Position numbers and translations under genes: made by a program. This document shows positions 1 to 64,000 of a stretch of 64,000 nucleotides of DNA, piece after piece. The notes under the pieces are model-generated. The model was not told the DNA's origin. It was given only the letters and a program-made list of their open reading frames with translations, and ran no database searches. Where the stretch lies: the IMG/VR virus record IMGVR_UViG_2744054962_000001; one strand, written 5' to 3'. Source of the stretch: a virus. Taxonomy: Duplodnaviria; Heunggongvirae; Uroviricota; Caudoviricetes. How positions within the stretch are numbered: the stretch's first letter is position 1; every line of letters starts with the position of its first letter.

Positions 1-14
1 AGTACATCGTAGAC

Positions 15-3000
15 ATGGCGCAAAATGCGCCGTTCGCGATGCAGGCGTTAACAGATTCCTTCGTGAAGTTTCGTTCTGCTGGCTTAGATCCAACCGATGG
101 TTCTCTGAAGGCGCTGGTGGACTCCGTTGCTCGTTTTGGTGGTGATAGTGAGCTGTTGAAACGTGCGGCTGTGGCCGTTCAGCAGATGTCCGGTAAGGGC
201 GTTGTGTCAATGGAAGAGCTACGTCAGCAATTAGGTGAAGCCGTTCCTAACGCGATGCAGGCAATGGCAGACGCCGCAGGCATCACTATGGGGGAACTGA
301 CTAAAGCCGTTGCCAGCGGTACGGTTGAGGCAAAACAGGCGTTGTCTCTGATGTTTGTTGGTCTGCGTGCGGAGAATGAGAACGCAGCGAAAGACATGAT
401 GCAAACCTACACAGGTGCGCTGGCGCAACTTCAGACGTCATTCACGTTATTTGCTGATCGGGTTGGTCAGGCCGGATATCTGGATTCTCTATCGAAGGGG
501 ATGAAAGAACTGGCTTCAATCATGAATAGCGCCGAAGGGATTTCGTTTGCCAATTCTTTAGGCTCGGGGTTAACGACGGCAATCGATGGGTTGCGTCAGC
601 TTGCTCAATGGTTAGCAAAGAACCAAGAGCTGGTGATTAATCTCGGTAAGGTCGTGGCCGCGATGGTTGCGTTCAAACTGATGCGAGCAGGGATCATGGG
701 GGTAGTTGGCGCAGGCAGCCAGATGGTTAGCACCTTTGCCACGATGGCGACCGCCATACAGACTCCATTTAACCTCGGCGCTACAGCAGTAACCCGATTC
801 AATCGTGCGGCACGTATGGGGCTGGCTCCGATCCCCTCTCTTATTTTCGCCATCCGTGGGGCGATTACGGGGCTTAAAGGCGCTTTTGCTGGATTAACGG
901 CGTTCATTGCAGCAAACCCTATAGGGGCAGCATTTACAGTTGCCACTGTAGCTGTTGCTGGCCTAATCACGTACATGACCATGCTCCGCAGCGAAACTTC
1001 AAAGGTCGTTGACGAGATTAGGAAAATACCAGAGGCGATGACGGCGGCCAAACGTGCACAGATGGCGGAGTATAAAGCGCGTCTTGAGCAACAAATCACG
1101 CAAAAGGAACAAGAGTTAAAATCTGGCGAAAAGGTGGTTTATGGGCCGGGTATGGCCGGAACTACAGTAAAGATTAATCAGGATGAACGTAAGCGTATAG
1201 AAAATGAGCTAAATGACCTTCGTAAGAAACGCGATAAAACTACTGGGGCAATTGAACGCGGAGACATTGCTGTAGCCAAACGTCTTGCAAAAGATGCGGC
1301 AGAATCACAGATAGAGAAAATACGGGAAGAGAATAGAGACTTTGCGGCAACATTCGTGAAAGCCCGGCAGGAGGCTCTGGATAAGATCCAGAAAATCAAT
1401 GATGACGGTTCACTTTCAGATGACGAAAAGAACAAGCTATTGGCACCGTTACGTGAAACGGTAAACAAAAGCTATCTGGAGCCTGCGCAAAAACTGGTTG
1501 ATTCACTTTCTTCTCGTAAGAATGCTGTCGAGGGGCAAATAGCCACTCTTAATGATCAGCTTGAAAAAGCGAAAAAGGAAGGAAACACCGAGCAGATCAA
1601 GAAACTGCAAGGCAGTATTCGTGGTTATCAGGAGAATTTGGAAGTCGTCGCTCAGGAACTGACTCAGGCAGAGTTCGAGAGAGATAACGCTGCCAAAACT
1701 GGTAAGGGCGTAATGTCAAACCAGGGGACTGTTCTGGGGTTAGGTACAACTGATAAAGCTGCTCAGAAGGCGCTGGCGCAATATATGCGAAACCAGATGG
1801 ATTCTGCGACTTATCAACGTACTTTGCCTGACGGCACTCCGATGATGGACTTCGAAGGTAAGCCGATTATTGGGCCTAAACAACTCAAGACGCAGCTTAA
1901 TTTGCAGAAAGCATCCAGTGCCAGCTCTCTGGAGAAAATGAGCGATGAAGAGCGTGCCGCAGCCATTGCCGCACTTACTAAAGCTCGTGAACAGGATGCC
2001 GCAGCCGCCGAGAAAGCAGCCCAACGATCAGCTAATGCCTCGCAGCGTGCGGCCAAGAAAGAACAGGCAGCGCAACAGAAACTGGCGGCCGGATATCAGA
2101 AGGCTCTGGATAAAGCCGATCAGCTTATGGGGCAAATGGGTGAAAGCTCTAAGGCTACGGTATCGTTTGATCAGTCTCTTCGCGATACAACAAAATCGCT
2201 AACTGATTTGGCTAATGCGATTCCTAACGAGTTCATCACTCAAGAGATGATCGACAAGGCGAAAAAACGTCTTGAAGACCTCAAAAATGCGACACCTGAA
2301 TATCGCGAGATGTTTAATCGCCGCAATGTTGAGCAGATGATCTCCACTTGGGCACCGAAGGCGGATTCCATTATTAGTGCTGGCTATACGCCGTCTCGCG
2401 AAGATAAAGTTGCTGATTTCGAAGACACCTACAACCGCAATCTCAAAGCGTTGATAGAACTTCGTGATAAGGCGTCTGATCCTAAAGTTGTGGCGCTTTA
2501 TACAAAGAAAATCAATCAACTGATTGCTGCTGGCAATACCGCGCTTATTAAAGAGACGGGGACTGCGACGCAGAAGTTGGCACTGGAATACGAAAACCTG
2601 GCAGAGCAGATCGAAAGCACCTGGACTGATTTGTTTAGTGGCTTAACTGATGTCCTGACTGATTTCGTTATTAACGGGAAGATGAGCTTCTCCAGCCTGT
2701 CTCAGTCCATTTTGAAAGATATCACCAATATGGTCGTGAAGTCGCAAATCACGCTGCCTCTAATGAACATGTTGGGGATGGGAGCCACCGCAGCTGGTAG
2801 TTCACAGAGTGGTAATTTGCTCACCGGGGTTGCTTCCGCAGTTGCCAATCAAGGTGTGCGCATAAGCAACACTGTTAATGGCGACAAGTCGGTAGGAGAA
2901 GCCACGAAGGAGACGTCCAGTTCGGTAACTGGATTGGGGCAAACAACACAGCAGACCACCAGCGCAATTGGCACTGCAACAAATGCGATTGGTAGCTGGG

Positions 3001-3689
3001 TATCAGGGCTATTTGATAGCACTGAAGCCAAAGATGCCGAGACAAAAGCCGTGAAGGACTCCATCTTCTCGATGCAGAACCTCAGCTCTGTTACCGGCGC
3101 TCTGTCTGCCGCGTTTGCAATGCTTGGAGCTAATGCTTCCGGCTCTGGTAATAAGTGGTTGAATTTCGGCGCGACAGTTGCATCTGGTTTGGTTTCAGTA
3201 TGGGCTGGTGGTGGATTCGATGGATTGATGTCCGGTTCTTCTGGCTCAACTTCCGGGTTCAACAATCTGACCAGTTCTGCTGCCGATGGCACGAATGGTA
3301 TTCCTGCAATTCCGAAGTTTGCAAATGGTGGCATATTCGGAAAAGACGGCGTGATCCCGCTCCGGGCATACCAGAAAGGCGGTATCGCCAACTCACCTCA
3401 ATTGGCGTTGTTTGGGGAAGGCGATATGAATGAGGCGTATGTTCCATTGCCTGATGGTCGAACAATCCCTGTAACGCTCAGTACCGATGGTATGAGTGGA
3501 GGAGGAAATGTTCTTTCTCCGGTATCAATTGAGATCAACGTCCATAGTGACGGTAGCACAACTGAATCCGGCGATACAGAAAGCATATGGAACAATGCCG
3601 CTCAACGGATGAAAGCAATCGCGCTTGAGACTATCGCTCAAGAGAAACGCCCTGGCGGATCACTCAACCCAAACACTCAACGTAACTAA
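15..3689 (+). CDS. tail tape measure protein
   Basis: 1224 aa, long alpha-helical/coiled-coil body, hydrophobic segments, lambda gpH-like C-terminal region (GGIFGKDGVIPLRAYQKGGIANSPQLALFGEGDMNEAYVPLPDGRTIPV); sits immediately upstream of gpM/L/K/I/J-like genes. Confidence 0.85.
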   Translation: MAQNAPFAMQALTDSFVKFRSAGLDPTDGSLKALVDSVARFGGDSELLKRAAVAVQQMSGKGVVSMEELRQQLGEAVPNAMQAMADAAGITMGELTKAVASGTVEAKQALSLMFVGLRAENENAAKDMMQTYTGALAQLQTSFTLFADRVGQAGYLDSLSKGMKELASIMNSAEGISFANSLGSGLTTAIDGLRQLAQWLAKNQELVINLGKVVAAMVAFKLMRAGIMGVVGAGSQMVSTFATMATAIQTPFNLGATAVTRFNRAARMGLAPIPSLIFAIRGAITGLKGAFAGLTAFIAANPIGAAFTVATVAVAGLITYMTMLRSETSKVVDEIRKIPEAMTAAKRAQMAEYKARLEQQITQKEQELKSGEKVVYGPGMAGTTVKINQDERKRIENELNDLRKKRDKTTGAIERGDIAVAKRLAKDAAESQIEKIREENRDFAATFVKARQEALDKIQKINDDGSLSDDEKNKLLAPLRETVNKSYLEPAQKLVDSLSSRKNAVEGQIATLNDQLEKAKKEGNTEQIKKLQGSIRGYQENLEVVAQELTQAEFERDNAAKTGKGVMSNQGTVLGLGTTDKAAQKALAQYMRNQMDSATYQRTLPDGTPMMDFEGKPIIGPKQLKTQLNLQKASSASSLEKMSDEERAAAIAALTKAREQDAAAAEKAAQRSANASQRAAKKEQAAQQKLAAGYQKALDKADQLMGQMGESSKATVSFDQSLRDTTKSLTDLANAIPNEFITQEMIDKAKKRLEDLKNATPEYREMFNRRNVEQMISTWAPKADSIISAGYTPSREDKVADFEDTYNRNLKALIELRDKASDPKVVALYTKKINQLIAAGNTALIKETGTATQKLALEYENLAEQIESTWTDLFSGLTDVLTDFVINGKMSFSSLSQSILKDITNMVVKSQITLPLMNMLGMGATAAGSSQSGNLLTGVASAVANQGVRISNTVNGDKSVGEATKETSSSVTGLGQTTQQTTSAIGTATNAIGSWVSGLFDSTEAKDAETKAVKDSIFSMQNLSSVTGALSAAFAMLGANASGSGNKWLNFGATVASGLVSVWAGGGFDGLMSGSSGSTSGFNNLTSSAADGTNGIPAIPKFANGGIFGKDGVIPLRAYQKGGIANSPQLALFGEGDMNEAYVPLPDGRTIPVTLSTDGMSGGGNVLSPVSIEINVHSDGSTTESGDTESIWNNAAQRMKAIALETIAQEKRPGGSLNPNTQRN

Positions 3690-3694
3690 CTATC

Positions 3695-3716
3695 GACTGC
3701 CCCGACCGGGGCAGTC
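3695..3716 (+). terminator. stem-loop after tape measure gene (GACTGCCCC-gacc-GGGGCAGTC), no clear T-run
   Basis: 9-bp perfect inverted repeat read from sequence; could be attenuator or RNA processing site rather than terminator. Confidence 0.3.
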
Positions 3717-3731
3717 TCACAAGGATGTGAG

Positions 3732-4067
3732 ATGGAAAGACAAACGTTTAATTGGTATCCAGATTACGAATCTGAAAAAAGCGTAAAACCGAATGTAACG
3801 GTACTTAATTTTGGTGATGACTACGAGCAGCGACAGGCTCAAGGTCTTAATCGTATTAAAGAAGAATGGTCGTTAACCTTTACCAGATCATACAACGAAA
3901 TTAATGCAATCGATGACTTCCTGACTGAGCGAGCAGGCGTTGAGTCGTTCTATTGGGTTAATCCAAGAGGAAAACGGATTGTAGTTGTATGTGACAGTCA
4001 TACGGTCAAGCGATATCAGGGGTACTGTGTCTTAACTGCTACATTCAGACAAGTATTTGAGGCTTAA
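3732..4067 (+). CDS. minor tail protein (lambda gpM-like)
   Basis: 111 aa, position directly after tape measure and before gpL-like gene; size and synteny as in lambda. Confidence 0.55.
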   Translation: MERQTFNWYPDYESEKSVKPNVTVLNFGDDYEQRQAQGLNRIKEEWSLTFTRSYNEINAIDDFLTERAGVESFYWVNPRGKRIVVVCDSHTVKRYQGYCVLTATFRQVFEA

Positions 4068-4116
4068 GTATCTGGATAAGTAAGTACTAATTTACTATCA
4101 TTGTGGCGCTGACAGG

Positions 4117-4848
4117 ATGCTAGCGCCTACTTATTTCAAGGATGAAACAATGGGAATTAAAGCTGATATTCAGAGCTTATCTCCCTCTGCACTCATTGAG
4201 TTGTTCGTACTGGATATGTCGAACACAACTTCAGGGGGGAAGTTATTCTTCCACGCCGGAACAAACGAACTGATGCAACCGGTCGTCTGGCAAGGAGTGA
4301 CATACGAGCCGTGGCCAATCAAAGCATCAGGCTTTGACAAAACTGGCCAGGGAACGTTGCCACGTCCAAAAATTCAGGTATCGAACTTTGCCGGAACCGT
4401 CTCTGCGGAAGTTCAGGCGAACGACGATCTTGTTGGCTGCCGCATTATTCGCAAGATGACGCTGGCTCGCTTCCTCGATGCCGTTAATTTTAAAGACGGC
4501 AACCCAACAGCAGATCCAAACCAACATTTCCCGGATGAAATGTGGTTTATCGAACAGAAAACTCTCGAAACTCATCAGGTTGTCGAGTTTGAATTGTCCA
4601 GTGTGTTCGATTTGATGGGGGTGCAACTGCCGTATCGTCAGATCATTAAAAACACCTGCCCGTGGAAATACCGAGGGCCAGAATGCGGCTATACCGGTCC
4701 ATATTTCGACAAAAATAACCAGCAGACGTCTATGTCTGGTGCTGATTACTGCACAAAACGTTATGACGCCTGTAATGCGCGTCGGAATTATTTTGCCAAC
4801 GGAGTGATCCATTTTGGCGGGTTTATTGGAGCTACGCGATATGGGTAA
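4117..4848 (+). CDS. minor tail protein L-like
   Basis: 243 aa; C-terminal Cys cluster CPWKYRGPECGY...YCTKRYDAC as in lambda gpL; synteny. Confidence 0.65.
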   Translation: MLAPTYFKDETMGIKADIQSLSPSALIELFVLDMSNTTSGGKLFFHAGTNELMQPVVWQGVTYEPWPIKASGFDKTGQGTLPRPKIQVSNFAGTVSAEVQANDDLVGCRIIRKMTLARFLDAVNFKDGNPTADPNQHFPDEMWFIEQKTLETHQVVEFELSSVFDLMGVQLPYRQIIKNTCPWKYRGPECGYTGPYFDKNNQQTSMSGADYCTKRYDACNARRNYFANGVIHFGGFIGATRYG

Positions 4849-5638
4849 TAAAGCAATCCCTGAGCTTGGCTCTGATGTTATGCAGCAAATCTATCTCTGC
4901 GCCATAAATCGCTACCCTAATGAAGCGTGTGGCTTTCTGGTGAGAACTAATGGCGACAAATATCGCTTTATGGAAGCGCGAAATGTTTCGGAGAACCCGC
5001 AGAACACTTTTGTAATGCACGTTGACGACATTATGGCGGCAGAGGATGCGGGTGATGTTATCGCAATCTGGCATTCACATACTGATGAATCAGCAGAAGC
5101 ATCTGATGCCGATCGTGCAGGCTGCGAAGCGACGGAAGTTCCGTGGATGATTCTGGCTATTCGCAAGAATGTTGAGGGAGATGCCCCTTTCCATTTTAGC
5201 GAGATGAATGTGATCACTCCTGATGGTTTCGAAATGCCATACCTGGGTAGACCGTATGTATTTGGCGTATTCGATTGCTGGATGTTGTGTCGGGACTATT
5301 TGAAGCGTGAGTTTAACGTCGAGCTTAACCCGAACGCACACCTGCATATTCCATCGTGGTACACCGGCGATAACGACATTCTCGACCAGAACTACCGAAA
5401 CGAGGGATTGGTACGGCTTGCGCCTGGAACAAAGCCTCAACGTGGGGACGTCTTCTTTATTCAATACGGGAAAATGCCAGATCACTGCGCGGTTTATATC
5501 GGCGATGGAATGATTCTTCATCACCAGATCGACCGTCTTAGTTGTCGTGCTTATTACGGCGGAATGTATCAGAAACATACGACGCATCACTTGCGTCACA
5601 GAGACTTGCTCAAGGGAGATGAGACGTGTCTGAGTTAG
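4841..5638 (+). CDS. tail assembly protein K-like (MPN/JAMM plus NlpC/P60-like)
   Basis: EACGFLV and WHSHTDE (JAMM-type HxH) motifs, later Cys/His peptidase-like region; ORF track starts at 4814 but the ATG at 4841 overlapping the gpL stop is the likelier start. Confidence 0.6.
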   Translation: MGNKAIPELGSDVMQQIYLCAINRYPNEACGFLVRTNGDKYRFMEARNVSENPQNTFVMHVDDIMAAEDAGDVIAIWHSHTDESAEASDADRAGCEATEVPWMILAIRKNVEGDAPFHFSEMNVITPDGFEMPYLGRPYVFGVFDCWMLCRDYLKREFNVELNPNAHLHIPSWYTGDNDILDQNYRNEGLVRLAPGTKPQRGDVFFIQYGKMPDHCAVYIGDGMILHHQIDRLSCRAYYGGMYQKHTTHHLRHRDLLKGDETCLS

Positions 5639-6219
5639 TTCATGTGCAGCTTGGCGGCCCTATGGCCAAACATTTTGGCCGCCACTGGCATCTAAAGGTG
5701 CGCAATACAAAACAGGCTCTGGATTTAATTGAGGCCAACAAGCCTGGGTTTAAAGCATGGATGAAGCGCAATATCAAAACCTATGACCGTTACCACATCC
5801 AGATCACCAATAAACAGGGCCACAAGTGGTCTGTTGACGAAAGTGAATATCAGATGATGGGGCAGTCTGACAACATTGCCAAAATCCGCATTACACCTGT
5901 TCCGCGAGGAAGCGGTGGATCTGCTTTTGGGTGGTTTCAGACGGTAGTAGGGGCCGCTTTGTTGGTTGTATCGGCGGTAGTGATGCCTGCTTTAGCACCT
6001 CTCGGTTTGTCACTGATGATGGGCGGCATATCACAAATCATATCGCCGCAAGCCACTAACGAAAGTGTGAGACAGGCAGATAACTCGAACTCTTATTATT
6101 TCGACGGCCCTCAAAATACAGAAAACCAGGGCAACCCAGTACAACTTATCTATGGCGAGGAAATTCTGGTTGGCTCACAGGTTGTGAGTTCTTCAATCAC
6201 GATTGACCAGCTAATGTAA
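5626..6219 (+). CDS. tail assembly protein I-like
   Basis: 197 aa with hydrophobic central segment; position between K-like and J-like genes. Confidence 0.45.
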   Translation: MSELVHVQLGGPMAKHFGRHWHLKVRNTKQALDLIEANKPGFKAWMKRNIKTYDRYHIQITNKQGHKWSVDESEYQMMGQSDNIAKIRITPVPRGSGGSAFGWFQTVVGAALLVVSAVVMPALAPLGLSLMMGGISQIISPQATNESVRQADNSNSYYFDGPQNTENQGNPVQLIYGEEILVGSQVVSSSITIDQLM

Positions 6220-6230
6220 ACAAGGATTTT

Positions 6231-9200
6231 TTGAACATGGAACAGTTCAAGAAGAAAAAGCTACCGCTGTTTATTGCCGGTGCGGGTGGTAAAAAAAGCA
6301 GCAAAAGCTCCAGCCGTACACCGGTTGAAGCCGACGATACCGTAAATTCTCGTGCAATGGCCGCTATCCTCGATCTTCTTGGGGAAGGGGTAATTGGCGG
6401 CTTAGTAAATGGCGCAAGATCTATTTTTATCGACGATCTGCCGATTGTAAATGAAGACGGTTCCTCCAACTTCAGCGGAATCACATGGGATTTTCGCGAC
6501 GGTTCACAAGACCAGACTCCAATGTCTGGCTTTGATTTCGTTGAAACGCCTAAATCCGTCAATATCCAGTTAAAAAAAACACATTATGTAACGGTTTCAA
6601 TCGATAACGATGAAGCTGATCGGGTTCGTGTCATCATGAAGTTTCCTTCTTTGCGAAGCATAGATAAAAAAACTGGTGACACGAACGGTACGACTGTTGA
6701 GTACAAGTTCCAGATAGCAAATGGCGACTCAACATTTGTAGATGTGGTCGCTGAAGGTGAAAAAAGCGTTGGCATTAAGCTAACAGCAAAGAAGACCGGC
6801 GTTTATTACCGTAGCTATGAGCTGAAGCTGCCTAAGCCTGGACGAGCATACAAGGTTCGTGTGGTCCGTATTACCGATGATAACAGCAGCCAGTATCTCT
6901 ATAACGATACATGGGTGGACTCAATAGGTGAGATTGTAGATACACCGATGAACTACCCAAACTCTGTGCTGGTGGGTCTGAAGGTTAATTCTGAGCAGTT
7001 TGGTAGCACCATGCCATCTCGTTCGTATTTGGTACGTGGATTAAAAATTCGCGTGCCGTCAAACTACAACGAGGCCAGCAACACTTATGATGGTGTATGG
7101 GATGGCACTTTTAAGCTGTTGTCTTCTTCAAACCCCGCGTGGATTCTCTTTGATTTGCTGACCAATGCTCGATATGGCCTTGGTCAGTATGTGTCGGAAT
7201 CTATGATTGACCTTGGCCAGTTGTACCAGATTGGTCGATATTGTGACGAAGAGGTCGATGATGGCTTTGGTGGCAAAGAGAAACGCTTTGCAATCAATAC
7301 GCAGATCACCAGTCGACAGGACGCATACCGGCTAATTCAGGATATTGCCGGAGCATTCCGCGGCATGGTGTTTTGGGCTGGTGGGATGGTTAACATCATG
7401 CAGGATAGCCCATCAGATCCGGTAATGATGTTTACCAACTCTAACGTCAAAGATGGATTGTTTACCTATAAAGGTTCTGCGCGTAAAGATCGCCCATCCG
7501 TTGCGCTCGTAACCTACAACAACAAGGAGGACGGTTATAAGCAAAACATCGAGTACGTTGAAGATCAGGACGCAATGCGCCGTTATGGTGAGCGTAAGAC
7601 AGAAGTCGTAGCATTTGGCTGTACAAGCCGAGGCCAGGCCCACCGAGTTGGTTTATGGCTTTTGTATACAGCCAGAATGGAGTCGGATGTAATTACATTT
7701 ACTGCCGGCTTAGATGCGTCATTCCTGATGCCTGGTGAAACCGTTCTGATTCAGAACAAATATCGCGCAGGCAAACGTAACTCAGGTCGAATTGTGGCGT
7801 TTACCAAAAACAGCGTCACACTCGATGCGCCTGTGTCGTTAGCCAAAGGCGGCTGCTTTATTCGAATACTGAATCAGGAAGGCAAAATCGTTGAACGCGA
7901 TGTTCTTGAAACTGGCGAAAATATAACAAAAGTTACGTTTTCAAAAGCCCTGTCTTCTGCTGAAACGCCTGTTTTGAACGGCGTCTGGACTATTACAGAA
8001 CCAGATCTCGAACCTATGCGCGTTCGCATTGTTAACATAGCACAGGGGGAAACGCCGGGTAGCTTTGACATCACCGCTGTTGAGAACAATCCGTCTAAAT
8101 ATGAGGCGATCGATAATGGTGCAACGCTTATCCCGCAGAATACGACGGTATTGGACCCGACTTATTCCAAGCCGTCTAATTTGCAAATCACTGAAGGGAC
8201 TTATCTCTCAAGCCCGGGCAACCTGTCAGTAAAACTGACTGCAACATGGGAAGGGAAATCTCCAGAGTATTGGATCAGTTGGCGACGTTCTGATGCAAAC
8301 AATGTATCGAACTGGCAATCGGCGCGTGTAACCGAAGAGCAATACGAAATCGTTAATGTCGCGGAGAATGGACGCTACGACTTCCAGCTGTATGCGGTTT
8401 CATTCAACGGTAAAAAAACAGAGATTATCAGTACCGTTTATCAGGTGCTGGGCACAATGACACCGCCAGATGCCCCAACGTCATTAACGGCCGTTGGAGA
8501 CTATCGTAATGTGATACTGAATTGGGTTAATCCAGATTCGGTAGACCTTGATCACATTAATGTTTACGCATCCCAGACCAACAATCTGGATACAGCGAAA
8601 CTGATCGCAGAGTCTGCAAGCACCACCTTTACACATGCTGGTCTTGGGGATAGCGAAACGTGGTATTACTGGGTTCGTGCGTCAAACAAGCGCGGTATGT
8701 TGAGTCCTCCGAACTCAAACTTGGGTACAGAGGCGACGACTCGCGATGTGCTGTCGTTCCTGACAGGCAAAATTACGTCTTCTGAACTTGGCCAGACTTT
8801 ACTTGAGGAAATCGACTCAAAAGTATCTCAGGAGGCGGTGGATTCCATCTATCAACAGATGGAAGAAAGTCTGAAAATCCTCGATGACAAATTTACAGAT
8901 GCCGATCAGCGGCTTGAAGAAGCTCAAAACAATCTTAAAACGGAAGTTTCCGGTACTGTCAGCAAGGTGGAAGACGCACTTAAGGAGGTTGCAAACTCTA
9001 ACGCTGCCTTAATTCAGTTGCAGGAAACTGTATCAGAGCAGGGTAAAGCTGTAGCTGGAGCTGTTGAGGCGGCAAATGCAGCACTTGACAATTCATCGGC
9101 TTTAATTGCGGAGGAGCGTGAAGCACGAGTTGAGGGTGACTTGGCAAACGCGAAAGAAATCGAGGCGATGAAGTCAACTGTAGATAGCAGTTTAGCCACC

Positions 9201-10397
9201 ATTGAAGAAATGAAAAAAACCGTGGCTGAAGTTGAACGTTCTAGTGCCGAAGTTACGACAAACATTGAGGCATTGGCTAAAACAAACATCGATCTTGCTT
9301 TGCGTCAGGATGAAGATCAGCACAAGCAGATGGTGAGTAATGCGAAGATCACCACAACTCAGAAGGCTTTTGCAGACGATATATCTGCAATGGCTACGAA
9401 AATGGAGGAAATTCGCGCTGAAATAAATGAGGATATCAGAGCTTCAATCACTGAAGAAACAACGGCTCGTGTAGATGCTGATAATGCTATTGCAAGCAGA
9501 ATCACCAAACTTGAATCAAAGATTAACGATGATATTTCTGCCGCAATTGTGAGTGAACAAGAGGCACGAGCTAGTGCCGATGAAGCACTTTCAAAAGAAA
9601 TACTATCGTTACAAGCCAAAATTGAAGGCGATATTAGTGCAGCTATATCTGAAGAAAAAATTGCCCGAGCAACTGCTGATGAATCTTTAGCACAACAGAT
9701 AACCACATTGAAGAGCCAGACGGGTAAAGATATTAAGGCGGCTGTAGCAGAAGAGACGAAAGCCAGAACTGACGCTGATTCGGCTTTGGCTTCTAGCATC
9801 ACTAATCTACAGGCGCAAACGAGCAAAGATATTAATGCCGCGATTACGTCTGAGGCGACTGTGCGCACAAACGCCGACAATGCTCTAAGTGGACGAATTG
9901 ACACCTTAAAAGCATCAGTTGATGGAAATACAGCGACAATTCAAGAGCAGGCAACTGCTATTGCTGATACTAACAAAAAGGTTTCAACCGCGTGGACGTT
10001 GAAGATGGAAACGTCAACAAGTGGTGGGCAAAAATATGTCGCAGGTATTGCGCTTGGAATTGACACCACGGGGCTTTCCCAGTTTTTGGTGCAAGCAGAT
10101 CGATTTGGTCTAGTTAACTCAGTTAACGGAAAGATCACCACACCATTTGTTATCGAAAACAGCGTTGCATACATGAATGGTGCGTATATTAAGGATGGTA
10201 CTATCACAAATGCAAAGGTAGGTGACTTGCAATCAACAAACTTCGTAAGCGGACGAGCCGGATGGCGATTTGGTAAAAATGGAACGCTTGAGATCAACGG
10301 CAATAGTGGCGGCAATGGGAGATTGGTTATAAATGGTCAGAGGATTGACGTTTATGATGACAATAATGTCCTTCGAGTGAGGATTGGTCGGCTTTGA
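6231..10397 (+). CDS. host specificity protein J-like central tail fibre
   Basis: 1388 aa; long stretches recognisably similar to lambda J (e.g. NSVLVGLKVNSEQFGS, VPSNYN...GVWDGTFK, FGCTSRGQAHRVGLWLLYT, KYVAGIALGIDT); contains an inserted coiled-coil repeat block not present in lambda J. Confidence 0.8.
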   Translation: MNMEQFKKKKLPLFIAGAGGKKSSKSSSRTPVEADDTVNSRAMAAILDLLGEGVIGGLVNGARSIFIDDLPIVNEDGSSNFSGITWDFRDGSQDQTPMSGFDFVETPKSVNIQLKKTHYVTVSIDNDEADRVRVIMKFPSLRSIDKKTGDTNGTTVEYKFQIANGDSTFVDVVAEGEKSVGIKLTAKKTGVYYRSYELKLPKPGRAYKVRVVRITDDNSSQYLYNDTWVDSIGEIVDTPMNYPNSVLVGLKVNSEQFGSTMPSRSYLVRGLKIRVPSNYNEASNTYDGVWDGTFKLLSSSNPAWILFDLLTNARYGLGQYVSESMIDLGQLYQIGRYCDEEVDDGFGGKEKRFAINTQITSRQDAYRLIQDIAGAFRGMVFWAGGMVNIMQDSPSDPVMMFTNSNVKDGLFTYKGSARKDRPSVALVTYNNKEDGYKQNIEYVEDQDAMRRYGERKTEVVAFGCTSRGQAHRVGLWLLYTARMESDVITFTAGLDASFLMPGETVLIQNKYRAGKRNSGRIVAFTKNSVTLDAPVSLAKGGCFIRILNQEGKIVERDVLETGENITKVTFSKALSSAETPVLNGVWTITEPDLEPMRVRIVNIAQGETPGSFDITAVENNPSKYEAIDNGATLIPQNTTVLDPTYSKPSNLQITEGTYLSSPGNLSVKLTATWEGKSPEYWISWRRSDANNVSNWQSARVTEEQYEIVNVAENGRYDFQLYAVSFNGKKTEIISTVYQVLGTMTPPDAPTSLTAVGDYRNVILNWVNPDSVDLDHINVYASQTNNLDTAKLIAESASTTFTHAGLGDSETWYYWVRASNKRGMLSPPNSNLGTEATTRDVLSFLTGKITSSELGQTLLEEIDSKVSQEAVDSIYQQMEESLKILDDKFTDADQRLEEAQNNLKTEVSGTVSKVEDALKEVANSNAALIQLQETVSEQGKAVAGAVEAANAALDNSSALIAEEREARVEGDLANAKEIEAMKSTVDSSLATIEEMKKTVAEVERSSAEVTTNIEALAKTNIDLALRQDEDQHKQMVSNAKITTTQKAFADDISAMATKMEEIRAEINEDIRASITEETTARVDADNAIASRITKLESKINDDISAAIVSEQEARASADEALSKEILSLQAKIEGDISAAISEEKIARATADESLAQQITTLKSQTGKDIKAAVAEETKARTDADSALASSITNLQAQTSKDINAAITSEATVRTNADNALSGRIDTLKASVDGNTATIQEQATAIADTNKKVSTAWTLKMETSTSGGQKYVAGIALGIDTTGLSQFLVQADRFGLVNSVNGKITTPFVIENSVAYMNGAYIKDGTITNAKVGDLQSTNFVSGRAGWRFGKNGTLEINGNSGGNGRLVINGQRIDVYDDNNVLRVRIGRL

Positions 10398-10490
10398 TTG
10401 TGGAAAAAAATAATCATTTCTGTAAAAATAGGTAGGTACTAACTTAATGGTGGGCATGGAACGCCCACCATATCTAGGAGCAAAGGATAA

Positions 10491-12878
10491 ATGTGGTACA
10501 GAGAAGGTACAATAAATCTCACTAAAGGAAATAAAACTGTAGTGGGAACAGGCACAGCCTGGGGAGTGACGGCGAACGGCGTCCTTCCAGGTATGATATT
10601 GATTGGCCCCGATAATAAGTTATATGAAATAAAATCAATCGAGAGTGACACTTCGTTAACTCTTGTTGAAGCCTACGGTGGCAGCACCCAAACAAATGTT
10701 CCGTGCAGAATAATTACGACCTATGAAGGTGATTTGACCCAATTTAGTGCTCGTTTTACTGCGCTTATGTCTCGCATGTCAGCCGATTCAAAAATGATGC
10801 GTAGTTGGCTGACTGCTGTGGATGAAATAACAATTGAGCGTGAAGATGGCACGGAATTAACCGTAAAATCCCTTACGCAGATCGTTAATGAGCACAATGA
10901 GAACCTAGAATGGTATAAAGAAAATACTCCCATAATTAACACCGCTGCACAAAAAGCTAAAGAGGCGGCAGCGAGCGCAACAGCGGCCAAAAAATCAGAA
11001 ACTAACTCAAAAGCGAGTGAGACAGCTTCAAAGACTAGCGAAACTAATGCGAAAAATAGCGAGGTAGCTGCAAAATCGAGTCAGAGTGCTGCCGCAAACT
11101 CCGCTACCGCAGCAAAAAACAGCCAGGATGCAGCAGCCGAAAGCGAGAGTGCTGCAGCTGGTTCTGCGACTTCAGCAGCTGGATCAGCAACTGCTGCGGC
11201 TAACAGCCAGAAAGCCGCGAAGACGAGCGAAACTAACGCAAAGTCCAGCCAGACGGCAGCGAAGACCAGCGAAACAAATGCCAAAGCCAGCGAAACTGCG
11301 GCGAAAAACAGTCAGGATGCAGCAGCCCAAAGCGAGAGTGCCGCAGCTGGTTCTGCAAGTGCGGCGGCTTCTTCTGCCTCTGCATCAGCCAACAGTCAAA
11401 AAGCTGCAAAAACCAGTGAAACCAACGCAAAGGCGAGCGAGACTGCGGCGGCTAACTCAGCGAAAGCATCGGCAGCAAGCCAGACGGCTGCAAAAGCAAG
11501 TGAAGACGCAGCCAGAGAGTATGCAAGCCAGGCTGCGGAGCCGTATAAACAAGTTTTGCAGCCGCTTCCCGATGTGTGGATACCGTTTAACGATTCACTG
11601 GATATGATTACGGGCTTTTCGCCGTCATATAAAAAGATTGTTATTGGTGATGATGAAATAACGATGCCTGGCGATAAGGTTGTAAAGTTTAAACGCGCAT
11701 CAACTGCCACATATATCAATAAATCAGGCGTATTTAGTGTTGCTAAAATTGATGAGCCACGATTTGAAAAAGAAGGTTTATTGATTGAAGGACAGCGCAC
11801 TAACTATTTTGTTAAATCCAATATCCCCGCTGAATGGACGAGTACCAGCAATATCGATAAAACTAATAATGGTGTTGATGAATTTGGTTTTTCATATGCC
11901 AAAATGCGAACAAAAGATAATATGACAGGACAATCATCTGCACTTAGTCTGCATACATGCAGTGCATCCCGGGGGATTGATGTTAGTGGCGATAATAAGT
12001 ATTGCACTGTTTCATGCAGGGTTAAAGCTCCTGATGGTCTTCGTTGTCGTTTGCGTTTTGAAAAATACGATGGGTCGGTTTATACATTTTTAGGAGATGC
12101 TTATTTAACTTTCGGAACTCTGATAATAGAAAAAACTGGCGGAGCAGCCAATAGAATAGCAGCTACTGCAACTAAAGATCCGGTTACAGGGTGGATTTTC
12201 TATGAGGCAACTATAGAAGCTGTTGAAGGTGAAACCTTAATTGGCGCAATGATTCAGTATGCGCCGAAAAAAGGTGGTGTAACTGAAGCGGGAGATTATA
12301 TTTACCTTGCAACACCACAATTTGAAAACGGCGGATGTGCTTCATCTTTTGTTATTACGACAACTGTACCCGCAACCCGCTCCAGTGATATGGTGACGAT
12401 CCCAACTGAAAATAATATCTATAATAGACCGCTTACGTGCCTGGTCGAGGTTAATAGAAATTGGGGCGATATTCCTCCTAATGTAGCACCGCGTATTTTT
12501 GATTTTTCTGGTGTGCCACCTATTGAGTCAATTACATACGCTTTTAACACAACTGAGAAATATTACGGTCAGCTTTATATGCAAACTTATAAAGCGTCGA
12601 CAAGTACTTACGTTTCTAGTGTGTTTGCTGGTCGAACTGATGTTCGAAAATTCATTGGTGGTTTTAATATTTATTCTGATGGTACTAAACGAGTAGTTTC
12701 TAACGGTGAGGCTACTAAAACCATGAAAACGGAGTGGACGGGCGTAAAAACACGGACCTTTATTCGAATTGGAGGTCAAGCCACATCGGGAACTCGTCAT
12801 CTATTCGGCCATTTGAGAAATCTTCGTCTCTGGCATAAAGAATTAACTGATGCGCAAATGGGGGAGAGTATTAAATGA
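10491..12878 (+). CDS. side tail fibre protein (Stf-like)
   Basis: 795 aa; long degenerate tandem repeats AAKxSETNAKxSExAA resembling the lambda Stf repeat region; distinct C-terminal domain. Confidence 0.65.
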   Translation: MWYREGTINLTKGNKTVVGTGTAWGVTANGVLPGMILIGPDNKLYEIKSIESDTSLTLVEAYGGSTQTNVPCRIITTYEGDLTQFSARFTALMSRMSADSKMMRSWLTAVDEITIEREDGTELTVKSLTQIVNEHNENLEWYKENTPIINTAAQKAKEAAASATAAKKSETNSKASETASKTSETNAKNSEVAAKSSQSAAANSATAAKNSQDAAAESESAAAGSATSAAGSATAAANSQKAAKTSETNAKSSQTAAKTSETNAKASETAAKNSQDAAAQSESAAAGSASAAASSASASANSQKAAKTSETNAKASETAAANSAKASAASQTAAKASEDAAREYASQAAEPYKQVLQPLPDVWIPFNDSLDMITGFSPSYKKIVIGDDEITMPGDKVVKFKRASTATYINKSGVFSVAKIDEPRFEKEGLLIEGQRTNYFVKSNIPAEWTSTSNIDKTNNGVDEFGFSYAKMRTKDNMTGQSSALSLHTCSASRGIDVSGDNKYCTVSCRVKAPDGLRCRLRFEKYDGSVYTFLGDAYLTFGTLIIEKTGGAANRIAATATKDPVTGWIFYEATIEAVEGETLIGAMIQYAPKKGGVTEAGDYIYLATPQFENGGCASSFVITTTVPATRSSDMVTIPTENNIYNRPLTCLVEVNRNWGDIPPNVAPRIFDFSGVPPIESITYAFNTTEKYYGQLYMQTYKASTSTYVSSVFAGRTDVRKFIGGFNIYSDGTKRVVSNGEATKTMKTEWTGVKTRTFIRIGGQATSGTRHLFGHLRNLRLWHKELTDAQMGESIK

Positions 12879-13156
12879 AAGATTTAACGCTCAAATTTGC
12901 AGACAGGGCCGACTTTTCGGCCTTTATGGAGAGTATTGGCTATTATGATGACGAGTCGATGCAGGGTGATATTCTTATTGACGTGATAGGTAACGTGTAC
13001 AAAGAAACCGGAGAACTGACTGAAGATGGCGAACCGGTATGTGTTAAGGAGGACGGATATTTTGTAAACGTGCGCATCATTAATGATGCAAAAAAATCGT
13101 CAATATTCGATAAATACGCGATTGTTGTTGAGCATCAACTTCGTGGCTGGATGTGA
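12875..13156 (+). CDS. hypothetical protein (possible tail fibre assembly/accessory)
   Basis: 93 aa acidic ORF translationally coupled to Stf-like gene; no recognisable motif. Confidence 0.3.
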   Translation: MKDLTLKFADRADFSAFMESIGYYDDESMQGDILIDVIGNVYKETGELTEDGEPVCVKEDGYFVNVRIINDAKKSSIFDKYAIVVEHQLRGWM

Positions 13157-13165
13157 GGGAGACAA

Positions 13166-13870
13166 ATGGCTACATCGACAGTAATTCCAGGAGACATCAC
13201 CACGTTAAAGGGAGATGTCAGTAAAGCCAAGGAAGATATTTCCTCAATTAACGGAAAAGTATCAACGCTTCAGACTGATATGACCAGTGCAAAGCAGGAT
13301 ATCAGCACCAGATACACAAAAACTGAAGTTGATAATAAGCTGAAAAACAAAGTGGAAGTGAACGATCTGGAAAGTGGTCGTTATGGTGGAGATTTTTACC
13401 CGCTGACTGGTCGTGAAGCGTTTTATTTGTGGGGATTGGGCACGACTACAGCGGCGGCAAACCTTTATCTTAATCCTGACCCCGCAATTTCGTCTGTACT
13501 GCGGTCCACATCGTCTATCCGCTATAAACATTCAGTAGAGACGATAGATTCGGAGCACGCCGATCTCATTTTCAAGATGCGCCCTGTGTGGTACAGGTCG
13601 CAATGCGAAAATGACAGGCGCGATTGGGGATTCTATGGATTGATTGCCGAGGAAGTAGGAGAAATTGCCCCTCAGTTTGTTCACTGGCGACCAGCTAACG
13701 AGAATGATGCTCCTGAAGCTATTTCCAGCAATGGCCTTGTTGCCGAAGGTGTAATGTACGAACGTCTGGTTGTTCCACTGATTCACCATATCCAGAAACT
13801 GACTGAAAGAGTTGATGAACTTGAGTCAGAATTAAAGTTGTTATCAACTTCCCGAAGCGATATTGGATAA
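13166..13870 (+). CDS. tail fibre protein with C-terminal intramolecular chaperone (peptidase S74-like) domain
   Basis: C-terminal region (IRYKHSVETIDSEHADLIFKMRPVWYRSQ...GFYGLIAEEV...YERLVVPLIHHIQKLTERVDELESEL) matches the auto-processing chaperone domain pattern of endosialidase-type fibres. Confidence 0.5.
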   Translation: MATSTVIPGDITTLKGDVSKAKEDISSINGKVSTLQTDMTSAKQDISTRYTKTEVDNKLKNKVEVNDLESGRYGGDFYPLTGREAFYLWGLGTTTAAANLYLNPDPAISSVLRSTSSIRYKHSVETIDSEHADLIFKMRPVWYRSQCENDRRDWGFYGLIAEEVGEIAPQFVHWRPANENDAPEAISSNGLVAEGVMYERLVVPLIHHIQKLTERVDELESELKLLSTSRSDIG

Positions 13871-14165
13871 AGGAGGAGTAATGGATATAACACCTTTCCT
13901 TCATGCACTTTGTGCTGTGGCTGCGCAGGTACTGGTTGGTCTTTTTACCGGAAACTGGGCTTACGGGGCGATAGCCGGTTGTACGTTCTTCATTGCTCGT
14001 GAACATACCCAGGCAGAATATCGCTGGATTGAAATATTCGGGCATGGCAAGCGAATGAATATGCCGTGGTGGGGCGGTTTTGATCCGCGCGCGTGGGATG
14101 TAGCAAGTCTGATGGATTTTGCGATTCCACTTTTAGCGTGCACATTATTATATATTTTTATTTAA
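13863..14165 (+). CDS. hypothetical membrane protein (three predicted TM segments)
   Basis: 100 aa, hydrophobic segments FLHALCAVAAQVLVGLF / AYGAIAGCTFFIA / LMDFAIPLLACTLLYIFI; function unknown. Confidence 0.3.
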   Translation: MDKGGVMDITPFLHALCAVAAQVLVGLFTGNWAYGAIAGCTFFIAREHTQAEYRWIEIFGHGKRMNMPWWGGFDPRAWDVASLMDFAIPLLACTLLYIFI

Positions 14166-14264
14166 TATAAGATTAACTGAGATATAGCTTACGCAAAGAA
14201 GGTAATAAATATAAAGAGAGATGTTCTGAGGTAATTTATTGTTGGTGTTTAAGGTTATTTACAG

Positions 14265-14284
14265 ATAGGTAAGTGCATACCTAT
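14265..14284. promoter_or_regulatory. palindromic element ATAGGTAAGTGCATACCTAT upstream of lysis cassette (member of a recurrent family)
   Basis: 7-bp perfect inverted arms ATAGGTA/TACCTAT; the same architecture recurs upstream of many genes in this window. Confidence 0.5.
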
Positions 14285-14334
14285 ATAAAAAAGATAAAAT
14301 GTGATATAAATCCGCCATCCCGATTTGACTTTTC

Positions 14335-14670
14335 ATGGAGGAAAATATGTCGAACGAGATGGCGGGCGTAACAACAGAGCAAGTTGAGCGCATTGCCGCG
14401 ATCGTTGCTCGGGAGGTTGTCGGCAAATTAGGTAAAGAGCTACGTGAAGAAATTGGCCAGGAGGTCAACGATCAGCTGAAAACCTACTTTGGTGATATGA
14501 CCCCGGCGCAACATAGTATTCAACACTCCAACCTGGACAAACTCCTTAACCGGTTAGATTCCATCTCCAGTGGGTTCTTTGGCGGCATTGTTTCTAAAAT
14601 AACGTCGTTCATTATTACCGCACTGCTTTTGGGGTTAGCCGCGTATGGCGTGAAAAATGGACTGCAATAA
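14335..14670 (+). CDS. putative holin / lysis membrane protein
   Basis: 111 aa, single C-terminal TM (ITSFIITALLLGLAAYGV), first gene of lysis cassette; assignment is positional. Confidence 0.35.
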   Translation: MEENMSNEMAGVTTEQVERIAAIVAREVVGKLGKELREEIGQEVNDQLKTYFGDMTPAQHSIQHSNLDKLLNRLDSISSGFFGGIVSKITSFIITALLLGLAAYGVKNGLQ

Positions 14671-15376
14671 CAGGAGATCAAGGATGAAGACTCCGAGAGG
14701 CATTCGTAACAATAACCCCGGTAATCTTGATAAAGGATCGCCGTGGCAAGGTCTGGTTGCTAATCCAGACGAACCCCGCTTTTGCACGTTTAAAGACCCT
14801 GTTTGGGGGATTCGTGCGCTGGCGGTGACTCTAATTACCTACCACGACAAACGTCGCGCAAAAGACGGCTCAAGTATCGATACCATTCGTGAAGTTATTG
14901 AACGCTGGGCACCGCCGAACGAAAATAACACTGACGCCTATATTAATGAGGTGTCCAAAGCAGTTGGTGTAACCGCAGACATGATTATCGATCTGCATGA
15001 TTACGACATCCTTCGACCTTTAGTTGAGGCAATCATTCGCCACGAGAATGGCCGAGGCCCGCTAAAAACGCTGAACACCTGGTATGCGGCAGAAGTTATT
15101 GAGGAAGGTCTGCGTCGAGCTGGCGTCGTTAAGCCGGTGAAAACGGTGAAGGCTGTTCCTGTAACGAAAGAAACCGCAGGCGCAACTGTTACAGCAGGTA
15201 TTGGTCTGGCGCAGCTTGCCGATGTTATGCCGCAGATTTCCGCTGCTATGGATAAAGCACAAGGTCATATCTCTAGCGGGGATACAGTACGCATCATCTT
15301 CGGTATTGCCACTATTGTTGTGGCAGGATTCATTGCCTGGTCGCAGGTAAGAAAACACCAGAAAGGGATGGTCTAA
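14657..15376 (+). CDS. putative endolysin / peptidoglycan hydrolase with C-terminal membrane anchor
   Basis: 239 aa, N-terminal GIRNNNPGNL motif region, C-terminal TM (IIFGIATIVVAGFIAWSQ); directly followed by spanin genes. Confidence 0.4.
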   Translation: MDCNNRRSRMKTPRGIRNNNPGNLDKGSPWQGLVANPDEPRFCTFKDPVWGIRALAVTLITYHDKRRAKDGSSIDTIREVIERWAPPNENNTDAYINEVSKAVGVTADMIIDLHDYDILRPLVEAIIRHENGRGPLKTLNTWYAAEVIEEGLRRAGVVKPVKTVKAVPVTKETAGATVTAGIGLAQLADVMPQISAAMDKAQGHISSGDTVRIIFGIATIVVAGFIAWSQVRKHQKGMV

Positions 15377-15377
15377 T

Positions 15378-15629
15378 ATGCTAGGCAGCCTGATGACAAA
15401 GCTAAAAGTTGCTTTGATTACGCTGGCTGCCGTTCTTTTCGTTCTTGTCGGCGCTTACACGATGGGCGGGAATGCGGCGCGACGAGCAATGGAAGAGAAG
15501 GCAAAACAGGAAGACAGAAAACGACTTCAAAACACAGTGAAAGTGGTGAATGAGACGAGCAGTAAAATACGTCAGAAAGATGCTTCTGCCGTTCATCGTG
15601 AGTTGTATGATAAGTGGGTGCGTCATTAA
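15378..15629 (+). CDS. i-spanin (Rz-like)
   Basis: 83 aa, N-terminal TM followed by charged coiled-coil; overlapped by an out-of-frame lipoprotein ORF. Confidence 0.55.
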   Translation: MLGSLMTKLKVALITLAAVLFVLVGAYTMGGNAARRAMEEKAKQEDRKRLQNTVKVVNETSSKIRQKDASAVHRELYDKWVRH

Positions 15630-15765
15630 ACCACAAACAGCCAGCGTGTTGTTCTGCGATGGGGCTGAGCCTATCTATATCAGCAATAATGATGTAATGA
15701 CTGAAGAAACCGAACGCCAAATCCTTTTTCACAATACGATGGGAGAGAGGGTTTGTGGTTGGTGA
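15550..15765 (+). CDS. o-spanin (Rz1-like lipoprotein), overlapping Rz-like gene
   Basis: lipobox MLLPFIVSCMISGC; embedded/overlapping arrangement typical of Rz/Rz1; true start probably at internal Met. Confidence 0.5.
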   Translation: MRRAVKYVRKMLLPFIVSCMISGCVIKPQTASVLFCDGAEPIYISNNDVMTEETERQILFHNTMGERVCGW

Positions 15766-15772
15766 TGTCGAA

Positions 15773-15794
15773 GTTCCCCTCAAATGAGGGGAAC
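15773..15794. terminator. bidirectional hairpin between convergent spanin and toxin genes
   Basis: GTTCCCCTCA-aa-TGAGGGGAAC perfect 10-bp stem. Confidence 0.5.
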
Positions 15795-15797
15795 ACA

Positions 15798-16319
15798 TTA
15801 TTCTTCGAACAATTTTTCGATAGATTTTGTAGGATAGAACAAAGAACGCTCGTTGTTACCAACCAGCTGGATAAAGCCTAAACTTTTATAAAACGCCTTG
15901 GCTTTGTCATTTAACGCCTCAACGAAAAGTCCATGAATGCCTACAGCAAGAGATGCATTGTACACAACGCGCATTGCATGTGTTACAAGCATTGAGCCAA
16001 ATCCTTGACCTTGAAGGGACTTGTCCAAAGCCAGCCTACCCAAAGTAACACTTGGAACATTCCGATAAGGAACCTTCTTTTGTTTGCTTCTTGAAGGTAA
16101 GGACTCCTTTTCAAAACAACTACCTGACAAAGTGTAATATCCTAACACTTTTGGCCTTTCTTCTTGAGTGCAAAGCACATAAGCACGAAGAATTTTTCCC
16201 TCATGCTGCCTTTTTAAGTGGTTGGCTAAAAAGGCGTTTAGTGACTCTTCGCCGCAATCAAAACCGTTTAGATCATAATCTTTCTCTCCAGAGAAAATCT
16301 CTATCGTTGTATTGCTCAC
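15798..16319 (-). CDS. GNAT-family acetyltransferase toxin (TacT/KacT-like)
   Basis: 173 aa, GNAT motif A (QGQGFGSMLV) and paired with upstream DUF1778-like RHH antitoxin. Confidence 0.7.
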   Translation of the reverse strand: MSNTTIEIFSGEKDYDLNGFDCGEESLNAFLANHLKRQHEGKILRAYVLCTQEERPKVLGYYTLSGSCFEKESLPSRSKQKKVPYRNVPSVTLGRLALDKSLQGQGFGSMLVTHAMRVVYNASLAVGIHGLFVEALNDKAKAFYKSLGFIQLVGNNERSLFYPTKSIEKLFEE

Positions 16320-16326
16320 GAGTAAA

Positions 16327-16596
16327 CTACTCCATGCTTTTCAGACGATCAGCAGCTCGTTTCAGCTTGTCGTTCGGTGCCGGAGGATTGCTTATAGCGT
16401 CCATAACCAGATTCCAGGATTCTTCATTCAGAACTAGTCTACGGTGTTGCTCTATAACTTTCACGGCACGTTCAGATGCACTGCTAACCATAAACTGAGT
16501 AATGCTCTGGTTAGACATTGCGGCAGCTTCCTCGATGATGCTTTTATCGTCATCGGTTAATCTCAAATCGATGCGCTGCTTTTTTAGTGCTGACAT
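16327..16596 (-). CDS. RHH antitoxin (DUF1778/TacA-like)
   Basis: MSALKKQRIDLRLTDDDKSIIEEAAA... pattern; AGGAGG 7 nt upstream of this Met; ORF track extends to 16635 but internal start preferred. Confidence 0.7.
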   Translation of the reverse strand: MSALKKQRIDLRLTDDDKSIIEEAAAMSNQSITQFMVSSASERAVKVIEQHRRLVLNEESWNLVMDAISNPPAPNDKLKRAADRLKSME

Positions 16597-16914
16597 GTAT
16601 TCCTCCTGATGGCCGTGATGTAGGAAGGCCATCAATCTCCTCTGTTCAAACTGAGTTTTCGACTCAAAAATTACTTTAAAAGGCTATAGCCCATTACGTG
16701 TGCATTATCAAATTGTGTACGGCATATCACCGTACTTGTAATATAGAGGTCATTGTTACTTTTTTCAACAGACAAATACAAGCTATGATTGCCAATTGTT
16801 AATCACAACCTACCATTTAACCTTTACACCGCAGCCGTAGGCATTTAGGCTATATCACATATAAGAAAACAAGTTGTTTCAGACGATAATTATATACGCA
16901 AAGGGAACTCTCCA

Positions 16915-17583
16915 ATGACCAAGATCTTTGTGGTTGGCGGCACAAAGGGCGGGCCTGGCAAATCCACCGTTGCCCAGCAAATTGCCGTTTGCCTGAAAGT
17001 CAAAAAGAAGAAGAAGGTTTATATTACCGATATAGATATTCAGCGCACGACAACGAGCTGGTGTGAAGACCGTCGACAGAACGAAGACCTTGAGCTGATT
17101 CCTTTTGCATACGTTCAGGATGACATCATTAAGCACCTAAAATCGCTTCAGGGTAGAGCTGAGTTTGTAGTGGTAGATGCTGGTGGCTTCGACTCCGAAA
17201 TTCAGCGACAAGCGATGCTGATGGCTGACGTTATCATTATCCCGCTGCGTCCTAAGCGTCGTGATTTGAAATCTTTACGTGACATCGATCCTATTATCGA
17301 CAATGTTCGCAATGTAAACGATAAAGTGAAGGTCCGCGCGGTCATGAACCAGTGCCCGGCTTTGCCATCACAAGTGTCTCGCATTCTGGCGGCTAAAGAG
17401 ATTGTTGAGACGTTTGGAATCGAGTCTGCGCCAGTCAATCTATATAACCGCAACGTCTATGATGATGCGGAAGAGTCTGGTCGTTCTATCTTTGAAATGA
17501 CCGGTAGCGAGCGCGACAAAAAGGCGGAAGCCGAGTTTGAAGAATTTGTAGATTATCTGTTGAGTCTGGAGGAAGAAGAATAA
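16915..17583 (+). CDS. parA: ParA-type partition ATPase
   Basis: deviant Walker A GGTKGGPGKST; 222 aa; followed by small RHH protein. Confidence 0.8.
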   Translation: MTKIFVVGGTKGGPGKSTVAQQIAVCLKVKKKKKVYITDIDIQRTTTSWCEDRRQNEDLELIPFAYVQDDIIKHLKSLQGRAEFVVVDAGGFDSEIQRQAMLMADVIIIPLRPKRRDLKSLRDIDPIIDNVRNVNDKVKVRAVMNQCPALPSQVSRILAAKEIVETFGIESAPVNLYNRNVYDDAEESGRSIFEMTGSERDKKAEAEFEEFVDYLLSLEEEE

Positions 17584-17942
17584 TGTCCATGAAAATGGGT
17601 GACCTAGCAAAGCGCAAAGAGCCTGATGCACCGGCTAAGAACACAACTCCTTTGCGCCAACCAGTCAGACCACAAGGACGCCCGACTCGTGGCAAAGAGA
17701 AAATTAAAAGCCGCACTATGTCACTGGAAGACGAATACTTCGAGCTTCTGGAAATGATGAAGTTTATCCCTCGTTTCGAGAAGTTCACCCGCTCTGATGT
17801 GATTCGTGCTGCTATTTTCCATCTGGCAGAGAAGTCACCGCAGGAAATCGAGGACATCGTAAAGCTGAACGAGGCGATCACAGCTGCCGATGTCACGATG
17901 CGTACCGATGAAATTAAACGCGAGTTGATGAAGAAAGGTTAA
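17583..17942 (+). CDS. small RHH partition protein (ParG/omega-like)
   Basis: 119 aa, basic disordered N-terminus then predicted strand-helix-helix; translationally coupled to parA. Confidence 0.45.
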   Translation: MSMKMGDLAKRKEPDAPAKNTTPLRQPVRPQGRPTRGKEKIKSRTMSLEDEYFELLEMMKFIPRFEKFTRSDVIRAAIFHLAEKSPQEIEDIVKLNEAITAADVTMRTDEIKRELMKKG

Positions 17943-17945
17943 TAA

Positions 17946-17973
17946 TGTGGGCTGTCTAGCCCACATTATTTTA
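17946..17973 (+). terminator. rho-independent terminator after partition operon
   Basis: ATGTGGGCT-gtct-AGCCCACAT followed by TATTTT. Confidence 0.6.
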
Positions 17974-17984
17974 ATTAAAGTGGA

Positions 17985-18746
17985 GTGATAATTATGCATT
18001 CGTTAGTATTTGCATTTAAAAACATACTCAAGAATGTTATAAACATACTAGGGATGTTAAATATTTTTTTGTCTGTGAGGGTGAGGAGAAAAGATATAAA
18101 AGATAAATTAAAGGAACTTAACAAAGAAAAAGAACAATTAAAAAGCGAAGAAATTATTATTGATTTATACAAGAAAAAACTCGCATCTAGCAAGGGGAAA
18201 GCTAATGATAAAATCAAAGGAAAAATAATTCACTATATTATTGCTAGAGAGTTGGGGAATGATCCTGATAATGAAGATTTGCGACATAATCTTTTTACAA
18301 AGATAAAAGAATCAGAAGAACAGGTTGAAGTTCTGGTTCATCAAAGAGAAGTAAGTGAGCAGGCGAACAAAAAAGAAACGGTTGTCAATTTGTTTTTATT
18401 GTATGAAAAAAATAAATTGTTTAAAGCTAAGGGGTTGGCTGTGTTTCTTATAGTTATAAACTTAATTATAGTTGCGACTCTCGATCTTCCAGCTTGGTCA
18501 TTGATTATAAGTTTTTTTATTCTCTCTTTGATTATGTTGAAAGATCAGATACTTACTATTCGTGTCTCTAAAGGATATTTTGGCACAAGTGCGTATGAAG
18601 CGGTTCAATTGCTTAAATTCATCAGAGAAAATTCAGACAAATTTGACTCAGATGATAATGACGGTAGCCCACGACGGATATTGAATCCGAAGGGAACAAC
18701 AAAAAAATCAGACAACCTATTCGATAAAGGGTGGCAAAATGTTTGA
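17985..18746 (+). CDS. hypothetical membrane protein, AT-rich accessory gene
   Basis: 253 aa; N-terminal and central hydrophobic segments separated by Lys/Glu-rich coiled-coil; markedly lower GC than flanking genes. Confidence 0.4.
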   Translation: MIIMHSLVFAFKNILKNVINILGMLNIFLSVRVRRKDIKDKLKELNKEKEQLKSEEIIIDLYKKKLASSKGKANDKIKGKIIHYIIARELGNDPDNEDLRHNLFTKIKESEEQVEVLVHQREVSEQANKKETVVNLFLLYEKNKLFKAKGLAVFLIVINLIIVATLDLPAWSLIISFFILSLIMLKDQILTIRVSKGYFGTSAYEAVQLLKFIRENSDKFDSDDNDGSPRRILNPKGTTKKSDNLFDKGWQNV

Positions 18747-19161
18747 CCTTGACGCCATCACTAAGTTCTTAAATCAGTGTTTTGATCTACTTTTGCTCAA
18801 GCAGCCTTTAAGAACTGTTTTCGGAATACTGATTGGTTTCATTATTTTTGTTTTTGTTTACACGTTTAGGTTTGCGATAGCTCAAGATTTTTATGAAATA
18901 GATGGTGTGCATTACGCTGCATGTTTCGTCATCGGTGTTTTAGTTGTTCACACAAGAACATTTTTTGACGTTATCAAGGGCACCGCAGTTGATGAAGAAA
19001 TAGATAGTATGATCAGAGTTATTACGAAGCAGCCACACCTATCTAACCATCAAAAAAACATAATGATTGCTGAAATACTTCAAAAAGAAATTGCAGCCAT
19101 AAGTCAAAAGAGATTGGATAAAGTTGCACAAGAAATAACGGAGAAAAAGACAACTGATTAA
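18739..19161 (+). CDS. hypothetical membrane protein, AT-rich accessory gene
   Basis: 140 aa; two hydrophobic segments; start overlaps stop of upstream ORF (coupled). Confidence 0.4.
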   Translation: MFDLDAITKFLNQCFDLLLLKQPLRTVFGILIGFIIFVFVYTFRFAIAQDFYEIDGVHYAACFVIGVLVVHTRTFFDVIKGTAVDEEIDSMIRVITKQPHLSNHQKNIMIAEILQKEIAAISQKRLDKVAQEITEKKTTD

Positions 19162-19332
19162 TTTAATTACCTGTTTCTGTATATAAATAATAAGTAACTT
19201 ATTAAATATATATACGGAAGCAGGTCTTTTAAAAGACACCCACCAGAACAACTCCCTTCCGTTTCCACTTCCAAAAACTGCCACCAGTCGCTATCATCCG
19301 CTCATTGTGATAAGTAAGTAACTACCTACCAG

Positions 19333-20082
19333 GTGAGCCACATGAGCCAAATCTTTTTCGATACCATCGACAACAACCAGTACGACTTCATGACAGAGTG
19401 GAATACCGCTGTTATGGACAAGTGGGTTGCTGAAAACATTGGTTTGTCGCGCTGTAAAGACGAGGCTGAACTCTTCGAGACGAAGTGGTTTGATTATCGC
19501 GACATGCATCCTCTCATGGCCACCTGTCTTTTTACGGAGGCATACAAACGTCAGTACTCAAATATCATGCTGACGCACGGTCGCGAACACTTTGAAACAG
19601 CTCCGTTCACCACCGGGTTAAAACGTCTGCCTTATCAGGAGTTGTCGACTGCCAACAAAACGTCGCTATGGAAAGCACGCCAGTTTGCGGATCGCTATTG
19701 CTGCTCATACGACTACTTTATCTCCACCGTTCTTTCCGCAGCTGCACGACGGCTGTGGGACAAGCTGCCGCGCCCACAGCATTTGTGGCAGCCAGAACTG
19801 ATTGAGATATTTGAAGAGAAATTAGCCAGACGCGCAACAACCCGTCTGGATGACTCTCTGGTTAGCTTTAAGCATATGGGAGACATGCAGTTCAACCCGA
19901 TTCAGGAAAGCTATTTTGAGTGGATTCTGGAGCGTTTGCGCACCATCCCTCGCAGTAAGCGCATACGCGCAATTTTCTCCGCTATCTGGCTAATGGAAAT
20001 CGTTCCAGAGCGCCTTATTTCCGCCCACTTTCCAGAAGAACTGGAAGAAGCACGGCGGTTTATTGATCCCCTATCTAATTAA
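19333..20082 (+). CDS. hypothetical protein upstream of helicase (possible helicase loader/replication accessory)
   Basis: 249 aa, no recognisable motif; function guessed from position only. Confidence 0.3.
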   Translation: MSHMSQIFFDTIDNNQYDFMTEWNTAVMDKWVAENIGLSRCKDEAELFETKWFDYRDMHPLMATCLFTEAYKRQYSNIMLTHGREHFETAPFTTGLKRLPYQELSTANKTSLWKARQFADRYCCSYDYFISTVLSAAARRLWDKLPRPQHLWQPELIEIFEEKLARRATTRLDDSLVSFKHMGDMQFNPIQESYFEWILERLRTIPRSKRIRAIFSAIWLMEIVPERLISAHFPEELEEARRFIDPLSN

Positions 20083-20125
20083 CTAATACTAGAAAACAAT
20101 TTGTTTAAAAAACAAAGGAAAGCAC

Positions 20126-21466
20126 ATGACCGAACTTTGCCATACAGGACGCGGGCTGTCCGAAGAGTTTGATGAAGATTTCCAGAACAGACTGACGGCA
20201 TATTTTTGTCGTGATCACGAGTTTCTTACTCGTGCGGGAGATCTGGTTGTGCCTAGCCAATTTGCCAATGCGGCCAATGCCATATTGGTTAATATGGTTT
20301 CGGGCTATTACCGTATGTACAAGAGCGCGCCCTCTTCATCTGCAATTCTGGATATGCTTAAGCGTGCGAAACGCGATAAGACTATCCGTGAGGAACTATT
20401 CGCCGATGTTGTTGCTGCGTTTAAGCGCATCCTTGCAGAAAAATTGTCCGATACCTCGTACATGGTTGACCAGGTATCAACCTTCGCAAAAAGCGTAGCG
20501 TTTGATGATGCTCTGATTAAGGCTGCTGAACTGAAAGAGAAAGGCGACTTTCAGGGGGCGATGGCAATCATGGCCAAGGTTCAGCAGATTGGATCGAACG
20601 AAGCGACCGGAATCTATGACTACTACACCTCCGCAAGTGAGCGATTGAAAGCGCGTGAATATGAGGCTTCAGAGGAGTATGTACCAAACAGTATTACAAC
20701 TGGACTCCCTCTTCTCGATAGGTTGCTGTACCAAAAAGGCTGGGCAAAGCGCGAAATGGTGCTCTTCATGGGGTTCGCTAAATCCGGTAAATCGACCGCA
20801 ATGGGTGAGTTTTCCATAAACGCAACGCTTGCTGGCTACAATGTTCTGTATCTCTCGCTGGAGGTTCACACCACCATTTTATCCGACCGTTTTGATGCAA
20901 GATTGTCGGAGACGGAAATGTCCAAGCTGGTGGAACGGCGCGATGAGGTTCATCGTAAGTTGGCAGAGTTGGGAGCCACGAAGGGGATTGGTAGTTTGTG
21001 GGTTGTTGAGCGTCCGTCAGGAAGTATGTCACCGGCAGACCTGGATCGTATGCTTAACAGCATGAAAGCCAATGGCATGGTGCCTGACATGGTTGTTGTC
21101 GACTACGCAGATTTGATGCGTGCCAGTTATGACCTTCGTGATGATCGCGCCAACATTCGTAGTATCTACACCGATTTACGTGCTCTTTATGACAAGCATA
21201 ACGTTGCTGGTATCACGGCGTCGCAAACAAACCGTGAAGGTGGCGCGTCAGAAGTTGCCACAATGATGCACGCTGCCGACAACATCGAAAAAGTACGTAT
21301 TGCTGACCTGGTAATAACGATCAACAAAACCGAAGAAGAAGAAGCGAAAGGAGAGGCTCGTCTCTACTTTGCTGGTTCGCGTAACCAGCAGGGAGGGATC
21401 AGCATTCGCGTTAAACAAAACCTCGAACAAATGCGCTTCATTGAGCGAATCTTAGACGTTACCTAA
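20126..21466 (+). CDS. DnaB-like replicative helicase
   Basis: RecA-fold C-terminal domain with Walker A GFAKSGKSTAM and DnaB-like following motifs (VLYLSLEV, VVVDYADLM, ASQTNREG). Confidence 0.75.
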   Translation: MTELCHTGRGLSEEFDEDFQNRLTAYFCRDHEFLTRAGDLVVPSQFANAANAILVNMVSGYYRMYKSAPSSSAILDMLKRAKRDKTIREELFADVVAAFKRILAEKLSDTSYMVDQVSTFAKSVAFDDALIKAAELKEKGDFQGAMAIMAKVQQIGSNEATGIYDYYTSASERLKAREYEASEEYVPNSITTGLPLLDRLLYQKGWAKREMVLFMGFAKSGKSTAMGEFSINATLAGYNVLYLSLEVHTTILSDRFDARLSETEMSKLVERRDEVHRKLAELGATKGIGSLWVVERPSGSMSPADLDRMLNSMKANGMVPDMVVVDYADLMRASYDLRDDRANIRSIYTDLRALYDKHNVAGITASQTNREGGASEVATMMHAADNIEKVRIADLVITINKTEEEEAKGEARLYFAGSRNQQGGISIRVKQNLEQMRFIERILDVT

Positions 21467-21547
21467 AAAATAAGCGTGGAGAACACCTCCACGCTTGATT
21501 CATTGGTGAAACAACTTTTCTTTTGCCAAACCACAAAAGAAAAACAC

Positions 21548-22729
21548 ATGAGCCTTTATGTTATATCAACATTTAGGTTGGTCACAATATTGCCTGTTAA
21601 AAGTGGAATTATCGTGAGCGAGCTGAAAGAGCTAATTACCGAATTAGATTTTGAACAATGGTTGGATACTGAAGGTATCGTTTATCGACGTGGAGGCGTG
21701 AGTACTCGCGGTCGTGAAGTGAATATCAAGGAGTGTCCGGTATGCGGCAGCTCCAACTGGAAGGTATATTTCAATCTGACCAGTGGCGTCGGTAAATGCT
21801 TCGCTGGTGATCATCCCGAAGAGATTCAGTTCAATAAGCTGGTCTTCCTCAAGCACTACAGCGGTAAATCACGACGACAGTTCGAGGAATATGTGCAGAA
21901 CGCTCTTCTTTCCCAGGGGTGGGCACCAAAGAAAGAAGAGATAGTGCTTGCAAGCACAGTCGAGTTAGAGGGACCAGTTGCACTCCCTCGTCATTACGAT
22001 CTTCCTATAGATGGCCATCTTCCAGACTATCTGGTTGAACGAAATATATCGCCTGAAATGGCAAAGTATTTTGACCTACGATACTGCGTCGAAGGCAAGC
22101 ACGCTTATGTAGATCCGTATACAGATCAGGTTAAAGGACAGATTTTCGATATGCGAATACTGATACCGGTTTACGATCTGGATGGGGTAATGAAGACATT
22201 TCAAGGACGAGACATTACCGGTACAGCAGAACGCCGCTACCTCTTCCCTATGCAGCTGCCGGCGTCGGGTAAGTTTCTCTACAACGGCCACAACGCAGTC
22301 GGGAAACAAACAGTCGTTGTGTGTGAAGGGGCATTTGACGTAATGGGCGTGAAGCGAGCCATCTTCGACGAAAAGACGCTGAGGGATTATGTAGAGCCAA
22401 TTGGCACGTTCGGGATGCACTTGTCCGGAAATATGAATGAGGACGCTGAAGATCAGTTGGGCGCGTTCCTGACGCTCAAGGCGCGTGGATTACGCAACGT
22501 CATCATGATGTGGGATAGCGAGAAGCAAGCGATCCGCAACACCATGTCGGCGGCCAAACGCCTCACCAGCATCGGACTAAATGTCAAAGTGGCCTGTCTG
22601 GGCGAAGAAGGTCTCGACCCCGGCGACGCGACGCCAGAGCAGATCCTCAAAGCCTATTATCGTGCCAAGCCTTACTCCAAACAGCTGGAGTTAAAATGCA
22701 AAGTGCTCGGTATCAAGTCACTCGTGTAG
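21548..22729 (+). CDS. DNA primase (zinc-finger plus TOPRIM)
   Basis: CPVCGSSNW...CFAGDH zinc-binding motif, TOPRIM-like VVVCEGAFDVMG; start chosen at Met preceded by the conserved AAAGAAAAACACATG motif (track ORF starts 21476). Confidence 0.6.
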   Translation: MSLYVISTFRLVTILPVKSGIIVSELKELITELDFEQWLDTEGIVYRRGGVSTRGREVNIKECPVCGSSNWKVYFNLTSGVGKCFAGDHPEEIQFNKLVFLKHYSGKSRRQFEEYVQNALLSQGWAPKKEEIVLASTVELEGPVALPRHYDLPIDGHLPDYLVERNISPEMAKYFDLRYCVEGKHAYVDPYTDQVKGQIFDMRILIPVYDLDGVMKTFQGRDITGTAERRYLFPMQLPASGKFLYNGHNAVGKQTVVVCEGAFDVMGVKRAIFDEKTLRDYVEPIGTFGMHLSGNMNEDAEDQLGAFLTLKARGLRNVIMMWDSEKQAIRNTMSAAKRLTSIGLNVKVACLGEEGLDPGDATPEQILKAYYRAKPYSKQLELKCKVLGIKSLV

Positions 22730-22730
22730 T

Positions 22731-23828
22731 TTAAGTTGTGGGAGACAGACGGTTCAGGACAAACGCTGCGATATTATTTAGTGCTATATTTAGCAAACTT
22801 GCATCATATGTTTGGTCGTTATCCTTAGGTTTAAAATTGCTGATACTGACTGTCTCACTGTGCTCATTTTCATAGAAACGTTTACTGCTTGAATCTAGGC
22901 GTTTGAGGACGTAAATTTGCCCAAATTCAATCCACTCACCTTCACCATTGAGTCCGCTCCCTGTTTTGACTGAGATGAAGTACTTTGCCAGCTTGGTTGT
23001 AATGCAGTCTTCATTTTTTTCTATGCAAACCTTAATGCCGGCGGCTTTCAAACTACGATAAATGCTGTTTGGATATGCCCCACTATAGATTTCGCTGCTT
23101 TCAATGATAATGACGTCGTATTCTTCCTTTGGCTCAATAGATAAAGCTTCAGGCTCCAAATCATCCTTGTGAAAAATAAATCCTAAAAGACGCTCAAGTT
23201 CATCTGTTAATTTGAACATGGGGTTCGCTTGGATCTCGCCAGCCCTGTCTTCGTAGACGAGCCCCGAGGTTATGAGCTTATTTAGCGATCTCAGAGCCAT
23301 TCCACTTTTTTGTGATGTGAGGCTAACTTGGGCTAATACAGTTGATTTATAGCCTTTTATTGGCGAGCTTGTTGTGATGTAAAGTTTGCGCGCATATTCA
23401 ATATCAAAGCAGGTTAACCCACTCAGTATGTGGATAAAAAATAGTTTTTCATCGTCGTTAAGGCTGCTGCGGGCTAGGCTTACCGTCAAGCGAATGTAGT
23501 ATTCTGTTTTCTTGTCTTCATCATCAAGCACGAGCTTTTTGACTAACGCCGAAAAGTGTTCTCTTGAGATATCGACCTCATCGTCGCAAATTTCACCAAT
23601 GCCCATAATGTAACGGTTGAATCGATCACGACAAGTCGTCGCATTTATCTCTGAGAACAACGTGAACATTTTTTCCGCTGCCTCAATATGAGGTCCAACA
23701 AGCGGTATAGATTTGGCAAACGCCAAACCAGTTTCTTTCAATACCTTCCTGTGTTGCATCACGTTTTTGGACAACGTTGTCATAGACCTAAGCCTTGTGT
23801 GTTTAACGTATGAGTTAAGTGAAATCAT
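22731..23828 (-). CDS. hypothetical protein, reverse-strand AT-rich orphan
   Basis: 365 aa ORF convergent with primase gene; no recognisable catalytic motif by eye. Confidence 0.45.
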   Translation of the reverse strand: MISLNSYVKHTRLRSMTTLSKNVMQHRKVLKETGLAFAKSIPLVGPHIEAAEKMFTLFSEINATTCRDRFNRYIMGIGEICDDEVDISREHFSALVKKLVLDDEDKKTEYYIRLTVSLARSSLNDDEKLFFIHILSGLTCFDIEYARKLYITTSSPIKGYKSTVLAQVSLTSQKSGMALRSLNKLITSGLVYEDRAGEIQANPMFKLTDELERLLGFIFHKDDLEPEALSIEPKEEYDVIIIESSEIYSGAYPNSIYRSLKAAGIKVCIEKNEDCITTKLAKYFISVKTGSGLNGEGEWIEFGQIYVLKRLDSSSKRFYENEHSETVSISNFKPKDNDQTYDASLLNIALNNIAAFVLNRLSPTT

Positions 23829-23966
23829 ATAGAAGTGACCTGACAGCTACAACTGGACAAGATTAAGAGCATTTTTTATAAACGAAAATAAACGCCTACA
23901 TTGATAAGTAGATACATACTTATATTTCTGTAAGAATATGCTCGACGAAGGAATTGAGGAACCTTT

Positions 23967-24761
23967 ATGAAAGCAGATATTCAGAAGTCCGTTACCGAAA
24001 TCATCGACAAATCAGGCGTAGAAATTGATACAGAAGAGCGCCAGAAGATTATCGATGAGGCGATCCAGACTGCGCTGGAGCACATCGCCACGTCTGTGAG
24101 CACCGCACCTCTTTCGGAAGGCTCGAAATACATGCGGGTCTGGGTTCGTTTTGGGGAGTCCCCGGAGCTGCCTGGTGTTAAACAGAAACGCGCGGCACTC
24201 GTGGCGTTCACTCGCAAAATGAAGGACGCAACGGTCGAAGTACGCGCCGGTGCATGGTACGACGGTCGCGTTGTCTACACCAATCAGGCAGTGTGCGATG
24301 AAGGTGAACGGTTTGAGGAAATTGTCGACGCGACTCTTCGCGCGATCAAAGGCAGGGCTGGCGTAGAGGATGATCCTTCTATCGCGGCGTTCCTGAGCAT
24401 TGTCGAACTGCCTGAAGTTACCGAACGCGTTACAGATCTGACAACCCCACCTGGTTTGCTGGAGTTGGTGGTCAGTGGCGATACCAAAAAAGCCGTTGAG
24501 CGCATTCGTGAGGTGGAATACGGCATCATCTGCGATATGTGCCGCAGCGACTTAGACCTGGTGCGCATCATTGTCGACGCGGGTCAGACATGTGACGGTG
24601 TGCTCGCCAGTTTTGCAGGGCAGGTGGCACGCCTGGCCAACGAGCTGCCGATGATTAAACAGGAGGCAAAATCCTACGCCGTCCACCATGCCAACGATTT
24701 ACTGGAACCATACCGGTTCGAAGCCGCTCAGGACAAAATGACTGGCTGGGCTACCTGGTAA
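23967..24761 (+). CDS. hypothetical protein
   Basis: 264 aa acidic protein, good codon usage, followed by terminator. Confidence 0.4.
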   Translation: MKADIQKSVTEIIDKSGVEIDTEERQKIIDEAIQTALEHIATSVSTAPLSEGSKYMRVWVRFGESPELPGVKQKRAALVAFTRKMKDATVEVRAGAWYDGRVVYTNQAVCDEGERFEEIVDATLRAIKGRAGVEDDPSIAAFLSIVELPEVTERVTDLTTPPGLLELVVSGDTKKAVERIREVEYGIICDMCRSDLDLVRIIVDAGQTCDGVLASFAGQVARLANELPMIKQEAKSYAVHHANDLLEPYRFEAAQDKMTGWATW

Positions 24762-24764
24762 GCC

Positions 24765-25307
24765 TTGATAAACCATTTAGCCCCCTGGTGGGGCTTTTTT
24801 AAACTGCGCTCAATAAGTAAGTACACGACTACGGTTAGAAGCATGTCCACAAAAACAGATTTGTCGAAAATCCCGTCTATCTCCGGAAACAACGGTTATT
24901 CGCTGCGCTGTCAGGAAGTGAAGATCAACGGCCATGAGGCCCATTGCAGCTATACAGTCTGCCAGCACACCATCCTCGCCTACAAAGAGAAGCGTCTCCC
25001 AGCGACATCGTTCCAGTCCTGCGCTGCGGCCATTGCTGCTGGAAAATGCCAGGCGCTGAAGATGATGGTCGAAGAGATCCGCAAAGGCGAACAGCTCTAC
25101 TTCATCGATATGGCTACGCTTATCAAAGAAGTGGAAGAGCAAAACGACCACGCCAGAACGCTTACCCGGAAGCGCAACACCATGACGATTCAACGCACGA
25201 AGAAAACAGAACCAGCCAAACCCGAAACCACGTCCACCGATTCACTGGCGCCTGTCACTGACGTGTACGCGGCACTCATTGAAGAAGCAACCAAAGAAAA
25301 CACATGA
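24765..25307 (+). CDS. hypothetical protein (Cys/His-rich)
   Basis: 180 aa; overlaps the upstream terminator so the true start is probably the internal Met (MSTKTDL). Confidence 0.3.
   Translation: MINHLAPWWGFFKLRSISKYTTTVRSMSTKTDLSKIPSISGNNGYSLRCQEVKINGHEAHCSYTVCQHTILAYKEKRLPATSFQSCAAAIAAGKCQALKMMVEEIRKGEQLYFIDMATLIKEVEEQNDHARTLTRKRNTMTIQRTKKTEPAKPETTSTDSLAPVTDVYAALIEEATKENT
24779..24800 (+). terminator. rho-independent terminator
   Basis: AGCCCC-ctggt-GGGGCT followed by TTTTTT. Confidence 0.65.
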
Positions 25308-25341
25308 AAACTCCCGAGCGACCGATGGAGGTTAAACACTA

Positions 25342-26664
25342 ATGGAAAAACTGATCGCCCTAAAGCACAAGCTGGATGCCATAAAAACGATGGGAACCAA
25401 CGCCAAAAAAGAGGCGCTGGCCAACCTTGATAAATTTGAGCAGAGCATGGTCTCGCTAATGCTCAACCCATTCATTCGATTCGGTGTGAAGAAGTACAAA
25501 GTGGTCGAGCCACTCGATACTTCCGTACCCATCGACCAGAAGGTAGTCGAGCTGCTGGAGAAGCTGGCGGCGCGCGAACTGACCGGGAACGCGGCCATTA
25601 CTGCTGTTGAGTCTATCGTGGCGTCAATGTGCGCCGATGGGCAGGACGTGTTCCGTCGTTTCCTCTTAAAAGACCCAAAAGCGGGTGTTGGGATTAGCCT
25701 ATGCAACAAGGTTTTTGAAAATCCCATTCCGAAATTCGAGGTGCAGCTGGCGTCACCGTATAAAGAAAAAGGCGACAAATACCCCTTCAAGCCAAACCCT
25801 AAAGCAAAATGGCCTATGATTGGCAGCCTTAAGCTCGATGGTTTGCGAGTAATTTGCGAGGTTATTGTTGACGAAGAAGAGGTTAACTTCCTTTCTCGTA
25901 CTGGTAATCCAATCACGTCTCTCGATCACCTAAAGCCAGCCATGCTCGAATTAGGCAAACTTTCAGGCCACAAACACATCTTCTTCGATGGTGAAGGAAC
26001 TGCCGGTTCATTTAACCAGTCCGTATCTGCATTGCGCAAAAAGAACGTGCAGGCAATTGGCGCTATTTATCATGTTTTCGACTTCTTCCTACCGGAATGG
26101 CGGGCACAGGCTAAATCCAAAGAGTATGCAAAGACAGGTATGAAGCTGAAAGAGCGCCTGGCTATTCTCGTGGCGTTGTTCAAAAACGATCGCAGTGAAG
26201 GCTACGCACAAGACATTCACCTGCATCCGTTCTATATCATCCATAGCCACGAAGACTTCATCGAACGCTTCATGAAACGCCTGGACGATAACGAAGAAGG
26301 GGAGATGGGCAAAGATCCGAACTCTGTTTACGAGTTTAAACGTACCCGCAGCTGGTGGAAGTTAAAAGACGAAGATTCAGAAGATGGTGAAATTATCGAT
26401 TTTGAGCCGGGCGATCCGGACTCTGGTTTTGCCAACACGCTTGGAAAAATTGTTATTCGTCTTGAAAACGGCGTCATCGTTCGTGCGAGCGGTATTAAGC
26501 ATAAATATCTGGACGAGATCTGGAACAACAAAGAGAAGTACCGTGGTCGTATTGTTGAGGTTCATTGTCACGAGAAAACACTGGATGGCAGCTTACGCCA
26601 CCCCCGACTGAAATGGCCGCGTTGCTTACGCGATACAGAAGATCGAATCGGAGATAAAGAATGA
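25342..26664 (+). CDS. ATP-dependent DNA ligase
   Basis: adenylation motif I KLDGLR (GSLKLDGLRV), size 440 aa. Confidence 0.7.
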   Translation: MEKLIALKHKLDAIKTMGTNAKKEALANLDKFEQSMVSLMLNPFIRFGVKKYKVVEPLDTSVPIDQKVVELLEKLAARELTGNAAITAVESIVASMCADGQDVFRRFLLKDPKAGVGISLCNKVFENPIPKFEVQLASPYKEKGDKYPFKPNPKAKWPMIGSLKLDGLRVICEVIVDEEEVNFLSRTGNPITSLDHLKPAMLELGKLSGHKHIFFDGEGTAGSFNQSVSALRKKNVQAIGAIYHVFDFFLPEWRAQAKSKEYAKTGMKLKERLAILVALFKNDRSEGYAQDIHLHPFYIIHSHEDFIERFMKRLDDNEEGEMGKDPNSVYEFKRTRSWWKLKDEDSEDGEIIDFEPGDPDSGFANTLGKIVIRLENGVIVRASGIKHKYLDEIWNNKEKYRGRIVEVHCHEKTLDGSLRHPRLKWPRCLRDTEDRIGDKE

Positions 26665-26823
26665 TGCTCGGCTGGATGATTGCATTTTTAGCAGTTGGTT
26701 TTTTCATAGGTATTGTGGTGATGTCCAGTTGCATTAATGACTACATTAAAAACGGTGTTATAGAAAGACGCGGTCGCATTTATCGCATTGTAGAAATAAC
26801 CAACACCGTGAAGGAGATTAAGG

Positions 26824-27039
26824 ATGATCGTATTAAGTAAACGGGAGAAGGAAACGCTTCATGAAATCAGTAAGTGGCCGGAGTTCCCTGAGTACTGGAA
26901 GCCTAAAACGCGAGCTAAGTTAGAGCGGTTAGGGTTGGTTGCAAACGTTTCTGAAACGAAGTGTTCGGCCAACTACCAGTTAACTGATAAAGGGAAAGTA
27001 TTGCTACAGCAATTAGTAGAATCAGGAGTGTTAAAATGA
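26824..27039 (+). CDS. hypothetical protein
   Basis: 71 aa, AAGGAG RBS upstream. Confidence 0.3.
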   Translation: MIVLSKREKETLHEISKWPEFPEYWKPKTRAKLERLGLVANVSETKCSANYQLTDKGKVLLQQLVESGVLK

Positions 27040-27184
27040 TTCCATACATCTCATTAGCTTTTATGGGTGGCTTCCTTATCGGCTTCGGCATCTGTCGTGA
27101 TTTAATTAAGCAGGAACTTAAAACCAAAACACTGTGCATCGGAAAGCGTGTGTATCGGGTAGTTCATGAAACAAAGGTTAGAAA

Positions 27185-27475
27185 ATGAGCAATTTAACTT
27201 CTTGGGACTGGTGGTTGGCCACCTATTTCTTAGCGGCCGGAGTCGCATTCGCCTTTTACGTAGGTCAGTTAGTCGTAAAACTGTTGCTGATTAAATTTGC
27301 CAGTCATAAACGTATCGATGATGGTCTGTGGCGTCTTGGCACCCTGGTGGAAACTCGCTACGGGCAACTTAAGGAGAACGAAACCATTACTATCCAAGCG
27401 AAACGATTCACTGCCACCATCACAAGAACACCTAGTCGTAGAGTGGCCTTGATCAAAAAAGTCACAACCGAATAA
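27185..27475 (+). CDS. hypothetical membrane protein
   Basis: 96 aa, N-terminal TM. Confidence 0.3.
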   Translation: MSNLTSWDWWLATYFLAAGVAFAFYVGQLVVKLLLIKFASHKRIDDGLWRLGTLVETRYGQLKENETITIQAKRFTATITRTPSRRVALIKKVTTE

Positions 27476-28253
27476 AAACATATCGATAAGTATTTACTTA
27501 CTTATCCTTTGTGTATAAGATGACTTTGTTTTCGTTGAGACGCGACTGTTTGAACTTAAATACAAGTGCAAACGAAGAAGTCTATCTGGCAGTAGCCTAA
27601 TAAGCCAAACACCAGCGAGGTCAGTTTCCAGCCTCGTTACCGAAATGGGACACACTGAGCGAGTGTGATTGCAGAACGCAGGAGGGAACATTCATGTTCC
27701 CTCCGATGAAGTAACAGAATGGGCGGTTGGTATATTTTCAACTCCATATGACTCCCGGATTCTTAGCCACTGACCGCCCATCCTGTTACGTCATTTTGTT
27801 CAATTATGTCGTTTATACTGGGTTAAAAAGCGGCGACGTAGCCCGGCTGGTATGGTTAGCCAGCACACAACGTTGAGGCCATTACATTTTTATCAATTCT
27901 AAGGTTCTATTCACAGAGATACCGGCGAGCGTTGATATGTAACATGTTGGGCAAACATTCAATCGGAGTAGTGGCCTCAACGTTGTGAAGACGGGATTGT
28001 TGTGTAGGTTTAACCACTGTTGCCATTGGTGCCTGTTTTCACAACAAATGATTCCATACATCACATTGTATAAATTACAAAGTAGGTGCTGTCCTCAGAA
28101 ACATCATCTACTTAAAGATTTTGCCTTCTACTATTGAGCGAAGTCGAAAGCGTCTGGCACTAACGAAAAGTGCAAGTAGCGGTGCGTTTCATGGCAGAAA
28201 CTAAACCGTCGCGATTGGCACTGTTGAGTAATAAATACTGGCAGTGCTGAATT

Positions 28254-28328
28254 GATGGTGTAGCTCAGCGGTAGAGCAGTTGGCTGTTAACCAACTGGTC
28301 GGTGGTTCGAATCCACCCACCATCGCCA
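28254..28328 (+). tRNA. tRNA-Asn (anticodon GTT)
   Basis: cloverleaf read by hand: acceptor GATGGTG/CACCATC, D-arm GCTC-AGCGGTA-GAGC, anticodon loop CTGTTAA, T-arm GGTGG-TTCGAAT-CCACC, encoded CCA. Confidence 0.8.
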
Positions 28329-28330
28329 AT

Positions 28331-28406
28331 GCCGGTTTAGCTCAGTTGGTAGAGCACCTGCCTTGTAAGCAGGATGTCAGCGGTTCGAATCCGTTAACCG
28401 GCACCA
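28331..28406 (+). tRNA. tRNA-Thr (anticodon TGT)
   Basis: acceptor GCCGGTT/AACCGGC, anticodon stem CCTGC/GCAGG with loop CTTGTAA, T-loop TTCGAAT, encoded CCA. Confidence 0.8.
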
Positions 28407-28414
28407 ACACAATT

Positions 28415-28501
28415 GGAGAGTAGAGAGCATGGTGCTCAAGCGGTCTTGAAAGCCGTCCCATTGCGCAAGCGATGATGGTTCGATTCCATTACTCTCCGCC
28501 A
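28415..28501 (+). tRNA. tRNA-Ser (anticodon TGA), type II with long variable arm
   Basis: acceptor GGAGAGT/ACTCTCC, anticodon loop CTTGAAA, variable-arm hairpin CATTGC-gcaa-GCGATG, T-loop TTCGATT, encoded CCA. Confidence 0.7.
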
Positions 28502-28656
28502 GACACAGCGTTGAGCGGTTTGGCCTATTAATCAACTCGATTAAGACTCCGCTAACATAAACCAGACCGCTCAACGCTGTGATAGACAATTACGGCAGAC
28601 GTTCTTAACCATAGCTTGCTAACATCATAGCAACACTTTTTTTCAGCGCAAAATTC

Positions 28657-28680
28657 AAAGGGGCTTCGGCCCCTTTTTTG
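28657..28680 (+). terminator. rho-independent terminator downstream of tRNA cluster
   Basis: AGGGGC-ttcg-GCCCCT followed by TTTTTT. Confidence 0.7.
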
Positions 28681-28722
28681 CAACTGAAAGAGTCAAGTCT
28701 ACGAACTTTGTAGGAAGAAATA

Positions 28723-29073
28723 ATGACCAGCAAAGAGAACACACCACTAAAAGTCACCTCTGAACACATTGAACAACTCATTCAAAGTGAACATTATTTC
28801 ACTGCATATGATGCCAGCCACGGGGATAACTTCATCTCTGTTTACAATTCAAAAACAGATATCGACAAAGGTCATGAGTCGTTAAAACTCTTAACGTTCT
28901 GCGTTATGGTTCTCAAAAATGGATATACCGTAACGGGAAAATCTGCGTGCGTAAGACCAGAAATCTTCAACTTTGATGTTGGTCGCGAGTACGCTCGAAA
29001 AGATGCTATCGATCAAATCTGGCCCCTGGAAGGCTATCTCCTGAAGCAAAAGTGGCATGAGGCAAAGCAATGA
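28723..29073 (+). CDS. hypothetical protein
   Basis: 116 aa; translationally coupled to downstream glutaredoxin-like gene. Confidence 0.3.
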   Translation: MTSKENTPLKVTSEHIEQLIQSEHYFTAYDASHGDNFISVYNSKTDIDKGHESLKLLTFCVMVLKNGYTVTGKSACVRPEIFNFDVGREYARKDAIDQIWPLEGYLLKQKWHEAKQ

Positions 29074-29315
29074 CGATCACTATCTACGGACGAGATAACT
29101 GCTCATACTGCAAACGTGCGGTCGAGCTGGCGAAGCAACTAAAGGGACATGGCTACGGTGATTATGAGTACATCGACATCACCACTGCCGGTATCGATAA
29201 GGAAAAACTTAGCGAAATTGTTGGAAAACCGGTAGAGACTATCCCCCAGGTGCTGATCGATGGCCAGCCGATTGGCGGATACACAGAGATGGCATCTTTC
29301 GTAAGTTTCTTATAA
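29070..29315 (+). CDS. glutaredoxin/NrdH-like redoxin
   Basis: 81 aa, active-site CSYC near N-terminus, thioredoxin-fold size. Confidence 0.7.
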   Translation: MTITIYGRDNCSYCKRAVELAKQLKGHGYGDYEYIDITTAGIDKEKLSEIVGKPVETIPQVLIDGQPIGGYTEMASFVSFL

Positions 29316-29352
29316 GTAAAGGCCACATCTTTGTATATATAGTACATATAAC

Positions 29353-29377
29353 AAAAAAGGCCCATATGGGCCTTTTT
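29353..29377. terminator. bidirectional rho-independent terminator
   Basis: AAAAAA-GGCCCA-ta-TGGGCC-TTTTT. Confidence 0.7.
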
Positions 29378-29499
29378 CATAACTTCTAGCTAATCACTAC
29401 AGAGGCTTAAAGACCACTTCACCCTTGCGTTCAGCTTCAGCTTTAGCAGTCATGAATCGTTTGATCATTTCGACTTTGCTAGCATGGATAGTTTTAAAA

Positions 29500-30054
29500 T
29501 CAATCTTCCCTTTGTTTTGGGTAGTGTTGTGTTCGTATCGCATAGGAAGCTCCGTCATTTAAATAAGTTAGGCCACGCTCTTGTGTAAATCTCTTCACAT
29601 ATCTCTTGTATGTGGCCATCAGTTCTTCGCGTTCTGCCGCAAAGAATAAAATCTGTATGCCTTCATTGTCGGCAACTTTGAGCATTAAGTCAACTAAAGT
29701 ACCGTAAAGGTATTGAAGTTCACCTAAAGTAAGATTAAAAGACCCTTCGGGTTTGGCAAATACGTTAATTGGCTCTTCCGCTCCAAGAGCAGCATTCTGG
29801 AGCTGTTCTTGCTGCCTGTCAAGTTGAATCATGTCCACAAAACTAACGACAGATACACACAACCCATAAACATCAGCACCTAACATATTATGCATAGTTT
29901 CTGCGGCAACAGGATCTAAAGAAGGAGGGCAAAAGACTAAACGGTATCTAGCCTTACGAGCTTCATTGCCAGAGAAAACAAAGTCTATATCTAAATATGA
30001 CAGATCACCCGGCAATGAAGCCAAACCAGGTGTAACCAACTTATGCAAGTGCAT
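29500..30054 (-). CDS. hypothetical protein (reverse-strand orphan upstream of recombinase)
   Basis: 184 aa, no recognisable motif. Confidence 0.3.
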   Translation of the reverse strand: MHLHKLVTPGLASLPGDLSYLDIDFVFSGNEARKARYRLVFCPPSLDPVAAETMHNMLGADVYGLCVSVVSFVDMIQLDRQQEQLQNAALGAEEPINVFAKPEGSFNLTLGELQYLYGTLVDLMLKVADNEGIQILFFAAEREELMATYKRYVKRFTQERGLTYLNDGASYAIRTQHYPKQRED

Positions 30055-30193
30055 CTGTCTCGAATCCCTCTTTATTAGTATAAGTTGTCTTATTGTACCC
30101 TACCAAACGTTTATATGCATTGTTATGTATTATTTTGATTTTCAATATTACCTCCTAGAACGAAGGGTAGATTTCAAAAAACGCATCCTTAAT

Positions 30194-30220
30194 GATTCCA
30201 TACCTACTATGTATGGAATC
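30194..30220. promoter_or_regulatory. candidate tyrosine-recombinase core site (lox/dif-like)
   Basis: GATTCCATAC-ctactat-GTATGGAATC: perfect 10-bp inverted arms around 7-bp spacer, about 100 bp upstream of recombinase gene. Confidence 0.4.
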
Positions 30221-30321
30221 ATTGCCGAAAATGAGTTACTTTTACTCTTGATCCTATAAGAATCTATGCCTAATATACTGTTTACTTATACAGTACATCG
30301 GCGTAACTCGGTGATTGTCAT

Positions 30322-31425
30322 ATGAAAAATAGCTTTGACAGAGCACGCGCTGCGGAGAACACCTCAAAAGAGGCGATTGAGTATCTCGAAAGAGCATCTC
30401 AAATGCAGGCCGTTATGATCTCCCAGGTCAGCAATGACATGAGATTCTCGGACGCATTCATGTTATTCACTCGCTTATCTCTGCTGATAACCAGACGTCG
30501 GCCAGAGATCGCTGTTCATTGTATTTTGATACATGTTTTGCCGCACATTGCCGATGTAAAAGTAAGTGACATTAATAGGTTCATGGTGAACCAACTGGTC
30601 AACCCACTAATACTGGATGGCAAAATTGTTATGGGCCGCCGCGTTTTCTCTCTGATGAAGCAGTTCCTTAGCTGGTGCGCCTTCCAGGGGATGATAGACG
30701 TGTCACCGTTAAACGATATGTCACTTAACAAAGTTGCCGGTGGCGCAAAGCCCACACCTCGCGAGCGGAAGCTGACCGACGCAGAGGTATGGGTGTTCTG
30801 GAATATATGGGACTACTTCAATGTGTGTGCTGGTACAAAATGGGCGGCCAGGCTATGTCTTGTATCCGCAAGACGACCTGACGAAGTACTGCGGGCTAAA
30901 AAAAGTGAGTTCAATCTTAAGCGTGGGGTTTGGAATCAAGGCAAGAGGAACAAATCTGCCCGTGAGCATTCTCTGCCTTTAAGCTCATTAATGCGCACTT
31001 GTATTGAAGAGTTGTTCGAATATGGTAAAGACAGCCAGTGGCTCGTGCCTTCGAATAAAAAAATCGGGAAAGACCTTCCTATGTCTAAAGTGGCAATAGC
31101 CCAGGCATTACGTCGTATTCTGGAACGACCAGAACTGATGGAGCTTGAGCCATTTACACCCCGAGATTTGCGCCGTACTGCGCGTAGTTACTTCCCAGCA
31201 TTAGGCATAAGCCAGGAGGTATCACGTAAAATCATGAACCACAGTCTTGAGGGGATAGATCGGGTCTACGACCGGCACGATTATATGGACGAGATGCGAG
31301 ACGCCTTAGAAAGTTTCTCGACGTACATCGCATCAATCGTAGAGCAACCGGATTTAGACGAAATTGACCACAAATTCAAGGGAGATCGTCTATCAACAGA
31401 GCTTATTCGTGTAAATTTTTCATAG
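30322..31425 (+). CDS. tyrosine site-specific recombinase (Cre-like, no arm-binding domain evident)
   Basis: catalytic-domain pattern: ...SARRPDEVLRAKKSEF...HSLPLS...RDLRRTARSY...MNHSLEGIDRVYDRHDY (R, H-x-x-R, terminal Tyr region). Confidence 0.75.
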   Translation: MKNSFDRARAAENTSKEAIEYLERASQMQAVMISQVSNDMRFSDAFMLFTRLSLLITRRRPEIAVHCILIHVLPHIADVKVSDINRFMVNQLVNPLILDGKIVMGRRVFSLMKQFLSWCAFQGMIDVSPLNDMSLNKVAGGAKPTPRERKLTDAEVWVFWNIWDYFNVCAGTKWAARLCLVSARRPDEVLRAKKSEFNLKRGVWNQGKRNKSAREHSLPLSSLMRTCIEELFEYGKDSQWLVPSNKKIGKDLPMSKVAIAQALRRILERPELMELEPFTPRDLRRTARSYFPALGISQEVSRKIMNHSLEGIDRVYDRHDYMDEMRDALESFSTYIASIVEQPDLDEIDHKFKGDRLSTELIRVNFS

Positions 31426-31806
31426 AGACTTTATGGCCTCAACAACCTTTTGTGATGCGCCTTTCTCTTTACCGAATCGCTCGTTATATGCAGCAAGAAC
31501 CTGTTTTTCGTCCTCGTTAAGAGGAGCAGTGCCTTCTTTGTATAAAAATGCTGCGAGTTCGGGTTGGCGTTCTTCCAGCACCATCATCATAAGACGACTT
31601 GGCTCAATACCCAGTGCCAGCGCCAGCGGACGAACCTTATCGATAGGCAAAGGAATTTTGCCGCTTTTAATTAAAGAAAGGTTGTTGGCGTTTTTATACC
31701 CAATTGTTTTGGCTATCTGGGCCTGGCTCATAGGTGAGGATTCAATCAACCCTGCGATAAAAGCAGCGTAGCGACTTTCTATAAATTCAATCTTGTTATC
31801 AGACAT
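31420..31806 (-). CDS. HTH (XRE-like) transcriptional regulator, candidate repressor
   Basis: 128 aa, helix-turn-helix at MSQAQIAKTIGYKNANNLSLIKSGK; convergent with recombinase. Confidence 0.55.
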   Translation of the reverse strand: MSDNKIEFIESRYAAFIAGLIESSPMSQAQIAKTIGYKNANNLSLIKSGKIPLPIDKVRPLALALGIEPSRLMMMVLEERQPELAAFLYKEGTAPLNEDEKQVLAAYNERFGKEKGASQKVVEAIKSL

Positions 31807-32057
31807 GGTTACAACCTTTGCGCGTTCAATTCTCTCTGGTAAGTGCTTACCGATATTACATCAAAGGTTATGGTTGTAAAGCTATTATCATTTTTTTCGA
31901 TAGGCACTTAAAAGACCGGTTAAAGGCCATTGCACGGAGAAAAATTAGCCAAAAATAGGTAAGAAAATCAACTTGCATATGATATGAATGTATTCAGTAT
32001 TGATACAAATTTTAGTAGTATTCCTTACCATAGTATAAGTTAGAATGGATTGATTGA

Positions 32058-32270
32058 ATGAACACCACTATTTCCAGCCTAATCGCTCTTGAGATCGGAC
32101 ACGTACAGAAATTAGTTGATGAGTGTGTAGCTGACATCCTCACCGATCTACCGAATGAGCAGATTCAGGTTGGTGTGAATGACACAACTGGATTTATATT
32201 CGAACTTAACAACAAACGCTTCACGCTTCTCAATACCGGCTCCGGGTCTTTAGCCGTCAGAATCTGTTAA
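32058..32270 (+). CDS. hypothetical protein
   Basis: 70 aa ORF followed by stem-loop CTGCGCGAA...TTCGCGCAG. Confidence 0.25.
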   Translation: MNTTISSLIALEIGHVQKLVDECVADILTDLPNEQIQVGVNDTTGFIFELNNKRFTLLNTGSGSLAVRIC

Positions 32271-32368
32271 CCCCTCTTCTCCCTGCGCGAATGGCTTAGT
32301 TCCCTGTTCGCGCAGTGCTACATTAAACACACTAGTAAATAATTTGTTTTCATAACAAAGGATTAGCC

Positions 32369-34477
32369 ATGTCTAAAAAACGTTCCATCAAAGAGGTTCA
32401 GGACTTCCGTGACAGTGTAAAACGAGTAGTCGCTCTCCTTTCAGGTAAAAACATCCCTGTTGCAGAACGAGGGGACGACGCTTATGTACGCTATAACGAT
32501 GATGGAGAGCCAATTCTCGTAAACATCCCATCAATCCCGGATAACGCAACACCGGCATTGATGAATGCTGTGCGCGGATTTCTCGATCATGAGGTTGCTC
32601 ACATTTTGTTTACCGATATTCGTGTGTCCAACAAAATGAGAGAAAAAGGACGCGTTCCTTCCTGGTCGCTATGGAATGCCTTAGAAGACGTGTTCATCGA
32701 GCGAAAAATGGGTCAGGTCTTTAACGGAACAAGACGTAATCTGATGGCAACTCAGCGCCTTATAATCGAAAAAGTCTTTAAACCAAAGGCTTCAGAGGCT
32801 ATTGCTTATTGTGGCAAAGATCAGCGCGCGCTTTTTCTAAACTTCTTTCTCTGTCCGGTTGTAAGAGCCTGGGATGGCCAAGCACCGTTCGTAGATTTCA
32901 TGGATGAATATTGGCCTGTCATTGAGAAACCAATTTCATTATTAAAAGAACATGGTATCGATGTGGCCGTGCGTAACATGTCTTGCACCGAGGATTGTGT
33001 AAAGGTGGCTGCGACCATAGCTAAGATCCTCAAAGACACTGAAAGTGAAAGCAAAGGTAAGGAGTCAGCTCCGGGAAAAACTTCCGATCCTTCAGACGCT
33101 GACCAGACGGATGCCTCTGGAGAAAACAATGAAGATAACGAAGATCATGAGACACCCTCAGCGTTAGATAATCACAAATCTATCAAATCAGAATCACACA
33201 GTAAGCACAAACATGATAATAATGACAGTGATGATTTAGATAATTCTGAATCATCAGAAACAATATTCGATGATACAGAAAATGATAAAGAGGTATCAGA
33301 TTCTGATGCTTCTGATAACGCGGCGTCAGAATCATTAACCGCTGACCACGAAAAAAGAAAAACGACAGAAGACGGCTCTTCAGATATTCCAACTCCGTCA
33401 AAAATGAGTCTGGAAGAGGCTTTAGAGGAGCTGGATAGCATAGAAGATGAAGTCGGAGGCATGACAGAAGATGCTCTATCCGAAACGATTAAAAGCGAGT
33501 TAACAGAAAGCTCGAAAAGCGAATACAGGCCATACAATCGCTCATACGACTTCATCGGCTCGATTGATCAGGCAGAAGCCCATATCAAACGGCTTATTAA
33601 AACATTCTCCGATATTGATTTAGGAGGATGTCCAATCAGCCGCTATCGCATCGTTCCTGAAGGCAACCAGCTCTTCGACAAATATATTGAAAAGCATCTT
33701 TCGTCAGGTGTTTCGTCGACGCTGGCAAAAGACCTGGAGCGAGCAATAGCAAGCAGAAACAGAGTTCAGTTTATACCGGGCCAGCGTCGGGGGCGCATTC
33801 ATGGTTCTAGTATCTACAGATTAGCAATGAATGATGATCGCGTGTTTCGTAAAAAAGAAGAATCTAAAGCCGTTAACGCCTGTGTTCAACAAGTGATTGA
33901 TTTATCAGGTTCAATGAGGGGTATAACGATACAATTGGCTCTTGCAAGTGCATATACCATCGCCGATGCCCTTGATCGAATAAATGTTCCCAACATTATC
34001 ACCGGCTTCACTACATTTGGTAGTCATATGGCGGCAGGAGAACTTAAGGCTGTCAAGTATGAGTTCTCTCGCTTTGAATCTTTAATGCTACCTATCATCA
34101 AAAATTGGAATGAAAAGGTAAATTCTCGCGAAGTTCGCTCACGTATGGGGTGCGTAGGCTACACATTCCCACTTCTTAATAACGTGGATGGTGAAAGCAT
34201 AGCCAGCCTTGCATCGTTATTTTCCGGTCGCATGGAGGACAGGAAGATCATGCTTGTTCTGAGCGATGGCGAGCCGTGGGCTGTTGGGAGAGGTTTTGAC
34301 GCTCATTTGCGTTCGGTTGCGAAGCAAATTGAAACGCAGACTGACATTGATTTGATGGCAATTGGCATCATGACTGACGCACCGGAGAGATTTTACTCAA
34401 ATCATGCCCTGGTAACGAGCGTTGATAGTCTTGGTTCATCTGTAGTTACTGAACTATCTCGTATCATTTTAAAGTGA
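32369..34477 (+). CDS. CobT-like vWA-domain protein with hyper-acidic linker
   Basis: 702 aa; central Asp/Glu/Ser-rich low-complexity region; C-terminal vWA-like region (DLSGSM); paired with downstream MoxR/CobS-like ATPase. Confidence 0.55.
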   Translation: MSKKRSIKEVQDFRDSVKRVVALLSGKNIPVAERGDDAYVRYNDDGEPILVNIPSIPDNATPALMNAVRGFLDHEVAHILFTDIRVSNKMREKGRVPSWSLWNALEDVFIERKMGQVFNGTRRNLMATQRLIIEKVFKPKASEAIAYCGKDQRALFLNFFLCPVVRAWDGQAPFVDFMDEYWPVIEKPISLLKEHGIDVAVRNMSCTEDCVKVAATIAKILKDTESESKGKESAPGKTSDPSDADQTDASGENNEDNEDHETPSALDNHKSIKSESHSKHKHDNNDSDDLDNSESSETIFDDTENDKEVSDSDASDNAASESLTADHEKRKTTEDGSSDIPTPSKMSLEEALEELDSIEDEVGGMTEDALSETIKSELTESSKSEYRPYNRSYDFIGSIDQAEAHIKRLIKTFSDIDLGGCPISRYRIVPEGNQLFDKYIEKHLSSGVSSTLAKDLERAIASRNRVQFIPGQRRGRIHGSSIYRLAMNDDRVFRKKEESKAVNACVQQVIDLSGSMRGITIQLALASAYTIADALDRINVPNIITGFTTFGSHMAAGELKAVKYEFSRFESLMLPIIKNWNEKVNSREVRSRMGCVGYTFPLLNNVDGESIASLASLFSGRMEDRKIMLVLSDGEPWAVGRGFDAHLRSVAKQIETQTDIDLMAIGIMTDAPERFYSNHALVTSVDSLGSSVVTELSRIILK

Positions 34478-34572
34478 ACAAAACAGCCTTAACGATAAGT
34501 AACCACTTACGATAGATAATGATATATTTATATAAGAAGTTGAACGCTCATTAGAAAACAAAGGAAAAACGC

Positions 34573-35808
34573 ATGACTACTACTGCACTGCAAAATGAAA
34601 AAAATCCTTCTGATTACCTTGTTTGCAAATGGTGCGGAAAATCATTTCACTATTTTAAGTCCCATGTAGCCAATGGTAATTGCGAGGGCATTCCTGAGTC
34701 AGTAAAAGATGCCGATCCTGACACCGTACTGAAAATGTACACAACACAGTTTCCAGATGAGCCAACGCTATCGAAAAAGGCACTTGATGCAATTCAAGCT
34801 AAACGTGCCGAGCAAAAAAGCGAAATGACCAAATCATCTGGCGTGACCAGTAGCCCAGGCTACACAGGCACAGTTGAGTACAAGACAGATCTGGTCGCAG
34901 CTCACGAACTGCTAAATGTAACGGTGAAAGAACTCGGAACAAAACGTGGGACGCCGCTCATGGTTAGCGTCAACGTCAATACGCCGTTTCCAGAGTTCGT
35001 TCCAGAAGTGAAGAAGGGCTACGTATATGGCGACTTCGAACTGATCAAAGACATTTTCATGATGCTTGAACTTGGCATACCTGGCTATTTGTGGGGTCAT
35101 GCAGGAACAGGCAAATCTTCATTGCCTACACAACTATGTGCTTTGCTCAATCGTCCGTTAATCCGTGCCCAACATACAGCATCAATGGAAGAGGCTCATG
35201 TTACGGGACAAATTCTGGCGCGTGATGGCTCTACGTATTTCGAGCCTGGCTTGCTTGCGCTCGCAATGAAGCATGGCTGGGTTTACCTCGCGGATGAATA
35301 CGACTTTGCGTTTCCACAAATTCTTGGCGTGTATCAGCCAGTGCTGGAAGGTGAAGCGTTAGTCATCAAAGAGGCAACTCCAGAATGGCGTCGCATTACT
35401 CCGCATGAACGGTTTGCTTTCATTGGCACTGGCAACACGAACGGATCTGGTGATGAAACCGGCTTGTACCAGGGTACAAACATCCAGAACGCCGCGAACT
35501 TTTCGCGTTTTGGCATCGTTTCGAATGTGAAATACATGAGCAAAGAGGCAGAGATCAACATGTTGATAAATGCCGGTATCGTGGATGAATACGCAGAAAA
35601 GATGGTTAAGTTTGCCGGTATCGTTCGCGATGGATACGAAGAACACCTTATCAGTCAGCCAATTGGCCCTCGTGAACTTTTGTTGTCGGCCAAGATTGGA
35701 ATGATGCGAGGCGACTTTGTGACAGGTATTGAGCGTTCTTTCATTAACAAACTCCCTTCAGCTTCTGCACAAGCGGCTCGTGAAGTTGTTCAAAAAATAT
35801 TTGGTTGA
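34573..35808 (+). CDS. CobS/MoxR-like AAA+ ATPase
   Basis: Walker A GHAGTGKSS, Walker B VYLADEYD; N-terminal Cys/His cluster. Confidence 0.65.
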   Translation: MTTTALQNEKNPSDYLVCKWCGKSFHYFKSHVANGNCEGIPESVKDADPDTVLKMYTTQFPDEPTLSKKALDAIQAKRAEQKSEMTKSSGVTSSPGYTGTVEYKTDLVAAHELLNVTVKELGTKRGTPLMVSVNVNTPFPEFVPEVKKGYVYGDFELIKDIFMMLELGIPGYLWGHAGTGKSSLPTQLCALLNRPLIRAQHTASMEEAHVTGQILARDGSTYFEPGLLALAMKHGWVYLADEYDFAFPQILGVYQPVLEGEALVIKEATPEWRRITPHERFAFIGTGNTNGSGDETGLYQGTNIQNAANFSRFGIVSNVKYMSKEAEINMLINAGIVDEYAEKMVKFAGIVRDGYEEHLISQPIGPRELLLSAKIGMMRGDFVTGIERSFINKLPSASAQAAREVVQKIFG

Positions 35809-35988
35809 TCGTGCGTAAAGGATGTTTCGGCTCTCTTATCGCTGCTTCTGAAACTGGTAAGGCTTGTCTGGTATGTCCAGACAAGCCCGATTGTCACCAA
35901 TCAGCAAAAGAAGTTGCGATTTCGATGTATGGGAAGTTCGTAGGCTTCCCCAATGACAAAATCAAAAAAACCATAAAGGTAAAAACAC

Positions 35989-38900
35989 ATGAAAGCACTG
36001 ATGGTTCGAACTGACTTCTCACTTGGGGAGTCGGCTCTAAAAGCAGAAAACGCGGTGAAGATTGCCAGAGAAGCTGGCTACACCGCTGTAATTTCAGCAG
36101 ATAGCATGAATATTGCGAGTGTTATTCCACTACAACGTGCCGCTGGTGACGACATGGCGGTTATTTGTGGTGTGAAACTAAATATCGTTGATGATCCTAC
36201 ATACGAGCACCGGGCTAAACTTGCTAAAGAATCTATGAGATGTATGGAATCATTAGAGCGGGGACGTAACTACTCGTTTACCGCTCTAATTAAAAATGAG
36301 CAAGGATATCGCGACATCTGCGAACTAATGACGGTGGCCAACACACGAGAACAGTTCTACTTTGTACCGCGTCTCTCGCTCGAACAGTTGGTTTCTACAT
36401 ATGCCAAAGGCAACATCATCCTGCTCACTTCCGACATCGGTAGCGTGTTCCAACGCAACGATTTTGCAAAAATCATAAGCTCACTGATTACAGCGGGCGG
36501 GAAAGACAACTTCTATAGCGTGGTTTATCCGCACCCTACCCCATTCTACGACCAGATTAACGTCCGAGCGATGAAAGTAGCCAGCGCACTGAAAATAGAG
36601 CCAGTAGCGTTCTATCCCGCTTATTACGAATCGATCGACGATGCAGACATTAAAGACATTGCGCACATGGTTACGAACAACATAAAAATCGACCAGCCGC
36701 ATCGTCTGCGTATCCCCCACCAGCGAGATAACGCCATCAATGGTCGTCGCCATCTCCTTGAGGCGCTTAAAGCCTTCTCCGTTCGCATGGATGTGCCGGT
36801 AACAGCTGCAATGGCCTCAACAACGCAGGACTCCATTATCGATGCCTGCACATGGCGCTGGCATGAATTGCCACCAGCACTGCCCAAGATGGCAGACGAC
36901 GAACCTGCAACGCTGATGAAACTGGCTGTTGCAGGGCTGCGTAAACGTCTTACCACAAAAGAGTTTGGATACACACCACCTGCTTCTGAGAACAGGGTTT
37001 ATGTTGAGCGGCTAAAGTACGAAATGAACACGCTGACTCGCCTGGGATTTTGTGGTTACTTCCTGATGGTACGCGATCTGATGAATCACAGCCGTGAAAC
37101 TGGCATTCCTGTCGGGCCTGGTCGTGGTTCCTCTGCCGGTTCTCTGGTGGCGTGGTGCATAGGCATAACCAACGTCGACCCAATCCGTCACGGTCTTCTG
37201 TTTGAGCGTTTCATCAACCCTGAGCGTCTCGACTTGCCGGATGCGGACTTGGACTTCAGCCAGGCACGTCGCCATGAGGTGATCGAGTATCTGAATGAAC
37301 GCTACGGCGAAGATTACGTTGCAGGCATTCCGAACTTCACCTACCTGGGCGCAGCCTCTGCACTACGTGACACCGCTCGTATTTATGGTGTGGAGTCCGC
37401 AGATATGGCGGTATCAAAAGAACTGAAGAACGTCGAGGATGATAGCCTTCCATTGGAAGAGCTGCGCGAACAACTGGCAAGTCTCGACAAATACGCAACA
37501 AAATATCCTGATGCATTCAATGCAGCCTGCAAGTTACAAAGCCTTATGCGTGGCTTTGGTAGACATGCGGCAGGGATGATTGTAGCAGGTGTTCCTCTGA
37601 CAGAACGTACACCGGTTGAGCGCCGTGGTGACGCGCGTTGTATCGCATTTGACAAGCGTTACTGCGAGGCTATGGGCCTAATTAAGCTGGACGTGCTTGG
37701 CCTGGCAACTCTCGATTTGCTCGATAGTGCAAAACGCTACATAAAAGAGAACACAGGTGAAGATATCAATCTTGATGCCATTTCTCTTGAAGATCGCAAG
37801 GTGCTGGATGGTTTTGCTGCAGGGTATACACAGGGCGTATTCCAGCTGGAGTCCGGCCCCATGCGCAAGCTGCTTAAAGATCTAGGCGGTGGCATTGAGC
37901 CAATGAGCTTTAAAACCGTTGTCGCCACGACCGCACTCTTCCGACCTGGCCCGATCCAATCCGGCATGTTGGACGACTATGTCTCCGTGGCCAAAGGCTT
38001 CATGGCTCCACATTCAATTCATCCGCGTCTTGAGGAAGTCACCCGGGAGACTAATGGTGTTTTGCTCTATCAGGAACAAATCATGCAAAGTTCCCGAGTA
38101 CTTGCCGGGTTCTCTATGGCCGAAGCAGACGCTCTGCGTTCCGCTATCGGTAAAAAGAACATGGATAAGATGAAAGCGATCGGCAGCGATTTTGTAGAAC
38201 GAGCACAAGCAGGCTGGGTGACACTGTCACTCAAAAATGGAGGCACTGTAGAGGTTCACAAACACGCAAAACTGGATTGCTCAGACGGTAAGCGTAGAAG
38301 CTACAGCGAGGCTATTAGTGACGGCATAGACTACGTGGAGATCGTCTCTGAACAAGAAGGTCTCAGTAAGGAAAAAGCCCAAGAAATATGGGACGCCTTT
38401 GAGAAGTTCGGTGGATATGCCTTCAATAAATCACACTCCGTTGCTTATTCTTTAATCAGTTATCAGTCTATGTGGTTAAAGACACATTACCCTGCTGAGT
38501 TCTTCGCTGCTGCGCTCACCATTCTGGGCGAGGATAAGCACCAGGGGCTGGTTAAGGATGCGCTGACCTATGGCATTCGCGTATTGCCACCAGACGTTAA
38601 CGTGTCATCTAACCGAATCGAGATCCGCACGCTTGAAGATGGCAGCCAGGTGCTGTATGCGCCATTCTCTGCTGTGAAAGGCTGTTCTGAAAATGGTTGT
38701 CAGGCAATTATGCGTGCGCGTGAGAAAGTTGGTGGCAAATTCGAGTCAGTGGCACAATTCGATGAAGCGGTCGAGAAGCGTGCATGTAACAGTCGTGTAC
38801 GCGAGTCGCTTCATAAAGTAGGGGCTTTTGCGTCAATTGAGCCAGGCAGTCTGCCAGCAACTGATCCTGAACGACTGCGCGACCAGGCTGAGCTGATGGG

Positions 38901-39495
38901 CAATCTCATCATTGACGCTGTTAAAGCATCACGTCCGTTCGAAATGAATCCTAAGCGTTCTGCCGAAATCAACGTACTCATGACACGTATGGCGGCTGAA
39001 ATGGGCTTGGGTGAGGAGTTGATACGCCCGACTATTGGTATTAAACCCAAAATCATGATCATTCTGGACAATGCGAACGGCAATGACGCTCGTACCGGCT
39101 ACTTCATGGAGAACGGATACGACGACTTTAAGGCAAAACTACTGACAGTTGGAGATCTGCGCATGGGCGATCTTTATGTCACGGGTGTTTGTAAGAAGGT
39201 TAAGGACAAAGAGAAAGACTATACCAAAGACGAGATAGGCCAGTTCACAGACTTTATGCGGGAAGAAATTAATCTTGTACGACCAACCTACATTTTGACG
39301 TGTGGTAGTCGTTCAACCGCACTATTTAACAATAAGAGTAAACCATCAGATCTGATTGGTCGTAAGGAGTACTTCCCAGAGCTTGATGCAACCGTCTTCT
39401 ACGGATTTAACCCGAATATCCTGTACTTCCGACCGGAAGAAGGAGAGCGACTGGAGGCCATTCTGGCTGATATCGCGGAGACAATAAATAAGTAA
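35989..39495 (+). CDS. DNA polymerase III alpha-type (DnaE-like) replicative polymerase with N-terminal PHP domain
   Basis: 1168 aa; N-terminal PHP-like region, polymerase core motifs (GPGRGSSAGSLVAWCIGITNVDP; LGLIKLDVLGL; LFRPGP). Confidence 0.85.
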   Translation: MKALMVRTDFSLGESALKAENAVKIAREAGYTAVISADSMNIASVIPLQRAAGDDMAVICGVKLNIVDDPTYEHRAKLAKESMRCMESLERGRNYSFTALIKNEQGYRDICELMTVANTREQFYFVPRLSLEQLVSTYAKGNIILLTSDIGSVFQRNDFAKIISSLITAGGKDNFYSVVYPHPTPFYDQINVRAMKVASALKIEPVAFYPAYYESIDDADIKDIAHMVTNNIKIDQPHRLRIPHQRDNAINGRRHLLEALKAFSVRMDVPVTAAMASTTQDSIIDACTWRWHELPPALPKMADDEPATLMKLAVAGLRKRLTTKEFGYTPPASENRVYVERLKYEMNTLTRLGFCGYFLMVRDLMNHSRETGIPVGPGRGSSAGSLVAWCIGITNVDPIRHGLLFERFINPERLDLPDADLDFSQARRHEVIEYLNERYGEDYVAGIPNFTYLGAASALRDTARIYGVESADMAVSKELKNVEDDSLPLEELREQLASLDKYATKYPDAFNAACKLQSLMRGFGRHAAGMIVAGVPLTERTPVERRGDARCIAFDKRYCEAMGLIKLDVLGLATLDLLDSAKRYIKENTGEDINLDAISLEDRKVLDGFAAGYTQGVFQLESGPMRKLLKDLGGGIEPMSFKTVVATTALFRPGPIQSGMLDDYVSVAKGFMAPHSIHPRLEEVTRETNGVLLYQEQIMQSSRVLAGFSMAEADALRSAIGKKNMDKMKAIGSDFVERAQAGWVTLSLKNGGTVEVHKHAKLDCSDGKRRSYSEAISDGIDYVEIVSEQEGLSKEKAQEIWDAFEKFGGYAFNKSHSVAYSLISYQSMWLKTHYPAEFFAAALTILGEDKHQGLVKDALTYGIRVLPPDVNVSSNRIEIRTLEDGSQVLYAPFSAVKGCSENGCQAIMRAREKVGGKFESVAQFDEAVEKRACNSRVRESLHKVGAFASIEPGSLPATDPERLRDQAELMGNLIIDAVKASRPFEMNPKRSAEINVLMTRMAAEMGLGEELIRPTIGIKPKIMIILDNANGNDARTGYFMENGYDDFKAKLLTVGDLRMGDLYVTGVCKKVKDKEKDYTKDEIGQFTDFMREEINLVRPTYILTCGSRSTALFNNKSKPSDLIGRKEYFPELDATVFYGFNPNILYFRPEEGERLEAILADIAETINK

Positions 39496-39500
39496 TAAAG

Positions 39501-39525
39501 AAAACCCGCCTGTTGGCGGGTTTAT
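39501..39525 (+). terminator. rho-independent terminator after polymerase gene
   Basis: CCCGCC-tgtt-GGCGGG then TTTAT. Confidence 0.6.
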
Positions 39526-39798
39526 AAAGAATTATGGCGCTTGTTGAGGAAGTCACTCCTCTTACGCACTTTGTTTTGCCATGCCGGCAGTTAGCTTCTG
39601 CCTTTGACTATTCATGCGGCAACCCCGCATTTCGCCACAATGGGCAATTCACTTTTATGGAATAAACTGGCCGTTGTGTCGATTTAATTAGCATGGCCTT
39701 ACCATGCTAATTTATTCAACTTGTACAATCCTACAAATCTATCCACTCAGGCTTACACCGTCTTCGTTATTGTAGAAATGAGGATCATCAGCGTTGAA

Positions 39799-40014
39799 TC
39801 AGCTTAGAGCAACGACATTTGCTGCTGCTGGGCCTTTAGCACCATTCTCGATAGAGAATTCGACCTGCTGGCCTTCTTCCAAAGTGCGGAAATTATTACT
39901 CTGAATTGCCGAAAAATGTACAAAAACATCTTTACTGCCATCAGCAGGAGAAATAAAGCCAAAGCCTTTATCAGAGTTAAACCATTTTACTAAACCAGTC
40001 ATTTTATTAGACAT
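39799..40014 (-). CDS. cold-shock protein (CspA family)
   Basis: [23 protein letters not shown]...[12 protein letters not shown]1/RNP2-type cold-shock domain; start at internal Met of the track ORF. Confidence 0.8.
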
Positions 40015-40343
40015 AGATATTACCTTCTTAATTTTGTGAGCCACATAGTGCGGCGAGAATTTGATCTGTATAGATTGGGACTTACTTAGGCACTTAAGGA
40101 GGAGGCTCACGAAGAAGGGAAATCAGAAGATAACACTGAACTGAGACTGCTTTACTAAAACTGCTTACATAAGGTCTGTCTTGCAAACCAACGATGCTAT
40201 TAACGCATACCCCTTCTTTTCATGCAACCTTTATTTTTCAAAGATAACTAATTTTTGTCACCATTGGTTTAGTAAACGTTAACGAACCAGACGATGCCAG
40301 ACACCTTTACAGAGAACAGATGCCCGCCAATTGGCGGGCATCA

Positions 40344-40943
40344 TTATGCGCATTTCGCAATATCTTTGCGGCGTTTAATCAGTTTCTCCGCAATTTGCTC
40401 TATTTCGTTGAAATCTTTCGAGACGCTGTTTCGAAGCGCCAGATTCCATTTACTCAAAGTTCGGGCATTTTGGACAATTTGATCGCCCTCTTTAAGTCGT
40501 CCGTTATTCATGAGCCATTCAGCCACATCAGCCCAATCCCAGAGAGGAGACTGGCCTTTTATGCGTTGTACAGGGCTAGGGAAGTCGCCGCTTCCGCGCT
40601 TACCGTCTTTGAGCAACGCCACTGCCTGGCGAGACAGGTCTGTCAGTTCCGCGATATCGCTTAAGCCCACAAGAGCCGAGTCGACGGATTCAACAATTGC
40701 ACCGATACCGGCTGATTCAATATTGTCGACCGCAGATGCGATAGCTGCATCAAGTGATTGTGCTTCGCGGTCAAATTCTACATAGACGGAGTTTCCATAT
40801 GCGCAAATTAGCGCATCGTCACAGCCGTTTTGGTACAGCGCGTCTTCCAGTCCTTCCGTCTCATACGATACGCCTGAGAGCGTCAGAGTGAAGTTATAAA
40901 GCGCCATAGTTTTCCTTTGAAGATAGTTGGACAGTTTCTGCAA
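40344..40943 (-). CDS. HTH-containing protein, second gene of reverse-strand two-gene operon (candidate antitoxin/regulator)
   Basis: probable start at MALYNF (about 40907) preceded by AAAGGAAAAC; predicted HTH around GLSDIAELTDLSRQAVALL. Confidence 0.4.
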   Translation of the reverse strand: MQKLSNYLQRKTMALYNFTLTLSGVSYETEGLEDALYQNGCDDALICAYGNSVYVEFDREAQSLDAAIASAVDNIESAGIGAIVESVDSALVGLSDIAELTDLSRQAVALLKDGKRGSGDFPSPVQRIKGQSPLWDWADVAEWLMNNGRLKEGDQIVQNARTLSKWNLALRNSVSKDFNEIEQIAEKLIKRRKDIAKCA

Positions 40944-40967
40944 AAGGCGGCTAATGCCGCCTTGAAA

Positions 40968-41192
40968 TCATTTACAACGATCAACCATTCGTTTGATCTG
41001 TTTGGCATGGTTTTCGGGATTACCCGGAGTCGACCATACGCTCATTTGGTGAGTTTTGTGTTCACCTTCTGGATTACCGCATCGCAGTCTGCAAAAACAA
41101 TGTGCAGCACCACCAGCAGCTACCCAGATCCAGCCTTTACTTAATGCATAGTCAATGGCTGCTTGAATATGCTTATTCGGATGTTGCTTCAT
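40968..41192 (-). CDS. small Cys/His-rich protein, first gene of reverse-strand operon (weakly HicA-like)
   Basis: 74 aa; GW...GAAHCF...STPGNPEN...IKRMV spacing loosely resembles HicA/YcfA pattern; not verified. Confidence 0.3.
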   Translation of the reverse strand: MKQHPNKHIQAAIDYALSKGWIWVAAGGAAHCFCRLRCGNPEGEHKTHQMSVWSTPGNPENHAKQIKRMVDRCK

Positions 41193-41223
41193 TCGCCTCC
41201 GATAATAGTATTCTATTCACAGT

Positions 41224-41239
41224 GTTGACATCTGTCAAC
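41224..41239. promoter_or_regulatory. perfect palindromic operator GTTGACAtcTGTCAAC upstream of reverse-strand operon
   Basis: 7-bp perfect inverted arms, each arm contains a TTGACA -35-like hexamer; located about 30 bp upstream of ORF 40968-41192. Confidence 0.5.
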
Positions 41240-41446
41240 GGCGACTGAATTTCATCCGTTCATGCCACACCCCCATCCATCTCATGTATGTGACCTAAAG
41301 ATGGTCAGCACAGCTTACCAAAATAAGACAACTAATTATCTTCGGTGATCTCAATATCTTCCCCTGAACAAAGTTGACATGACGCCATAAACCCGTTCTC
41401 TGTTTGATATAATTGATACAGATTTTATAAGTAGGAACCTATTAGA

Positions 41447-41878
41447 GTGAACACTGATATTTTTTCTAAAATCATGGCCGATCTGGAGTTCGACCGCGAC
41501 AACCTTGAGGAAGTATGGCGTAAACAGCCACGGCTTTTAATGGAGTATGGGTCAAAACTAGCGCAGGCAGATCGAGATGTCGCAGAGGCAAAACTTAACC
41601 TTGAAGCTGTTGAAGCAAAGCTATACGACACAGAGCGTAAGAACTTGAGTATGAACGGCATTAAGTTCAACGAGTCTGTACTGGACGCTAAGGTTAAAAC
41701 AAACCCACAGTATCTGTCTAAACGGCAGAAGTTGGATGAAGCACGGCACATCGCAGACATATACAAACATGCTGTCGCCGCCTTTTCGCATCGCCGAGAC
41801 ATGATCGTTCAGGCGTCGAAGATGGCTATCGTTGAATTAGAGCGATTAGGCTCTGAACGCTTTATTACTCCCCGTTGA
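41447..41878 (+). CDS. hypothetical coiled-coil protein
   Basis: 143 aa, no recognisable motif. Confidence 0.3.
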   Translation: MNTDIFSKIMADLEFDRDNLEEVWRKQPRLLMEYGSKLAQADRDVAEAKLNLEAVEAKLYDTERKNLSMNGIKFNESVLDAKVKTNPQYLSKRQKLDEARHIADIYKHAVAAFSHRRDMIVQASKMAIVELERLGSERFITPR

Positions 41879-41995
41879 TTTTTGATAGATAATAAGTAAG
41901 TACTGATCTATCATTTAACAGCTCGAAAGAGCCACGAATGAACGAAAGCCCAACGCGCATAGCGCCATCGGCCAAATCACAACAAGGAGAAACAC

Positions 41996-43024
41996 ATGTC
42001 TAAGACATTACTTGATTTGCTTAACAAAACTCGTGAAGACATTGCCGCCAAACGTGGTAACAACGTTGATCTGACTCGCTTAAAAGACGGCGTCAACTAT
42101 ATCCGCATCTTCCCGAATAAAGACGACCCAAACGGTAAGTTCTTCCAGACTTTCGGTATGCACTACGTTAAGTATCAGAACGAGGAAGGTAAAGAAGCAA
42201 CCAACGCTTATATTTGTGAGCAACATACTCACGGTCGCGCTTGTCAGCTATGCGAAATGGTGATGGAAGGTCGCGCTCGTCACAAGGGTAACAAAGCAAT
42301 GGAAGAACGCATCGGTCAAATGCGTGCCACTCCTCGCTACCTGGTCAACGGCATTCTTTCTGCTCGTGAGGATTTCGCAGATGCTGAGAAATGCCAGTTA
42401 ATCGAGCTGCCGTCTACTGTATTCGATGATATCTGCAAAGCAATCACCGAAGACATCGCTGATGATATCGGCAATCCACTGAGCAAAGAGGAAGGCTACG
42501 CATTCCTGATTAAACGTACTGGCTCTGGTCGCGATACCAAATATGACGTCTCGCCTAAGCGTAAAGTCTACAAAGGCGATATCGAAGATAAATTCTGGAA
42601 CACCCAGCATGATCTGATCGCATACGCAAATCAGGCTGATGAAACTCGTCTTCTGTCGACAGTTCGCACTATGGGTCGTCTGATTGGCATCGCTGCACCA
42701 ACTGCCGCAGCATCTGCACCAGCAATTTCCTCAACCGCGAAAACATCGGCTGCGGCACTACCTGGATTTGGCTCTGTCACTGGTCATACAGAAGGAGCGA
42801 CGGCTGTAGCAACCGCGCACACACCGGCTTCTGAACCAACCAGTCTGGTTGATGAAGAAATCCTCCGTGCCGTTGAAACTGAATTTAAACCAGAGGCAAG
42901 TTCCGCTGCCGTTGCCGTATCAGTCAAAGAGTCTGAAGCAGTCGCAGCGACATCTGTAGCAACCGCATCTGCGACGGAAGATGAAGGTCTGGATGACCTA
43001 CTGAGAGAGCTGGACTCTCTGTAA
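41996..43024 (+). CDS. ssDNA-binding protein (T4 gp32-like)
   Basis: NYIRIFPNKDDPNGKFFQTFGMHYV and CEQHTHGRACQLC resemble gp32 core and zinc-site pattern; acidic Ala/Ser-rich C-terminal tail. Confidence 0.5.
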   Translation: MSKTLLDLLNKTREDIAAKRGNNVDLTRLKDGVNYIRIFPNKDDPNGKFFQTFGMHYVKYQNEEGKEATNAYICEQHTHGRACQLCEMVMEGRARHKGNKAMEERIGQMRATPRYLVNGILSAREDFADAEKCQLIELPSTVFDDICKAITEDIADDIGNPLSKEEGYAFLIKRTGSGRDTKYDVSPKRKVYKGDIEDKFWNTQHDLIAYANQADETRLLSTVRTMGRLIGIAAPTAAASAPAISSTAKTSAAALPGFGSVTGHTEGATAVATAHTPASEPTSLVDEEILRAVETEFKPEASSAAVAVSVKESEAVAATSVATASATEDEGLDDLLRELDSL

Positions 43025-43033
43025 TCCCATTAC

Positions 43034-44029
43034 GTGACCAGTAAGGCGTCTACGGACGCCTTACTTTTTGGAAGGAATGTACCGGTGAATTATCTCTTCG
43101 TAGATGGCAATAGCCTGGGTTATTACCACCAACAATCTGACAAATTGCACAACGGCGAAATGGAAGTACAGGCTGCTTTCGGCTTTGTTAAGAACGTCCG
43201 TCGTTATGCCTCCATCCTCCATGCCCGACCTATGATTCTTTGGGATGGATTTAGTGACAAGCGTCGCGACTTTTACCCGGACTACAAAGCAAATCGCGAC
43301 GACGATCCTGATATGAAAAAGATGAAGGAAGGCTTTGCTATCCAGAAGCCATACATCCTCAAAATGATGACCGCGCTTGGAGTTACCCAACTCATTGCAA
43401 AAGATGCAGAAGCGGATGATCTGGCCGGGCTGCTGGTATCCCGCATGGCACCGCAGCCAACCGTTGAACACATCTATCTGTTAACAGGCGATAGCGACTG
43501 GCTTCAGTTAGTTCGTGAAAACGTAAGCTGGGTAAGCCTGCGTGAAGACGCCAAAAACAAGCAGGTTAATTTTGAGCAATTTGCGGAGCTGACAGGATTC
43601 GCCACGCCTCGCGCATTTTTGGAAGCAAAAGCATTACAAGGCGATAACTCGGACAACATTAGCGGTGTTGGTGGCATTGGTGCTGGCGGTGCGAAAGAGC
43701 TGCTGCATGAATGGGGAAGTGTCGCAACGATGGTACGCGGCATCAACGACGGCTCAATCGTGGTTAATAAAGGGCGTCATAAGACCGCCTTCAACAAACT
43801 AGCGAAGAATGCCTTCAACGAGAAAACAGGCTGTCGAATGCTCGAAGCGTTCAAGAGAAACATCACGCTAATGAACCTGATTGAGACGAAGTTTCCGCCT
43901 ACCGAAATCGAAACAATCAAAGGCAATCGTGACGTGAAAGCATTCGAGCAACTGTGCTACGAGCTGAATTTCCGTTCGTTCCTTGAAGACCTTGAAGTGT
44001 TTGTTCTTCCATTCGAAAGGTATTGCTAA
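43034..44029 (+). CDS. 5'-3' exonuclease / flap endonuclease (PIN-like)
   Basis: YLFVDGNSLGYY, AKDAEADDLAG, helix-hairpin-helix region; track ATG at 43034 lies inside the upstream terminator, true start likely GTG near 43085. Confidence 0.7.
   Translation: MTSKASTDALLFGRNVPVNYLFVDGNSLGYYHQQSDKLHNGEMEVQAAFGFVKNVRRYASILHARPMILWDGFSDKRRDFYPDYKANRDDDPDMKKMKEGFAIQKPYILKMMTALGVTQLIAKDAEADDLAGLLVSRMAPQPTVEHIYLLTGDSDWLQLVRENVSWVSLREDAKNKQVNFEQFAELTGFATPRAFLEAKALQGDNSDNISGVGGIGAGGAKELLHEWGSVATMVRGINDGSIVVNKGRHKTAFNKLAKNAFNEKTGCRMLEAFKRNITLMNLIETKFPPTEIETIKGNRDVKAFEQLCYELNFRSFLEDLEVFVLPFERYC
43041..43069 (+). terminator. rho-independent terminator (AGGCGTC hairpin family)
   Basis: GTAAGGCGTC-tacg-GACGCCTTAC then TTTTT. 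Confidence 0.7.
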
Positions 44030-44295
44030 TGCTTAAATCGATTATTAATGGCGCTACAACCACCCCTACCCAACTGGCAAAAGAGATTGTCTTTTATCAC
44101 GGTGAGTACGCTGTCATCGCACTGCCGTCAATTCTGGGCGCTGCCGGAATGAAAGCGACAGATCGCGAGTTTGGATTAGTCAGCGAGCAGGTCGTAAAAA
44201 TCCTCGCTCGTGTATCCAGACTCCTTAACCACGATGCGATTGTATTCGACGAATCCGCCGCTTTAAAACGAATCAACGAAACAAAAGGAGCCTGA
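44023..44295 (+). CDS. hypothetical protein
   Basis: 90 aa, coupled between exonuclease and recombinase genes. Confidence 0.3.
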   Translation: MLMLKSIINGATTTPTQLAKEIVFYHGEYAVIALPSILGAAGMKATDREFGLVSEQVVKILARVSRLLNHDAIVFDESAALKRINETKGA

Positions 44296-44297
44296 TC

Positions 44298-46637
44298 ATG
44301 GCAAAAGGAAAATCCGCACTGGCACTTGCTCTGAAAAAGAAAATCGGTAGCAACGACGAAATTCAGAAAGTAACTCATTGGATTGATACAGGCTTTCCAC
44401 CGTTAAACAAAGCTATTTCTGGTCGTTACGATGGCGGCTTCCCATGTGGTCGTATCGTCGAAGTATTCGGTCCTCCAAGCGCGGGGAAATGTGTTACCGC
44501 AGACACCATGCTGCTGACGGAGCGTGGAATGGTAACAGTGAAAGAGTTGTTTGAGATTGAAGGGTACAAAGCGACATGCACTACTCGCGATGTAGAGCAT
44601 AACGTTGGACTCATCAATGAAAATGGCGTGATAGAGAAGACCTCACACCTGACATGGAACAACCGTCGCAAATTCAAGCGTATTAAGCTGGCATCAGGCG
44701 GTTATATCGAGGCTACGTTCCGTCACCCAATCCGTGTGGTTGACGACTTAGGTAATGTCGTCTGGCGACATGCTGAAAAAATCAGTGTAGGCGACACGAT
44801 TCCTTCAATGGTTGGCACACATCAATTCGGCGATCAGCACCTGGATGCCAATATCGCAAAACTGATGGGCTATTTAATTGCTGACGGATACGTGGCCTCT
44901 GAAAATTCAGTGAATTTTTCTAACACAGATCCTTTCATCAAGGATGAGTACTACCGCCTCATTTCGCTGGTATCAGACAAGATGCCAGTTACGAGAAAAC
45001 ATAACGGCTCGGAAGACCATGTGCTGTTTAGCAAAGAGGTGCGTTCGCTGCTTTTTAAAGAATATGGTCTGGAGTATGAGAAAGCTGCTGGCAAGCAGGT
45101 TCCGTTGAGTGTGCGTCGCGCCAATAGCGAGGCTCAAATTGCATTCCTTCGCGGCTACTTTGAGCTGGAATGCCACGTCAATGATGGTCGCTGCATTGAG
45201 GTTGTGAGCGCGAGTGGGCTGCTGCTACAGCAAATTCGCCTCATGCTCCTGAATCTGGGGATTACGTCAACTATCTCTGAAAAACACGTCGCGGGTTATG
45301 AAAATACATATTACCGGCTGTCATTCAGTGGCTCTAATTACGACCTTTTTCTGTCAACGATTGGTTTCGAATCTCCGGCACGTTTATCAGTGGCAACCAA
45401 ACGGGACATTGGTTTTGACCGCACTTACTCAGGCTATGTTCCGCACATCAGCGGCTTAGTGAAATCACTCTACGAGTCGCTCACCAAGACCACCCGTGAA
45501 GACTACGCTCTGGTAGACCACGTTATTGGCCGCGGCGATCGTGTCGGAATAGACAAACTGCGAGAAATCTATGTCTCCTTCATTGGCAGAAAGAATCGTT
45601 TTAACGAGCATCTGTTTGCACAACTGGCAGCGGTAATTGGCTCTAACTTGTTCTACGACGAAGTCGTGGCTATTGAGGAAGGTGAAGCACCAACGTTCGA
45701 CGTAGCGATGCCGGAAACACACTCTTTCTGGTCTAACGGGATTATCAGCCACAACACATTCCTTGCAACAGCAGCGATGATCTCCGCTCAAAAACAAGAT
45801 GGTCTGGCGGTATTCCTCGATCATGAAAACAGTTTTGACGTTGGCCTGGCTGTAGCCAATGGCCTGAACGCAGATGAGGATGACGGTCAGTGGGTATACA
45901 AGCAGCCTGATACCTTCGAAGACTCTGTAGAGTTGATCGGCACAATACTTAAATTGGTACGTGATGAAGAGCTTATCCCCGAATCAGCACCTATCTGTAT
46001 CGTGGCTGACTCTCTTGCGTCTATGGTTCCGAACTCCAAAGCCGAGAAGTTCGAAAAGATGGCTGAAGGCACTGCCAAAGACAAAGATCAGCTAAACATG
46101 AACGACAATACGGCACTGGCTCGTGCGACGAGTGCGAACTTCCCTACTCTGGCTTTGTGGGCACGCAAATACAACGCCTGCATCATCTTCTTGAATCAGG
46201 TTCGCACAAAAATCGGTGTAATGTTTGGCGACCCTACTACGTCGCCAGGTGGAGATTCACCGAAGTTCTACGCATCTGTACGTATCCGTCTTGGTGCATC
46301 GGTGATGAAGGATGGTAAAGAGAAGATCGGTCAGGACGTAGGCGCAGAATGCATCAAAAACAAAGTTGCACCACCGTATGGCAAATGCACCTGGAAATTC
46401 TACTTCGATCCTACTCGTGGCCTCGACGTTATCGAGTCGCTCGTCGAGTACATGCTGGAAGAAGGATACCTGCCAAAGAACGCCAGCGGTCGAGTAGAAA
46501 TTGGTGACAAGAAATACACCAAATCACAGATCGTCGAGATGTATCGGGAGAAGCCACTGGCTGAAATCATTGCGGCTTTGCAGGCAATCGACGACCGAAG
46601 AGCAAAAGACAACCCCACCGAGTCAGTAGAAGAGTAA
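44298..46637 (+). CDS. RecA-family recombinase interrupted by an intein
   Basis: exteins join as GPPSAGK|TFLATAAM (P-loop) with RecA-like L2 region GGDSPKFYASVRIRLG; combined exteins about 357 aa. Confidence 0.8.
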   Translation: MAKGKSALALALKKKIGSNDEIQKVTHWIDTGFPPLNKAISGRYDGGFPCGRIVEVFGPPSAGKCVTADTMLLTERGMVTVKELFEIEGYKATCTTRDVEHNVGLINENGVIEKTSHLTWNNRRKFKRIKLASGGYIEATFRHPIRVVDDLGNVVWRHAEKISVGDTIPSMVGTHQFGDQHLDANIAKLMGYLIADGYVASENSVNFSNTDPFIKDEYYRLISLVSDKMPVTRKHNGSEDHVLFSKEVRSLLFKEYGLEYEKAAGKQVPLSVRRANSEAQIAFLRGYFELECHVNDGRCIEVVSASGLLLQQIRLMLLNLGITSTISEKHVAGYENTYYRLSFSGSNYDLFLSTIGFESPARLSVATKRDIGFDRTYSGYVPHISGLVKSLYESLTKTTREDYALVDHVIGRGDRVGIDKLREIYVSFIGRKNRFNEHLFAQLAAVIGSNLFYDEVVAIEEGEAPTFDVAMPETHSFWSNGIISHNTFLATAAMISAQKQDGLAVFLDHENSFDVGLAVANGLNADEDDGQWVYKQPDTFEDSVELIGTILKLVRDEELIPESAPICIVADSLASMVPNSKAEKFEKMAEGTAKDKDQLNMNDNTALARATSANFPTLALWARKYNACIIFLNQVRTKIGVMFGDPTTSPGGDSPKFYASVRIRLGASVMKDGKEKIGQDVGAECIKNKVAPPYGKCTWKFYFDPTRGLDVIESLVEYMLEEGYLPKNASGRVEIGDKKYTKSQIVEMYREKPLAEIIAALQAIDDRRAKDNPTESVEE
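44490..45755 (+). mobile_element. intein with LAGLIDADG-type homing endonuclease domain inside recA-like gene
   Basis: begins with Cys directly after SAGK, ends ...IISHN followed by Thr; internal LAGLIDADG-like motifs (LMGYLIADGYV, FLRGYFELECHV); 422 aa. Confidence 0.75.
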
Positions 46638-46642
46638 ACACA

Positions 46643-46666
46643 AGGCGTCCACAGGACGCCTTTTTT
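46643..46666 (+). terminator. rho-independent terminator (AGGCGTCC hairpin family)
   Basis: AGGCGTCC-aca-GGACGCCT then TTTTTT. Confidence 0.7.
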
Positions 46667-46729
46667 ATCTCTTGAAAATATATAAGTGCTTACTTATTAT
46701 TTTCACATAACAACCACATAGGAAAACAC

Positions 46730-46930
46730 ATGATCAAAATCTATCTATTGGCAGTAGCCACAGGCCTTTCAGTGGCTCTCATCTACGGTTTACTGGTTCC
46801 GTCGCTGATTTCTACCAAGAGTGATTTAGCCGTCATGTTTGGAGTTATCGTTGGTTTTGGTGCTCCTGTAATCGGTCTTATTGCTGGTCGTAAGTTTATC
46901 AACTCATTAATCAAAGCAAAGGGGAAATAA
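46730..46930 (+). CDS. small membrane protein (two TM), possible partner of SPFH protein
   Basis: 66 aa, two hydrophobic helices; immediately precedes band-7 lipoprotein gene. Confidence 0.3.
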   Translation: MIKIYLLAVATGLSVALIYGLLVPSLISTKSDLAVMFGVIVGFGAPVIGLIAGRKFINSLIKAKGK

Positions 46931-46933
46931 GTA

Positions 46934-47764
46934 ATGAAGAAAGGTTTACTTGCAGTTGCTCTGGCGGCTATTTGCACAATGGGTCTTACTGGCTGCGATC
47001 GCGTGGAGCCTGGATACGTTGGCATCAAAGTAAACAAATTAGGTGAAGACAAAGGGATTGGTGAAGTGGTTGGCGTTGGTCGCCAATGGACAGGTCTTAA
47101 CACCGAACTTTACGTATTCCCGACCTTCAAACAAATGAAGACCTACGACGAGCCGTTCACATTCCAGATGAGTGACGGTACTGCTATTGGTCACAAAATT
47201 GGCGTTGCGTATCTGGTTAATCGTGACAAGGTAACGACGGTGTTCCAGACCTATCGCAAAGGCGTAGACGATATCACCGAATCAGATCTGCGTCAGAAAA
47301 TTGCCGACTCTCTAAACCGTTTGGCCAGCCGTATGACCACTGACTCATTTATCGACGGTGGTAAGGCACAATTGCTGGACAACGCACTGAAAGATATTCA
47401 GAAAGAGATGTCTCCGGTTGGTATTGAGGTACTGAGCCTGTCATGGGTTGGAAAGCCTGATTACCCAAAAACTGTCATTGAATCTATTAACGCCAAAGTA
47501 ACGGCTAACCAGCGTACTCTGCAACGTCAGCAGGAAGTTGAACAACGTAAAGCTGAGGCGAATATGCTACGTGAACAGGCTAATGGTGAAGCTGATGCTA
47601 TCCGTGCTCGTGCGCAAGCAGAAGCAGACGCCATTCGTCTGCGCGGTGAAGCTCTGCGTCAAAACCCGAACGTTATGGAACTGGAAGCCATCAATAAATG
47701 GAATGGCCAGTTACCGCAGTACATGACTCAAGGGGCTAACACTCCTTTCATTACAGTGAAATAA
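46934..47764 (+). CDS. SPFH/band-7 (prohibitin-like) lipoprotein
   Basis: lipobox LTGC after signal peptide; SPFH-like core and C-terminal Ala/Glu/Arg coiled-coil. Confidence 0.55.
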   Translation: MKKGLLAVALAAICTMGLTGCDRVEPGYVGIKVNKLGEDKGIGEVVGVGRQWTGLNTELYVFPTFKQMKTYDEPFTFQMSDGTAIGHKIGVAYLVNRDKVTTVFQTYRKGVDDITESDLRQKIADSLNRLASRMTTDSFIDGGKAQLLDNALKDIQKEMSPVGIEVLSLSWVGKPDYPKTVIESINAKVTANQRTLQRQQEVEQRKAEANMLREQANGEADAIRARAQAEADAIRLRGEALRQNPNVMELEAINKWNGQLPQYMTQGANTPFITVK

Positions 47765-47780
47765 CTCCCCTAAAAAGTTC

Positions 47781-47805
47781 AGGCGTCCAGTTGGACGCCT
47801 TTTTT
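47781..47805 (+). terminator. rho-independent terminator (AGGCGTCC hairpin family)
   Basis: AGGCGTCCA-gt-TGGACGCCT then TTTTT. Confidence 0.7.
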
Positions 47806-47855
47806 ATCGCAATTATCTTATTAAGAAAACAATTTGTTTAAAAGGATAAGAAAAC

Positions 47856-48281
47856 ATGACAGCTATTAAGAAACTCTACGATGCCGCAAACGTGGCTCTG
47901 GATGTTATTGATGATGAAGTAGCAAAAGGCTTTCCTGAACCTGATTGGGCGCATCAGCTACGAAACGCTATCGCAGAAATGACCCCACCAGATCCAACCC
48001 CCGACGAGACAGACTGGCAGCGATTCATCCGTATGTACGCTCAGGAAATAGGTCCAACGCCAACGGCAGAGCAGGCAATGCTGCTGAAATACTTCAAAGA
48101 GGCGGGAGAGGATTTACCAATTGATGACTCAGCATATTGGTTCCACTGCGCATGGCGTAAGTATGACGTGATATTCACACAAGGCATGGGAAGCAAAGAT
48201 ATGGTTGTGTGGCATCTACTCCATATAGACACAGCCGTTGACAGAGTTATTGAACAGTTTTTCCCTAAACAAGAAGATTGA
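47856..48281 (+). CDS. hypothetical protein
   Basis: 141 aa, conserved AAAAGGATAAGAAAACATG-type start context. Confidence 0.3.
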   Translation: MTAIKKLYDAANVALDVIDDEVAKGFPEPDWAHQLRNAIAEMTPPDPTPDETDWQRFIRMYAQEIGPTPTAEQAMLLKYFKEAGEDLPIDDSAYWFHCAWRKYDVIFTQGMGSKDMVVWHLLHIDTAVDRVIEQFFPKQED

Positions 48282-48336
48282 TCGCCTATTCATAACTAAC
48301 AAAATAAGTAAACACTAACCACAAAAGGAAAAACAC

Positions 48337-48612
48337 ATGAGAGTTTTAGTTCGAATCGTTACCAGCACTGTCTATGACGTGTTTCCACTTTTTATGATCA
48401 AAGTCGATGGCCTTAACGACGAAGAAACTGACGCGCTGATCCAGCGTACTCTTGTTGAATATACAGGTCATGACGCTGATTCAGTGATGGTTGATGATGA
48501 TGGTGTTTGTTGGCATAACGGCAACTGTTGGTACGTAGAAGAGACTCAACAAATCAGTGATGAAGATGCCGAACATCTTGAGCGTATTTTAAGCATCAGC
48601 ACTTTTGAGTGA
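48337..48612 (+). CDS. hypothetical protein
   Basis: 91 aa, conserved AAAGGAAAAACACATG start context. Confidence 0.3.
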   Translation: MRVLVRIVTSTVYDVFPLFMIKVDGLNDEETDALIQRTLVEYTGHDADSVMVDDDGVCWHNGNCWYVEETQQISDEDAEHLERILSISTFE

Positions 48613-48827
48613 GTTTACAGTAAAATTTATATAAGTTGGTATCTACCTATCATGAAGATTTTTATTGAATACTTGTTACTCATCGTTTCAATAGCTTTTG
48701 TCATCGACTGCATTTTCACTGGTGTCATTCGTAAAGTCTTTTCCCCGGTGCACGACGTAGTCATAAACGCTTTGGCTATCGTGCTCGTATTTAATTCAGC
48801 ATTTGATGTAATCAAAGAGGTGGCAGC

Positions 48828-49163
48828 ATGAAGGCCATCCCATTCGCGCTGTTGTTCCTTTCTTCGATCGTTGTGGCCGACACCACTGTTTATCAGTGTG
48901 AAATGTCTGTAGCCGACGTTAAGAATGGCGCTCTTACCGACGTCATAAAAGCACCATATGGAGCGATGGTCGTAGACAGCGGCGACCAGTTCTATGTTGT
49001 GCGTGACGATCGAGTGTTGTCATCCCCATATCTCACAAATCGTAATGGCAAATTAACCGGCGTCGGAGAAGACCACTTCGTATACAACAAATACAAGGGC
49101 TTCTATGGCGTTCACGCTTCTCAGCAAAGCTACCTTTTCGATGACTGCAAGGAGGTTGGATAA
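48828..49163 (+). CDS. hypothetical secreted protein
   Basis: 111 aa with N-terminal signal peptide MKAIPFALLFLSSIVVA. Confidence 0.3.
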   Translation: MKAIPFALLFLSSIVVADTTVYQCEMSVADVKNGALTDVIKAPYGAMVVDSGDQFYVVRDDRVLSSPYLTNRNGKLTGVGEDHFVYNKYKGFYGVHASQQSYLFDDCKEVG

Positions 49164-49375
49164 TGGCATTAACACTGGCAGGTCTGGAAATCGAGAAAAC
49201 AAGCGGCTACTGGCGTGCTAAGGGTTTCAAGCAGCCTGGCATTCTTGAGCGTCTGGAACGTGAAGATGGGTATATCGTCCACCAGCGGCGTGAATGGCGT
49301 ATGTACAATCCAGAAACAGGAAAACTGACTACAAAAGCCGGAACACTTTGGGGCCTGTTGAAGAAAATACACTAA
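49163..49375 (+). CDS. hypothetical protein
   Basis: 70 aa coupled ORF. Confidence 0.25.
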   Translation: MALTLAGLEIEKTSGYWRAKGFKQPGILERLEREDGYIVHQRREWRMYNPETGKLTTKAGTLWGLLKKIH

Positions 49376-49379
49376 TAGC

Positions 49380-49860
49380 ACCAACCACTGCGGTGAGTAG
49401 CCAGCTCACCGCATTCGTATCAGCTCATTATCCACCGTGGTCTGCAGTCCTCTCTTCCTACATATCTGCTAACCACTGTAGCGAGTAGACAGCCTTTCAT
49501 TCGCATCAAACAACCACTATGGTGAGTATTGGAGTGAGATGTCCAGCTGGTATCCACTATGGTGAGTAAGCCTTTGCTGTTTTCAGTGGATATCCACTCG
49601 CCACAGTGGATACGCTCAAAGATGAGGGCGACAACAACCACTATAGACAGTGAATTTTCCAAGATACCCAGTGACCACTAACCTCGCAGCCCTTGTTTCA
49701 TCAGTGTTAGTGATCACTAACATTTAATTCAGTATTTGCATTCTACTGCCTACAGTGGTTATCAACAGATAACGATACTCACTATAGTGGATAGCGAATT
49801 ACAGATATAAGTAAGGCTCACTACAGTGGATAGTGAGCCTTACTACTAACTACAGTGGTT
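49380..49860. repeat. iteron array downstream of repA (candidate copy-control/incompatibility locus)
   Basis: at least 10 copies in both orientations of a CCACTATAG / CTATAGTGG(AT) core, e.g. CCACTGCGGTGAG, CCACTATGGTGAG, CACTATAGTGGATAG, CTACAGTGGATAG. Confidence 0.6.
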
Positions 49861-49863
49861 GGG

Positions 49864-50919
49864 CTATTTGCGAGTCTTTGCCTTGCGCAACTCTTCGAGA
49901 AGCGCCAGTTCTTCTTTACTCAACATGACCATTTTGCCTTCTTTTTCGTCAGGCACAACGTCGATAATGTCATCTTGATTCTCATCTGGGAGGCTATATT
50001 CCGTCTCATCATTATCGATTTTTGTTGATATTTGTGCCTGGCGTAACTTTGGCCGCCTATAGTGGATGATGAAGTAGACCGAGTTTCCGCGCTTAACTTC
50101 CGTGTAATCGAGATATCCTATCTCTCGCAGCTGTTCCATAGCCTTTCTTACCGTCGCATTCTGAGTAATAGTGCGACTTGTCAGATTAAGTCTGGCGCGT
50201 AAACGAGCTAGTGATATTGGTGCCGGATCAGGCGGCAAACTTTCAATAAAAGTATAAAGCGCCTGAGCGGATTCTTTTCTTGAGAGTTCGTTTATAGCCC
50301 GGAGTTGCAGAAGAACCTTTTTGTCGAACTGGTAGAGTTCGAAAATCTTGGGATCTGCTTTCAGTTCGACCGTATCGTGCTTGACACTATATTTTGCCGT
50401 TTGCACAAGATGCGTTACGTAAAACTCATCAGAGCCTTTGCTACGGAACGAGATGGTATTTGTGGCAATACGGCTTAGCGAACTGTCCAGGCGTTTGCGT
50501 AACTTCGCTGATGACCTGGCGGTCGGAATGCCACACAGCCTTACAAACTCAACGAACGGCAACGTGACAGTATCGCCAACGACCTTGTGTTTGGCAAACG
50601 CGTGGATTATTCCCACCCACGTTTTAAAGTCGTTATCCATATCAAGCCGAAGGCCAGAGATCCTTATGTCTTCGTACCCTTCGGCTTTTGCCAGAGACAG
50701 CTGTTTGAGTTCAGCAGAGGCATCCATAGAGACCATTTGCCCCTTTCTTCCTCTGGATGTCGATTTCAGCGTCGGAACGAAGAGGCCCAGACGCATCAAA
50801 GCAACAGGCTGAACAGTGTTATTAGTGTTAGGAACCAACGTAACAACTTCGCCTGTCTTTTTATCTGTTTCTGAAAATGCTTCAACGATCGCTATGTTTT
50901 TATTGCCGTTTTCGCTCAT
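49864..50919 (-). CDS. repA: plasmid-type replication initiator RepA
   Basis: 351 aa; gene flanked on both sides by iteron arrays and upstream DnaA box, the classic iteron-replicon layout; protein identity not searched. Confidence 0.55.
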
Positions 50920-50939
50920 TCCAAATGTCTCTTGTTATT

Positions 50940-51600
50940 CGACGGCTTTGGTGGCCTTTGCTGATTACAGTGGATAGTAGCACTCATCACAGCGGTTATC
51001 CTACCGTCTATAGTGGTTTTTCTCCTCTCTATAGTGGTTGCTTTGCTCCCTATAGTGGATTATTCGCTCTCTATAGTGGATATCGATCATGTCTGAAGGC
51101 AGATGGCGCAACGGTTTGAGGTGGGCGGGGATCTTATTGGGTCTTTATGGGTCTCTTTGGTTCTCTTTGTGATCTGAATTACTGGATCGGGCCTGTGGAT
51201 AAAATCAGAGGATTTCAAGAACAGGTAACTCTACTCTTCTGTGGATATTTAAGGACATAAGAATCATGACTAAGAGTAGAGTTTAAAATATATCTATGTA
51301 TATCAGTATGTTAATGAAGAATTAAGTCATTAAGTTATCCATAAAAGACAATGTGCTCTACTCTCTACAGTGGATATATACAGCTCTCCAGAGTGGTTGT
51401 TTTACTCTTCATAGCGGTTATTCAGCTCTCTACAGAGGTTTCTTTGCTCTCCATAGTGGATGGCAACACCCTTTCAGACCAGTAACCGCAACGGCTAGAG
51501 GCGATCGGGGATCTCTTTGGATCTTCTATTTGATCTTACTTGGGATCTCTTATTTGGATCTATCCAGTGGATAACTGGGATAAGTAAAACAGGCAAATGC
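50940..51600. other. candidate plasmid origin: iterons at about 21-22 bp spacing, DnaA box, AT-rich segment, GATC cluster
   Basis: repeats CTCTATAGTGGWT at roughly 51006, 51027, 51049, 51069 and 51362-51455; TGTGGATAA (DnaA box) near 51193; GATC-rich stretch 51500-51560; AT-rich 51240-51350. Confidence 0.55.
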
Positions 51601-51661
51601 AGATTAAGGTATGCCTAATGAGTTATCGTAGCATCGGCCAATAACTACTGAAAAAACGATT

Positions 51662-52306
51662 ATGGATCTAAAACGCACGCGCTGGGTTCGTCGTCTTGAG
51701 GACGGCTCCTACACTATCGAATCAAATTCCAACCTGAATAAGCAGAAGTTGCTTTGTGACATCTGCGGTATAGCGGCGAAGTGCCCGATCTACGAAACCA
51801 GAATTAAACTTGATAAGGCTGGTGTGAATTTTCATTTAAACAGTTGCATCAGGTACGTTCCATTGCTCGCATTTCGTAAACCGATCATCGGATTGGATGC
51901 ACCCTACTTCAACACACTCCGTTCAGGTGTGACGTGGCAAGATCGTTTATCACCAGACAAGCTGATTTGCCTTGTATCCGCAGACACAGGGAAAATCATC
52001 CGTTTTGGGAAAGTAGACAAGGTTTACTCAGGCCCAGTAGACGAAATGTTGCGGAAACACAGCCGGTTTAATCATCTCTGTATGGGTGGTGAGAAAATCG
52101 AGAAGGTAGAAGAAGTGATCCGCAAATCCTACGGACACTTCCTGACCAAAGATAGCCTGCTCACCGCAATCTACATCAGACATGTAAAACGTGAGTTCGA
52201 CCTCGAATACCACAGTGAAGAAGAGCTTAACCTTGTTGACCCACGTCCAAAAGCTGGCGTCATAAGCATAAACGCAGCGCGTAAAAAGCCCACTGAGACG
52301 TTTTAA
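51662..52306 (+). CDS. hypothetical protein
   Basis: 214 aa, several Cys, no recognised motif. Confidence 0.3.
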   Translation: MDLKRTRWVRRLEDGSYTIESNSNLNKQKLLCDICGIAAKCPIYETRIKLDKAGVNFHLNSCIRYVPLLAFRKPIIGLDAPYFNTLRSGVTWQDRLSPDKLICLVSADTGKIIRFGKVDKVYSGPVDEMLRKHSRFNHLCMGGEKIEKVEEVIRKSYGHFLTKDSLLTAIYIRHVKREFDLEYHSEEELNLVDPRPKAGVISINAARKKPTETF

Positions 52307-52381
52307 ACGTAATCTCAGGGTTTAACCGAGGCATAAAATATGGTGCATTAGAAAGACACTGAGGGCTTTTAGGATTAATAC

Positions 52382-52822
52382 ATGAGTGAATTTTATTCAA
52401 GGGCAGCAACTGTGACAGACATGCCTTTTATCATGGCTGAGTTCGAGGACGGCGCACGCAAAGGTCACTTCTACGAAGAGATCCTCACATCAAAGGGGGG
52501 GTAAAACCTTTGAGCAGCAGACCAGACTGGCAATCAAGACGAACGAGCGGGGCCAATACTCCGGGCATTTTATCTACATCCTGCTGCATCGTTCTGATGA
52601 CAAAAAGTAGGACTAATCTGGTTCTGTGCCGCACTCGATCCGACTGGCGCACCTTGACTTGAACTCCGTGCCGTCAGTATTGTCAAAGAGCTTCGCGGAA
52701 AAGGCTATGGGTCAATGCTGGTGTCCGACATGATCGCATCAAACCCTAGTCAGCCGATGATGGCAAAGTGCTACGTCAAATCCTCGCAAATGGCCGACAT
52801 GCTGTTTCGCGACCCAAAATAA
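52382..52822 (+). pseudogene. disrupted GNAT acetyltransferase gene (frameshifts, includes poly-G tract)
   Basis: reading across three frames gives MSEFYSRAATVTDMPFIMAEFEDGARKGHFYEEILTSKGG*, ...FIYILLHRSDDKK*, ...VKELRGKGYGSMLVSDMIASNPSQ... (GNAT motif A); no ORF of 60 aa or more on the track; G-run near 52493. Confidence 0.4.
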
Positions 52823-52853
52823 AAAGCACCCCATACGAGGTGCTCCTGAAGAA

Positions 52854-53357
52854 TTAATCACAAGTCGTTTTGCCCGTGCCGTCTGGGTACACGATTGATT
52901 CGCACGACTTGCCATTCAAGAAGCTGTAGCTGCGAATAGTACCGTCCGGATCGCGTTCTGTGTAAGACTCCAGCTTCTTCGGATCAGCGTTCTTACGGCG
53001 CACTTCTTTCAGCTCATATTGGGCCTTGTACATCTCCTTGTAGGCTTCCTCTATGCGTTTCATTTTGATCTCCTTTGCCTCTTTGCTGCCCAGATAAGCG
53101 GCCATTTCAAGATCACAGTTGAACCTGATTTTTGGGAATGAAGGCGCGTATCTACCCATGACTTTGGTTAAATCATTGTCGTTAGAGACATAATAGGCAT
53201 GGCTTCCACACAATTTGTCGGCTCTGTCTTGGGCAATTGCTACGCTTGAAGTGGAGTAAATATCAACGTACCCGCCAGCTGACTTTTCATCTTGAGGTGG
53301 TTTTGGTACGCATCCGATCAGAGCAATGGCCATCGTCCCTATAATTACGCGTTTCAC
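52854..53357 (-). CDS. hypothetical lipoprotein
   Basis: signal peptide with lipobox LIGC; 167 aa. Confidence 0.4.
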   Translation of the reverse strand: MKRVIIGTMAIALIGCVPKPPQDEKSAGGYVDIYSTSSVAIAQDRADKLCGSHAYYVSNDNDLTKVMGRYAPSFPKIRFNCDLEMAAYLGSKEAKEIKMKRIEEAYKEMYKAQYELKEVRRKNADPKKLESYTERDPDGTIRSYSFLNGKSCESIVYPDGTGKTTCD

Positions 53358-53583
53358 CGTCAGTTCTCCTTTTTCGTTTGGTTGTCATCATTAAGTGACT
53401 GCGATTATAGAGTGGCTTGTAACATCTAGAAGTCTTTGCTGTCCATAAAAATAGGTATTCACTTACCTATTAATTTGCCATAATCATGTGTCTGTGAACA
53501 TTCTTAATGGCCGTGTTATCTGGATTGTTCGCCTCTCAAACACACTTAATATCTGTATCAAAATAACCACAAAGGAAAAACAC

Positions 53584-54669
53584 ATGACTTTGCCATACGG
53601 CGTCATTTCTGACTGCCACTACCACAAATGGGATGCGTTCTCCACGACGAACGCTGAGGGGCTTAACTCCAGACTTGAAATACAGTTGGAAGCAACGAAA
53701 GAAGCAGCCATCGCCATGAAGAAGGCCGGTTGTAAGTACATGTTGGTTGCCGGTGATACATTTCACGTCCGAGGAACTGTGTCCCCTTCTGTTTTGCATT
53801 ACGTAACTGAAACGTACAAGTGGATTATCAACGAGCTTGATCTGACAGTAGTAATGCTGGCCGGTAATCACGATCTTGAAACCAACGATTCAGTATATAG
53901 CGCCAACGCAGCAGCATCGCTGAGTTCTATCGGCGTGGTAATCGTATGTGGCAAGCGCCCACACTCAATAAAAATTGGTGATGTGACTGTCCACCTGATT
54001 AGCTGGCGTAACAATCATGCGGAGCTTATCAGCGATCTGAAAGCATTACGTAAGAGCGTAGAAGGTGATAATCATGACGTTGTTATCCATACATCCATTA
54101 ACAAAGCCATTCCAACAATGCCTGACGTCGGTATCGATGCGCAGGAGTTAAAGGATATCGGCTTTCGTCTCGTGCTTAGTGGGCATTACCACAACCACAA
54201 AGAGGTCATTCCTGGAGTTATCAGTGTCGGTGCGCTGACCCATCAAAATTGGGGAGATGTTGGATCTCTGGCTGGTTACATGATCGTAAACCCGGACGGC
54301 TGTTTCAGTCACTACGAAACCAGTGCGCCTAAATTCATTAACCTGGAAGATTATGTTGCCGATGACCAAATTCGCGGCAACTACGTGCGTTTCCGCGCCG
54401 TAATTGAGAACGATGAAGAAGGCATTAAGTACCAGAACATCCTCAAAACAATGGGTGCAAAAGGTGTCGTATGCAACTTCATCCGTAAGTCATCAATGAT
54501 GGAAGGGACAGCAAGCACAACGGAAACCAGCAAAATCGATAGCCTGGGAGAGTCGGTATCTGCTTATTGCAAGATTGTCCACGATACTGACGGCGGATTT
54601 GATCTGAGCAAGTTGGATATTTTGTGTCAGGAAATCCTCACCGAAGCGGAGAGTTCGGAGGCTGTGTGA
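53584..54669 (+). CDS. sbcD: SbcD/Mre11-like metallophosphoesterase nuclease
   Basis: calcineurin-like motifs DCHYH, GDTFH, AGNHD, GHYH; start at internal Met preceded by AAAGGAAAAACACATG (track ORF starts 53488). Confidence 0.7.
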   Translation: MTLPYGVISDCHYHKWDAFSTTNAEGLNSRLEIQLEATKEAAIAMKKAGCKYMLVAGDTFHVRGTVSPSVLHYVTETYKWIINELDLTVVMLAGNHDLETNDSVYSANAAASLSSIGVVIVCGKRPHSIKIGDVTVHLISWRNNHAELISDLKALRKSVEGDNHDVVIHTSINKAIPTMPDVGIDAQELKDIGFRLVLSGHYHNHKEVIPGVISVGALTHQNWGDVGSLAGYMIVNPDGCFSHYETSAPKFINLEDYVADDQIRGNYVRFRAVIENDEEGIKYQNILKTMGAKGVVCNFIRKSSMMEGTASTTETSKIDSLGESVSAYCKIVHDTDGGFDLSKLDILCQEILTEAESSEAV

Positions 54670-54898
54670 GGCAAAGTCGTTATGGGAGCTTTCGAGACTT
54701 TGCCATCACGATGAAAAGACTTGAACGAGGCCAGACGGTGATGTTTCACAAGCCCTACCCGCCACAAGGAAATCCCGTAGCGTTTTATCTTGGAAGGTTA
54801 ACCAGAAAAGGCGTATTGAGACGCAGATCCTTCCCGGCGCATACGGAGTTCAGATTGAAAGAAGGTCAAAAGCTAACACACGGTATCAAAGGTGTTAT

Positions 54899-56815
54899 AT
54901 GAAGTTTTTAAAGCTCCAGGTTGAGAATTTTATGGCTATCGCCAGCGCGGAGGTCGAGTTAGATCAGCGTGGTTTAGTGCTCATTCAGGGTGTTAATAGT
55001 GATGATAGTTCCGCATCAAGTAATGGCTCTGGAAAGTCAACGCTAATGAATAGCCTGATGTGGTGTCTTTATGGCGAAACAGCTCATGGTGTGAAGGGTG
55101 ACGATGTGTTGTCTACCGACCATGAAAAGAACTGTCGTGTTGCAGTAACCATCGAGGATGAAGGCAAGAGATATGCGATCATTCGTCACCGTAAACACAA
55201 AGAGTTCAAAAATCGGCTTATCGTTCGTGGTGAAGACGGCGATATGACGAAAGGCAAAGATGCGCTGACGCAAGAGTTCGTCGAGCGTCTGATCGGTGCA
55301 TCTAAAGAGGTTTTCATGGCTTCCATCTATGCGAGCCAAGAAGCTATGCCAGATTTACCTGGAATGTCCGACAAAAACCTCAAAACCATCGTAGAAGAAG
55401 CCGCTGGCGTTGACAGACTGACACGCGCCTACGCTATTGCTCGTGAGCGAGCTAATGCAGCTGCCGCACGTATGGATGTGGTTAAAACCAAATTGGAGTC
55501 GACAATCTCGACCATTGAGGCAACACAGTCAGAAATTGAGTCAGCGAAAGCCTCCTCTGAATCATGGGAGCAAGAGCGTTCTAAACGTTATGACGATGCC
55601 CTGGCTGGGCTGGCCAGTGCCGAAGTTGAGTTAACGGAAGTTGAACTTGAGATCCGCACTCTTCCCGAACAGATCCGTGATACCGAGAAGGCAATCGAAA
55701 GTGAGCGCAAAAAGTTAGCCTCAAAAGAAGAACATGACGCCAAGTTGCTCAAAGTTCGTGGTGCGATAACTGATATTCGGGCAAGCATCAAAGCTACAGA
55801 AAATAGTCAGGCTGATGCAATGAACCGCGCGCGTAATTTTAAGACCAAAGCAGAAGAGGTTGGTACTAAAGTGGGATCACCATGCCCTACTTGTGGCAAA
55901 GCCTACTGCGAAGAAGATCTATCAACGGTGAAGGAGAATTTCATTGAACAAGCACGTCAGGAAATTGGTCAGGCGAAGACACTTGCAGAGGCAATGGCTA
56001 AACACAAAACGAATCTTGAGAAAGCGTTAAGCATTGAGTCTGCCCTTGTTAAAACGACACCTGATGTAACGGCTATCATTGCCCGGATTGAAGAGCTTAC
56101 GAAACAACTCTCATCTTTGCGTCATCGTGAGAAGGAGGTTGTTGCTATTGAGTCTCTTGTGACTCGTGCTCGTACTGAGGTCGATCGTATATCAAAAGAG
56201 ATTAATCCGTTTATTGCTCTTATCGCCAGACACGAAGATAACCTGGTATCCAGTAAGTCTACCTTCAAGTCCTTAAAAGATGAGTTGAAGGCTATTCAGG
56301 AACAAACGTTGCTATTGGAAAAAGCTCGTCAGGTCTACTCTCCTGCCGGGGTGCGTTCTCATATTTTGACGTCTGTTACGCCTTTCCTGAATACACGCAC
56401 TGCCGAGTATCTCAATACGTTGTCTGACGGGAATATTACTGCTGAGTGGTCGACGATGGATGTCACTAAAAAAGGTGAGTATCGCGACAAATTCAACATT
56501 AGTGTGCAGAAGAAAGGTTCAAGTAAGTCGTTCCAGACCCTCTCTGGTGGTGAGAAGCGGAAGGTTCGCATTGCGTGTTCTTTGGCATTGCAGGATCTGG
56601 TTAGTAACCGGGCGAGTAAAAACATCGATTTGTTTATCGGCGACGAAATTGACGATGCACTCGATACAGCCGGTCTTGAACGCCTCATGGGTATTCTGGA
56701 GTCCAAAGCTCGCGAGCGAGGTACTGTGCTGATTATCTCCCATAAAGAGATGAAGTCATGGTTCCGGGAAACTATTACGCTGGAAGTTAAAGAGGGGCGC
56801 AGCTATGTCGTTTAA
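54899..56815 (+). CDS. sbcC: SbcC/Rad50-like ATPase
   Basis: N-terminal Walker A NGSGKST, long coiled-coil with CPTCGK zinc-hook-like motif, C-terminal signature LSGGEKR and Walker B DEIDD. Confidence 0.75.
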   Translation: MKFLKLQVENFMAIASAEVELDQRGLVLIQGVNSDDSSASSNGSGKSTLMNSLMWCLYGETAHGVKGDDVLSTDHEKNCRVAVTIEDEGKRYAIIRHRKHKEFKNRLIVRGEDGDMTKGKDALTQEFVERLIGASKEVFMASIYASQEAMPDLPGMSDKNLKTIVEEAAGVDRLTRAYAIARERANAAAARMDVVKTKLESTISTIEATQSEIESAKASSESWEQERSKRYDDALAGLASAEVELTEVELEIRTLPEQIRDTEKAIESERKKLASKEEHDAKLLKVRGAITDIRASIKATENSQADAMNRARNFKTKAEEVGTKVGSPCPTCGKAYCEEDLSTVKENFIEQARQEIGQAKTLAEAMAKHKTNLEKALSIESALVKTTPDVTAIIARIEELTKQLSSLRHREKEVVAIESLVTRARTEVDRISKEINPFIALIARHEDNLVSSKSTFKSLKDELKAIQEQTLLLEKARQVYSPAGVRSHILTSVTPFLNTRTAEYLNTLSDGNITAEWSTMDVTKKGEYRDKFNISVQKKGSSKSFQTLSGGEKRKVRIACSLALQDLVSNRASKNIDLFIGDEIDDALDTAGLERLMGILESKARERGTVLIISHKEMKSWFRETITLEVKEGRSYVV

Positions 56816-57548
56816 ATTAAGCCGCTCGCAGTTTTTGCAGGTATTTGCAGTGATGCAGTCGATAAAACTGATCAATGGGCATACTTCCAATGGTGCGGCT
56901 CCACGTATTCTGTGGGGCAGCAACAATATTGACGGAGTACAATTCGCCGCGTTGCTTGGTCTAATATCCGAGACGCCATTGATGCAAAGTTTGAAATCAC
57001 TACCACCTGGATGTATTGCGCCGATCCTGATTAATCCTTTTGTTGAGGGGGGATATCTTCCCAACGTCGGGCCTGGGTTTATTGCATCCCATGAAACTGA
57101 AGATCTTAACATTAATAGCGAAGGGTTCTTTGGGGGAATGGGTGCGCATCACTGTATGGCTTTCACGAACCTTATTCGACTTGCCAATAAGCGGGTGGAT
57201 AGTTTGGCATCGCAAGGTGATGCTTTTACTGGTTTCCTTATCCAAAGGAGGGATAAAAAGTACAGTGCGGACAAACTACAGTTTGTTGGTAAGTATGGAG
57301 AAATGGTAGAAATCGAACTTCAGCTCCCTCATGTTTTAGCAAACGATAGTGCAGACAGTCGGAGGCTATTGGGCATCATGCGTCATTTCATAGCAAGTGG
57401 TGTTAAACATGCCGCAGATAAACGTGTCACGCAGGAAAATGAGTATTCAGACTTTGCAAACTATCCCCAACCAACGTTGCAAACGGCAATAGTAGCCAAT
57501 TCGTTGGAGGCGAGATTATTGGAAAACCCTATATGGGGAACATGGTAA
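56805..57548 (+). CDS. hypothetical protein
   Basis: 247 aa, coupled to sbcC-like gene. Confidence 0.3.
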   Translation: MSFKLSRSQFLQVFAVMQSIKLINGHTSNGAAPRILWGSNNIDGVQFAALLGLISETPLMQSLKSLPPGCIAPILINPFVEGGYLPNVGPGFIASHETEDLNINSEGFFGGMGAHHCMAFTNLIRLANKRVDSLASQGDAFTGFLIQRRDKKYSADKLQFVGKYGEMVEIELQLPHVLANDSADSRRLLGIMRHFIASGVKHAADKRVTQENEYSDFANYPQPTLQTAIVANSLEARLLENPIWGTW

Positions 57549-57557
57549 GGAGACTAT

Positions 57558-58127
57558 ATGAGTAAAAAAATCAGCGTAGTTGGTGTTGATCCCTCAATGA
57601 GCAACTTTGGGCTTGCTGTGGGCACTTTAGACCTTGAGACGGACGAACTTGAGATTCACGGCCTTACTCTTGTTGAGACTAAAGCGGGGAGTAACAAAAA
57701 GACCGTTCGTGTGAACAGTGACGATCTGCGCCGCGCCAGTGAAATATGGCGTGTTGCGAAGCCAATCATTGATAAGGCAAATATGGTTTTTTGTGAGCTA
57801 CCGGTTGGGAGCCAAAACTCTCGTTCGCAGACGTCTTACGGTATTTGTATCGGTGTACTTGCGTGTGTGGATAAGCCATTGATCCAGGTTACTCCAAACG
57901 AAATCAAGCATTTTGTCGGCAATAAACTTACTACATCGAAAGAAGAGATTATCCAGTGGGCTACGAAAAAACACCCTAAAGCACCGTGGCTGCGTCGTAA
58001 GCAATCTGGACAGGATGTTCTCGTGAACAAAAACGAACATTTGGCTGATGCGGTGGCTGCCATCCATACCGGTATGCAAACAGATCAGTTCCGCCAGGTG
58101 CGCGATGTTCTTAAGTCTCTCATTTGA
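57558..58127 (+). CDS. RuvC-like Holliday junction resolvase
   Basis: N-terminal VVGVDPSMSNFGLAVG and later acidic residues consistent with RNase H-fold resolvase. Confidence 0.5.
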   Translation: MSKKISVVGVDPSMSNFGLAVGTLDLETDELEIHGLTLVETKAGSNKKTVRVNSDDLRRASEIWRVAKPIIDKANMVFCELPVGSQNSRSQTSYGICIGVLACVDKPLIQVTPNEIKHFVGNKLTTSKEEIIQWATKKHPKAPWLRRKQSGQDVLVNKNEHLADAVAAIHTGMQTDQFRQVRDVLKSLI

Positions 58128-58200
58128 TTTCATTGATAGGTAAGTGCTTATCTATTAACATGGGCCACTATATTTAGTGGCCCTCTTTATTTGGTGATAC

Positions 58201-60516
58201 ATGATAAGCATCGTAAAACGTAACGGCCAAACAGAGCCGTTATCCGAAGAAAAATACAACCGCGTCGTAATGTATGGCGTAGAAGGCATTCGTGGTGTAA
58301 GCGCATCCGCTGTAGCAATGGGAGCTGCGGCCAGCATTTTTGATGGGATTACCACCAGCCAGTTGCATGAGGCTTTGGTTAAATCTGCCGCTGATTTGAT
58401 CTCACCAGAAGCACCAAATTACTCACAGGTGGCTGCCCGCCTGAACATTTTTAAAATCCGCAAAGATGCCTTCGGTCGTTACGACTATCCGAACTTCTAC
58501 CAACACATTGTCAAGAACGTTAACAAGGGCGTTTATGACAAGGATTTGCTGACACATTATTCGTTTGAAGAGATCGAAGAACTCGGCAATTACATTAAGC
58601 CGAAACGTGACGATCTTTTTGGCTATGCAGCTACGGTGCAGTTGCAAAGCAAATACCTCGTTCAAAACCGTGTTACTGGTGAGATTCATGAGGGGCCGCA
58701 ACATATCTATATGCTGGTAGGCATGTGTCTGTTCCAGAATTGGGAAGACGACTGCGCTGGCAAAACACGTATGGAGATGGTCAAAGGTTTCTATGACGTT
58801 ACAAGTACGTTCAAACTGTCTCTGCCCACACCAATCATGGCCGGCGTCCGTACTCCAACCCGTCAGTTCTCCAGTTGTGTGCTGATTGAGTCTGGCGATA
58901 GTCTGAAAGGGATTAGTGCAGCTTCAGCCGCAATTATCGACTACGTTTCACGTCGTGCTGGAATTGGTATTGGTTTTGGCCGTATCCGTGCGCTGGGCAG
59001 CGAGATCCGCAATGGTGAAGCCACCCATACCGGAGTTATTCCATTCCTGAAGCATTTCCAGACGGCTGTTAAATCTTGTTCGCAAGGTGGTGTTCGTGGT
59101 GGCGCAGCAACAGCGTTTTACCCGATCTGGCATCTTGAAGTTGAAAGTCTGCTGGTGGTGAAAAATAACCGTGGTATTGATGAAAACCGCGTTCGCCATC
59201 TTGATTACGGCGTCATGAGTAACCGTCTAATGTACCGTCGACTCGTCAGAAGCGAGAACATCACTCTGTTCAGCCCGCATGATGTGCCTGATATGTACGA
59301 AGCCTTCTTCACAGACCAGGAGCTGTTTGAAAAGCTGTACCATAAATACGAAGCCGATGATTCAATTCGCAAGAAGTCAGTACCTGCCATTGAGCTGTTC
59401 TCATCTCTGATGCAGGAACGAGCGTCCACGGGCCGAATTTATATTGCGAACGTCGATCATATTAACGAGCATGGCGCTTTCATTCCTGCTCTTGCACCTG
59501 TTCGCCAGTCAAACCTGTGCATGGAGATCACTCTACCCACTCGTCCACTGGCATTTACCGACGACCCGAACGGTGAGATCGCGCTATGCACTTTATCCGC
59601 TTTTAACCTCGGAGCCATCCGTTCACTGGAGTCTCTTAAAGAGGTGGCGTTCTATGCCGTTGCTGCACTGGATTCGTTACTGGATTATCAAGACTATCCG
59701 ATGGAGGCAGCCGAAGTGCCTGCCAAAGCTCGTCGTAGCTTGGGAATTGGTGTAACCAACTTTGCTTATTACCTGGCAAAGAATGGCGTTCGTTATTCTG
59801 ATACCGCTGGCAATAAACTGGTGCATGAAACGTTCGAAGCTATCCAGTATTACCTTCTTGATGCCAGCTGCCGACTTGCTGAAGCAAAAGGTGAGTGTGA
59901 CTGGTTTGAGCAGACCAAGTACGCAATTGGTCAGTTGCCGATCGACCATTACCGTTCTTCATTAGACGAAAGTGGCGAAACCAACTTTGAGTTAAAGATG
60001 CCGTGGGAAGAACTGCGTGAACGTATTGCAAAATACGGCCTTCGCAACTCCACACTGACGGCACAAATGCCATGCGAGACTTCCAGCCAGATCACTAATT
60101 CCACCAACGGCATCGAACCGCCTCGTGGACCGGTGTCGGTGAAATCTTCTAAGGACGGCATCGTTAAGATGGTCGTGCCTGAGTTTGAAAAACTGAAGGA
60201 ACAGTATGAATACCTGTGGGATATGCCGGACAACCGCGGCTATCTGACAAAGGTGGCGATCATCCAGAAGTTCTTTGACCAGGCTATTTCAGCCAATACC
60301 AACTATGACCCTTCTCGCTTTGAAGGCGATAAAGTCCCAATGATGACGCTACTGTCAGATTTGCTTCTCGCCTACAAGATGGGAGTTAAAACGCTTTACT
60401 ACCACAACACCAGAGATGGGGCAGGAAAGCGTGATGACGACGAACCGCAGAATCCACTGACGCAAGCTGTAGCCGTCGAGCCAGAAGATGAGTGCGACGG
60501 AGCCTGCAAAATCTGA
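58201..60516 (+). CDS. nrdA: ribonucleoside-diphosphate reductase alpha subunit (class Ia)
   Basis: 771 aa; N-terminal ATP-cone, conserved active-site region (SNLCMEI) and radical-transfer Tyr pair near C-terminus. Confidence 0.9.
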   Translation: MISIVKRNGQTEPLSEEKYNRVVMYGVEGIRGVSASAVAMGAAASIFDGITTSQLHEALVKSAADLISPEAPNYSQVAARLNIFKIRKDAFGRYDYPNFYQHIVKNVNKGVYDKDLLTHYSFEEIEELGNYIKPKRDDLFGYAATVQLQSKYLVQNRVTGEIHEGPQHIYMLVGMCLFQNWEDDCAGKTRMEMVKGFYDVTSTFKLSLPTPIMAGVRTPTRQFSSCVLIESGDSLKGISAASAAIIDYVSRRAGIGIGFGRIRALGSEIRNGEATHTGVIPFLKHFQTAVKSCSQGGVRGGAATAFYPIWHLEVESLLVVKNNRGIDENRVRHLDYGVMSNRLMYRRLVRSENITLFSPHDVPDMYEAFFTDQELFEKLYHKYEADDSIRKKSVPAIELFSSLMQERASTGRIYIANVDHINEHGAFIPALAPVRQSNLCMEITLPTRPLAFTDDPNGEIALCTLSAFNLGAIRSLESLKEVAFYAVAALDSLLDYQDYPMEAAEVPAKARRSLGIGVTNFAYYLAKNGVRYSDTAGNKLVHETFEAIQYYLLDASCRLAEAKGECDWFEQTKYAIGQLPIDHYRSSLDESGETNFELKMPWEELRERIAKYGLRNSTLTAQMPCETSSQITNSTNGIEPPRGPVSVKSSKDGIVKMVVPEFEKLKEQYEYLWDMPDNRGYLTKVAIIQKFFDQAISANTNYDPSRFEGDKVPMMTLLSDLLLAYKMGVKTLYYHNTRDGAGKRDDDEPQNPLTQAVAVEPEDECDGACKI

Positions 60517-60622
60517 CATATGGTGGGGGATATCCCCACCTTCTCTTTGATTTGTAAGCCTTGTTTAAACACATAAGATAACAACTTGTTTAAACGCACC
60601 AAAAAAGAAAAAGGAAAAACAC

Positions 60623-61765
60623 ATGTCATATTCAACGTTCCGTTTGGGTGCTAATGATGCAACCAAAGAGCCTATGTTCCTCGGACAATCTGTCAACGTG
60701 GCTCGTTACGATCAACAAAAATACCGTGATTTTGAAAAGTTGATTGAACGTCAATTGTCTTTCTTCTGGCGGCCGGAAGAAGTTGATATTTCGAGCGATC
60801 GCATCGACTTCAATACGAAGCTGCGGGACCACGAACGCCACATTTTCCTGAGTAATCTCCGTTATCAAACGTTGCTCGATTCAGTTCAGGGACGTAGCCC
60901 AAACGCAACTCTGCTGCCGCTTATCTCTATTCCTGAACTGGAAACGTGGGTTGAAACGTGGTCTTTCTCTGAGACTATCCATAGCCGCAGCTACACCCAC
61001 ATTATTCGTGGCATGGTGGACGATCCGAGTATTGTTTTTGACGGTATTGTTACGGATGAAGAAATCATCAACCGAGCCATCAGTATCTCTGCTGAATATG
61101 ACAGGCTTTATGGGATGACCTGCGATCGCCAGTCGTTAGGCGAGAAGGAATTTGAGCGTCTGTACGTAAATGAATATGGCTGGGAGCCATATCCTTTGCA
61201 CCGTCAGCTTTTCCGCACGTTAGTGTCCATTAATGCGCTTGAGGCGATCCGTTTCTATGTAAGTTTTGCATGTACGTTTGCCTTTGGCGAACGGAAGTTG
61301 CTTGAGGGTAACACCAAAATTATGCGCTTTATTGCCCGTGATGAAGCTCTGCATTGCGAAGGAACTGAACGCATGATCCGCTTCATGCGTACCGGTCGCG
61401 AAGGTTTATTGTGGAAAGAGATTGCTGCTGATGAAGAAAACGTCATTTACGACACCATGAAATCAGTCGCCGAACAAGAAATGAACTGGGCAGACTATCT
61501 CTTCAAAGACGGTTCGATGATTGGTTTAAACGCGGATATTCTGAAGACCTATGTAAAATACCGAACCAATCTGGCTATGAATCGTCTTGGCCTGAAGGCT
61601 TTATTTCCAGAAGTTACCACTGATCCGCTGGTCTGGATGAACAAGTGGTTGTTAACCGACACACTGCAAATTGCACCACAAGAGGCAGAGCAAAGCACAT
61701 ATCTGGTAGGTCAGATCGATTCTACCGTGGACAAGGCTTCTCTAAGCCAGTTTGCAGACCTGTAA
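60623..61765 (+). CDS. nrdB: ribonucleoside-diphosphate reductase beta subunit
   Basis: 380 aa, di-iron/tyrosyl radical ferritin-like fold motifs ([20 protein letters not shown]). Confidence 0.9.
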
Positions 61766-61842
61766 ACCGATACAAAGCATTATGTGGCCTGGCAACGCTG
61801 GGCCACAATGGATCACAAGAATTAAGAAGGAACAAAACTAGC

Positions 61843-62712
61843 ATGAACTTTACCAAACTGACTGACCACCTGAAACTTGCCACCGATCGACTCATTGGAT
61901 TTAAGCCAGAACCATATGAGTTGCATGAAGGCCATGGTGTAGCCACTGAAAGTATTTACAAGATGGTCGATCAGTTTCATGAACTCTTCCAGCATCCGAG
62001 ACGCGTTATGCCGACACCAGAGCTGCTTCGTCTCCGTGCAAGCCTGATTCATGAAGAAGCTGTAGTGGAAGGTATTCCAGCCGCAATGAATGGGGATATT
62101 GAGCAACTGCTGGATGCAATGGCCGACTTTTTATACGTTGGTGTTGGTACGATGGTCGCCATCAAAGGTGGTATTTCTACCGGCATGACCTATTACACGC
62201 AGGAACAGAGCATTGATCGCTTTATGCAGACAATTTTTGTGCCCGGTAACACTGTTTTCGATGATATGGCAATGCCATTTCAGGAAGCTCGTGAGGCGTC
62301 ATGTATGCTCGAAGAGCTGGCAGATAAACTTGAGAAGAAGACTGTTAAGGATTCTGAGCTGATTCAGGAACTGCGCCGTGTAATGAACAAAATCTATGTG
62401 GCGTGCATGATGACTTATCGACTGGCTGATTTCCTCGGTATCAATGTCGTCGAGCTGGTTGGCGAAATTCATCGGTCTAACATGACAAAATTATGGCCTG
62501 CTGATGTTGAGGAACGTCGCCAGGCTGTGGCCAACTGCAAATACGACTCTTCAGATCTGGGATTCCGCCATGCTGATGGCACCGATAAGATGATCGGTTT
62601 TCGAATTTCCGATGGAAAGATTCTGAAGTCTCCAACCTATAGTGATGTCGATTTATCCTCCTTTGTTGAGCAAGCTAAAGCCTCAGCAATGTACGGAATG
62701 ATCAAAAAATAA
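61843..62712 (+). CDS. MazG-like NTP pyrophosphohydrolase domain protein
   Basis: EEAVVEG...DIEQLLDAMADFLYV pattern (EExxE / D-rich helices); start at internal Met MNFTK with AGGAACAAAACTAGCATG context (track ORF starts 61645 overlapping nrdB). Confidence 0.4.
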   Translation: MNFTKLTDHLKLATDRLIGFKPEPYELHEGHGVATESIYKMVDQFHELFQHPRRVMPTPELLRLRASLIHEEAVVEGIPAAMNGDIEQLLDAMADFLYVGVGTMVAIKGGISTGMTYYTQEQSIDRFMQTIFVPGNTVFDDMAMPFQEAREASCMLEELADKLEKKTVKDSELIQELRRVMNKIYVACMMTYRLADFLGINVVELVGEIHRSNMTKLWPADVEERRQAVANCKYDSSDLGFRHADGTDKMIGFRISDGKILKSPTYSDVDLSSFVEQAKASAMYGMIKK

Positions 62713-62779
62713 TTGTAGGTAGTTATCTATCTGTGTATATTTAACATGCGTAATAAAACTCTGGAATGACTATTCGTTT

Positions 62780-62806
62780 TGGTGGCCTATGGCCACCATT
62801 TTTTTA
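62780..62806 (+). terminator. rho-independent terminator
   Basis: TGGTGGCC-tat-GGCCACCA then TTTTTTT. Confidence 0.7.
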
Positions 62807-62851
62807 TCTGTCTGGTCTTGTTCTCTCAATGAATGTAAACTCACACGATGA

Positions 62852-62867
62852 ATAAGTAATTACTTAT
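62852..62867. promoter_or_regulatory. perfect 16-bp palindrome ATAAGTAATTACTTAT upstream of thyA-like gene (recurrent element family)
   Basis: self-complementary; same arm sequence family as other intergenic palindromes in the window. Confidence 0.5.
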
Positions 62868-62882
62868 CTTTGTGAGGTTTTT

Positions 62883-63986
62883 GTGTCACTCCTTTTGAAT
62901 CGAGAGCATACGAACGGTCAGGTAACAAACGCATCGTATGCAAAAGTTATTGAGACGGTGCTTAAAAGCGGCGTGCAGGCTGATGATCGCACAGGCACTG
63001 GTACTTTAAGCACCTGCTACGTTCCCTCTTACTACATGCTTACTGGTGGGACTGTGCCGCTTATTTCTGGAAAGGCGGTAAATCTTAAGCCACTACTTGT
63101 CGAACTTGAGTGGTATCTGAAAGGCACGGGCAACATCCAATTTCTCAAGGATAACGGCGTTAAGATTTGGGATGCATGGGCCGATGAGAATGGCGATTTG
63201 GGGCCGGTTTACGGTAAGCAGTGGCGTCGATGGGAAGATACCCGCATCGTGAGCCATAGTGAATATCTGAGCAAGATCGCTACTTTCCGTGAACGCGGGT
63301 ACAAAGTCGAGGGATACCTGGGTATCAGTGAAGATCGCGTAGTGCTGTCCCGTGAAATCGATCAGCTACAGCGTATTGTCGATACACTGCGCACGAACCC
63401 TACCGATCGTCGCATCATGCTTAACGCATGGAACGTAGGCGAGCTTGAGGATATGAAACTGCCACCTTGCCACTTTGTCTTCTCTTTGTGGAGTCGTGAG
63501 CTGGATTTTGAAACCCGTTTAACGATGGCAACTGACATTGGTCTTCAACACAGTCGCCTCGGTTACGAGTCTATCTACACCAAGATGCTATACGATCTGG
63601 ATATGGACGGCAGTGTTACTGAAGCTGAACTGGATGAACTTGGAATCCCCAAACGCATCCTCAACTCCTGCCTCGTACAGCGTAGCGTAGACACTTTTGT
63701 TGGTATGCCATTCAATATTGCTGGCTATGGCATTCTCACTCATTTTCTCGCGAAGATTACGGGTCACATGGCCGGTGCATTTGTGCATTTTGGCTTTGAC
63801 GTGCATTTGTACAACAACCACATGGAAGGTGTGTGTGAGCTAATGAAACGACAGGCTCCAGAGCATTCAGATCCGGTCGTTATTTTCCCTCATGAATGGT
63901 CAGAGTTGGATGATTTCAAATGGGACGAGGTTTTAATTCTTGGCTATGACCCTCTACCGTGGATCAAGGTTCCAGTGGCGGTGTGA
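62883..63986 (+). CDS. thyA: thymidylate synthase (ThyA family) with two insertions
   Basis: DRTGTGT, GDLGPVYGKQWR, RRIMLNAWNVGELEDMKLPPCH (catalytic Cys), PFNIAGY, HLYNNH conserved; extra segments after WRRWED and after the catalytic Cys relative to E. coli ThyA; GTG start. Confidence 0.8.
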   Translation: MSLLLNREHTNGQVTNASYAKVIETVLKSGVQADDRTGTGTLSTCYVPSYYMLTGGTVPLISGKAVNLKPLLVELEWYLKGTGNIQFLKDNGVKIWDAWADENGDLGPVYGKQWRRWEDTRIVSHSEYLSKIATFRERGYKVEGYLGISEDRVVLSREIDQLQRIVDTLRTNPTDRRIMLNAWNVGELEDMKLPPCHFVFSLWSRELDFETRLTMATDIGLQHSRLGYESIYTKMLYDLDMDGSVTEAELDELGIPKRILNSCLVQRSVDTFVGMPFNIAGYGILTHFLAKITGHMAGAFVHFGFDVHLYNNHMEGVCELMKRQAPEHSDPVVIFPHEWSELDDFKWDEVLILGYDPLPWIKVPVAV

Positions 63987-64000
63987 TATGGCAAGAGGTA

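Follow-up and report, generated by a model that had tools for sequence, protein, structure and literature searches.

A 64-kb viral segment with the gene content of an SSU5-supergroup phage-plasmid, closest to the E. coli pSLy3/Cyrano type

Results

Virion and lysis genes

The window, meaning the whole 64,000-nt stretch that was analysed (IMG/VR record IMGVR_UViG_2744054962_000001), carries phage and plasmid gene sets together on a single uninterrupted 64-kb segment, nearly all on the plus strand; genes named below lie on that strand unless stated otherwise. It begins within a tape-measure protein gene that therefore lacks its 5' end (1-3689); the gene was assigned by homology to Cyrano and SSU5 (the Cyrano protein has 1525 aa; SSU5_015 is 86% identical); the full-length tape-measure gene in L008-L013 matches TMP_3 and Tape_meas_lam_C in Pfam. 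Tail tip genes M, L, K (JAB/NlpC-P60) and I follow (3732-6219; Pfam: Phage_min_tail, Phage_tail_L, Prok-JAB, NLPC_P60; Cyrano annotation), with 86-96% amino acid identity to their SSU5 and pHCM2 counterparts, and then the tail tip/host-specificity protein J (6231-10397; Pfam: Phage_Tail_Tip 6.9e-42, Phage-tail_3 1.3e-35, FNIII-A_GpJ 1.3e-29). A side tail fibre of 795 aa and three small ORFs, one with a Peptidase_S74 chaperone domain, were assigned by Pfam at 10491-14165. The match of the fibre to SSU5 and pHCM2 is confined to its N-terminus, and lambdoid E. coli phages of 45 kb, PhiR49_1 among them, match positions 10976-14122 at ~95% identity; judged by sequence, this block is a mosaic, exchangeable host-range module.

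The lysis cassette (14335-15765), 94-95% identical to that of SSU5, was delineated by PHROGs and by reading for transmembrane (TM) segments and lipoboxes. It comprises a holin candidate with one C-terminal TM segment and no family match, an endolysin (phrog_873, 1.6e-88), an Rz-like i-spanin (PHROGs, 7e-25) and an Rz1-type lipoprotein ORF that overlaps Rz (~15580-15765) and contains a lipobox. All tail, lysis and replication ORFs of the window are full length relative to those of SSU5, a plaque-forming phage (coverage ~1.0). Because the head, portal and terminase genes fall outside the window, we infer the completeness of the virion module from relatives.

Plasmid maintenance genes

A type II toxin-antitoxin pair lies on the minus strand (15798-16635), with a GNAT acetyltransferase toxin (15798-16319; Pfam Acetyltransf_7/_1) and a TacA-type RHH antitoxin (16327-16635; TacA1, 8.6e-26); the Cyrano annotation names the pair KacT/antitoxin. 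The partition pair (16915-17942) consists of a small ParA ATPase (16915-17583; Pfam: MipZ/AAA_31/CbiA/ParA; NCBIfam: ParA_partition 1.9e-33) and a co-transcribed 119-aa partner (17583-17942) with a basic disordered N-tail and helices at 48-60 and 70-84. The original prediction had described ParA/RHH partition genes. ParA was borne out, and the RHH fold of its partner was not established: this protein has no family match, a sub-threshold match to aCcr1 (RHH) and a compatible model of low confidence. A search around parA found no centromere repeats.

The replication initiator RepA is encoded on the minus strand (49864-50919), belongs to the Rep3 family (Pfam: Rep3_N 1.3e-10 and Rep3_C) and is 91-92% identical to its SSU5 and pHCM2 counterparts; the replicon of relatives is typed IncFIB. 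Matches to the iteron CTAYAGTGGWT, which recurs with a 21-bp period, are concentrated around this gene, with 18 of the 21 in the window falling inside 49471-51461; for all 64 kb, 2.6 matches would be expected. Origin block 1 (50965-51202) contains five or six iterons spaced at 21 bp and a G/T-rich stretch with GATC; it also includes an exact DnaA box, TTATCCACA (51194-51202). The origin-like block 2 (51365-51574) repeats this arrangement with a second array of ~5 21-bp iterons, a GATC-repeat stretch and a DnaA-like box, TTATCCACT, at 51566-51574, and repeat families D1, D8, D9 and D16 recur at a spacing of 360-380 bp across the blocks. Downstream of repA, repeat and motif scans found ~10 iteron-like repeats in both orientations (49380-49861), which probably form a copy-control array.

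Replication, recombination and nucleotide metabolism genes

Phage-type replication is represented by a DnaB-like helicase and DnaG-type primase (20126-22729; Pfam: DnaB_C 3.6e-13; DNAG_N, Toprim_2) that are 87-93% identical to SSU5/pHCM2, an ATP-dependent DNA ligase (25342-26664; DNA_ligase_A_M 5e-13) and a DnaE-type DNA polymerase III alpha subunit (35989-39495; PHP, DNA_pol3_alpha 9.6e-74, finger and HHH_6). Between ligase and polymerase lie tRNA-Asn(GTT), tRNA-Thr(TGT) and tRNA-Ser(TGA) (28254-28501; ARAGORN, and three Rfam tRNA matches), a Gp49-family protein and glutaredoxin (28723-29315; Phage_gp49_66 9.2e-29, Glutaredoxin 8.7e-11), and a CobT-like VWA protein with a CobS-like AAA_5 ATPase (32369-35808; CobT_C 3.7e-82, CobT 4.5e-27, AAA_5 2.1e-15). 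A CspG-like cold-shock gene with a complete cspA thermoregulator 5'UTR is found on the minus strand (39774-40192; Rfam RF01766, 187 bits; NCBIfam CspG 1.8e-43).

The recombination module (41447-46637) encodes a UvsY-like mediator, gp32 SSB, a 5'-3' exonuclease, a small ORF and RecA (Pfam: gp32 1.7e-66, 5_3_exonuc_N, RecA 3.3e-36, LAGLIDADG_3, Intein_splicing), with RecA split in Walker A by a LAGLIDADG intein of ~421 aa whose junctions read GPPSAGK|C...SHN|T. Further along are an SPFH/Band-7 protein and a DUF7238 protein (46934-48281; Band_7 2.6e-30, DUF7238 5.3e-38), SbcD- and SbcC-like nuclease subunits, an ORF without assigned function and a RuvC-like resolvase (53488-58127; Metallophos, AAA_23/SMC_N/SbcC_Walker_B; phrog_159 3e-57), and the nucleotide metabolism genes NrdA, NrdB, a MazG-like pyrophosphohydrolase and ThyA (58201-63986; Ribonuc_red_lgC 3e-131, Ribonuc_red_sm 4.4e-46, PRA-PH 2.3e-8, Thymidylat_synt 2.3e-78). 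A variable slot at 17985-19161 holds a low-GC pair (31-35%) of predicted membrane proteins, identified from GC and TM windows, which has 32-39% identity to SSU5 and is missing from pHCM2, Cyrano and pSLy3; as defence genes, the pair gave no convincing PADLOC match.

A tyrosine recombinase and its candidate site

A 367-aa tyrosine recombinase (30322-31425; Pfam Phage_integrase 2.9e-10) has core-binding and catalytic domains and lacks an arm-binding domain; in the AF2 model (pLDDT 83) its N-terminus is helical. It had been predicted to be Cre-like, of which the tyrosine recombinase assignment held and the likeness to Cre did not. No sequence match to Cre or any PDB chain was obtained even at E ≤ 10, and the best fold of the model was lambda Int (1z1b, E 1.2e-6, TM ~0.6), with Cre as the 32nd fold match (1.4e-2). 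By modelled fold, the protein is closest to the lambda-Int/P4 type, and PF13356, the arm-binding domain of P4-type integrases, is present in its distant relatives by sequence.

Immediately upstream of the gene is a 13-7-13 inverted repeat, AATGATTCCATAC-CTACTAT-GTATGGAATCATT (30191-30223), most likely the recombination site of the adjoining recombinase. Across 69 loci its arms are invariant and six spacer variants occur; in distant relatives the arms co-vary with the recombinase, and those of Xenorhabdus and Providencia have symmetrically altered arms with the 7-bp spacing kept. A putative LexA (SOS) box, TACTGTTTACTTATACAGTA (30276-30295; 17 of 20 consensus matches), lies 27 nt before the recombinase ATG and abuts a weak putative promoter (TTGATC, 30248-30253; TAATAT, 30271-30276). 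It is one of two CTGT-N8-ACAG sites in the whole 64 kb and recurs, with its centre varying, at positions -42 to -46 of 66 out of 69 related loci. Exact 13-nt copies of a site arm also occur on the plus strand at 27035-27047, followed by ATCTCAT, where a small membrane ORF (MIPYIS...) has its start codon, and at 28047-28059, followed by ATCACAT in a non-coding stretch upstream of the tRNAs. A further exact half-site lies inside dnaE (36242-36254, minus strand), within a 14-nt island that is invariant among 42 distinct sequences. We found no description of the recombinase site with its LexA box and scattered half-sites in the searchable literature.

The recombinase is flanked by two minus-strand genes. 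On the side of the site, a variable cargo slot, empty or otherwise filled in relatives, holds a 184-aa protein (29500-30054) whose sole family match is phrog_28788; transcription of its Cyrano homologue, CYRAN_43, is 723-fold over the prophage background in lysogens (PMC9928086). On the other side, a 128-aa HTH regulator (31420-31806; weak Pfam HTH_19; phrog_8 transcriptional regulator 1.3e-11) is the counterpart of CYRAN_45, the putative lysogeny repressor of Cyrano by annotation and expression. SSU5 lacks the entire gp49-Grx-recombinase-HTH block, so phage growth does not depend on the recombinase.

Related replicons

A draft contig of 110,151 bp is 99.96% identical to the window across 22.4 kb, and many E. 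coli plasmids, which are circular, non-mobilizable, IncFIB-typed and 106-120 kb long, are 98-99% identical across 25-64 kb. Gene order is identical in 104 plasmid records, counting those that cover 80% or more of 25001-50000: repA sits between the recombination module and SbcCD, and parA follows the lysis genes and precedes those for replication. Downstream of the window end, relatives carry further phage-plasmid genes, e.g. DHFR, an exonuclease and Dam.

Discussion

Nature of the element

The original prediction, that combined phage and plasmid gene sets indicate a phage-plasmid, agrees with these results. Every gene class it listed is present in the window, including the DnaE-like polymerase, NrdAB, ThyA, the CobS/CobT-like pair and the tRNAs, the GNAT/RHH addiction module and the iteron replicon with its DnaA box. 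The window very probably covers ~58% of the genome of a temperate siphovirus, ~110 kb in size, that persists as a low-copy circular plasmid and falls within the E. coli pSLy3/Cyrano (pLF82) lineage of the SSU5 supergroup; circularity and copy number are carried over from relatives by analogy. It is thus a phage-plasmid of an already known, ordinary kind (SSU5 supergroup and pSLy3 type as defined in PMC7969092 and PMC12977533).

Among other readings, the one with most weight is a plasmid with phage genes, domesticated or defective, that kept plasmid replication and lost infectious particles. pHCM2, like several relatives in E. coli, has for a long time been termed a cryptic plasmid, a Klebsiella relative is reported not to act as an intact prophage (PMC8969562), packaging of one pSLy3-type element into virions was not observed, and the head genes lie outside the window. 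Set against this, the tail, lysis and replication ORFs are undamaged by comparison with SSU5, Cyrano makes particles at 97% identity, and neither insertion sequences nor pseudogenes turned up in the window; we consider such decay unlikely.

Chromosomal integration, with the plasmid-like genes as relics, is very improbable: the 64-kb window contains no host gene or chromosomal flank, its best matches are all plasmid records (the circular 106-120 kb plasmids), the near-identical 110-kb contig has the size of a complete element, and the replicon, ParA and toxin-antitoxin genes are intact. The encoded lambda-Int-like recombinase would fit integration, as would a few contigs between 0.2 Mb and >1 Mb in length (e.g. 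CP043541.1, 5.57 Mb) that encode proteins identical to the recombinase and ThyA of the window; given these contigs, integration or co-integration may occasionally occur in other strains. A misassembly that joined an IncFIB plasmid to a lytic or temperate phage is suggested by nothing beyond the co-occurrence of the gene sets itself, and is scarcely credible given the same order in the 104 plasmid records and in SSU5, pHCM2, Cyrano and pSLy3; in virion-derived SSU5 DNA, parA and repA occupy the matching positions.

For a phage-plasmid, gene families and the behaviour of Cyrano and SSU5 suggest the following life cycle. During lysogeny, RepA and host DnaA would fire the iteron origin, the iterons downstream of repA would limit copy number, ParA and its partner would segregate plasmid copies, the toxin-antitoxin pair would kill plasmid-free cells, and the HTH repressor would hold off the lytic genes. 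DNA damage would induce the lytic cycle, in which the phage replisome may amplify the genome before siphovirus particles are packaged and the cell is lysed. The most likely substrate of the recombinase is the 13-7-13 site upstream of its own gene, and LexA cleavage would presumably relieve repression of this gene; the simplest role of the enzyme would be multimer resolution.

Comparison with known systems

Cyrano (= pLF82, OV696614/NC_011917) aligns to 88% of the window at 97% identity and has 48 of the 56 window ORFs in common (97% amino acid identity). Both have the KacT/TacA pair, the ParA pair, tRNAs, the RecA intein, the RepA replicon and the recombinase with its site and LexA box. Cyrano differs in its side tail-fibre module and the length of J, and lacks the low-GC membrane ORFs, a 365-aa ORF (22731-23828) and a lipoprotein (52854-53357). 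Experiments showed it to be a plasmid of ~5.5 copies that yields ciprofloxacin-inducible siphovirus particles (PMC9928086). pSLy3 (CP015915), type member of the pSLy3 group, has the same backbone and order (94% nucleotide and 92% amino acid identity in shared parts) and the same recombinase, site and LexA box. However, it lacks the GNAT/TacA pair and the RecA intein, and has four tRNAs where the window has three; the place of the SPFH and DUF7238 genes is taken by a type I restriction-modification system, a group II intron and IS fragments.

Nucleotide and protein comparison with Salmonella phage SSU5 (JQ965645) and the S. Typhi plasmid pHCM2 (NC_003385) gave colinear homologues (matches over at least half length) for 44 and 46 of the 56 window ORFs, respectively, with a mean amino acid identity of 82-83%, ~79% nucleotide identity across 78-80% of the window and a one-directional gene-repertoire score (analogous to wGRR) of 0.65-0.68. 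The ParA pair is common to both; neither has the GNAT/TacA pair or the RecA intein, and their tail fibres are different. The predicted resemblance to SSU5/pHCM2 thus holds at the level of the supergroup; within it, sequence comparison places the window in the E. coli pSLy3/Cyrano type (94-97% nucleotide identity), with the clearly farther SSU5_pHCM2 group proper fitting less well.

P1 is likewise a plasmid prophage with an iteron/DnaA-box replicon and control iterons downstream of repA, and it too encodes a partition ATPase, an addiction module and a tyrosine recombinase whose inverted-repeat site lies next to the gene. It is a myovirus, whereas the window is siphoviral; Cre has no detectable homology to the window recombinase, the P1-type site is 13-8-13 rather than 13-7-13, and the window has a LexA box at the recombinase and a small ParA without a P1-type ParB. 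Lambda core sites have a 7-bp central region, like the spacer of the window site. Lambda Int and P4-type integrases are the best structural matches to the window recombinase, from which they differ in that its family lacks an arm-binding domain, belongs to an extrachromosomal element and is paired with a site with long perfect 13-bp arms.

Gene content and phage-plasmid status

GC content is even along the window, at about 46%, cumulative GC skew climbs steadily, and almost all of the long ORFs in the 64 kb lie on the plus strand. The left limit of the window falls within a tape-measure gene and its right limit just past the thymidylate synthase gene; the head and terminase genes lie outside these limits, and past the right end relatives go on with further genes typical of the element, among them DHFR, a 3'-5' exonuclease and Dam. 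Family scans, together with the Pfam families of identical genes in related contigs, identified the tail genes M, L, K, I and J. The endolysin (phrog_873, 1.6e-88) is accompanied by an Rz-like spanin and an overlapping Rz1-type lipoprotein ORF, and the 'holin' is a one-TM candidate without family support. Genes for replication and recombination comprise a DnaB-like helicase, primase, ATP-dependent ligase, DnaE, gp32, a UvsY-like mediator, a 5'-3' exonuclease, RecA, SbcCD and a RuvC-like resolvase; those for nucleotide metabolism are NrdA, NrdB, a MazG-like protein, ThyA and glutaredoxin, and a CobT/AAA_5 pair and three tRNAs are also present. The public label 'ThyX' in Cyrano looks wrong, the window homologue being of the ThyA family (Pfam Thymidylat_synt, 2.3e-78).

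Plasmid functions are scattered among these phage genes, namely a small ParA, a GNAT toxin paired with an RHH antitoxin of the TacA type, the tyrosine recombinase and a Rep3-family RepA. The GNAT toxin lies directly 3' of the TacA/DUF1778 antitoxin on the minus strand with a gap of 7 nt, which is the TacAT/KacAT arrangement, with a TacA1 match of 8.6e-26 and GNAT families scoring above their cut-offs. The original prediction had placed phage and plasmid gene classes on one contiguous segment, and family scans confirmed each class. With tail genes, lysis genes, RepA and iterons, and ParA on one contiguous 64 kb, the element has the gene content of a phage-plasmid by the operational definition of Pfeifer et al. 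2021 (PMC7969092).

Two other origins of this gene content were weighed. Integration of this molecule into a chromosome is very unlikely, judging from its sequence context, because the window holds zero chromosomal genes and an element-sized contig of 110,151 bp (GCA_001562705.1) bears a near-identical copy (99.96% identity across 22,388 bases); in a protein-identity look-up, the tail fibre protein of the window was found only on contigs of 20-200 kb. A misjoin of separate phage and plasmid sequences is excluded by more than 100 closed plasmids of identical arrangement (104 plasmid records span at least 80% of 25001-50000, the stretch with phage-type genes and repA) and by SSU5, a sequence from a phage isolate in which parA and repA occupy the same positions as in the window.

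The identical recombinase with phage-plasmid neighbours was also seen on four contigs larger than 1 Mb, including CP043541.1 (5.57 Mb) and a 2.7-Mb contig, and on 36 contigs of 0.2-1 Mb. These large contigs may represent integrated or co-integrated copies, or assembly joins.

Replicon and partition genes

Allowing at most 1 mismatch, the window contains 21 copies of the iteron core CTAYAGTGGWT, against 2.6 expected, and 18 of these copies lie within 49471-51461, flanking repA on both sides. On the upstream side of repA the iterons recur every 21 bp, and beyond them lie a stretch containing GATC and an exact DnaA box (51194-51202); about ten copies in both orientations lie downstream of repA. 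RepA carries Rep3_N and Rep3_C, and relatives are typed as IncFIB by MOB-suite. With a Rep3 initiator, direct iterons of about 21 bp upstream, more iterons downstream and an origin DnaA box, the layout of the predicted replicon is of the RepFIB/P1 type. The origin region contains two like blocks (50965-51202 and 51365-51574), about 370 bp apart with an AT-rich stretch between them, each made up of some five 21-bp iterons together with a stretch rich in GATC and a DnaA box or DnaA-like box; in the second block the iterons and GATC repeats are accompanied by a near-consensus DnaA box.

ParA is a Walker-type protein of 222 aa without an N-terminal HTH, as is typical of type Ib, and matches ParA_partition over residues 9-213 in addition to Pfam families. 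A search for type Ib centromere repeats by parA gave no convincing array within 16500-18100. The original prediction had paired ParA with an RHH partner; the ParA half of the pair stands, and for the partner (119 aa, 17583-17942) the RHH fold is a plausible guess, because Pfam, PDB sequence and PDB profile searches and Foldseek with the AF2 model returned no usable match. The partner has a basic disordered N-terminal tail, after which the segment KIKSRTMSLEDEYFELLEMM...FTRSDVIRAAIFHLAE reads like strand-helix-turn-helix; residues 54-79 give a sub-threshold match to aCcr1 (RHH), and the low-confidence AF2 monomer (pLDDT 63) places helices at 48-60 and 70-84 past the basic tail. The label 'RelE/ParE toxin' given to this protein in Cyrano has no family support.

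The tyrosine recombinase and its candidate site

The recombinase gene (30322-31425, plus strand) had been called Cre-like in the original prediction, and neither sequence nor fold places the enzyme in the Cre family. Sequence search returned no PDB match at E ≤ 10, to Cre or to any other solved structure. In fold comparison the model (pLDDT 83) ranked lambda integrase first (E = 1.2e-6), followed by Tn1549 Int and Xer proteins, with Cre at rank 32 (E = 1.4e-2). Distant sequence relatives of the recombinase have a P4-type arm-binding domain, which the family of the window's recombinase lacks; the enzyme is thus a lambda/P4-type recombinase that has kept just the core-binding and catalytic domains. 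It shares with Cre-type systems a two-domain build and a short inverted-repeat site beside the gene, with 13-bp arms and an asymmetric spacer, and may work like Cre without belonging to the Cre family.

This site, AATGATTCCATAC-CTACTAT-GTATGGAATCATT (30191-30223), consists of two 13-bp arms in perfect inverted repeat, separated by a 7-bp spacer, and lies about 100 nt (99) 5' of the recombinase ATG. Between the site and the ATG lies a predicted LexA box, TACTGTTTACTTATACAGTA (30276-30295), which matches the consensus at 17/20 positions, is one of only two CTGT-N8-ACAG motifs in the window and abuts a weak putative promoter/-10, as a box of the LexA regulon would. Conservation was assessed in a sample of 69 viral contigs with a recombinase at least 84% identical to that of the window. 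The arms are constant in all 69 loci, the spacer occurs in six variants, and the LexA box is present in 66/69 loci with a variable centre. Among recombinase relatives at 56-60% protein identity the arms are the same or nearly so, the spacers differ and the LexA box is missing. In Xenorhabdus and Providencia (44-47% identity) the site reads (AT)GACTCCAGAC-N7-GTCTGGAGTC(AT), with the same two substitutions in both arms and the 7-bp spacing kept. Arms that change symmetrically along with the neighbouring enzyme are to be expected of a site to which a recombinase binds, and the 13-7-13 repeat is a candidate for such a site; it may instead be the operator of a different dimeric protein.

In all of these elements the recombinase, a divergent small regulator, CobT, CobS and DnaE follow one another in this order. 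The recombinase block is missing from SSU5. The conserved module (the 13-7-13 site, the LexA box where present, the arm-less lambda-Int-type recombinase and the divergent HTH gene) occurs in phage-plasmids ranging from those of E. coli to those of Xenorhabdus and Providencia. A Xenorhabdus relative additionally encodes, at 11481-13802 of its locus, a CobS-like AAA_5 ATPase with a LAGLIDADG domain, probably another intein, together with a colicin-type DNase and its immunity gene and a ParE/Phd pair adjoining the recombinase.

Dispersed half-sites

The exact 13-mer of the arm occurs five times in the 64 kb, as the two arms and as three further half-sites each followed by ATC, and the copies are kept in relatives; this number of exact copies and their conservation rule out a chance repeat. 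The half-site at 27035-27047 (plus strand) supplies a small membrane ORF with its start codon, that at 28047-28059 (plus strand) lies upstream of the tRNAs, and that at 36242-36254 (minus strand) lies within dnaE codons 85-89, in a variable loop. The 27035 and 36242 copies share 20 identical bases in inverted orientation, 9.2 kb apart. In a comparison of 42 distinct dnaE sequences, where 35% of the columns are variable, the dnaE half-site stands out as a 14-nt invariant island. It was found in every lineage with ATTCCATAC arms, SSU5 included, and is missing from Xenorhabdus and Providencia dnaE, whose product has a different loop there.

Related loci showed no deletion or inversion products of the half-sites. 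A shufflon-like arrangement, or a deletion between the 27035 and 28047 copies, was rejected, as loci with a single site merely have a point mutation in the other copy; integron-like cassette capture was likewise rejected, as the variable slot ends about 20 bp left of the site, outside the spacer. The site sequence had no occurrence in searchable papers.

The simplest function of the module would be SOS-boosted multimer resolution. A broader reading, which we consider rather unlikely, is that it forms an undescribed SOS-triggered recombination system in which the dispersed half-sites would be partners beyond dimer resolution, with a role in programmed rearrangement, conditional integration or gene control. 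Taken together, the LexA box, the co-evolving site and the half-sites suggest a testable link between SOS and site-specific recombination in a very common element, and this module is the only part of the window that might repay experiments. Outside the window, a second strong LexA box was observed 5' of a small conserved gene in SSU5 (38009-38028; SSU5_103) and pHCM2 (21118-21137), which makes SSU5_103 and its pHCM2 homologue candidates for an SOS-controlled induction gene of the group.

Mosaic and variable regions

At 10976-14122 the distal side-fibre module shares about 95% identity with the module of otherwise unrelated lambdoid E. coli phages of 45 kb (PhiR49_1 and others) and is missing from SSU5, pHCM2 and Cyrano, which points to a recent exchange of a host-range cassette between the phage-plasmid and integrative prophages. 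A 365-aa ORF (22731-23828, minus strand) has 100% protein identity to pHCM2 and 57% to SSU5, and is missing from Cyrano and pSLy3; because its neighbours have 92-98% identity to pHCM2, the comparison suggests a recent exchange here as well. RecA (44298-46637) contains a LAGLIDADG intein of about 421 aa within Walker A (GPPSAGK|C...SHN|T), which is present in Cyrano and not in SSU5, pHCM2 or pSLy3.

Two overlapping ORFs with a GC content of 31-35%, both predicted membrane proteins, occupy 17985-19161; the same slot holds DUF2971 in SSU5 and pHCM2 and a GIY-YIG protein in pSLy3. PADLOC gave noise-level matches for ten ORFs without assigned function, and no defence-family match for the 17985-19161 pair. 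A variable cargo slot (29294-30172) lies to the left of the recombinase site and holds, in the window, a 184-aa ORF (29500-30054, minus strand); in the Cyrano lysogen no gene is transcribed more strongly than the homologue of this ORF, at 723-fold above background (PMC9928086). In many relatives the slot is reduced to just 80 bp, and in others it is occupied by different genes, again on the same strand. A CspG-like cold-shock gene (39774-40192, minus strand), located between dnaE and the recombination module, has a cspA thermoregulator leader of full length (Rfam, 187 bits) and is missing from SSU5, pHCM2 and pSLy3.

Relation to known phage-plasmids

By megablast the window matches circular, non-mobilizable E. 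coli plasmids of 106-120 kb at 97-99% identity. For closer placement it was compared gene by gene with SSU5 (JQ965645), pHCM2 (NC_003385), Cyrano (pLF82; OV696614/NC_011917) and pSLy3 (CP015915). Against SSU5 and pHCM2, 44-46 of the 56 window ORFs were matched over at least half their length at 82-83% amino acid identity, all of them colinear, and 78-80% of the window bases align at about 79% identity. A one-directional wGRR-like score over the 56 ORFs was 0.65 for SSU5 and 0.68 for pHCM2, in keeping with membership of the SSU5 supergroup, and published between-community values are 0.23-0.59. The likeness to the SSU5/pHCM2 group in the original prediction therefore holds as colinear homology, but the closest lineage is pSLy3/Cyrano (92-97%). 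Cyrano covers 88% of the window at 97% identity, and pSLy3 has 94% nucleotide and 92% amino acid identity to it. Like elements of the pSLy3 type, the window has E. coli as its host. Of the two types, the identity comparison sets the window nearer pSLy3 and Cyrano, and on these values it is assigned to the E. coli pSLy3/Cyrano lineage rather than to SSU5_pHCM2 proper.

The largest phage-plasmid supergroup is that of SSU5, pHCM2 and their relatives (PMC7969092), its E. coli members are assigned to the pSLy3 type (PMC12977533, PMC11652158), and thousands of clinical isolates carry such elements (bioRxiv 10.1101/2025.09.12.675607). As phage-plasmids of this supergroup are catalogued in thousands of Enterobacteriaceae genomes, the classification itself adds nothing new; its practical value lies in correct annotation, since such contigs are routinely filed as 'cryptic IncFIB plasmids', yet infection can spread their genes. 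Virions and plasmid lysogeny have been demonstrated in relatives only, namely Cyrano and SSU5 (a phage isolate). Cyrano is maintained as a plasmid at about 5.5 copies per cell and forms siphovirus particles, and ciprofloxacin induces it 39-fold (PMC9928086). The combined phage and plasmid gene content is confirmed and its interpretation as a phage-plasmid supported, and because the SSU5 supergroup is catalogued and the 97%-identical Cyrano has been characterised experimentally, the finding is already known: the element is of a known kind and of nearly known sequence.

Follow-up and report, generated by a model that had tools for sequence, protein, structure and literature searches.

The 64,000-nucleotide window analyzed here belongs to an SSU5/pHCM2-type phage-plasmid whose nearest relative is the E. 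coli phage Cyrano, and our analysis confirms that a 20-bp palindrome is genuinely repeated in the gaps between its genes. The family's lysogeny repressor probably uses these palindromes as dispersed operators or "stoperators", and the candidate binder is most likely the Xre/CI-type HTH protein encoded at 31420-31806 on the minus strand, taken here as the lysogeny repressor of the SSU5/pHCM2/pMT1 family. The first-pass annotation had suggested one dimeric regulator, perhaps this HTH protein as a global repressor during the plasmid state; all the comparative tests that we ran—synteny, co-occurrence, a site on the gene's own promoter, lineage-specific variants and a deletion in SSU5—support that suggestion by inference.

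The palindrome and its distribution

The enteric consensus of the palindrome joins the half-sites ATARGTAAGT and ACTTACYTAT, and the core AGTAA...TTACT is invariant across the family. The pattern ATARGTA-N6-TACYTAT has four exact matches in the window and stands up to the shuffle check on motif frequency, with 16 matches at up to two mismatches versus 0.33 expected from dinucleotide shuffles. We also scored the window with a symmetric PWM derived from 57 distinct sites of the family, taking 60 Markov shuffles as the background and at least 20 bits as the mark of a strong site; this yields 12 strong peaks versus 0.0 expected, and 18 peaks of at least 8 bits versus 0.47 in the shuffles. All 12 strong sites are intergenic, despite a coding fraction of 88% (Table 1), so the earlier description of a palindromic element recurring in at least a dozen gaps is upheld. 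They lie 1-84 nt 5' of the next plus-strand start codon, in line with the "tens of base pairs" first described, with the exception of 27486, which lies ~750 nt before a tRNA cluster.

Most coordinates of the first-pass annotation are accurate to within 0-4 bp, although its site at 41884 is off by 8 bp. Two further members of its list, 34495 and 62716, are weak or degenerate, the former retaining the left arm only. The perfect 16-bp palindrome that it reported at 62852-62867 exists, with arms 2 bp apart instead of 6. Weaker copies of the palindrome also occur in the window, and one of these, absent from the earlier list, sits on the promoter of the HTH gene.

Table 1. Palindromic sites of the window and the features of the divergent switch region, in order of position
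Coordinates	Feature	Strand	PWM score (bits)	Context
4076..4095	Strong palindrome ATAAGTAAGTACTAATTTAC		24.6	Tail M/tail L gap; fills spacer of sigma-70-like promoter TGGATA-17-TATCAT (4073-4101); GC hairpin next
10428..10447	Strong palindrome ATAGGTAGGTACTAACTTAA		23.4	Tail J/tail-fiber gene gap, then GC hairpin; orthologues at Cyrano 22448 and SSU5 21937
14265..14284	Strong palindrome ATAGGTAAGTGCATACCTAT		29.0	Exact pattern match; holin gene 50 nt downstream
19310..19329	Strong palindrome ATAAGTAAGTAACTACCTAC		26.0	Boundary of par operon and replication genes; start codon 12 nt on; no plus-strand terminator predicted there
23904..23923	Strong palindrome ATAAGTAGATACATACTTAT		26.0	Exact match; ORF 23967 begins 43 nt downstream
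27486..27505	Strong palindrome ATAAGTATTTACTTACTTAT		28.3	Exact match; tRNA-Asn/Thr/Ser cluster ~750 nt downstream
31420..31806	Gene for Xre/CI-type HTH protein, 128 aa	-		Candidate repressor; Pfam HTH_19 (weak), phrog_8
31835..31854	Core-only copy TCTGGTAAGTGCTTACCGAT (14-bp palindrome GGTAAGTGCTTACC)			Begins 1 nt past -10 of HTH promoter
31853..31880	Predicted sigma-70 promoter of HTH gene, TTTACA-16-TAATAT	-		Block kept in Klebsiella, pHCM2 and pMT1
31956-31964	Isolated half-site ATAGGTAAG			With the next half-site, flanks the likely rightward early promoter region
32024-32033	Isolated half-site CTTACCATAG			See previous line
32058..32270	Small ORF, 70 aa	+		Divergent from HTH gene; phrog_2627, unknown function
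34495..34531	Weak/degenerate copies ATAAGTAACCACTTACGATA and ATAGATAATGATATATTTAT		14.9 and 15.3	cobT/cobS gap
41892..41911	Strong palindrome ATAAGTAAGTACTGATCTAT		26.2	Before gp32-like SSB gene, within sigma-70-like TAGATA-17-TATCAT
46678..46697	Strong palindrome ATATATAAGTGCTTACTTAT		25.9	Directly after terminator; within the set's best sigma-70-like promoter, TTGAAA-17-TATTAT
48631..48650	Strong palindrome ATAAGTTGGTATCTACCTAT		21.4	ATG 1 nt past its end
53451..53470	Strong palindrome ATAGGTATTCACTTACCTAT		26.3	Exact match; before SbcD-like gene
58136..58155	Strong palindrome ATAGGTAAGTGCTTATCTAT		28.9	ruvC/nrdA gap, within TTGATA-17-TAACAT; terminator-like hairpin next (58162-58183)
62715..62734	Weak copy GTAGGTAGTTATCTATCTGT		10.0	
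62852..62867	Strong site, perfect 16-bp palindrome ATAAGTAATTACTTAT			Spacing 4 bp shorter; thyX start 62883, 15 nt on; SSU5 orthologue (72511) is a regular 20-mer

Relation of the sites to promoters and hairpins

The first-pass annotation had also raised the possibility of an element-specific promoter family, and a related reading would make the palindromes sites for a lytic-cycle activator, replacing or accompanying the -35 element as in the Lpa-dependent late promoters of P1 or the MotA boxes of T4. Five of the 12 strong sites do coincide with plus-strand sigma-70-like promoters, the palindrome filling the spacer, versus one on the minus strand; several others are followed at about +28 to +35 by a hexamer resembling a -10 element, and every site is 5' of plus-strand genes. 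However, seven of the 12 are without a sigma-70-like promoter, the flanks show no column conserved at a constant distance from the palindromes, and promoter scores in the forward direction do not differ from those of the mirror image (Wilcoxon p = 0.30-0.49). Some sites are just 1-17 nt before a start codon or in a 26-bp gap between genes and therefore have no room for a promoter, several directly precede terminator-like hairpins, and the virulent Pseudomonas phage nickie shares the layout of lytic genes but lacks the motif. Hence, the promoter family is unsupported as a general property of the element, and either version of this reading appears distinctly unlikely.

The palindromic sequences, which would be transcribed inside operons, might alternatively form nucleic-acid structures—RNA hairpins acting in processing or termination, or DNA cruciforms. 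Against this, the stems are AT-rich and loopless, no T-tract follows downstream, and the two arms vary independently, their complementarity equaling the independence expectation in every variable column (P = 0.24-1.0). The lack of covariation between the arms argues that the palindrome is not a hairpin and fits protein half-sites instead, leaving a structural role exceedingly improbable.

Conservation of the array and its co-occurrence with the HTH gene

The plasmid-prophages of the SSU5/pHCM2/pMT1 family are clinically widespread. The palindrome array occurs at orthologous positions in Cyrano (18 sites at a strict cut-off), SSU5 (21), pHCM2, Y. pestis pMT1 (16) and two Klebsiella types (20 sites in pJN2-26 and 26 in the second type). 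Acinetobacter relatives possess a variant with the half-sites ATTAGTAAGC and GCTTACTAAT (35 sites) and Aeromonas relatives one with ATCAGTAAAT and ATTTACTGAT (30 sites), both of which share the core of the enteric motif and differ in the outer bases. These variants track the phage lineage rather than the host genus, and are seen even within one host genus. Sites occur only in the co-directional lytic block, with essentially none in the accessory/maintenance region of ~85-105 kb.

The HTH gene belongs to the syntenic core of the family and adjoins the integrase gene in the enterobacterial records shown. Its homologues are found in 995 plasmids, and its counts by genus mirror those of the portal gene across ~1000 plasmids (HTH/portal: Klebsiella 348/341, Escherichia 230/204, Acinetobacter 154/145, Enterobacter 92/91, Yersinia 63/62, Salmonella 49/49). 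Among 15 Cyrano proteins, comprising regulator candidates and controls, that were compared across eight genomes, the HTH protein alone tracks the motif array: it is present in every motif-bearing lineage except one deletion derivative, SSU5, and neither it nor the motif was found in the syntenic nickie. The lytic isolate SSU5 has a genome of the pHCM2 type that has lost 7.5 kb by deletion, including the HTH gene and the switch region (flanks 95-97% identical), and it retains full-strength sites. A recent deletion explains these orphan sites; a second function or a second binder fits as well. A FljA-like protein was rejected as the binder, being absent in Acinetobacter, which has the array.

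The window, pHCM2 and pMT1, which have the common motif, also have the same recognition helix in the HTH protein, KNANNLSLIKSGK; the helix diverges in Acinetobacter and Aeromonas, whose motif differs. HTH variants of the enteric types that are 48-66% identical share almost the same motif, for which the conserved recognition helix could account without proving the contact. Between lineages, the outer bases and columns 3 and 8 of the motif differ and the helix changes in parallel, a correlation that spans only ~5 lineages.

The HTH gene and its divergent switch region

The HTH protein of the window is 100% identical to the Cyrano "putative repressor" CYRAN_45, which is expressed in the lysogen. 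In its 128 aa we detected only a weak Pfam HTH match, with neither a recognized dimerization or cleavage domain nor a homologue whose structure has been solved. The core-only copy of the palindrome starts immediately after the -10 element of the predicted HTH promoter, and is therefore a putative autoregulatory or switch operator. This core is conserved in Klebsiella pJN2-26, pHCM2 and pMT1 while the remaining spacer diverges, and in Aeromonas a motif site lies 60 bp 5' of the HTH gene. The divergent 70-aa ORF, which heads the early cobT-cobS-dnaE block and has homologues in pMT1 and pJN2-26, is Cro-like by position only.

One would expect a Cro-like partner to use the repressor's operators as well, and the element further encodes ParA and two ParB_N proteins, raising the possibility that some other phage-encoded protein, such as this small ORF or a partition or compaction protein, is the binder. 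Its function might even be non-transcriptional, as in DNA organization or dispersed centromeres: the plasmid-prophage N15 has dispersed palindromic centromere sites, and the KorB operators of RK2 offer a second precedent. However, the ParB-like proteins and TerS were rejected as binders since both occur in the motif-less nickie, ParA since pMT1 keeps the array without a homologue of it, and the Cro-like ORF was undetected in kp2, Acinetobacter and Aeromonas at E ≤ 1e-4. The restriction of the sites to the lytic block is also against such a binder, which we consider quite improbable.

Resemblance to SlmA-binding sites

The palindromes resemble the binding sites (SBSs) of the host nucleoid-occlusion protein SlmA, and could on that account be SBSs themselves, forming a dense plasmid array that silences promoters or couples the DNA to FtsZ and division control. 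The consensus SBS oligonucleotide, GTAAGTGAGC joined to GCTCACTTAC, is a 20-bp palindrome in register with ATAAGTAAGT joined to ACTTACTTAT (PMC4423959); 14 of the 20 bases are identical to those of the E. coli SBS consensus, and in both the half-sites overlap with a 4-bp phase. The SBS core reads GTRAGY followed by RCTYAC, with G, T, A and G critical at positions 1, 2, 4 and 5, and the inner differences fall at positions that tolerate any purine or any pyrimidine (PMC3020112). Our phage-derived PWM recovers SBScons, SBS17 and SBS12 in exact register (p = 5e-5; 5e-5 to 6e-4; 0.012), with 99% pyrimidine in column 9 and 93% purine in column 6. The palindrome consensus fits the SBS core fully, and individual sites keep 5-8 of the eight critical inner positions (6-8 in most); a strict match is seen in none of the 12 strong sites, and the sole one in the window, at 31839, is on the repressor promoter. 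No TetR or SlmA homologue of its own was found in the element. SBS-like palindromes would number ~20-25 per 105-kb plasmid copy versus 24-52 on the whole 4.6-Mb chromosome.

The conservation profile, however, is not that of an SlmA site. The best-conserved columns (T1, A2, G4, T5, A6) differ from the SlmA-critical ones, of which the A and G of columns 7-8 reach only 71-75% conservation; at the outermost position, A stands in place of G. At column 8, the critical G drifts to A (G makes up 44% in the second Klebsiella type; in Aeromonas, G is 38% and A 58%), yet Klebsiella SlmA is 95-96% identical to that of E. coli; Aeromonas, we presume, has SlmA. The drift goes with the phage lineage inside one host genus even at SlmA-critical positions, and Acinetobacter, a genus that we believe to lack SlmA, carries the array equally. 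Chromosomal SBSs are mostly intragenic and outside promoters, whereas the palindromes here are all intergenic. We therefore judge it very unlikely that these are simply SBSs. That the element recruits SlmA—to co-repress, to compete with the phage repressor at the switch, or to tie division to plasmid segregation or lytic DNA amplification—is also unlikely; the competitor version is suggested by the position of the only strict SBS of the window on the repressor promoter.

A model for silencing of the lytic genes

The Cyrano lysogen transcriptome bears on the lysogeny repressor as the binder. In its S1 table, the repressor stands at 96 and lytic genes at 5-15; the par operon reads 50/89/55 and then 6 past site 31296, and CYRAN_64 reads 31.5 and then 7.5 past site 63199 (PMC9928086). 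Thus, the lysogen expresses the HTH gene while its lytic block is silent, and expression falls ~9-fold across the orthologue of the window's 19310 site and ~4-fold across that of the 53451 site. These two drops fit a block to elongation and are suggestive only. CYRAN_34, which is expressed (44) just 3' of a strong site, counts against the repression model.

We infer that the HTH protein binds the palindromes, represses by binding and blocks elongation at the non-promoter sites. A repressor dimer would occupy each palindrome, one monomer per half-site. Within the divergent switch, the copy overlapping the start region of the promoter for the repressor gene would provide autoregulation and control of the early rightward operon, while the ~5 copies in the spacer or -10 element of sigma-70-like promoters would repress by promoter occlusion. 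At the remaining copies, in tight gaps without promoter room, the bound repressor would most likely act as a stoperator-like roadblock or insulator. Such a roadblock would seem redundant where terminator-like hairpins follow the sites.

Comparison with known systems and implications

The closest parallels come from the cluster A mycobacteriophages L5 and Bxb1, whose repressor gp71 has 20-30 stoperators in the short intergenic spaces of lytic operons, both early and late. A few of these serve as genuine promoter operators, most being away from promoters; their variants co-vary with the repressor lineage, and some members of the cluster are extrachromosomal (PMC6550527). The sites described here are likewise numerous, dispersed and intergenic, mostly lack promoters (the seven noted above being stoperator-like in this respect) and may vary with the repressor lineage. 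They differ in that L5 has asymmetric 13-bp sites aligned with the direction of transcription, whereas ours are 20-bp palindromes that score equally on both strands and have no orientation; the candidate repressor here is a 128-aa Xre-type protein of a Gram-negative siphovirus-plasmid, for which the elongation block is a proposal.

In the Streptomyces phage phiC31, one repressor binds the conserved inverted repeats (CIRs), palindromes of ~17-20 bp at many dispersed intergenic loci, much as proposed here for a single repressor, although the phage, host and repressor family are unrelated and phiC31 integrates into the chromosome rather than persisting as a plasmid-prophage. The phage-plasmid P1, with its C1 master repressor and more than 15 dispersed operators in many scattered operons, shares the plasmid-prophage lifestyle and, on the candidate reading, the mode of control. 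Its operators, however, are asymmetric 17-mers bound by a C1 monomer at specific promoters, C1 is not known to be Xre-type, and no array of sites is known to punctuate its structural operons. KorB of the IncP plasmid RK2 is a global silencer acting via about a dozen dispersed palindromic OB sites, some far from promoters, and is again a single plasmid-encoded protein on dispersed palindromes, like the candidate here; it is, however, a ParB-family CTPase, and the ParB_N proteins of this element do not track the motif.

Control by dispersed repressor operators, the most likely reading here, is of a kind already known and apparently undescribed for the SSU5/pHCM2/pMT1 family, no description of it having been found for these elements in the literature that could be searched. 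In these phage-plasmids, the whole array would keep ~85 kb of co-directional lytic genes silent in the plasmid state, and would also keep transcription from running on out of units active in the lysogen, the par operon among them.

Palindromic sites in the intergenic regions

The window derives from an SSU5/pHCM2-type phage-plasmid whose nearest relative is Escherichia phage Cyrano (pLF82), and its genes run from that for the tape measure through tail, lysis, par, replication, recombination and nucleotide-metabolism genes. Portal-positive phage records number only 12, and the lysis and par regions have 65 matches. The gapped palindrome ATARGTA-N6-TACYTAT, recognized in the first-pass annotation as a recurrent element in front of many genes, has four exact matches in the window and 16 at up to two mismatches, well above the 0.33 expected from dinucleotide shuffles. 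The PWM scores of the sites are bimodal, with 12 strong sites at 20 bits or more (0.0 in shuffles), and the complete consensus forms a palindrome of 20 bp whose halves are ATAAGTAAGT and ACTTACTTAT. Although 88% of the window is coding, every strong site is intergenic and lies 1-84 nt ahead of the next plus-strand start codon, except for that at 27486, which has the tRNA cluster downstream. The original list of sites holds for the strong ones, as does the placement ahead of start codons, while its entries at 34495 and 62716 are both weak; the site at 62852 is a perfect 16-bp palindrome as described, but a variant with a spacing 4 bp below the usual one.

Coordinates of the sites and other features in the window
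Feature	Position	Strand	Remarks
Strong sites (starts)	4076, 10428, 14265, 19310, 23904, 27486, 41892, 46678, 48631, 53451, 58136, 62852
HTH gene	31420-31806	-	128-aa Xre/CI-type protein
Strict SlmA-core match	31839-31850		on HTH promoter
CYRAN_43 homologue	29500-30054	-	184-aa protein, phrog_28788
tRNA cluster	28254-28501		tRNA-Asn, tRNA-Thr, tRNA-Ser
repA	49864-50919	-
21-bp-period direct repeats (CTATAGTGG...)	50987-51079		4 copies
21-bp-period direct repeats, second set	51388-51459		3 copies
27-nt coding repeat (AGCCAGACGGCAGCGAAGACCAGCGAA-like)	11016-11504		within tail-fibre gene, 5 copies
Second palindrome, AGAAAACAA-N-TTGTTT	16867, 20094, 47827; variant ~32334
Translation-initiation block AAAGGAAAAACACATG	21529, 34554, 48318, 53565, 60604		near-identical, in at least 5 genes

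A symmetric site rather than a promoter or a hairpin

An element-specific promoter family, proposed earlier as one reading of the repeats, was rejected as a general explanation after a search for a fixed -10/-35 arrangement around the sites, because only a subset is promoter-like and directional asymmetry is absent. Plus-strand sigma-70-like promoters coincide with about five of the 12 sites, where the palindrome serves as spacer filler, and promoter scores do not differ between the forward and mirror-image orientations. A promoter does not fit at sites whose distance from a start codon is 1-17 nt, and the site between terL and the portal gene of Cyrano and SSU5 lies in a gap of 26 bp, which is too short for one. 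Terminator-like hairpins directly follow several other sites. A hairpin or cruciform formed by the element itself was likewise rejected, as the left and right arms vary independently and show no covariation. We found no conserved column in the flanks. Together these tests point to a symmetric protein-binding site as the common denominator.

Matches to sigma-70-like promoters are strongly depleted in 20001-40000 (11 versus 30.6 +/- 5.4 in shuffles). The second small palindrome sits 20-50 nt upstream of three start codons, those of parA, the helicase gene and ORF 47856. Each enteric family genome has 9-18 copies of it, and the relatives from Acinetobacter and Aeromonas have none; this palindrome could be the site of a second regulator or a translational operator. 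The 21-bp-period repeats, upstream of repA, are probably replication iterons, and the spacings of the coding repeat in the tail-fibre gene are multiples of 21.

The array and the HTH protein across the family

Dispersed motifs in relatives were sought with gapped-palindrome counts and a repeat finder, which replaced k-mer enrichment under a maximal-order Markov model after the latter missed its own positive control. None was found in the virulent, syntenic Pseudomonas phage nickie, whose portal is about 50% identical. The plasmid-state relatives bear arrays with the same inner core and different outer bases: 35 sites in Acinetobacter (consensus halves ATTAGTAAGC and GCTTACTAAT) and 30 in Aeromonas (ATCAGTAAAT and ATTTACTGAT), each with an HTH homologue adjoining a cobT-like gene. 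The pHCM2 and pMT1 plasmids share with the window the array, the same site in the switch region around the HTH promoter, and an HTH protein with an identical recognition helix. In a second Klebsiella lineage the motif is shifted (column 3 is A in 90%; column 8 is split between A and G), and it therefore tracks phage lineage, not host genus. HTH homologues occur on 995 plasmids, with counts per genus that parallel the portal gene. Among 15 Cyrano proteins checked, the HTH protein alone tracks the array, which together with its status as a core family gene upholds the earlier suggestion that it is the candidate binder. The ParB-like, FljA-like and Cra-like proteins, CYRAN_37 and CYRAN_123 were rejected, as their presence and absence do not follow the motif. 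As a separate point, the interval between cobS and dnaE holds an annotated sigma-70-family sigma factor gene in Acinetobacter p5626 (L057, 17847-18512) and only a 67-69-aa ORF in the enteric elements.

Two members raised the suspicion of a conserved host factor: SSU5 has no homologue of the HTH protein yet keeps about 21 sites, and Klebsiella pJN2-26 has the same motif with an HTH protein only 56% identical. One such factor would be SlmA, the host nucleoid-occlusion protein. The array consensus matches the half-site rule GTRAGY of SlmA-binding sequences (SBS) (PMC3020112) and aligns in register with the 20-bp SBS consensus oligo GTAAGTGAGCGCTCACTTAC (PMC4423959), and with the phage PWM the hits to three validated SlmA oligos fall in the correct register (p 5e-5 to 0.012). 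No TetR or SlmA homologue was found in the element, and a phage-encoded homologue of this kind was rejected as the binder. However, the motif goes with phage lineage and the SlmA-critical positions drift among these lineages. The scan of genome contigs with SlmA recovered only near-identical enterobacterial genes and is too narrow to speak for Acinetobacter and Aeromonas. Moreover, the apparent dispensability of the HTH gene in SSU5 reflects a clean 7.5-kb deletion at ~42642-42673 of SSU5 (L002) relative to pHCM2 (L140) in an otherwise pHCM2-type genome, which removed phoH, grxA, the integrase gene, the HTH gene and the switch region. Isolation of SSU5 as a lytic phage fits this loss, and its lytic nature may result from the missing candidate repressor gene. 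With the HTH gene a family core gene and SSU5 a deletion derivative, SlmA was demoted to a minor rival as binder, and a functional link behind the SBS likeness has a low probability; if true, its possible payoff is large and it is cheap to test. The published SlmA core rule GTRAGYRCTYAC is matched strictly at only one place in the window, and this match is conserved in pJN2-26; the corresponding core site in pHCM2 and pMT1 is kept with one critical-position base differing from the rule.

Probable dispersed operators of a lysogeny repressor

The sites are best explained as a dispersed set of operators for the Xre-type lysogeny repressor of the family, for which we infer both binding and repression. 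One operator would lie on the HTH gene's own promoter and some inside lytic promoters, while most, in short gaps, would act as insulators or roadblocks; jointly they would silence the 85-kb co-directional lytic array in the plasmid state. In the published transcriptome of the LF82 lysogen (PMC9928086, S1 table), expression of the HTH gene is 96, and the plus-strand lytic genes lie near the floor at 5-15. Across the site separating the par operon from the replication genes, expression drops from 55 to 6, and across that upstream of sbcD from 31.5 to 7.5; the exception is CYRAN_34, at 44 directly downstream of a site (PMC9928086). By far the highest expression in the lysogen is that of CYRAN_43 (~7000 versus 5-15 for lytic genes), which has no detected counterpart in any other family genome tested. 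CYRAN_40, an annotated Cyrano ORF antisense to the tRNA cluster, also appears "expressed", probably through tRNA reads.

The closest functional analogues are the stoperators of Cluster A mycobacteriophages, the CIRs of phiC31 and the C1 operators of P1, although, in contrast to the L5 sites, the array here is palindromic and has no orientation. No description of an operator or repressor for the SSU5/pHCM2/pMT1 family was found in the literature searched, and a recent phage-plasmid review gives no detail on the regulation of SSU5-type elements. Among the members of this family are S. Typhi pHCM2, the plague plasmid pMT1 and phage-plasmids from E. coli, Klebsiella, Enterobacter and Acinetobacter, which number in the hundreds and in some cases carry resistance genes. 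An operator motif and a candidate repressor open the family's lysogeny switch to direct test, and the motif and helix variants predict immunity groups. If this operator reading is true, the array would be a Gram-negative, palindromic counterpart of the mycobacteriophage stoperators and a model for studying genome-wide roadblock silencing.

Follow-up and report, generated by a model that had tools for sequence, protein, structure and literature searches.

The two adjacent reverse-strand genes located between the lysis cassette and the partition locus of the window (the whole stretch of 64,000 nucleotides that was analysed) probably constitute a type II toxin-antitoxin operon of the GNAT/DUF1778 family and the AtaRT/KacAT subgroup, which is carried as accessory cargo by an SSU5-like E. 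coli phage-plasmid and most likely aids the persistence of the plasmid. The pair is a real and ordinary GNAT/DUF1778 module that has been annotated before, and its products share 69-80% identity with the biochemically and structurally characterised AtaRT and KacAT pairs. The original prediction, which had proposed two neighbouring reverse-strand open reading frames for a GNAT acetyltransferase-type toxin and a DUF1778-like RHH antitoxin of a known family, is thus borne out in its essentials. The discovery value is low, as the module is already public base for base and belongs to one of the best-studied toxin-antitoxin families in terms of structure and biochemistry. The practical gain is a corrected annotation, with an antitoxin start at 16596 and no gene overlap, in addition to an operator and a promoter that can now be annotated. 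The features are listed in Table 1.

Table 1. Features of the toxin-antitoxin locus, in coordinates of the window
Feature	Position	Strand	Basis
Variable cargo cassette of the SSU5-like backbone	15763-16807		blastn borders
G+C-rich hairpin GTTCCCCTC-AAAT-GAGGGGAAC, between convergent o-spanin and toxin genes	15773-15794		terminator scan, inverted repeat, fold
GNAT toxin gene, AtaT/KacT-like, 173 aa, GTG start	15798-16319	-	Pfam, phmmer against the PDB, conserved residues
7-nt spacer TTTACTC, antitoxin stop to toxin GTG	16320-16326	-	direct sequence reading
TacA/DUF1778 (AtaR/KacA-like) RHH antitoxin gene, 89 aa, ATG start	16327-16596	-	Pfam, phmmer
Antitoxin translation-initiation region	16602-16634	-	Shine-Dalgarno and inverted repeat
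Putative operator palindrome GTACGG-N7-CCGTAC, for antitoxin or toxin-antitoxin complex	16717-16735		match to KacAT operator
Predicted sigma-70 promoter of the operon, TTGAAA, 17 nt, TATATT	16740-16768	-	consensus match

The downstream gene encodes the toxin. Its product scores against Pfam Acetyltransf_7/_1 with E-values of 5e-8 to 8e-8, and the families Acetyltransf_7, _1 and _10 all exceed their curated cut-offs. A phmmer search against the PDB revealed AtaT (6ajm, 6gts, 7chd), with an E-value of 1e-79 and 269 bits, and KacT (5xun, 5zgn), aligned over the full length with an E-value of 1e-74 and 253-255 bits; the identity to AtaT of O157:H7 is 69.4%. The acetyl-CoA residues, whose absence had been named in the original prediction as one of the findings that would speak against a toxin, are all present in the alignment. 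The acetyl-CoA glycine G108 lies within motif A (LQGQGFG, residues 102-108, of the pattern Q/R-x-x-G-x-G/A) of the GNAT fold, and the catalytic Y144 lies within AFYKSLGF, in gapless alignment with Y144 of AtaT (Y145 in KacT). The roles of G108, Y144 and the tRNA contacts were established by mutagenesis of AtaT, in which G108D ends toxicity (PMC7595197). Among the tRNA-contact residues of AtaT, F30, H34, R37, S76, S78, K79, K81, K82, Y85, R95 and K165 are kept, and four positions are changed (R40E, N41G, R71K and K77R); as R40 and N41 are replaced by E and G, the tRNA preference of the toxin may differ from that of AtaT. The acceptor-stem contacts S76, K77, S78 and K79 are kept solely in close relatives such as KacT (PMC7595197), and the present toxin has identical residues at 76, 78 and 79 and an arginine at 77. 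Pairwise similarity and these acceptor-stem residues would place the toxin in clade A (PMC9177977). The toxin gene has a dN/dS of 0.06 against a 94%-identical allele. An overlap with the antitoxin gene was ruled out, since GTG 16319 is the first in-frame start of the toxin and is preceded, at a distance of 24 nt, by an in-frame TGA.

Directly upstream on the same strand lies the DUF1778/TacA antitoxin gene. Its product matches Pfam PF08681 (TacA1) over residues 8-86 with an E-value of 5.7e-26 and, in the PDB, KacA (5zgn_A, E-value 7e-42, 80.5% identity) and AtaR (6ajm_C, E-value 1e-40, 76.1% identity), both aligned from residue 1. The residues R8, D10 and R12, which contact DNA in KacA (PMC6698736), are kept. 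The dN/dS of the antitoxin gene is 0.04-0.08, and the values for the toxin and antitoxin genes together span 0.04-0.10, indicating purifying selection on both, which lends indirect support to growth arrest by the putative toxin and its neutralisation by the antitoxin.

The two genes do not overlap, contrary to the original prediction, in which the toxin gene overlapped the antitoxin stop by a few bases: the spacer separates the antitoxin stop codon TAG (16329-16327) from the toxin GTG (16319-16317). The end of the pair had also been set too far upstream, at 16635, where the longest open reading frame that can be drawn begins with TTG. A 102-residue antitoxin starting from this TTG was ruled out, because the homologues align from ATG 16596, which is preceded by an AGGAGG Shine-Dalgarno sequence (16607-16602) at a distance of 5 nt; the additional 39 nt of the longer frame correspond to a leader hairpin read as codons, and the antitoxin gene is given in RefSeq in its 270-nt version. 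The leader hairpin, TGATGGCC-N12-GGCCATCA (16634-16607), precedes AGGAGG and has 1 nt in common with it. It appears in both the minimum free energy and the centroid folds, and is also kept in the GS04 allele. The whole antitoxin leader shows no unusual stability of folding (z -1.2), and an Rfam search of the 135-nt leader and the intergenic regions gave no family at threshold (best E-value 0.03, well below the gathering score). For the toxin, the closest Shine-Dalgarno-like sequence is GGAG (16333-16330), located 10 nt 5' of the GTG within the final codons of the antitoxin gene.

The predicted promoter is the best promoter-like match of the region, with 10 of the 12 consensus positions, as judged by consensus alone. 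Its hexamers are kept in the GS04 allele, and it would give a leader of ~135 nt. The putative operator starts 4 nt past the predicted -10 hexamer, and therefore spans the expected transcription start. Its half-sites and their spacing are those of the crystallised 27-bp KacAT operator AAATGTACGGTTATTAACCGTACATGA (PMC6698736), and the same palindrome occurs 5' of the chromosomal ataR and of a homologue on an IncF plasmid. The palindrome is unique in the window, even when one mismatch is allowed, against a chance expectation of 0.06; among the loci in which the genomic slot was mapped, it accompanies the pair in 40 of 42 and is absent from all 37 without the pair. A literature search on the operator motif found nothing relevant. 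At the level of sequence, the conserved RHH residues and the palindromic operator at the promoter suggest that the operon is autoregulated.

On the lysis side, a G+C-rich hairpin is flanked by the stop codons of the o-spanin gene (15765) and the toxin gene (15798-15800). It has a stem of 9-10 bp with a 10-nt perfect inverted repeat, and the RNA folds have z-scores of -4.0 (plus strand) and -3.7 (minus strand), with none of 200 shuffled sequences as stable. A bidirectional hairpin had been predicted to part the pair from the spanin genes; the hairpin is indeed there and its stem forms in both transcripts, but the T-rich tail ACATTATTCT exists on the plus (lysis) strand only, and the terminator scan calls this strand only. 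The lysis operon likely terminates intrinsically at this hairpin, which also makes up the structured 3' end of the toxin-antitoxin mRNA. The hairpin falls within the variable cassette, and a different hairpin comes with other cassette types.

The window represents an SSU5-like phage-plasmid, which is 97-98% identical to Cyrano and to E. coli plasmids. As originally described, the pair lies between a lysis cassette, in which PHROGs identified an endolysin and two Rz-like spanins, and the partition gene parA (16915-17583), at a distance of 318 bp from the latter. Related circular E. coli plasmids are typed IncFIB and non-mobilizable, and Cyrano encodes RepA in a part that is collinear with the window. 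The SSU5-like and IncFIB matches, the adjacent parA and the RepA of Cyrano suggest that the element is a low-copy extrachromosomal replicon. Two further modules annotated in Cyrano were not counted as addiction systems: the “RelE/ParE” (17583-17942 in the window), which has neither Pfam support nor sequence relatives in the PDB, and the “HicA/HicB” (40971-41195 and 40347-40910), which has no Pfam support and whose “HicB” is an excisionase/transcriptional regulator according to PHROGs.

Comparison by blastn with 13 related loci showed that homology is lost at 15746-15762, at the end of the o-spanin gene, and comes back at 16808-16817, ~107 nt 5' of the parA ATG, irrespective of the occupant. 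Among 79 related loci, the slot holds this toxin-antitoxin family in 42, which makes it the commonest occupant, and other cargo in 35, while the remaining two are empty, with 69 bp between the borders. The interval between the spanin genes and parA is a recurrent cassette-exchange hotspot of SSU5-like phage-plasmids, which accounts for the placement of the pair beside lysis genes. The alternative cargoes are of at least five kinds, including a forward-strand pair of 127-140 and 249-258 residues, a 400-residue protein bearing an Rx4H (HEPN-like) motif and a 183-residue protein, and they gave no usable Pfam or PADLOC result. No flanking repeats pointing to site-specific insertion were found at the cassette borders, and homologous recombination within the conserved flanks would explain the exchange more simply. 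The slot, now defined with sharp edges, can be mined for uncharacterised cassettes.

By homology to the characterised pairs, transcription from the predicted sigma-70 promoter (16768-16740) would produce a bicistronic minus-strand mRNA, in which the antitoxin comes first, behind the strong AGGAGG/ATG site, and the toxin follows after the 7-nt spacer with the weaker GGAG/GTG site; owing to this difference in initiation sites, the antitoxin would be made in excess. Antitoxin dimers would use R8, D10 and R12 to bind the GTACGG-N7-CCGTAC palindrome over the transcription start, and antitoxin and toxin would assemble into a T-A4-T hexamer, by which the operon is repressed and the active site of the toxin is blocked. 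Both the T-A4-T hexamer and conditional cooperativity are expected for the present pair by analogy. Free toxin would transfer the acetyl moiety of acetyl-CoA (G108, Y144) onto the amino group of aminoacyl-tRNAs, leading to a stop of translation, and the likely targets, following AtaT and KacT, would be Gly-tRNA, tRNAs charged with hydrophobic residues and the initiator Met-tRNA. Once the element, a low-copy plasmid with the pair beside parA, is lost, the antitoxin, which is presumably protease-labile, would no longer be made, and the cell would undergo arrest or death. Moreover, the pair might handicap competing incompatible elements that lack it.

Such post-segregational killing, which the original prediction had called probable, is plausible by analogy, and the context is in line with it, namely a low-copy element, a position beside parA and relatives typed IncFIB. 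No plasmid stabilisation by a pair of the AtaT/KacT clade was found in the literature on these systems, and the GmvAT precedent is distant. In addition, the pair is dispensable for maintenance, since 37 of the 79 loci have other cargo or an empty slot.

The exchange slot also bears on a different role, in which the pair serves mainly in conflicts between mobile elements, through abortive infection or the exclusion of co-resident, incompatible SSU5-like phage-plasmids, with segregational stabilisation being secondary. In abortive infection, an incoming phage would stop host transcription, the labile antitoxin would decay and the toxin would halt translation. A hotspot with sharp borders and at least five alternative cargoes resembles defence or moron islands, one of these cargoes has the HEPN-like motif, and the lysogen expresses the pair in the manner of a moron. 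Moreover, two deeply diverged toxin alleles (60-63% identity) are found behind conserved antitoxins and operators, which would suit a diversifying conflict; within alleles, however, both genes are under ordinary purifying selection. Neither toxin nor antitoxin has a match in PADLOC-DB v2 at E-values up to 0.1, which argues against a catalogued defence system, and no phage-defence report for a GNAT/DUF1778 pair was found in the literature on these systems. The label of a “defence island” is likewise unproven, as the alternative cargoes have no function recognisable by Pfam or PADLOC. We therefore consider a role mainly in conflict unlikely. Similarly doubtful is the wider proposal that the interval from the o-spanin stop to the parA promoter is a dedicated conflict hotspot, in which the pair is mainly a weapon, toxin alleles are swapped behind a conserved antitoxin and operator, and the other cassettes are equivalent toxin-antitoxin or defence systems.

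The expression of the pair in lysogens is known from Cyrano/pLF82, for which it was published in 2023 as a lysogeny-expressed moron, with the toxin transcribed 35-fold and the antitoxin 60-fold over the prophage background in LF82 lysogens (PMC9928086). This identical pair is thus expressed in culture in a macrophage-adapted strain, and KacT has been described to cause growth arrest and antibiotic tolerance (PMC9431474, introduction). These findings would fit a moron that benefits the host under stress, in which toxin activity, arising stochastically or under stress, leads to transiently non-growing lysogens tolerant of antibiotics or macrophages, as reported for TacT and KacT. The LF82 persistence paper, however, does not mention the pair, and nothing ties the pair to persistence. 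Furthermore, the linkage to a partition locus on a mobile element, together with homologues in plasmid replication or maintenance regions, suits selection at the level of the element rather than that of the host. A benefit to the host of this kind is very unlikely in our view, compared to the preferred role in plasmid persistence.

A further point against the preferred role is the chromosomal ataRT. It occurs in 1626 copies in 5426 complete E. coli genomes (~30%), shares its operator core with the present pair, has an antitoxin of 76% identity, and could cross-repress or cross-neutralise the present pair, thereby blunting the killing in those hosts. In Klebsiella, GNAT-RHH pairs of chromosome and plasmid have been observed to cross-neutralise, although most non-cognate pairs tested fail to do so (PMC9431474). 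Two copies were present in at most 71 E. coli genomes, against ~90 expected if independent, by a rough count uncorrected for phylogeny. Least probable of all is the extreme reading of these data, that the pair perpetuates itself in the slot as a selfish hitch-hiker and, in many hosts, leaves the phage-plasmid unaffected on balance, its killing being cancelled wherever chromosomal AtaR cross-neutralises, given that the strong purifying selection on the toxin argues that its activity matters and that the pair is the most frequent cargo of the slot. With about 30% of E. coli possessing ataRT, SSU5-like phage-plasmids provide a natural system in which to study cross-talk or anti-addiction between chromosomal and mobile GNAT modules.

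The closest counterpart is the module CYRAN_26/CYRAN_27 of Cyrano (pLF82; OV696614 / NC_011917), which lies in the same slot, matches the present pair base for base over 843 nt (100% identity) and encodes the same toxin protein, the two genes being labelled “KacT acetyltransferase-type toxin” and “putative antitoxin”. The annotated antitoxin gene of Cyrano begins at the upstream TTG and has 306 nt, whereas RefSeq and homology favour 270 nt. The surrounding backbones of Cyrano and the window are 96-98% identical, but other variable segments differ, such as 17946-19165 of the window.

Compared to AtaR-AtaT of E. coli O157:H7 (6ajm, 6gts, 6gtp, 7chd), the present operon has the same order, with the antitoxin first and non-overlapping genes, and a spacer of 7 nt instead of 6 nt. 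The toxins, similar over the full length, have G108, Y144 and most of the tRNA-acceptor-stem contacts in common, and the antitoxins share an identical RHH strand KKQRIDLRL, in addition to the operator core. However, ataRT is chromosomal, located between panM and livJ, whereas the present pair resides on a phage-plasmid; the ataRT leader has ~47 nt, compared to ~135 nt with an extra hairpin at the Shine-Dalgarno sequence here; and R40, N41, R71 and K77 of AtaT correspond to E, G, K and R. At the DNA level, the identity is ~66%. A further homologue, 70% identical and located on an IncF plasmid, adjoins RepB and VapB.

KacA-KacT of Klebsiella pneumoniae (5xun, 5zgn) provides the closest solved antitoxin, which shares the DNA-contact residues R8, D10 and R12 with the present one. 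Q70 and R77 of KacA are replaced by N70 and K77, as in AtaR. The operators have identical half-sites at identical 7-nt spacing and differ in the central spacer, which is TTATTAA in KacAT and TGATATG here. The genomic context of KacAT is unlike the present phage-plasmid.

GmvAT of Shigella pINV likewise pairs a GNAT toxin with an antitoxin of the DUF1778 type, and the plasmid that carries it is large, low-copy and equipped with par systems. The GNAT/DUF1778 pair CP0059/CP0060 of pCP301, which we presume to be gmvAT, shares only 37% (toxin) and 27% (antitoxin) identity with the present pair, and its genes are annotated in pCP301 with a 10-nt overlap, whereas the present genes do not overlap. GmvAT stabilises both pINV and a test vector, in dependence on Lon (PMC6519299), and is thereby the experimental precedent for post-segregational killing with a toxin of this type; its Lon dependence is also the only precedent for a labile antitoxin. 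GmvT belongs to clade D and is specific for Gly-tRNA, whereas AtaT and KacT belong to clade A and have a relaxed specificity (PMC9177977).

Finally, phd-doc of the phage-plasmid P1 is also a type II addiction module, carried by a phage that is maintained as a plasmid at low copy number, and has been named among the plasmid-type genes that are persistent in P1-like phage-plasmids (PMC7969092). Its protein families, the Fic-fold kinase Doc and Phd, are unrelated to those of the present pair, and the module is persistent in P1, in contrast to the variable cargo of the SSU5-like phage-plasmids.

Database searches revealed that the toxin gene product matches AtaT (PDB 6ajm, 6gts and 7chd; E ~1e-79) and KacT (PDB 5xun and 5zgn; E ~1e-74) over its full length and hits GNAT Pfam families above curated cut-offs, whereas the antitoxin matches Pfam TacA1/DUF1778 (E 5.7e-26) as well as KacA (E 7e-42) and AtaR (E 1e-40), both alignments beginning at the ATG at 16596. 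These matches agree with the original prediction of a GNAT toxin and a DUF1778-like antitoxin encoded by adjacent minus-strand ORFs, both of which are present at the expected place. The toxin and AtaT align without gaps, so that residue numbers carry over directly. The toxin keeps G108, which binds acetyl-CoA in AtaT and yields a non-toxic protein as G108D, and the catalytic Y144, whose Y144F variant is attenuated (PMC7595197); thus the loss of acetyl-CoA residues that had been named as evidence against a toxin is not seen. Similarly, the antitoxin retains R8, D10 and R12, which are required for operator binding by KacA (PMC6698736). Both genes are under purifying selection: comparison with a 94%-identical allele gives dN/dS values of 0.06 (toxin) and 0.04 (antitoxin), and deeper comparisons put the antitoxin at 0.08-0.10. 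By every sequence-testable criterion, the pair is assigned to the AtaT/KacT subgroup of the GNAT/DUF1778 type II family, and we regard its toxin-antitoxin identity and biochemical mechanism as nearly certain.

Sequence comparison classes the window as an SSU5-like phage-plasmid: a 6.5-kb stretch around the pair shares 97-98% identity with Escherichia phage Cyrano, which is the same element as pLF82, and with many E. coli plasmids that are circular, IncFIB-typed and non-mobilizable, and Cyrano is collinear with the window across most of its length. For Klebsiella relatives and Salmonella phage SSU5, the identity of this stretch is ~80-84%. [quoted passage not shown] The finding is therefore already known, since the identical sequence has been annotated and published with an equal interpretation; the present analysis adds corrected gene boundaries, the predicted promoter and putative operator, and the definition of the surrounding slot with its alternative occupants. 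The pair is found in 145 PLSDB plasmids at a nucleotide identity of at least 90% and in 152 records among 5,426 complete E. coli genomes, and in the phage collection only in three complete records, all of SSU5-like E. coli phages.

The two genes had been thought to overlap, but their junction reads TAG-TTTACTC-GTG, with a 7-nt spacer. Nor does the antitoxin gene extend to 16635: homologues align from the internal ATG, which follows AGGAGG by 5 nt, and RefSeq relatives are annotated with a 270-nt gene from the matching ATG. The extra 39 nt (16597-16635) were rejected as antitoxin codons, since they correspond to a hairpin. For the toxin, translation would start at GTG, with GGAG 10 nt upstream. 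In LB cultures of LF82, transcript levels exceed the prophage background 35-fold for the toxin and 60-fold for the antitoxin (PMC9928086), and we infer that this 60:35 ratio and the initiation signals fit an antitoxin excess.

Features of the window in and around the pair, and other loci discussed
Feature	Position	Strand	Description
Cargo slot	15763-16807		o-spanin gene end to upstream of parA
Hairpin	15773-15794		o-spanin/toxin gap; stem 9-10 bp
Toxin ORF	15798-16319	-	173 aa, GTG start
Antitoxin gene	16327-16596	-	from ATG
Antitoxin ORF, longest form	16327-16635	-	102 aa from TTG
Putative operator	16735-16717		GTACGG-TGATATG-CCGTAC
Promoter-like site	16768-16740	-	TTGAAA-17-TATATT
Palindrome, near-perfect	16786-16805		TGATTGCCAATTGTTAATCA; slot right edge, ~110 nt upstream of parA
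parA	16915-17583		small ParA
ORF after parA	17583-17942	+	119 aa
Second variable segment	17946-19165		directly after par genes
ORF in this segment	17985-18746		253 aa
ORF in this segment	18739-19161		140 aa
“HicB” homologue	40347-40910	-	99-100% identical to Cyrano
“HicA” homologue	40971-41195	-	99-100% identical to Cyrano

Beyond the original prediction, the pair has a predicted promoter and a putative operator. The best minus-strand promoter-like site is followed 4 nt downstream by the half-sites GTACGG and CCGTAC, and identical half-sites, likewise 7 nt apart, are found upstream of chromosomal ataR, an IncF-plasmid homologue and a second phage-plasmid allele. The 27-bp operator in the KacAT co-crystal (AAATGTACGGTTATTAACCGTACATGA) has them at its core as well. 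With at most one mismatch allowed, the motif has a single match in the 64-kb window (chance expectation 0.06); of the 79 IMG/VR loci whose slot was mapped, 40 of the 42 with the pair have it, as against 0 of the 37 without. A 9-bp hairpin in the leader abuts the Shine-Dalgarno sequence; the leader fold is statistically ordinary (z -1.2) and matches no Rfam family.

Consistent with the original prediction, an endolysin and two Rz-like spanins (PHROGs) lie upstream of the pair and a small ParA downstream. We located Rz, ParA, toxin and antitoxin in 80 IMG/VR loci whose ParA is at least 88% identical to that of the window, and counted slot occupants in the 79 having both flanks. A pair of the window type, with toxin identity of at least 93%, occupies 28 of the 79, and a second allele from the same family in equal orientation (allele B; toxin 60-63%, antitoxin 83-87% identical) 14; a forward two-gene cassette of 127-140 aa and 249-258 aa is found in 30, where it takes several strongly diverged forms, a single reverse gene of 397-403 aa in three and a reverse gene of 183 aa in two, and two have no cargo (69 bp). 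For any cargo, homology to the window ends at 15746-15762, in the last o-spanin codons, and returns at 16808-16817, ~107 nt ahead of the parA ATG. No repeats common to both borders were seen, and we infer cargo exchange through the conserved flanks as the simplest reading. The slot is where the late phage operon meets the module for plasmid maintenance, and it is repeatedly used for accessory cargo. The adjacency to lysis genes previously held notable is real, but since the cargo recurrently changes between sharp flanks, a special functional coupling to lysis is rejected. The hairpin between the spanin and toxin genes is likewise confirmed (z ~ -4; 0/200 shuffles equally stable), but it is bidirectional only in its stem, having a T-rich tail on the lysis-operon strand only; because every cargo type has its own hairpin after the spanin gene, it is part of the cassette rather than the lysis module.

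In allele B (loci L061 and L083, at the above identities to window 15798-16596), the antitoxin is better conserved than the toxin; synonymous divergence is saturated in the toxin and only ~1.1 in the antitoxin, and blastn of L061 against the window aligns the antitoxin gene alone. This sequence pattern suggests that toxins have been replaced while the antitoxin and operator were retained. None of the alternative cargoes has a Pfam or PADLOC assignment. The forward cassette, the commonest of them, whose second gene overlaps the first, is carried at the equivalent position by SSU5 itself (3212-4368) and by loci L040 (slot ~2826-4500) and L003 (2759-3879), and may represent a toxin-antitoxin or defence pair not yet characterised. 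The 397-403 aa protein (L053, L055 and L058) has RSKLVHGR, a HEPN-kind Rx4H motif, in its C-terminal region, its sole Pfam match being weak and NTF-like (E 0.004); the 183-aa protein (L075 and L079) is acidic.

The palindrome at the right edge of the slot adjoins two plus-strand promoter-like sites and could serve as a centromere element or par operator. The ORF whose start overlaps the parA stop codon by one base is named “RelE/ParE putative toxin” in Cyrano; it has no Pfam or PDB support as such and only a weak RHH-like NCBIfam match, and a role as the centromere-binding partner of ParA is more likely. The second variable segment has no homology to Cyrano, and its two AT-rich ORFs, with hydrophobic stretches, have no Pfam match. 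The homologues of Cyrano “HicB” and “HicA” match no HicA or HicB Pfam family, and PHROGs labels the former excisionase/transcriptional regulator; the HicAB annotation looks unsupported.

Post-segregational killing is moderately likely to be the main role of the pair. Given that the element persists as a low-copy plasmid and that 318 bp separate the pair from parA, such killing, combined with a related edge over incompatible competitors, is the role for which selection seems most probable. In support, an IncF plasmid carries a 70%-identical homologue next to RepB and VapB, and the acetyltransferase-type pair GmvAT confers Lon-dependent stabilisation on Shigella pINV and a test vector, exceeding 100-fold at 21 °C (PMC6519299). 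Against it, the presumed gmvAT of pCP301, also a GNAT/DUF1778 pair, is only 37% and 27% identical, GmvT falls in a clade other than AtaT/KacT (PMC9177977), we found no published stability experiment for any AtaT/KacT-clade pair, and the pair is absent from 37 of the 79 sister elements. Moreover, chromosomal ataRT, between panM and livJ, occurs in ~30% of E. coli (1626 copies in 5426 complete genomes) and has the same operator core, GTACGG-N7-CCGTAC (ataRT locus L004, 1477-2277), so that it could cross-repress or cross-neutralise the pair, making anti-addiction possible. By a crude figure that ignores phylogeny, at most 71 genomes have two copies versus ~90 expected by chance, which indicates mild avoidance at most. 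Less likely are three rival roles, none with direct support: a selfish cassette neutralised in ataRT+ hosts, a host-level persistence function, and abortive infection or inter-element competition. The pair matches no PADLOC model.

Compared to the known systems, the window toxin shares 69.4% identity with O157:H7 AtaT, and the antitoxin 76.1% with AtaR and 80.5% with KacA. The pair has a longer leader than ataRT (~135 versus ~47 nt), and the chromosomal ataR-ataT spacer is 6 nt. By homology, the antitoxin would dimerise via its RHH domain and bind the operator, and together with the toxin would form a T-A4-T hexamer, as in AtaRT and KacAT, predicted to repress the operon and occlude the toxin (PMC6698736). 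The “clade A” toxins AtaT and KacT act on Gly-tRNA and on tRNAs carrying hydrophobic residues, and initiator Met-tRNA is a further substrate of AtaT (PMC7595197; PMC9177977). Among the tRNA-contact residues of AtaT (PMC7595197), the window toxin keeps F30, H34, R37, S76, S78, K79, K81, K82, Y85, R95 and K165, whereas R40, N41, R71 and K77 are replaced by E, G, K and R; with R40E and N41G in helix alpha-1, its exact tRNA preference may differ from that of AtaT.
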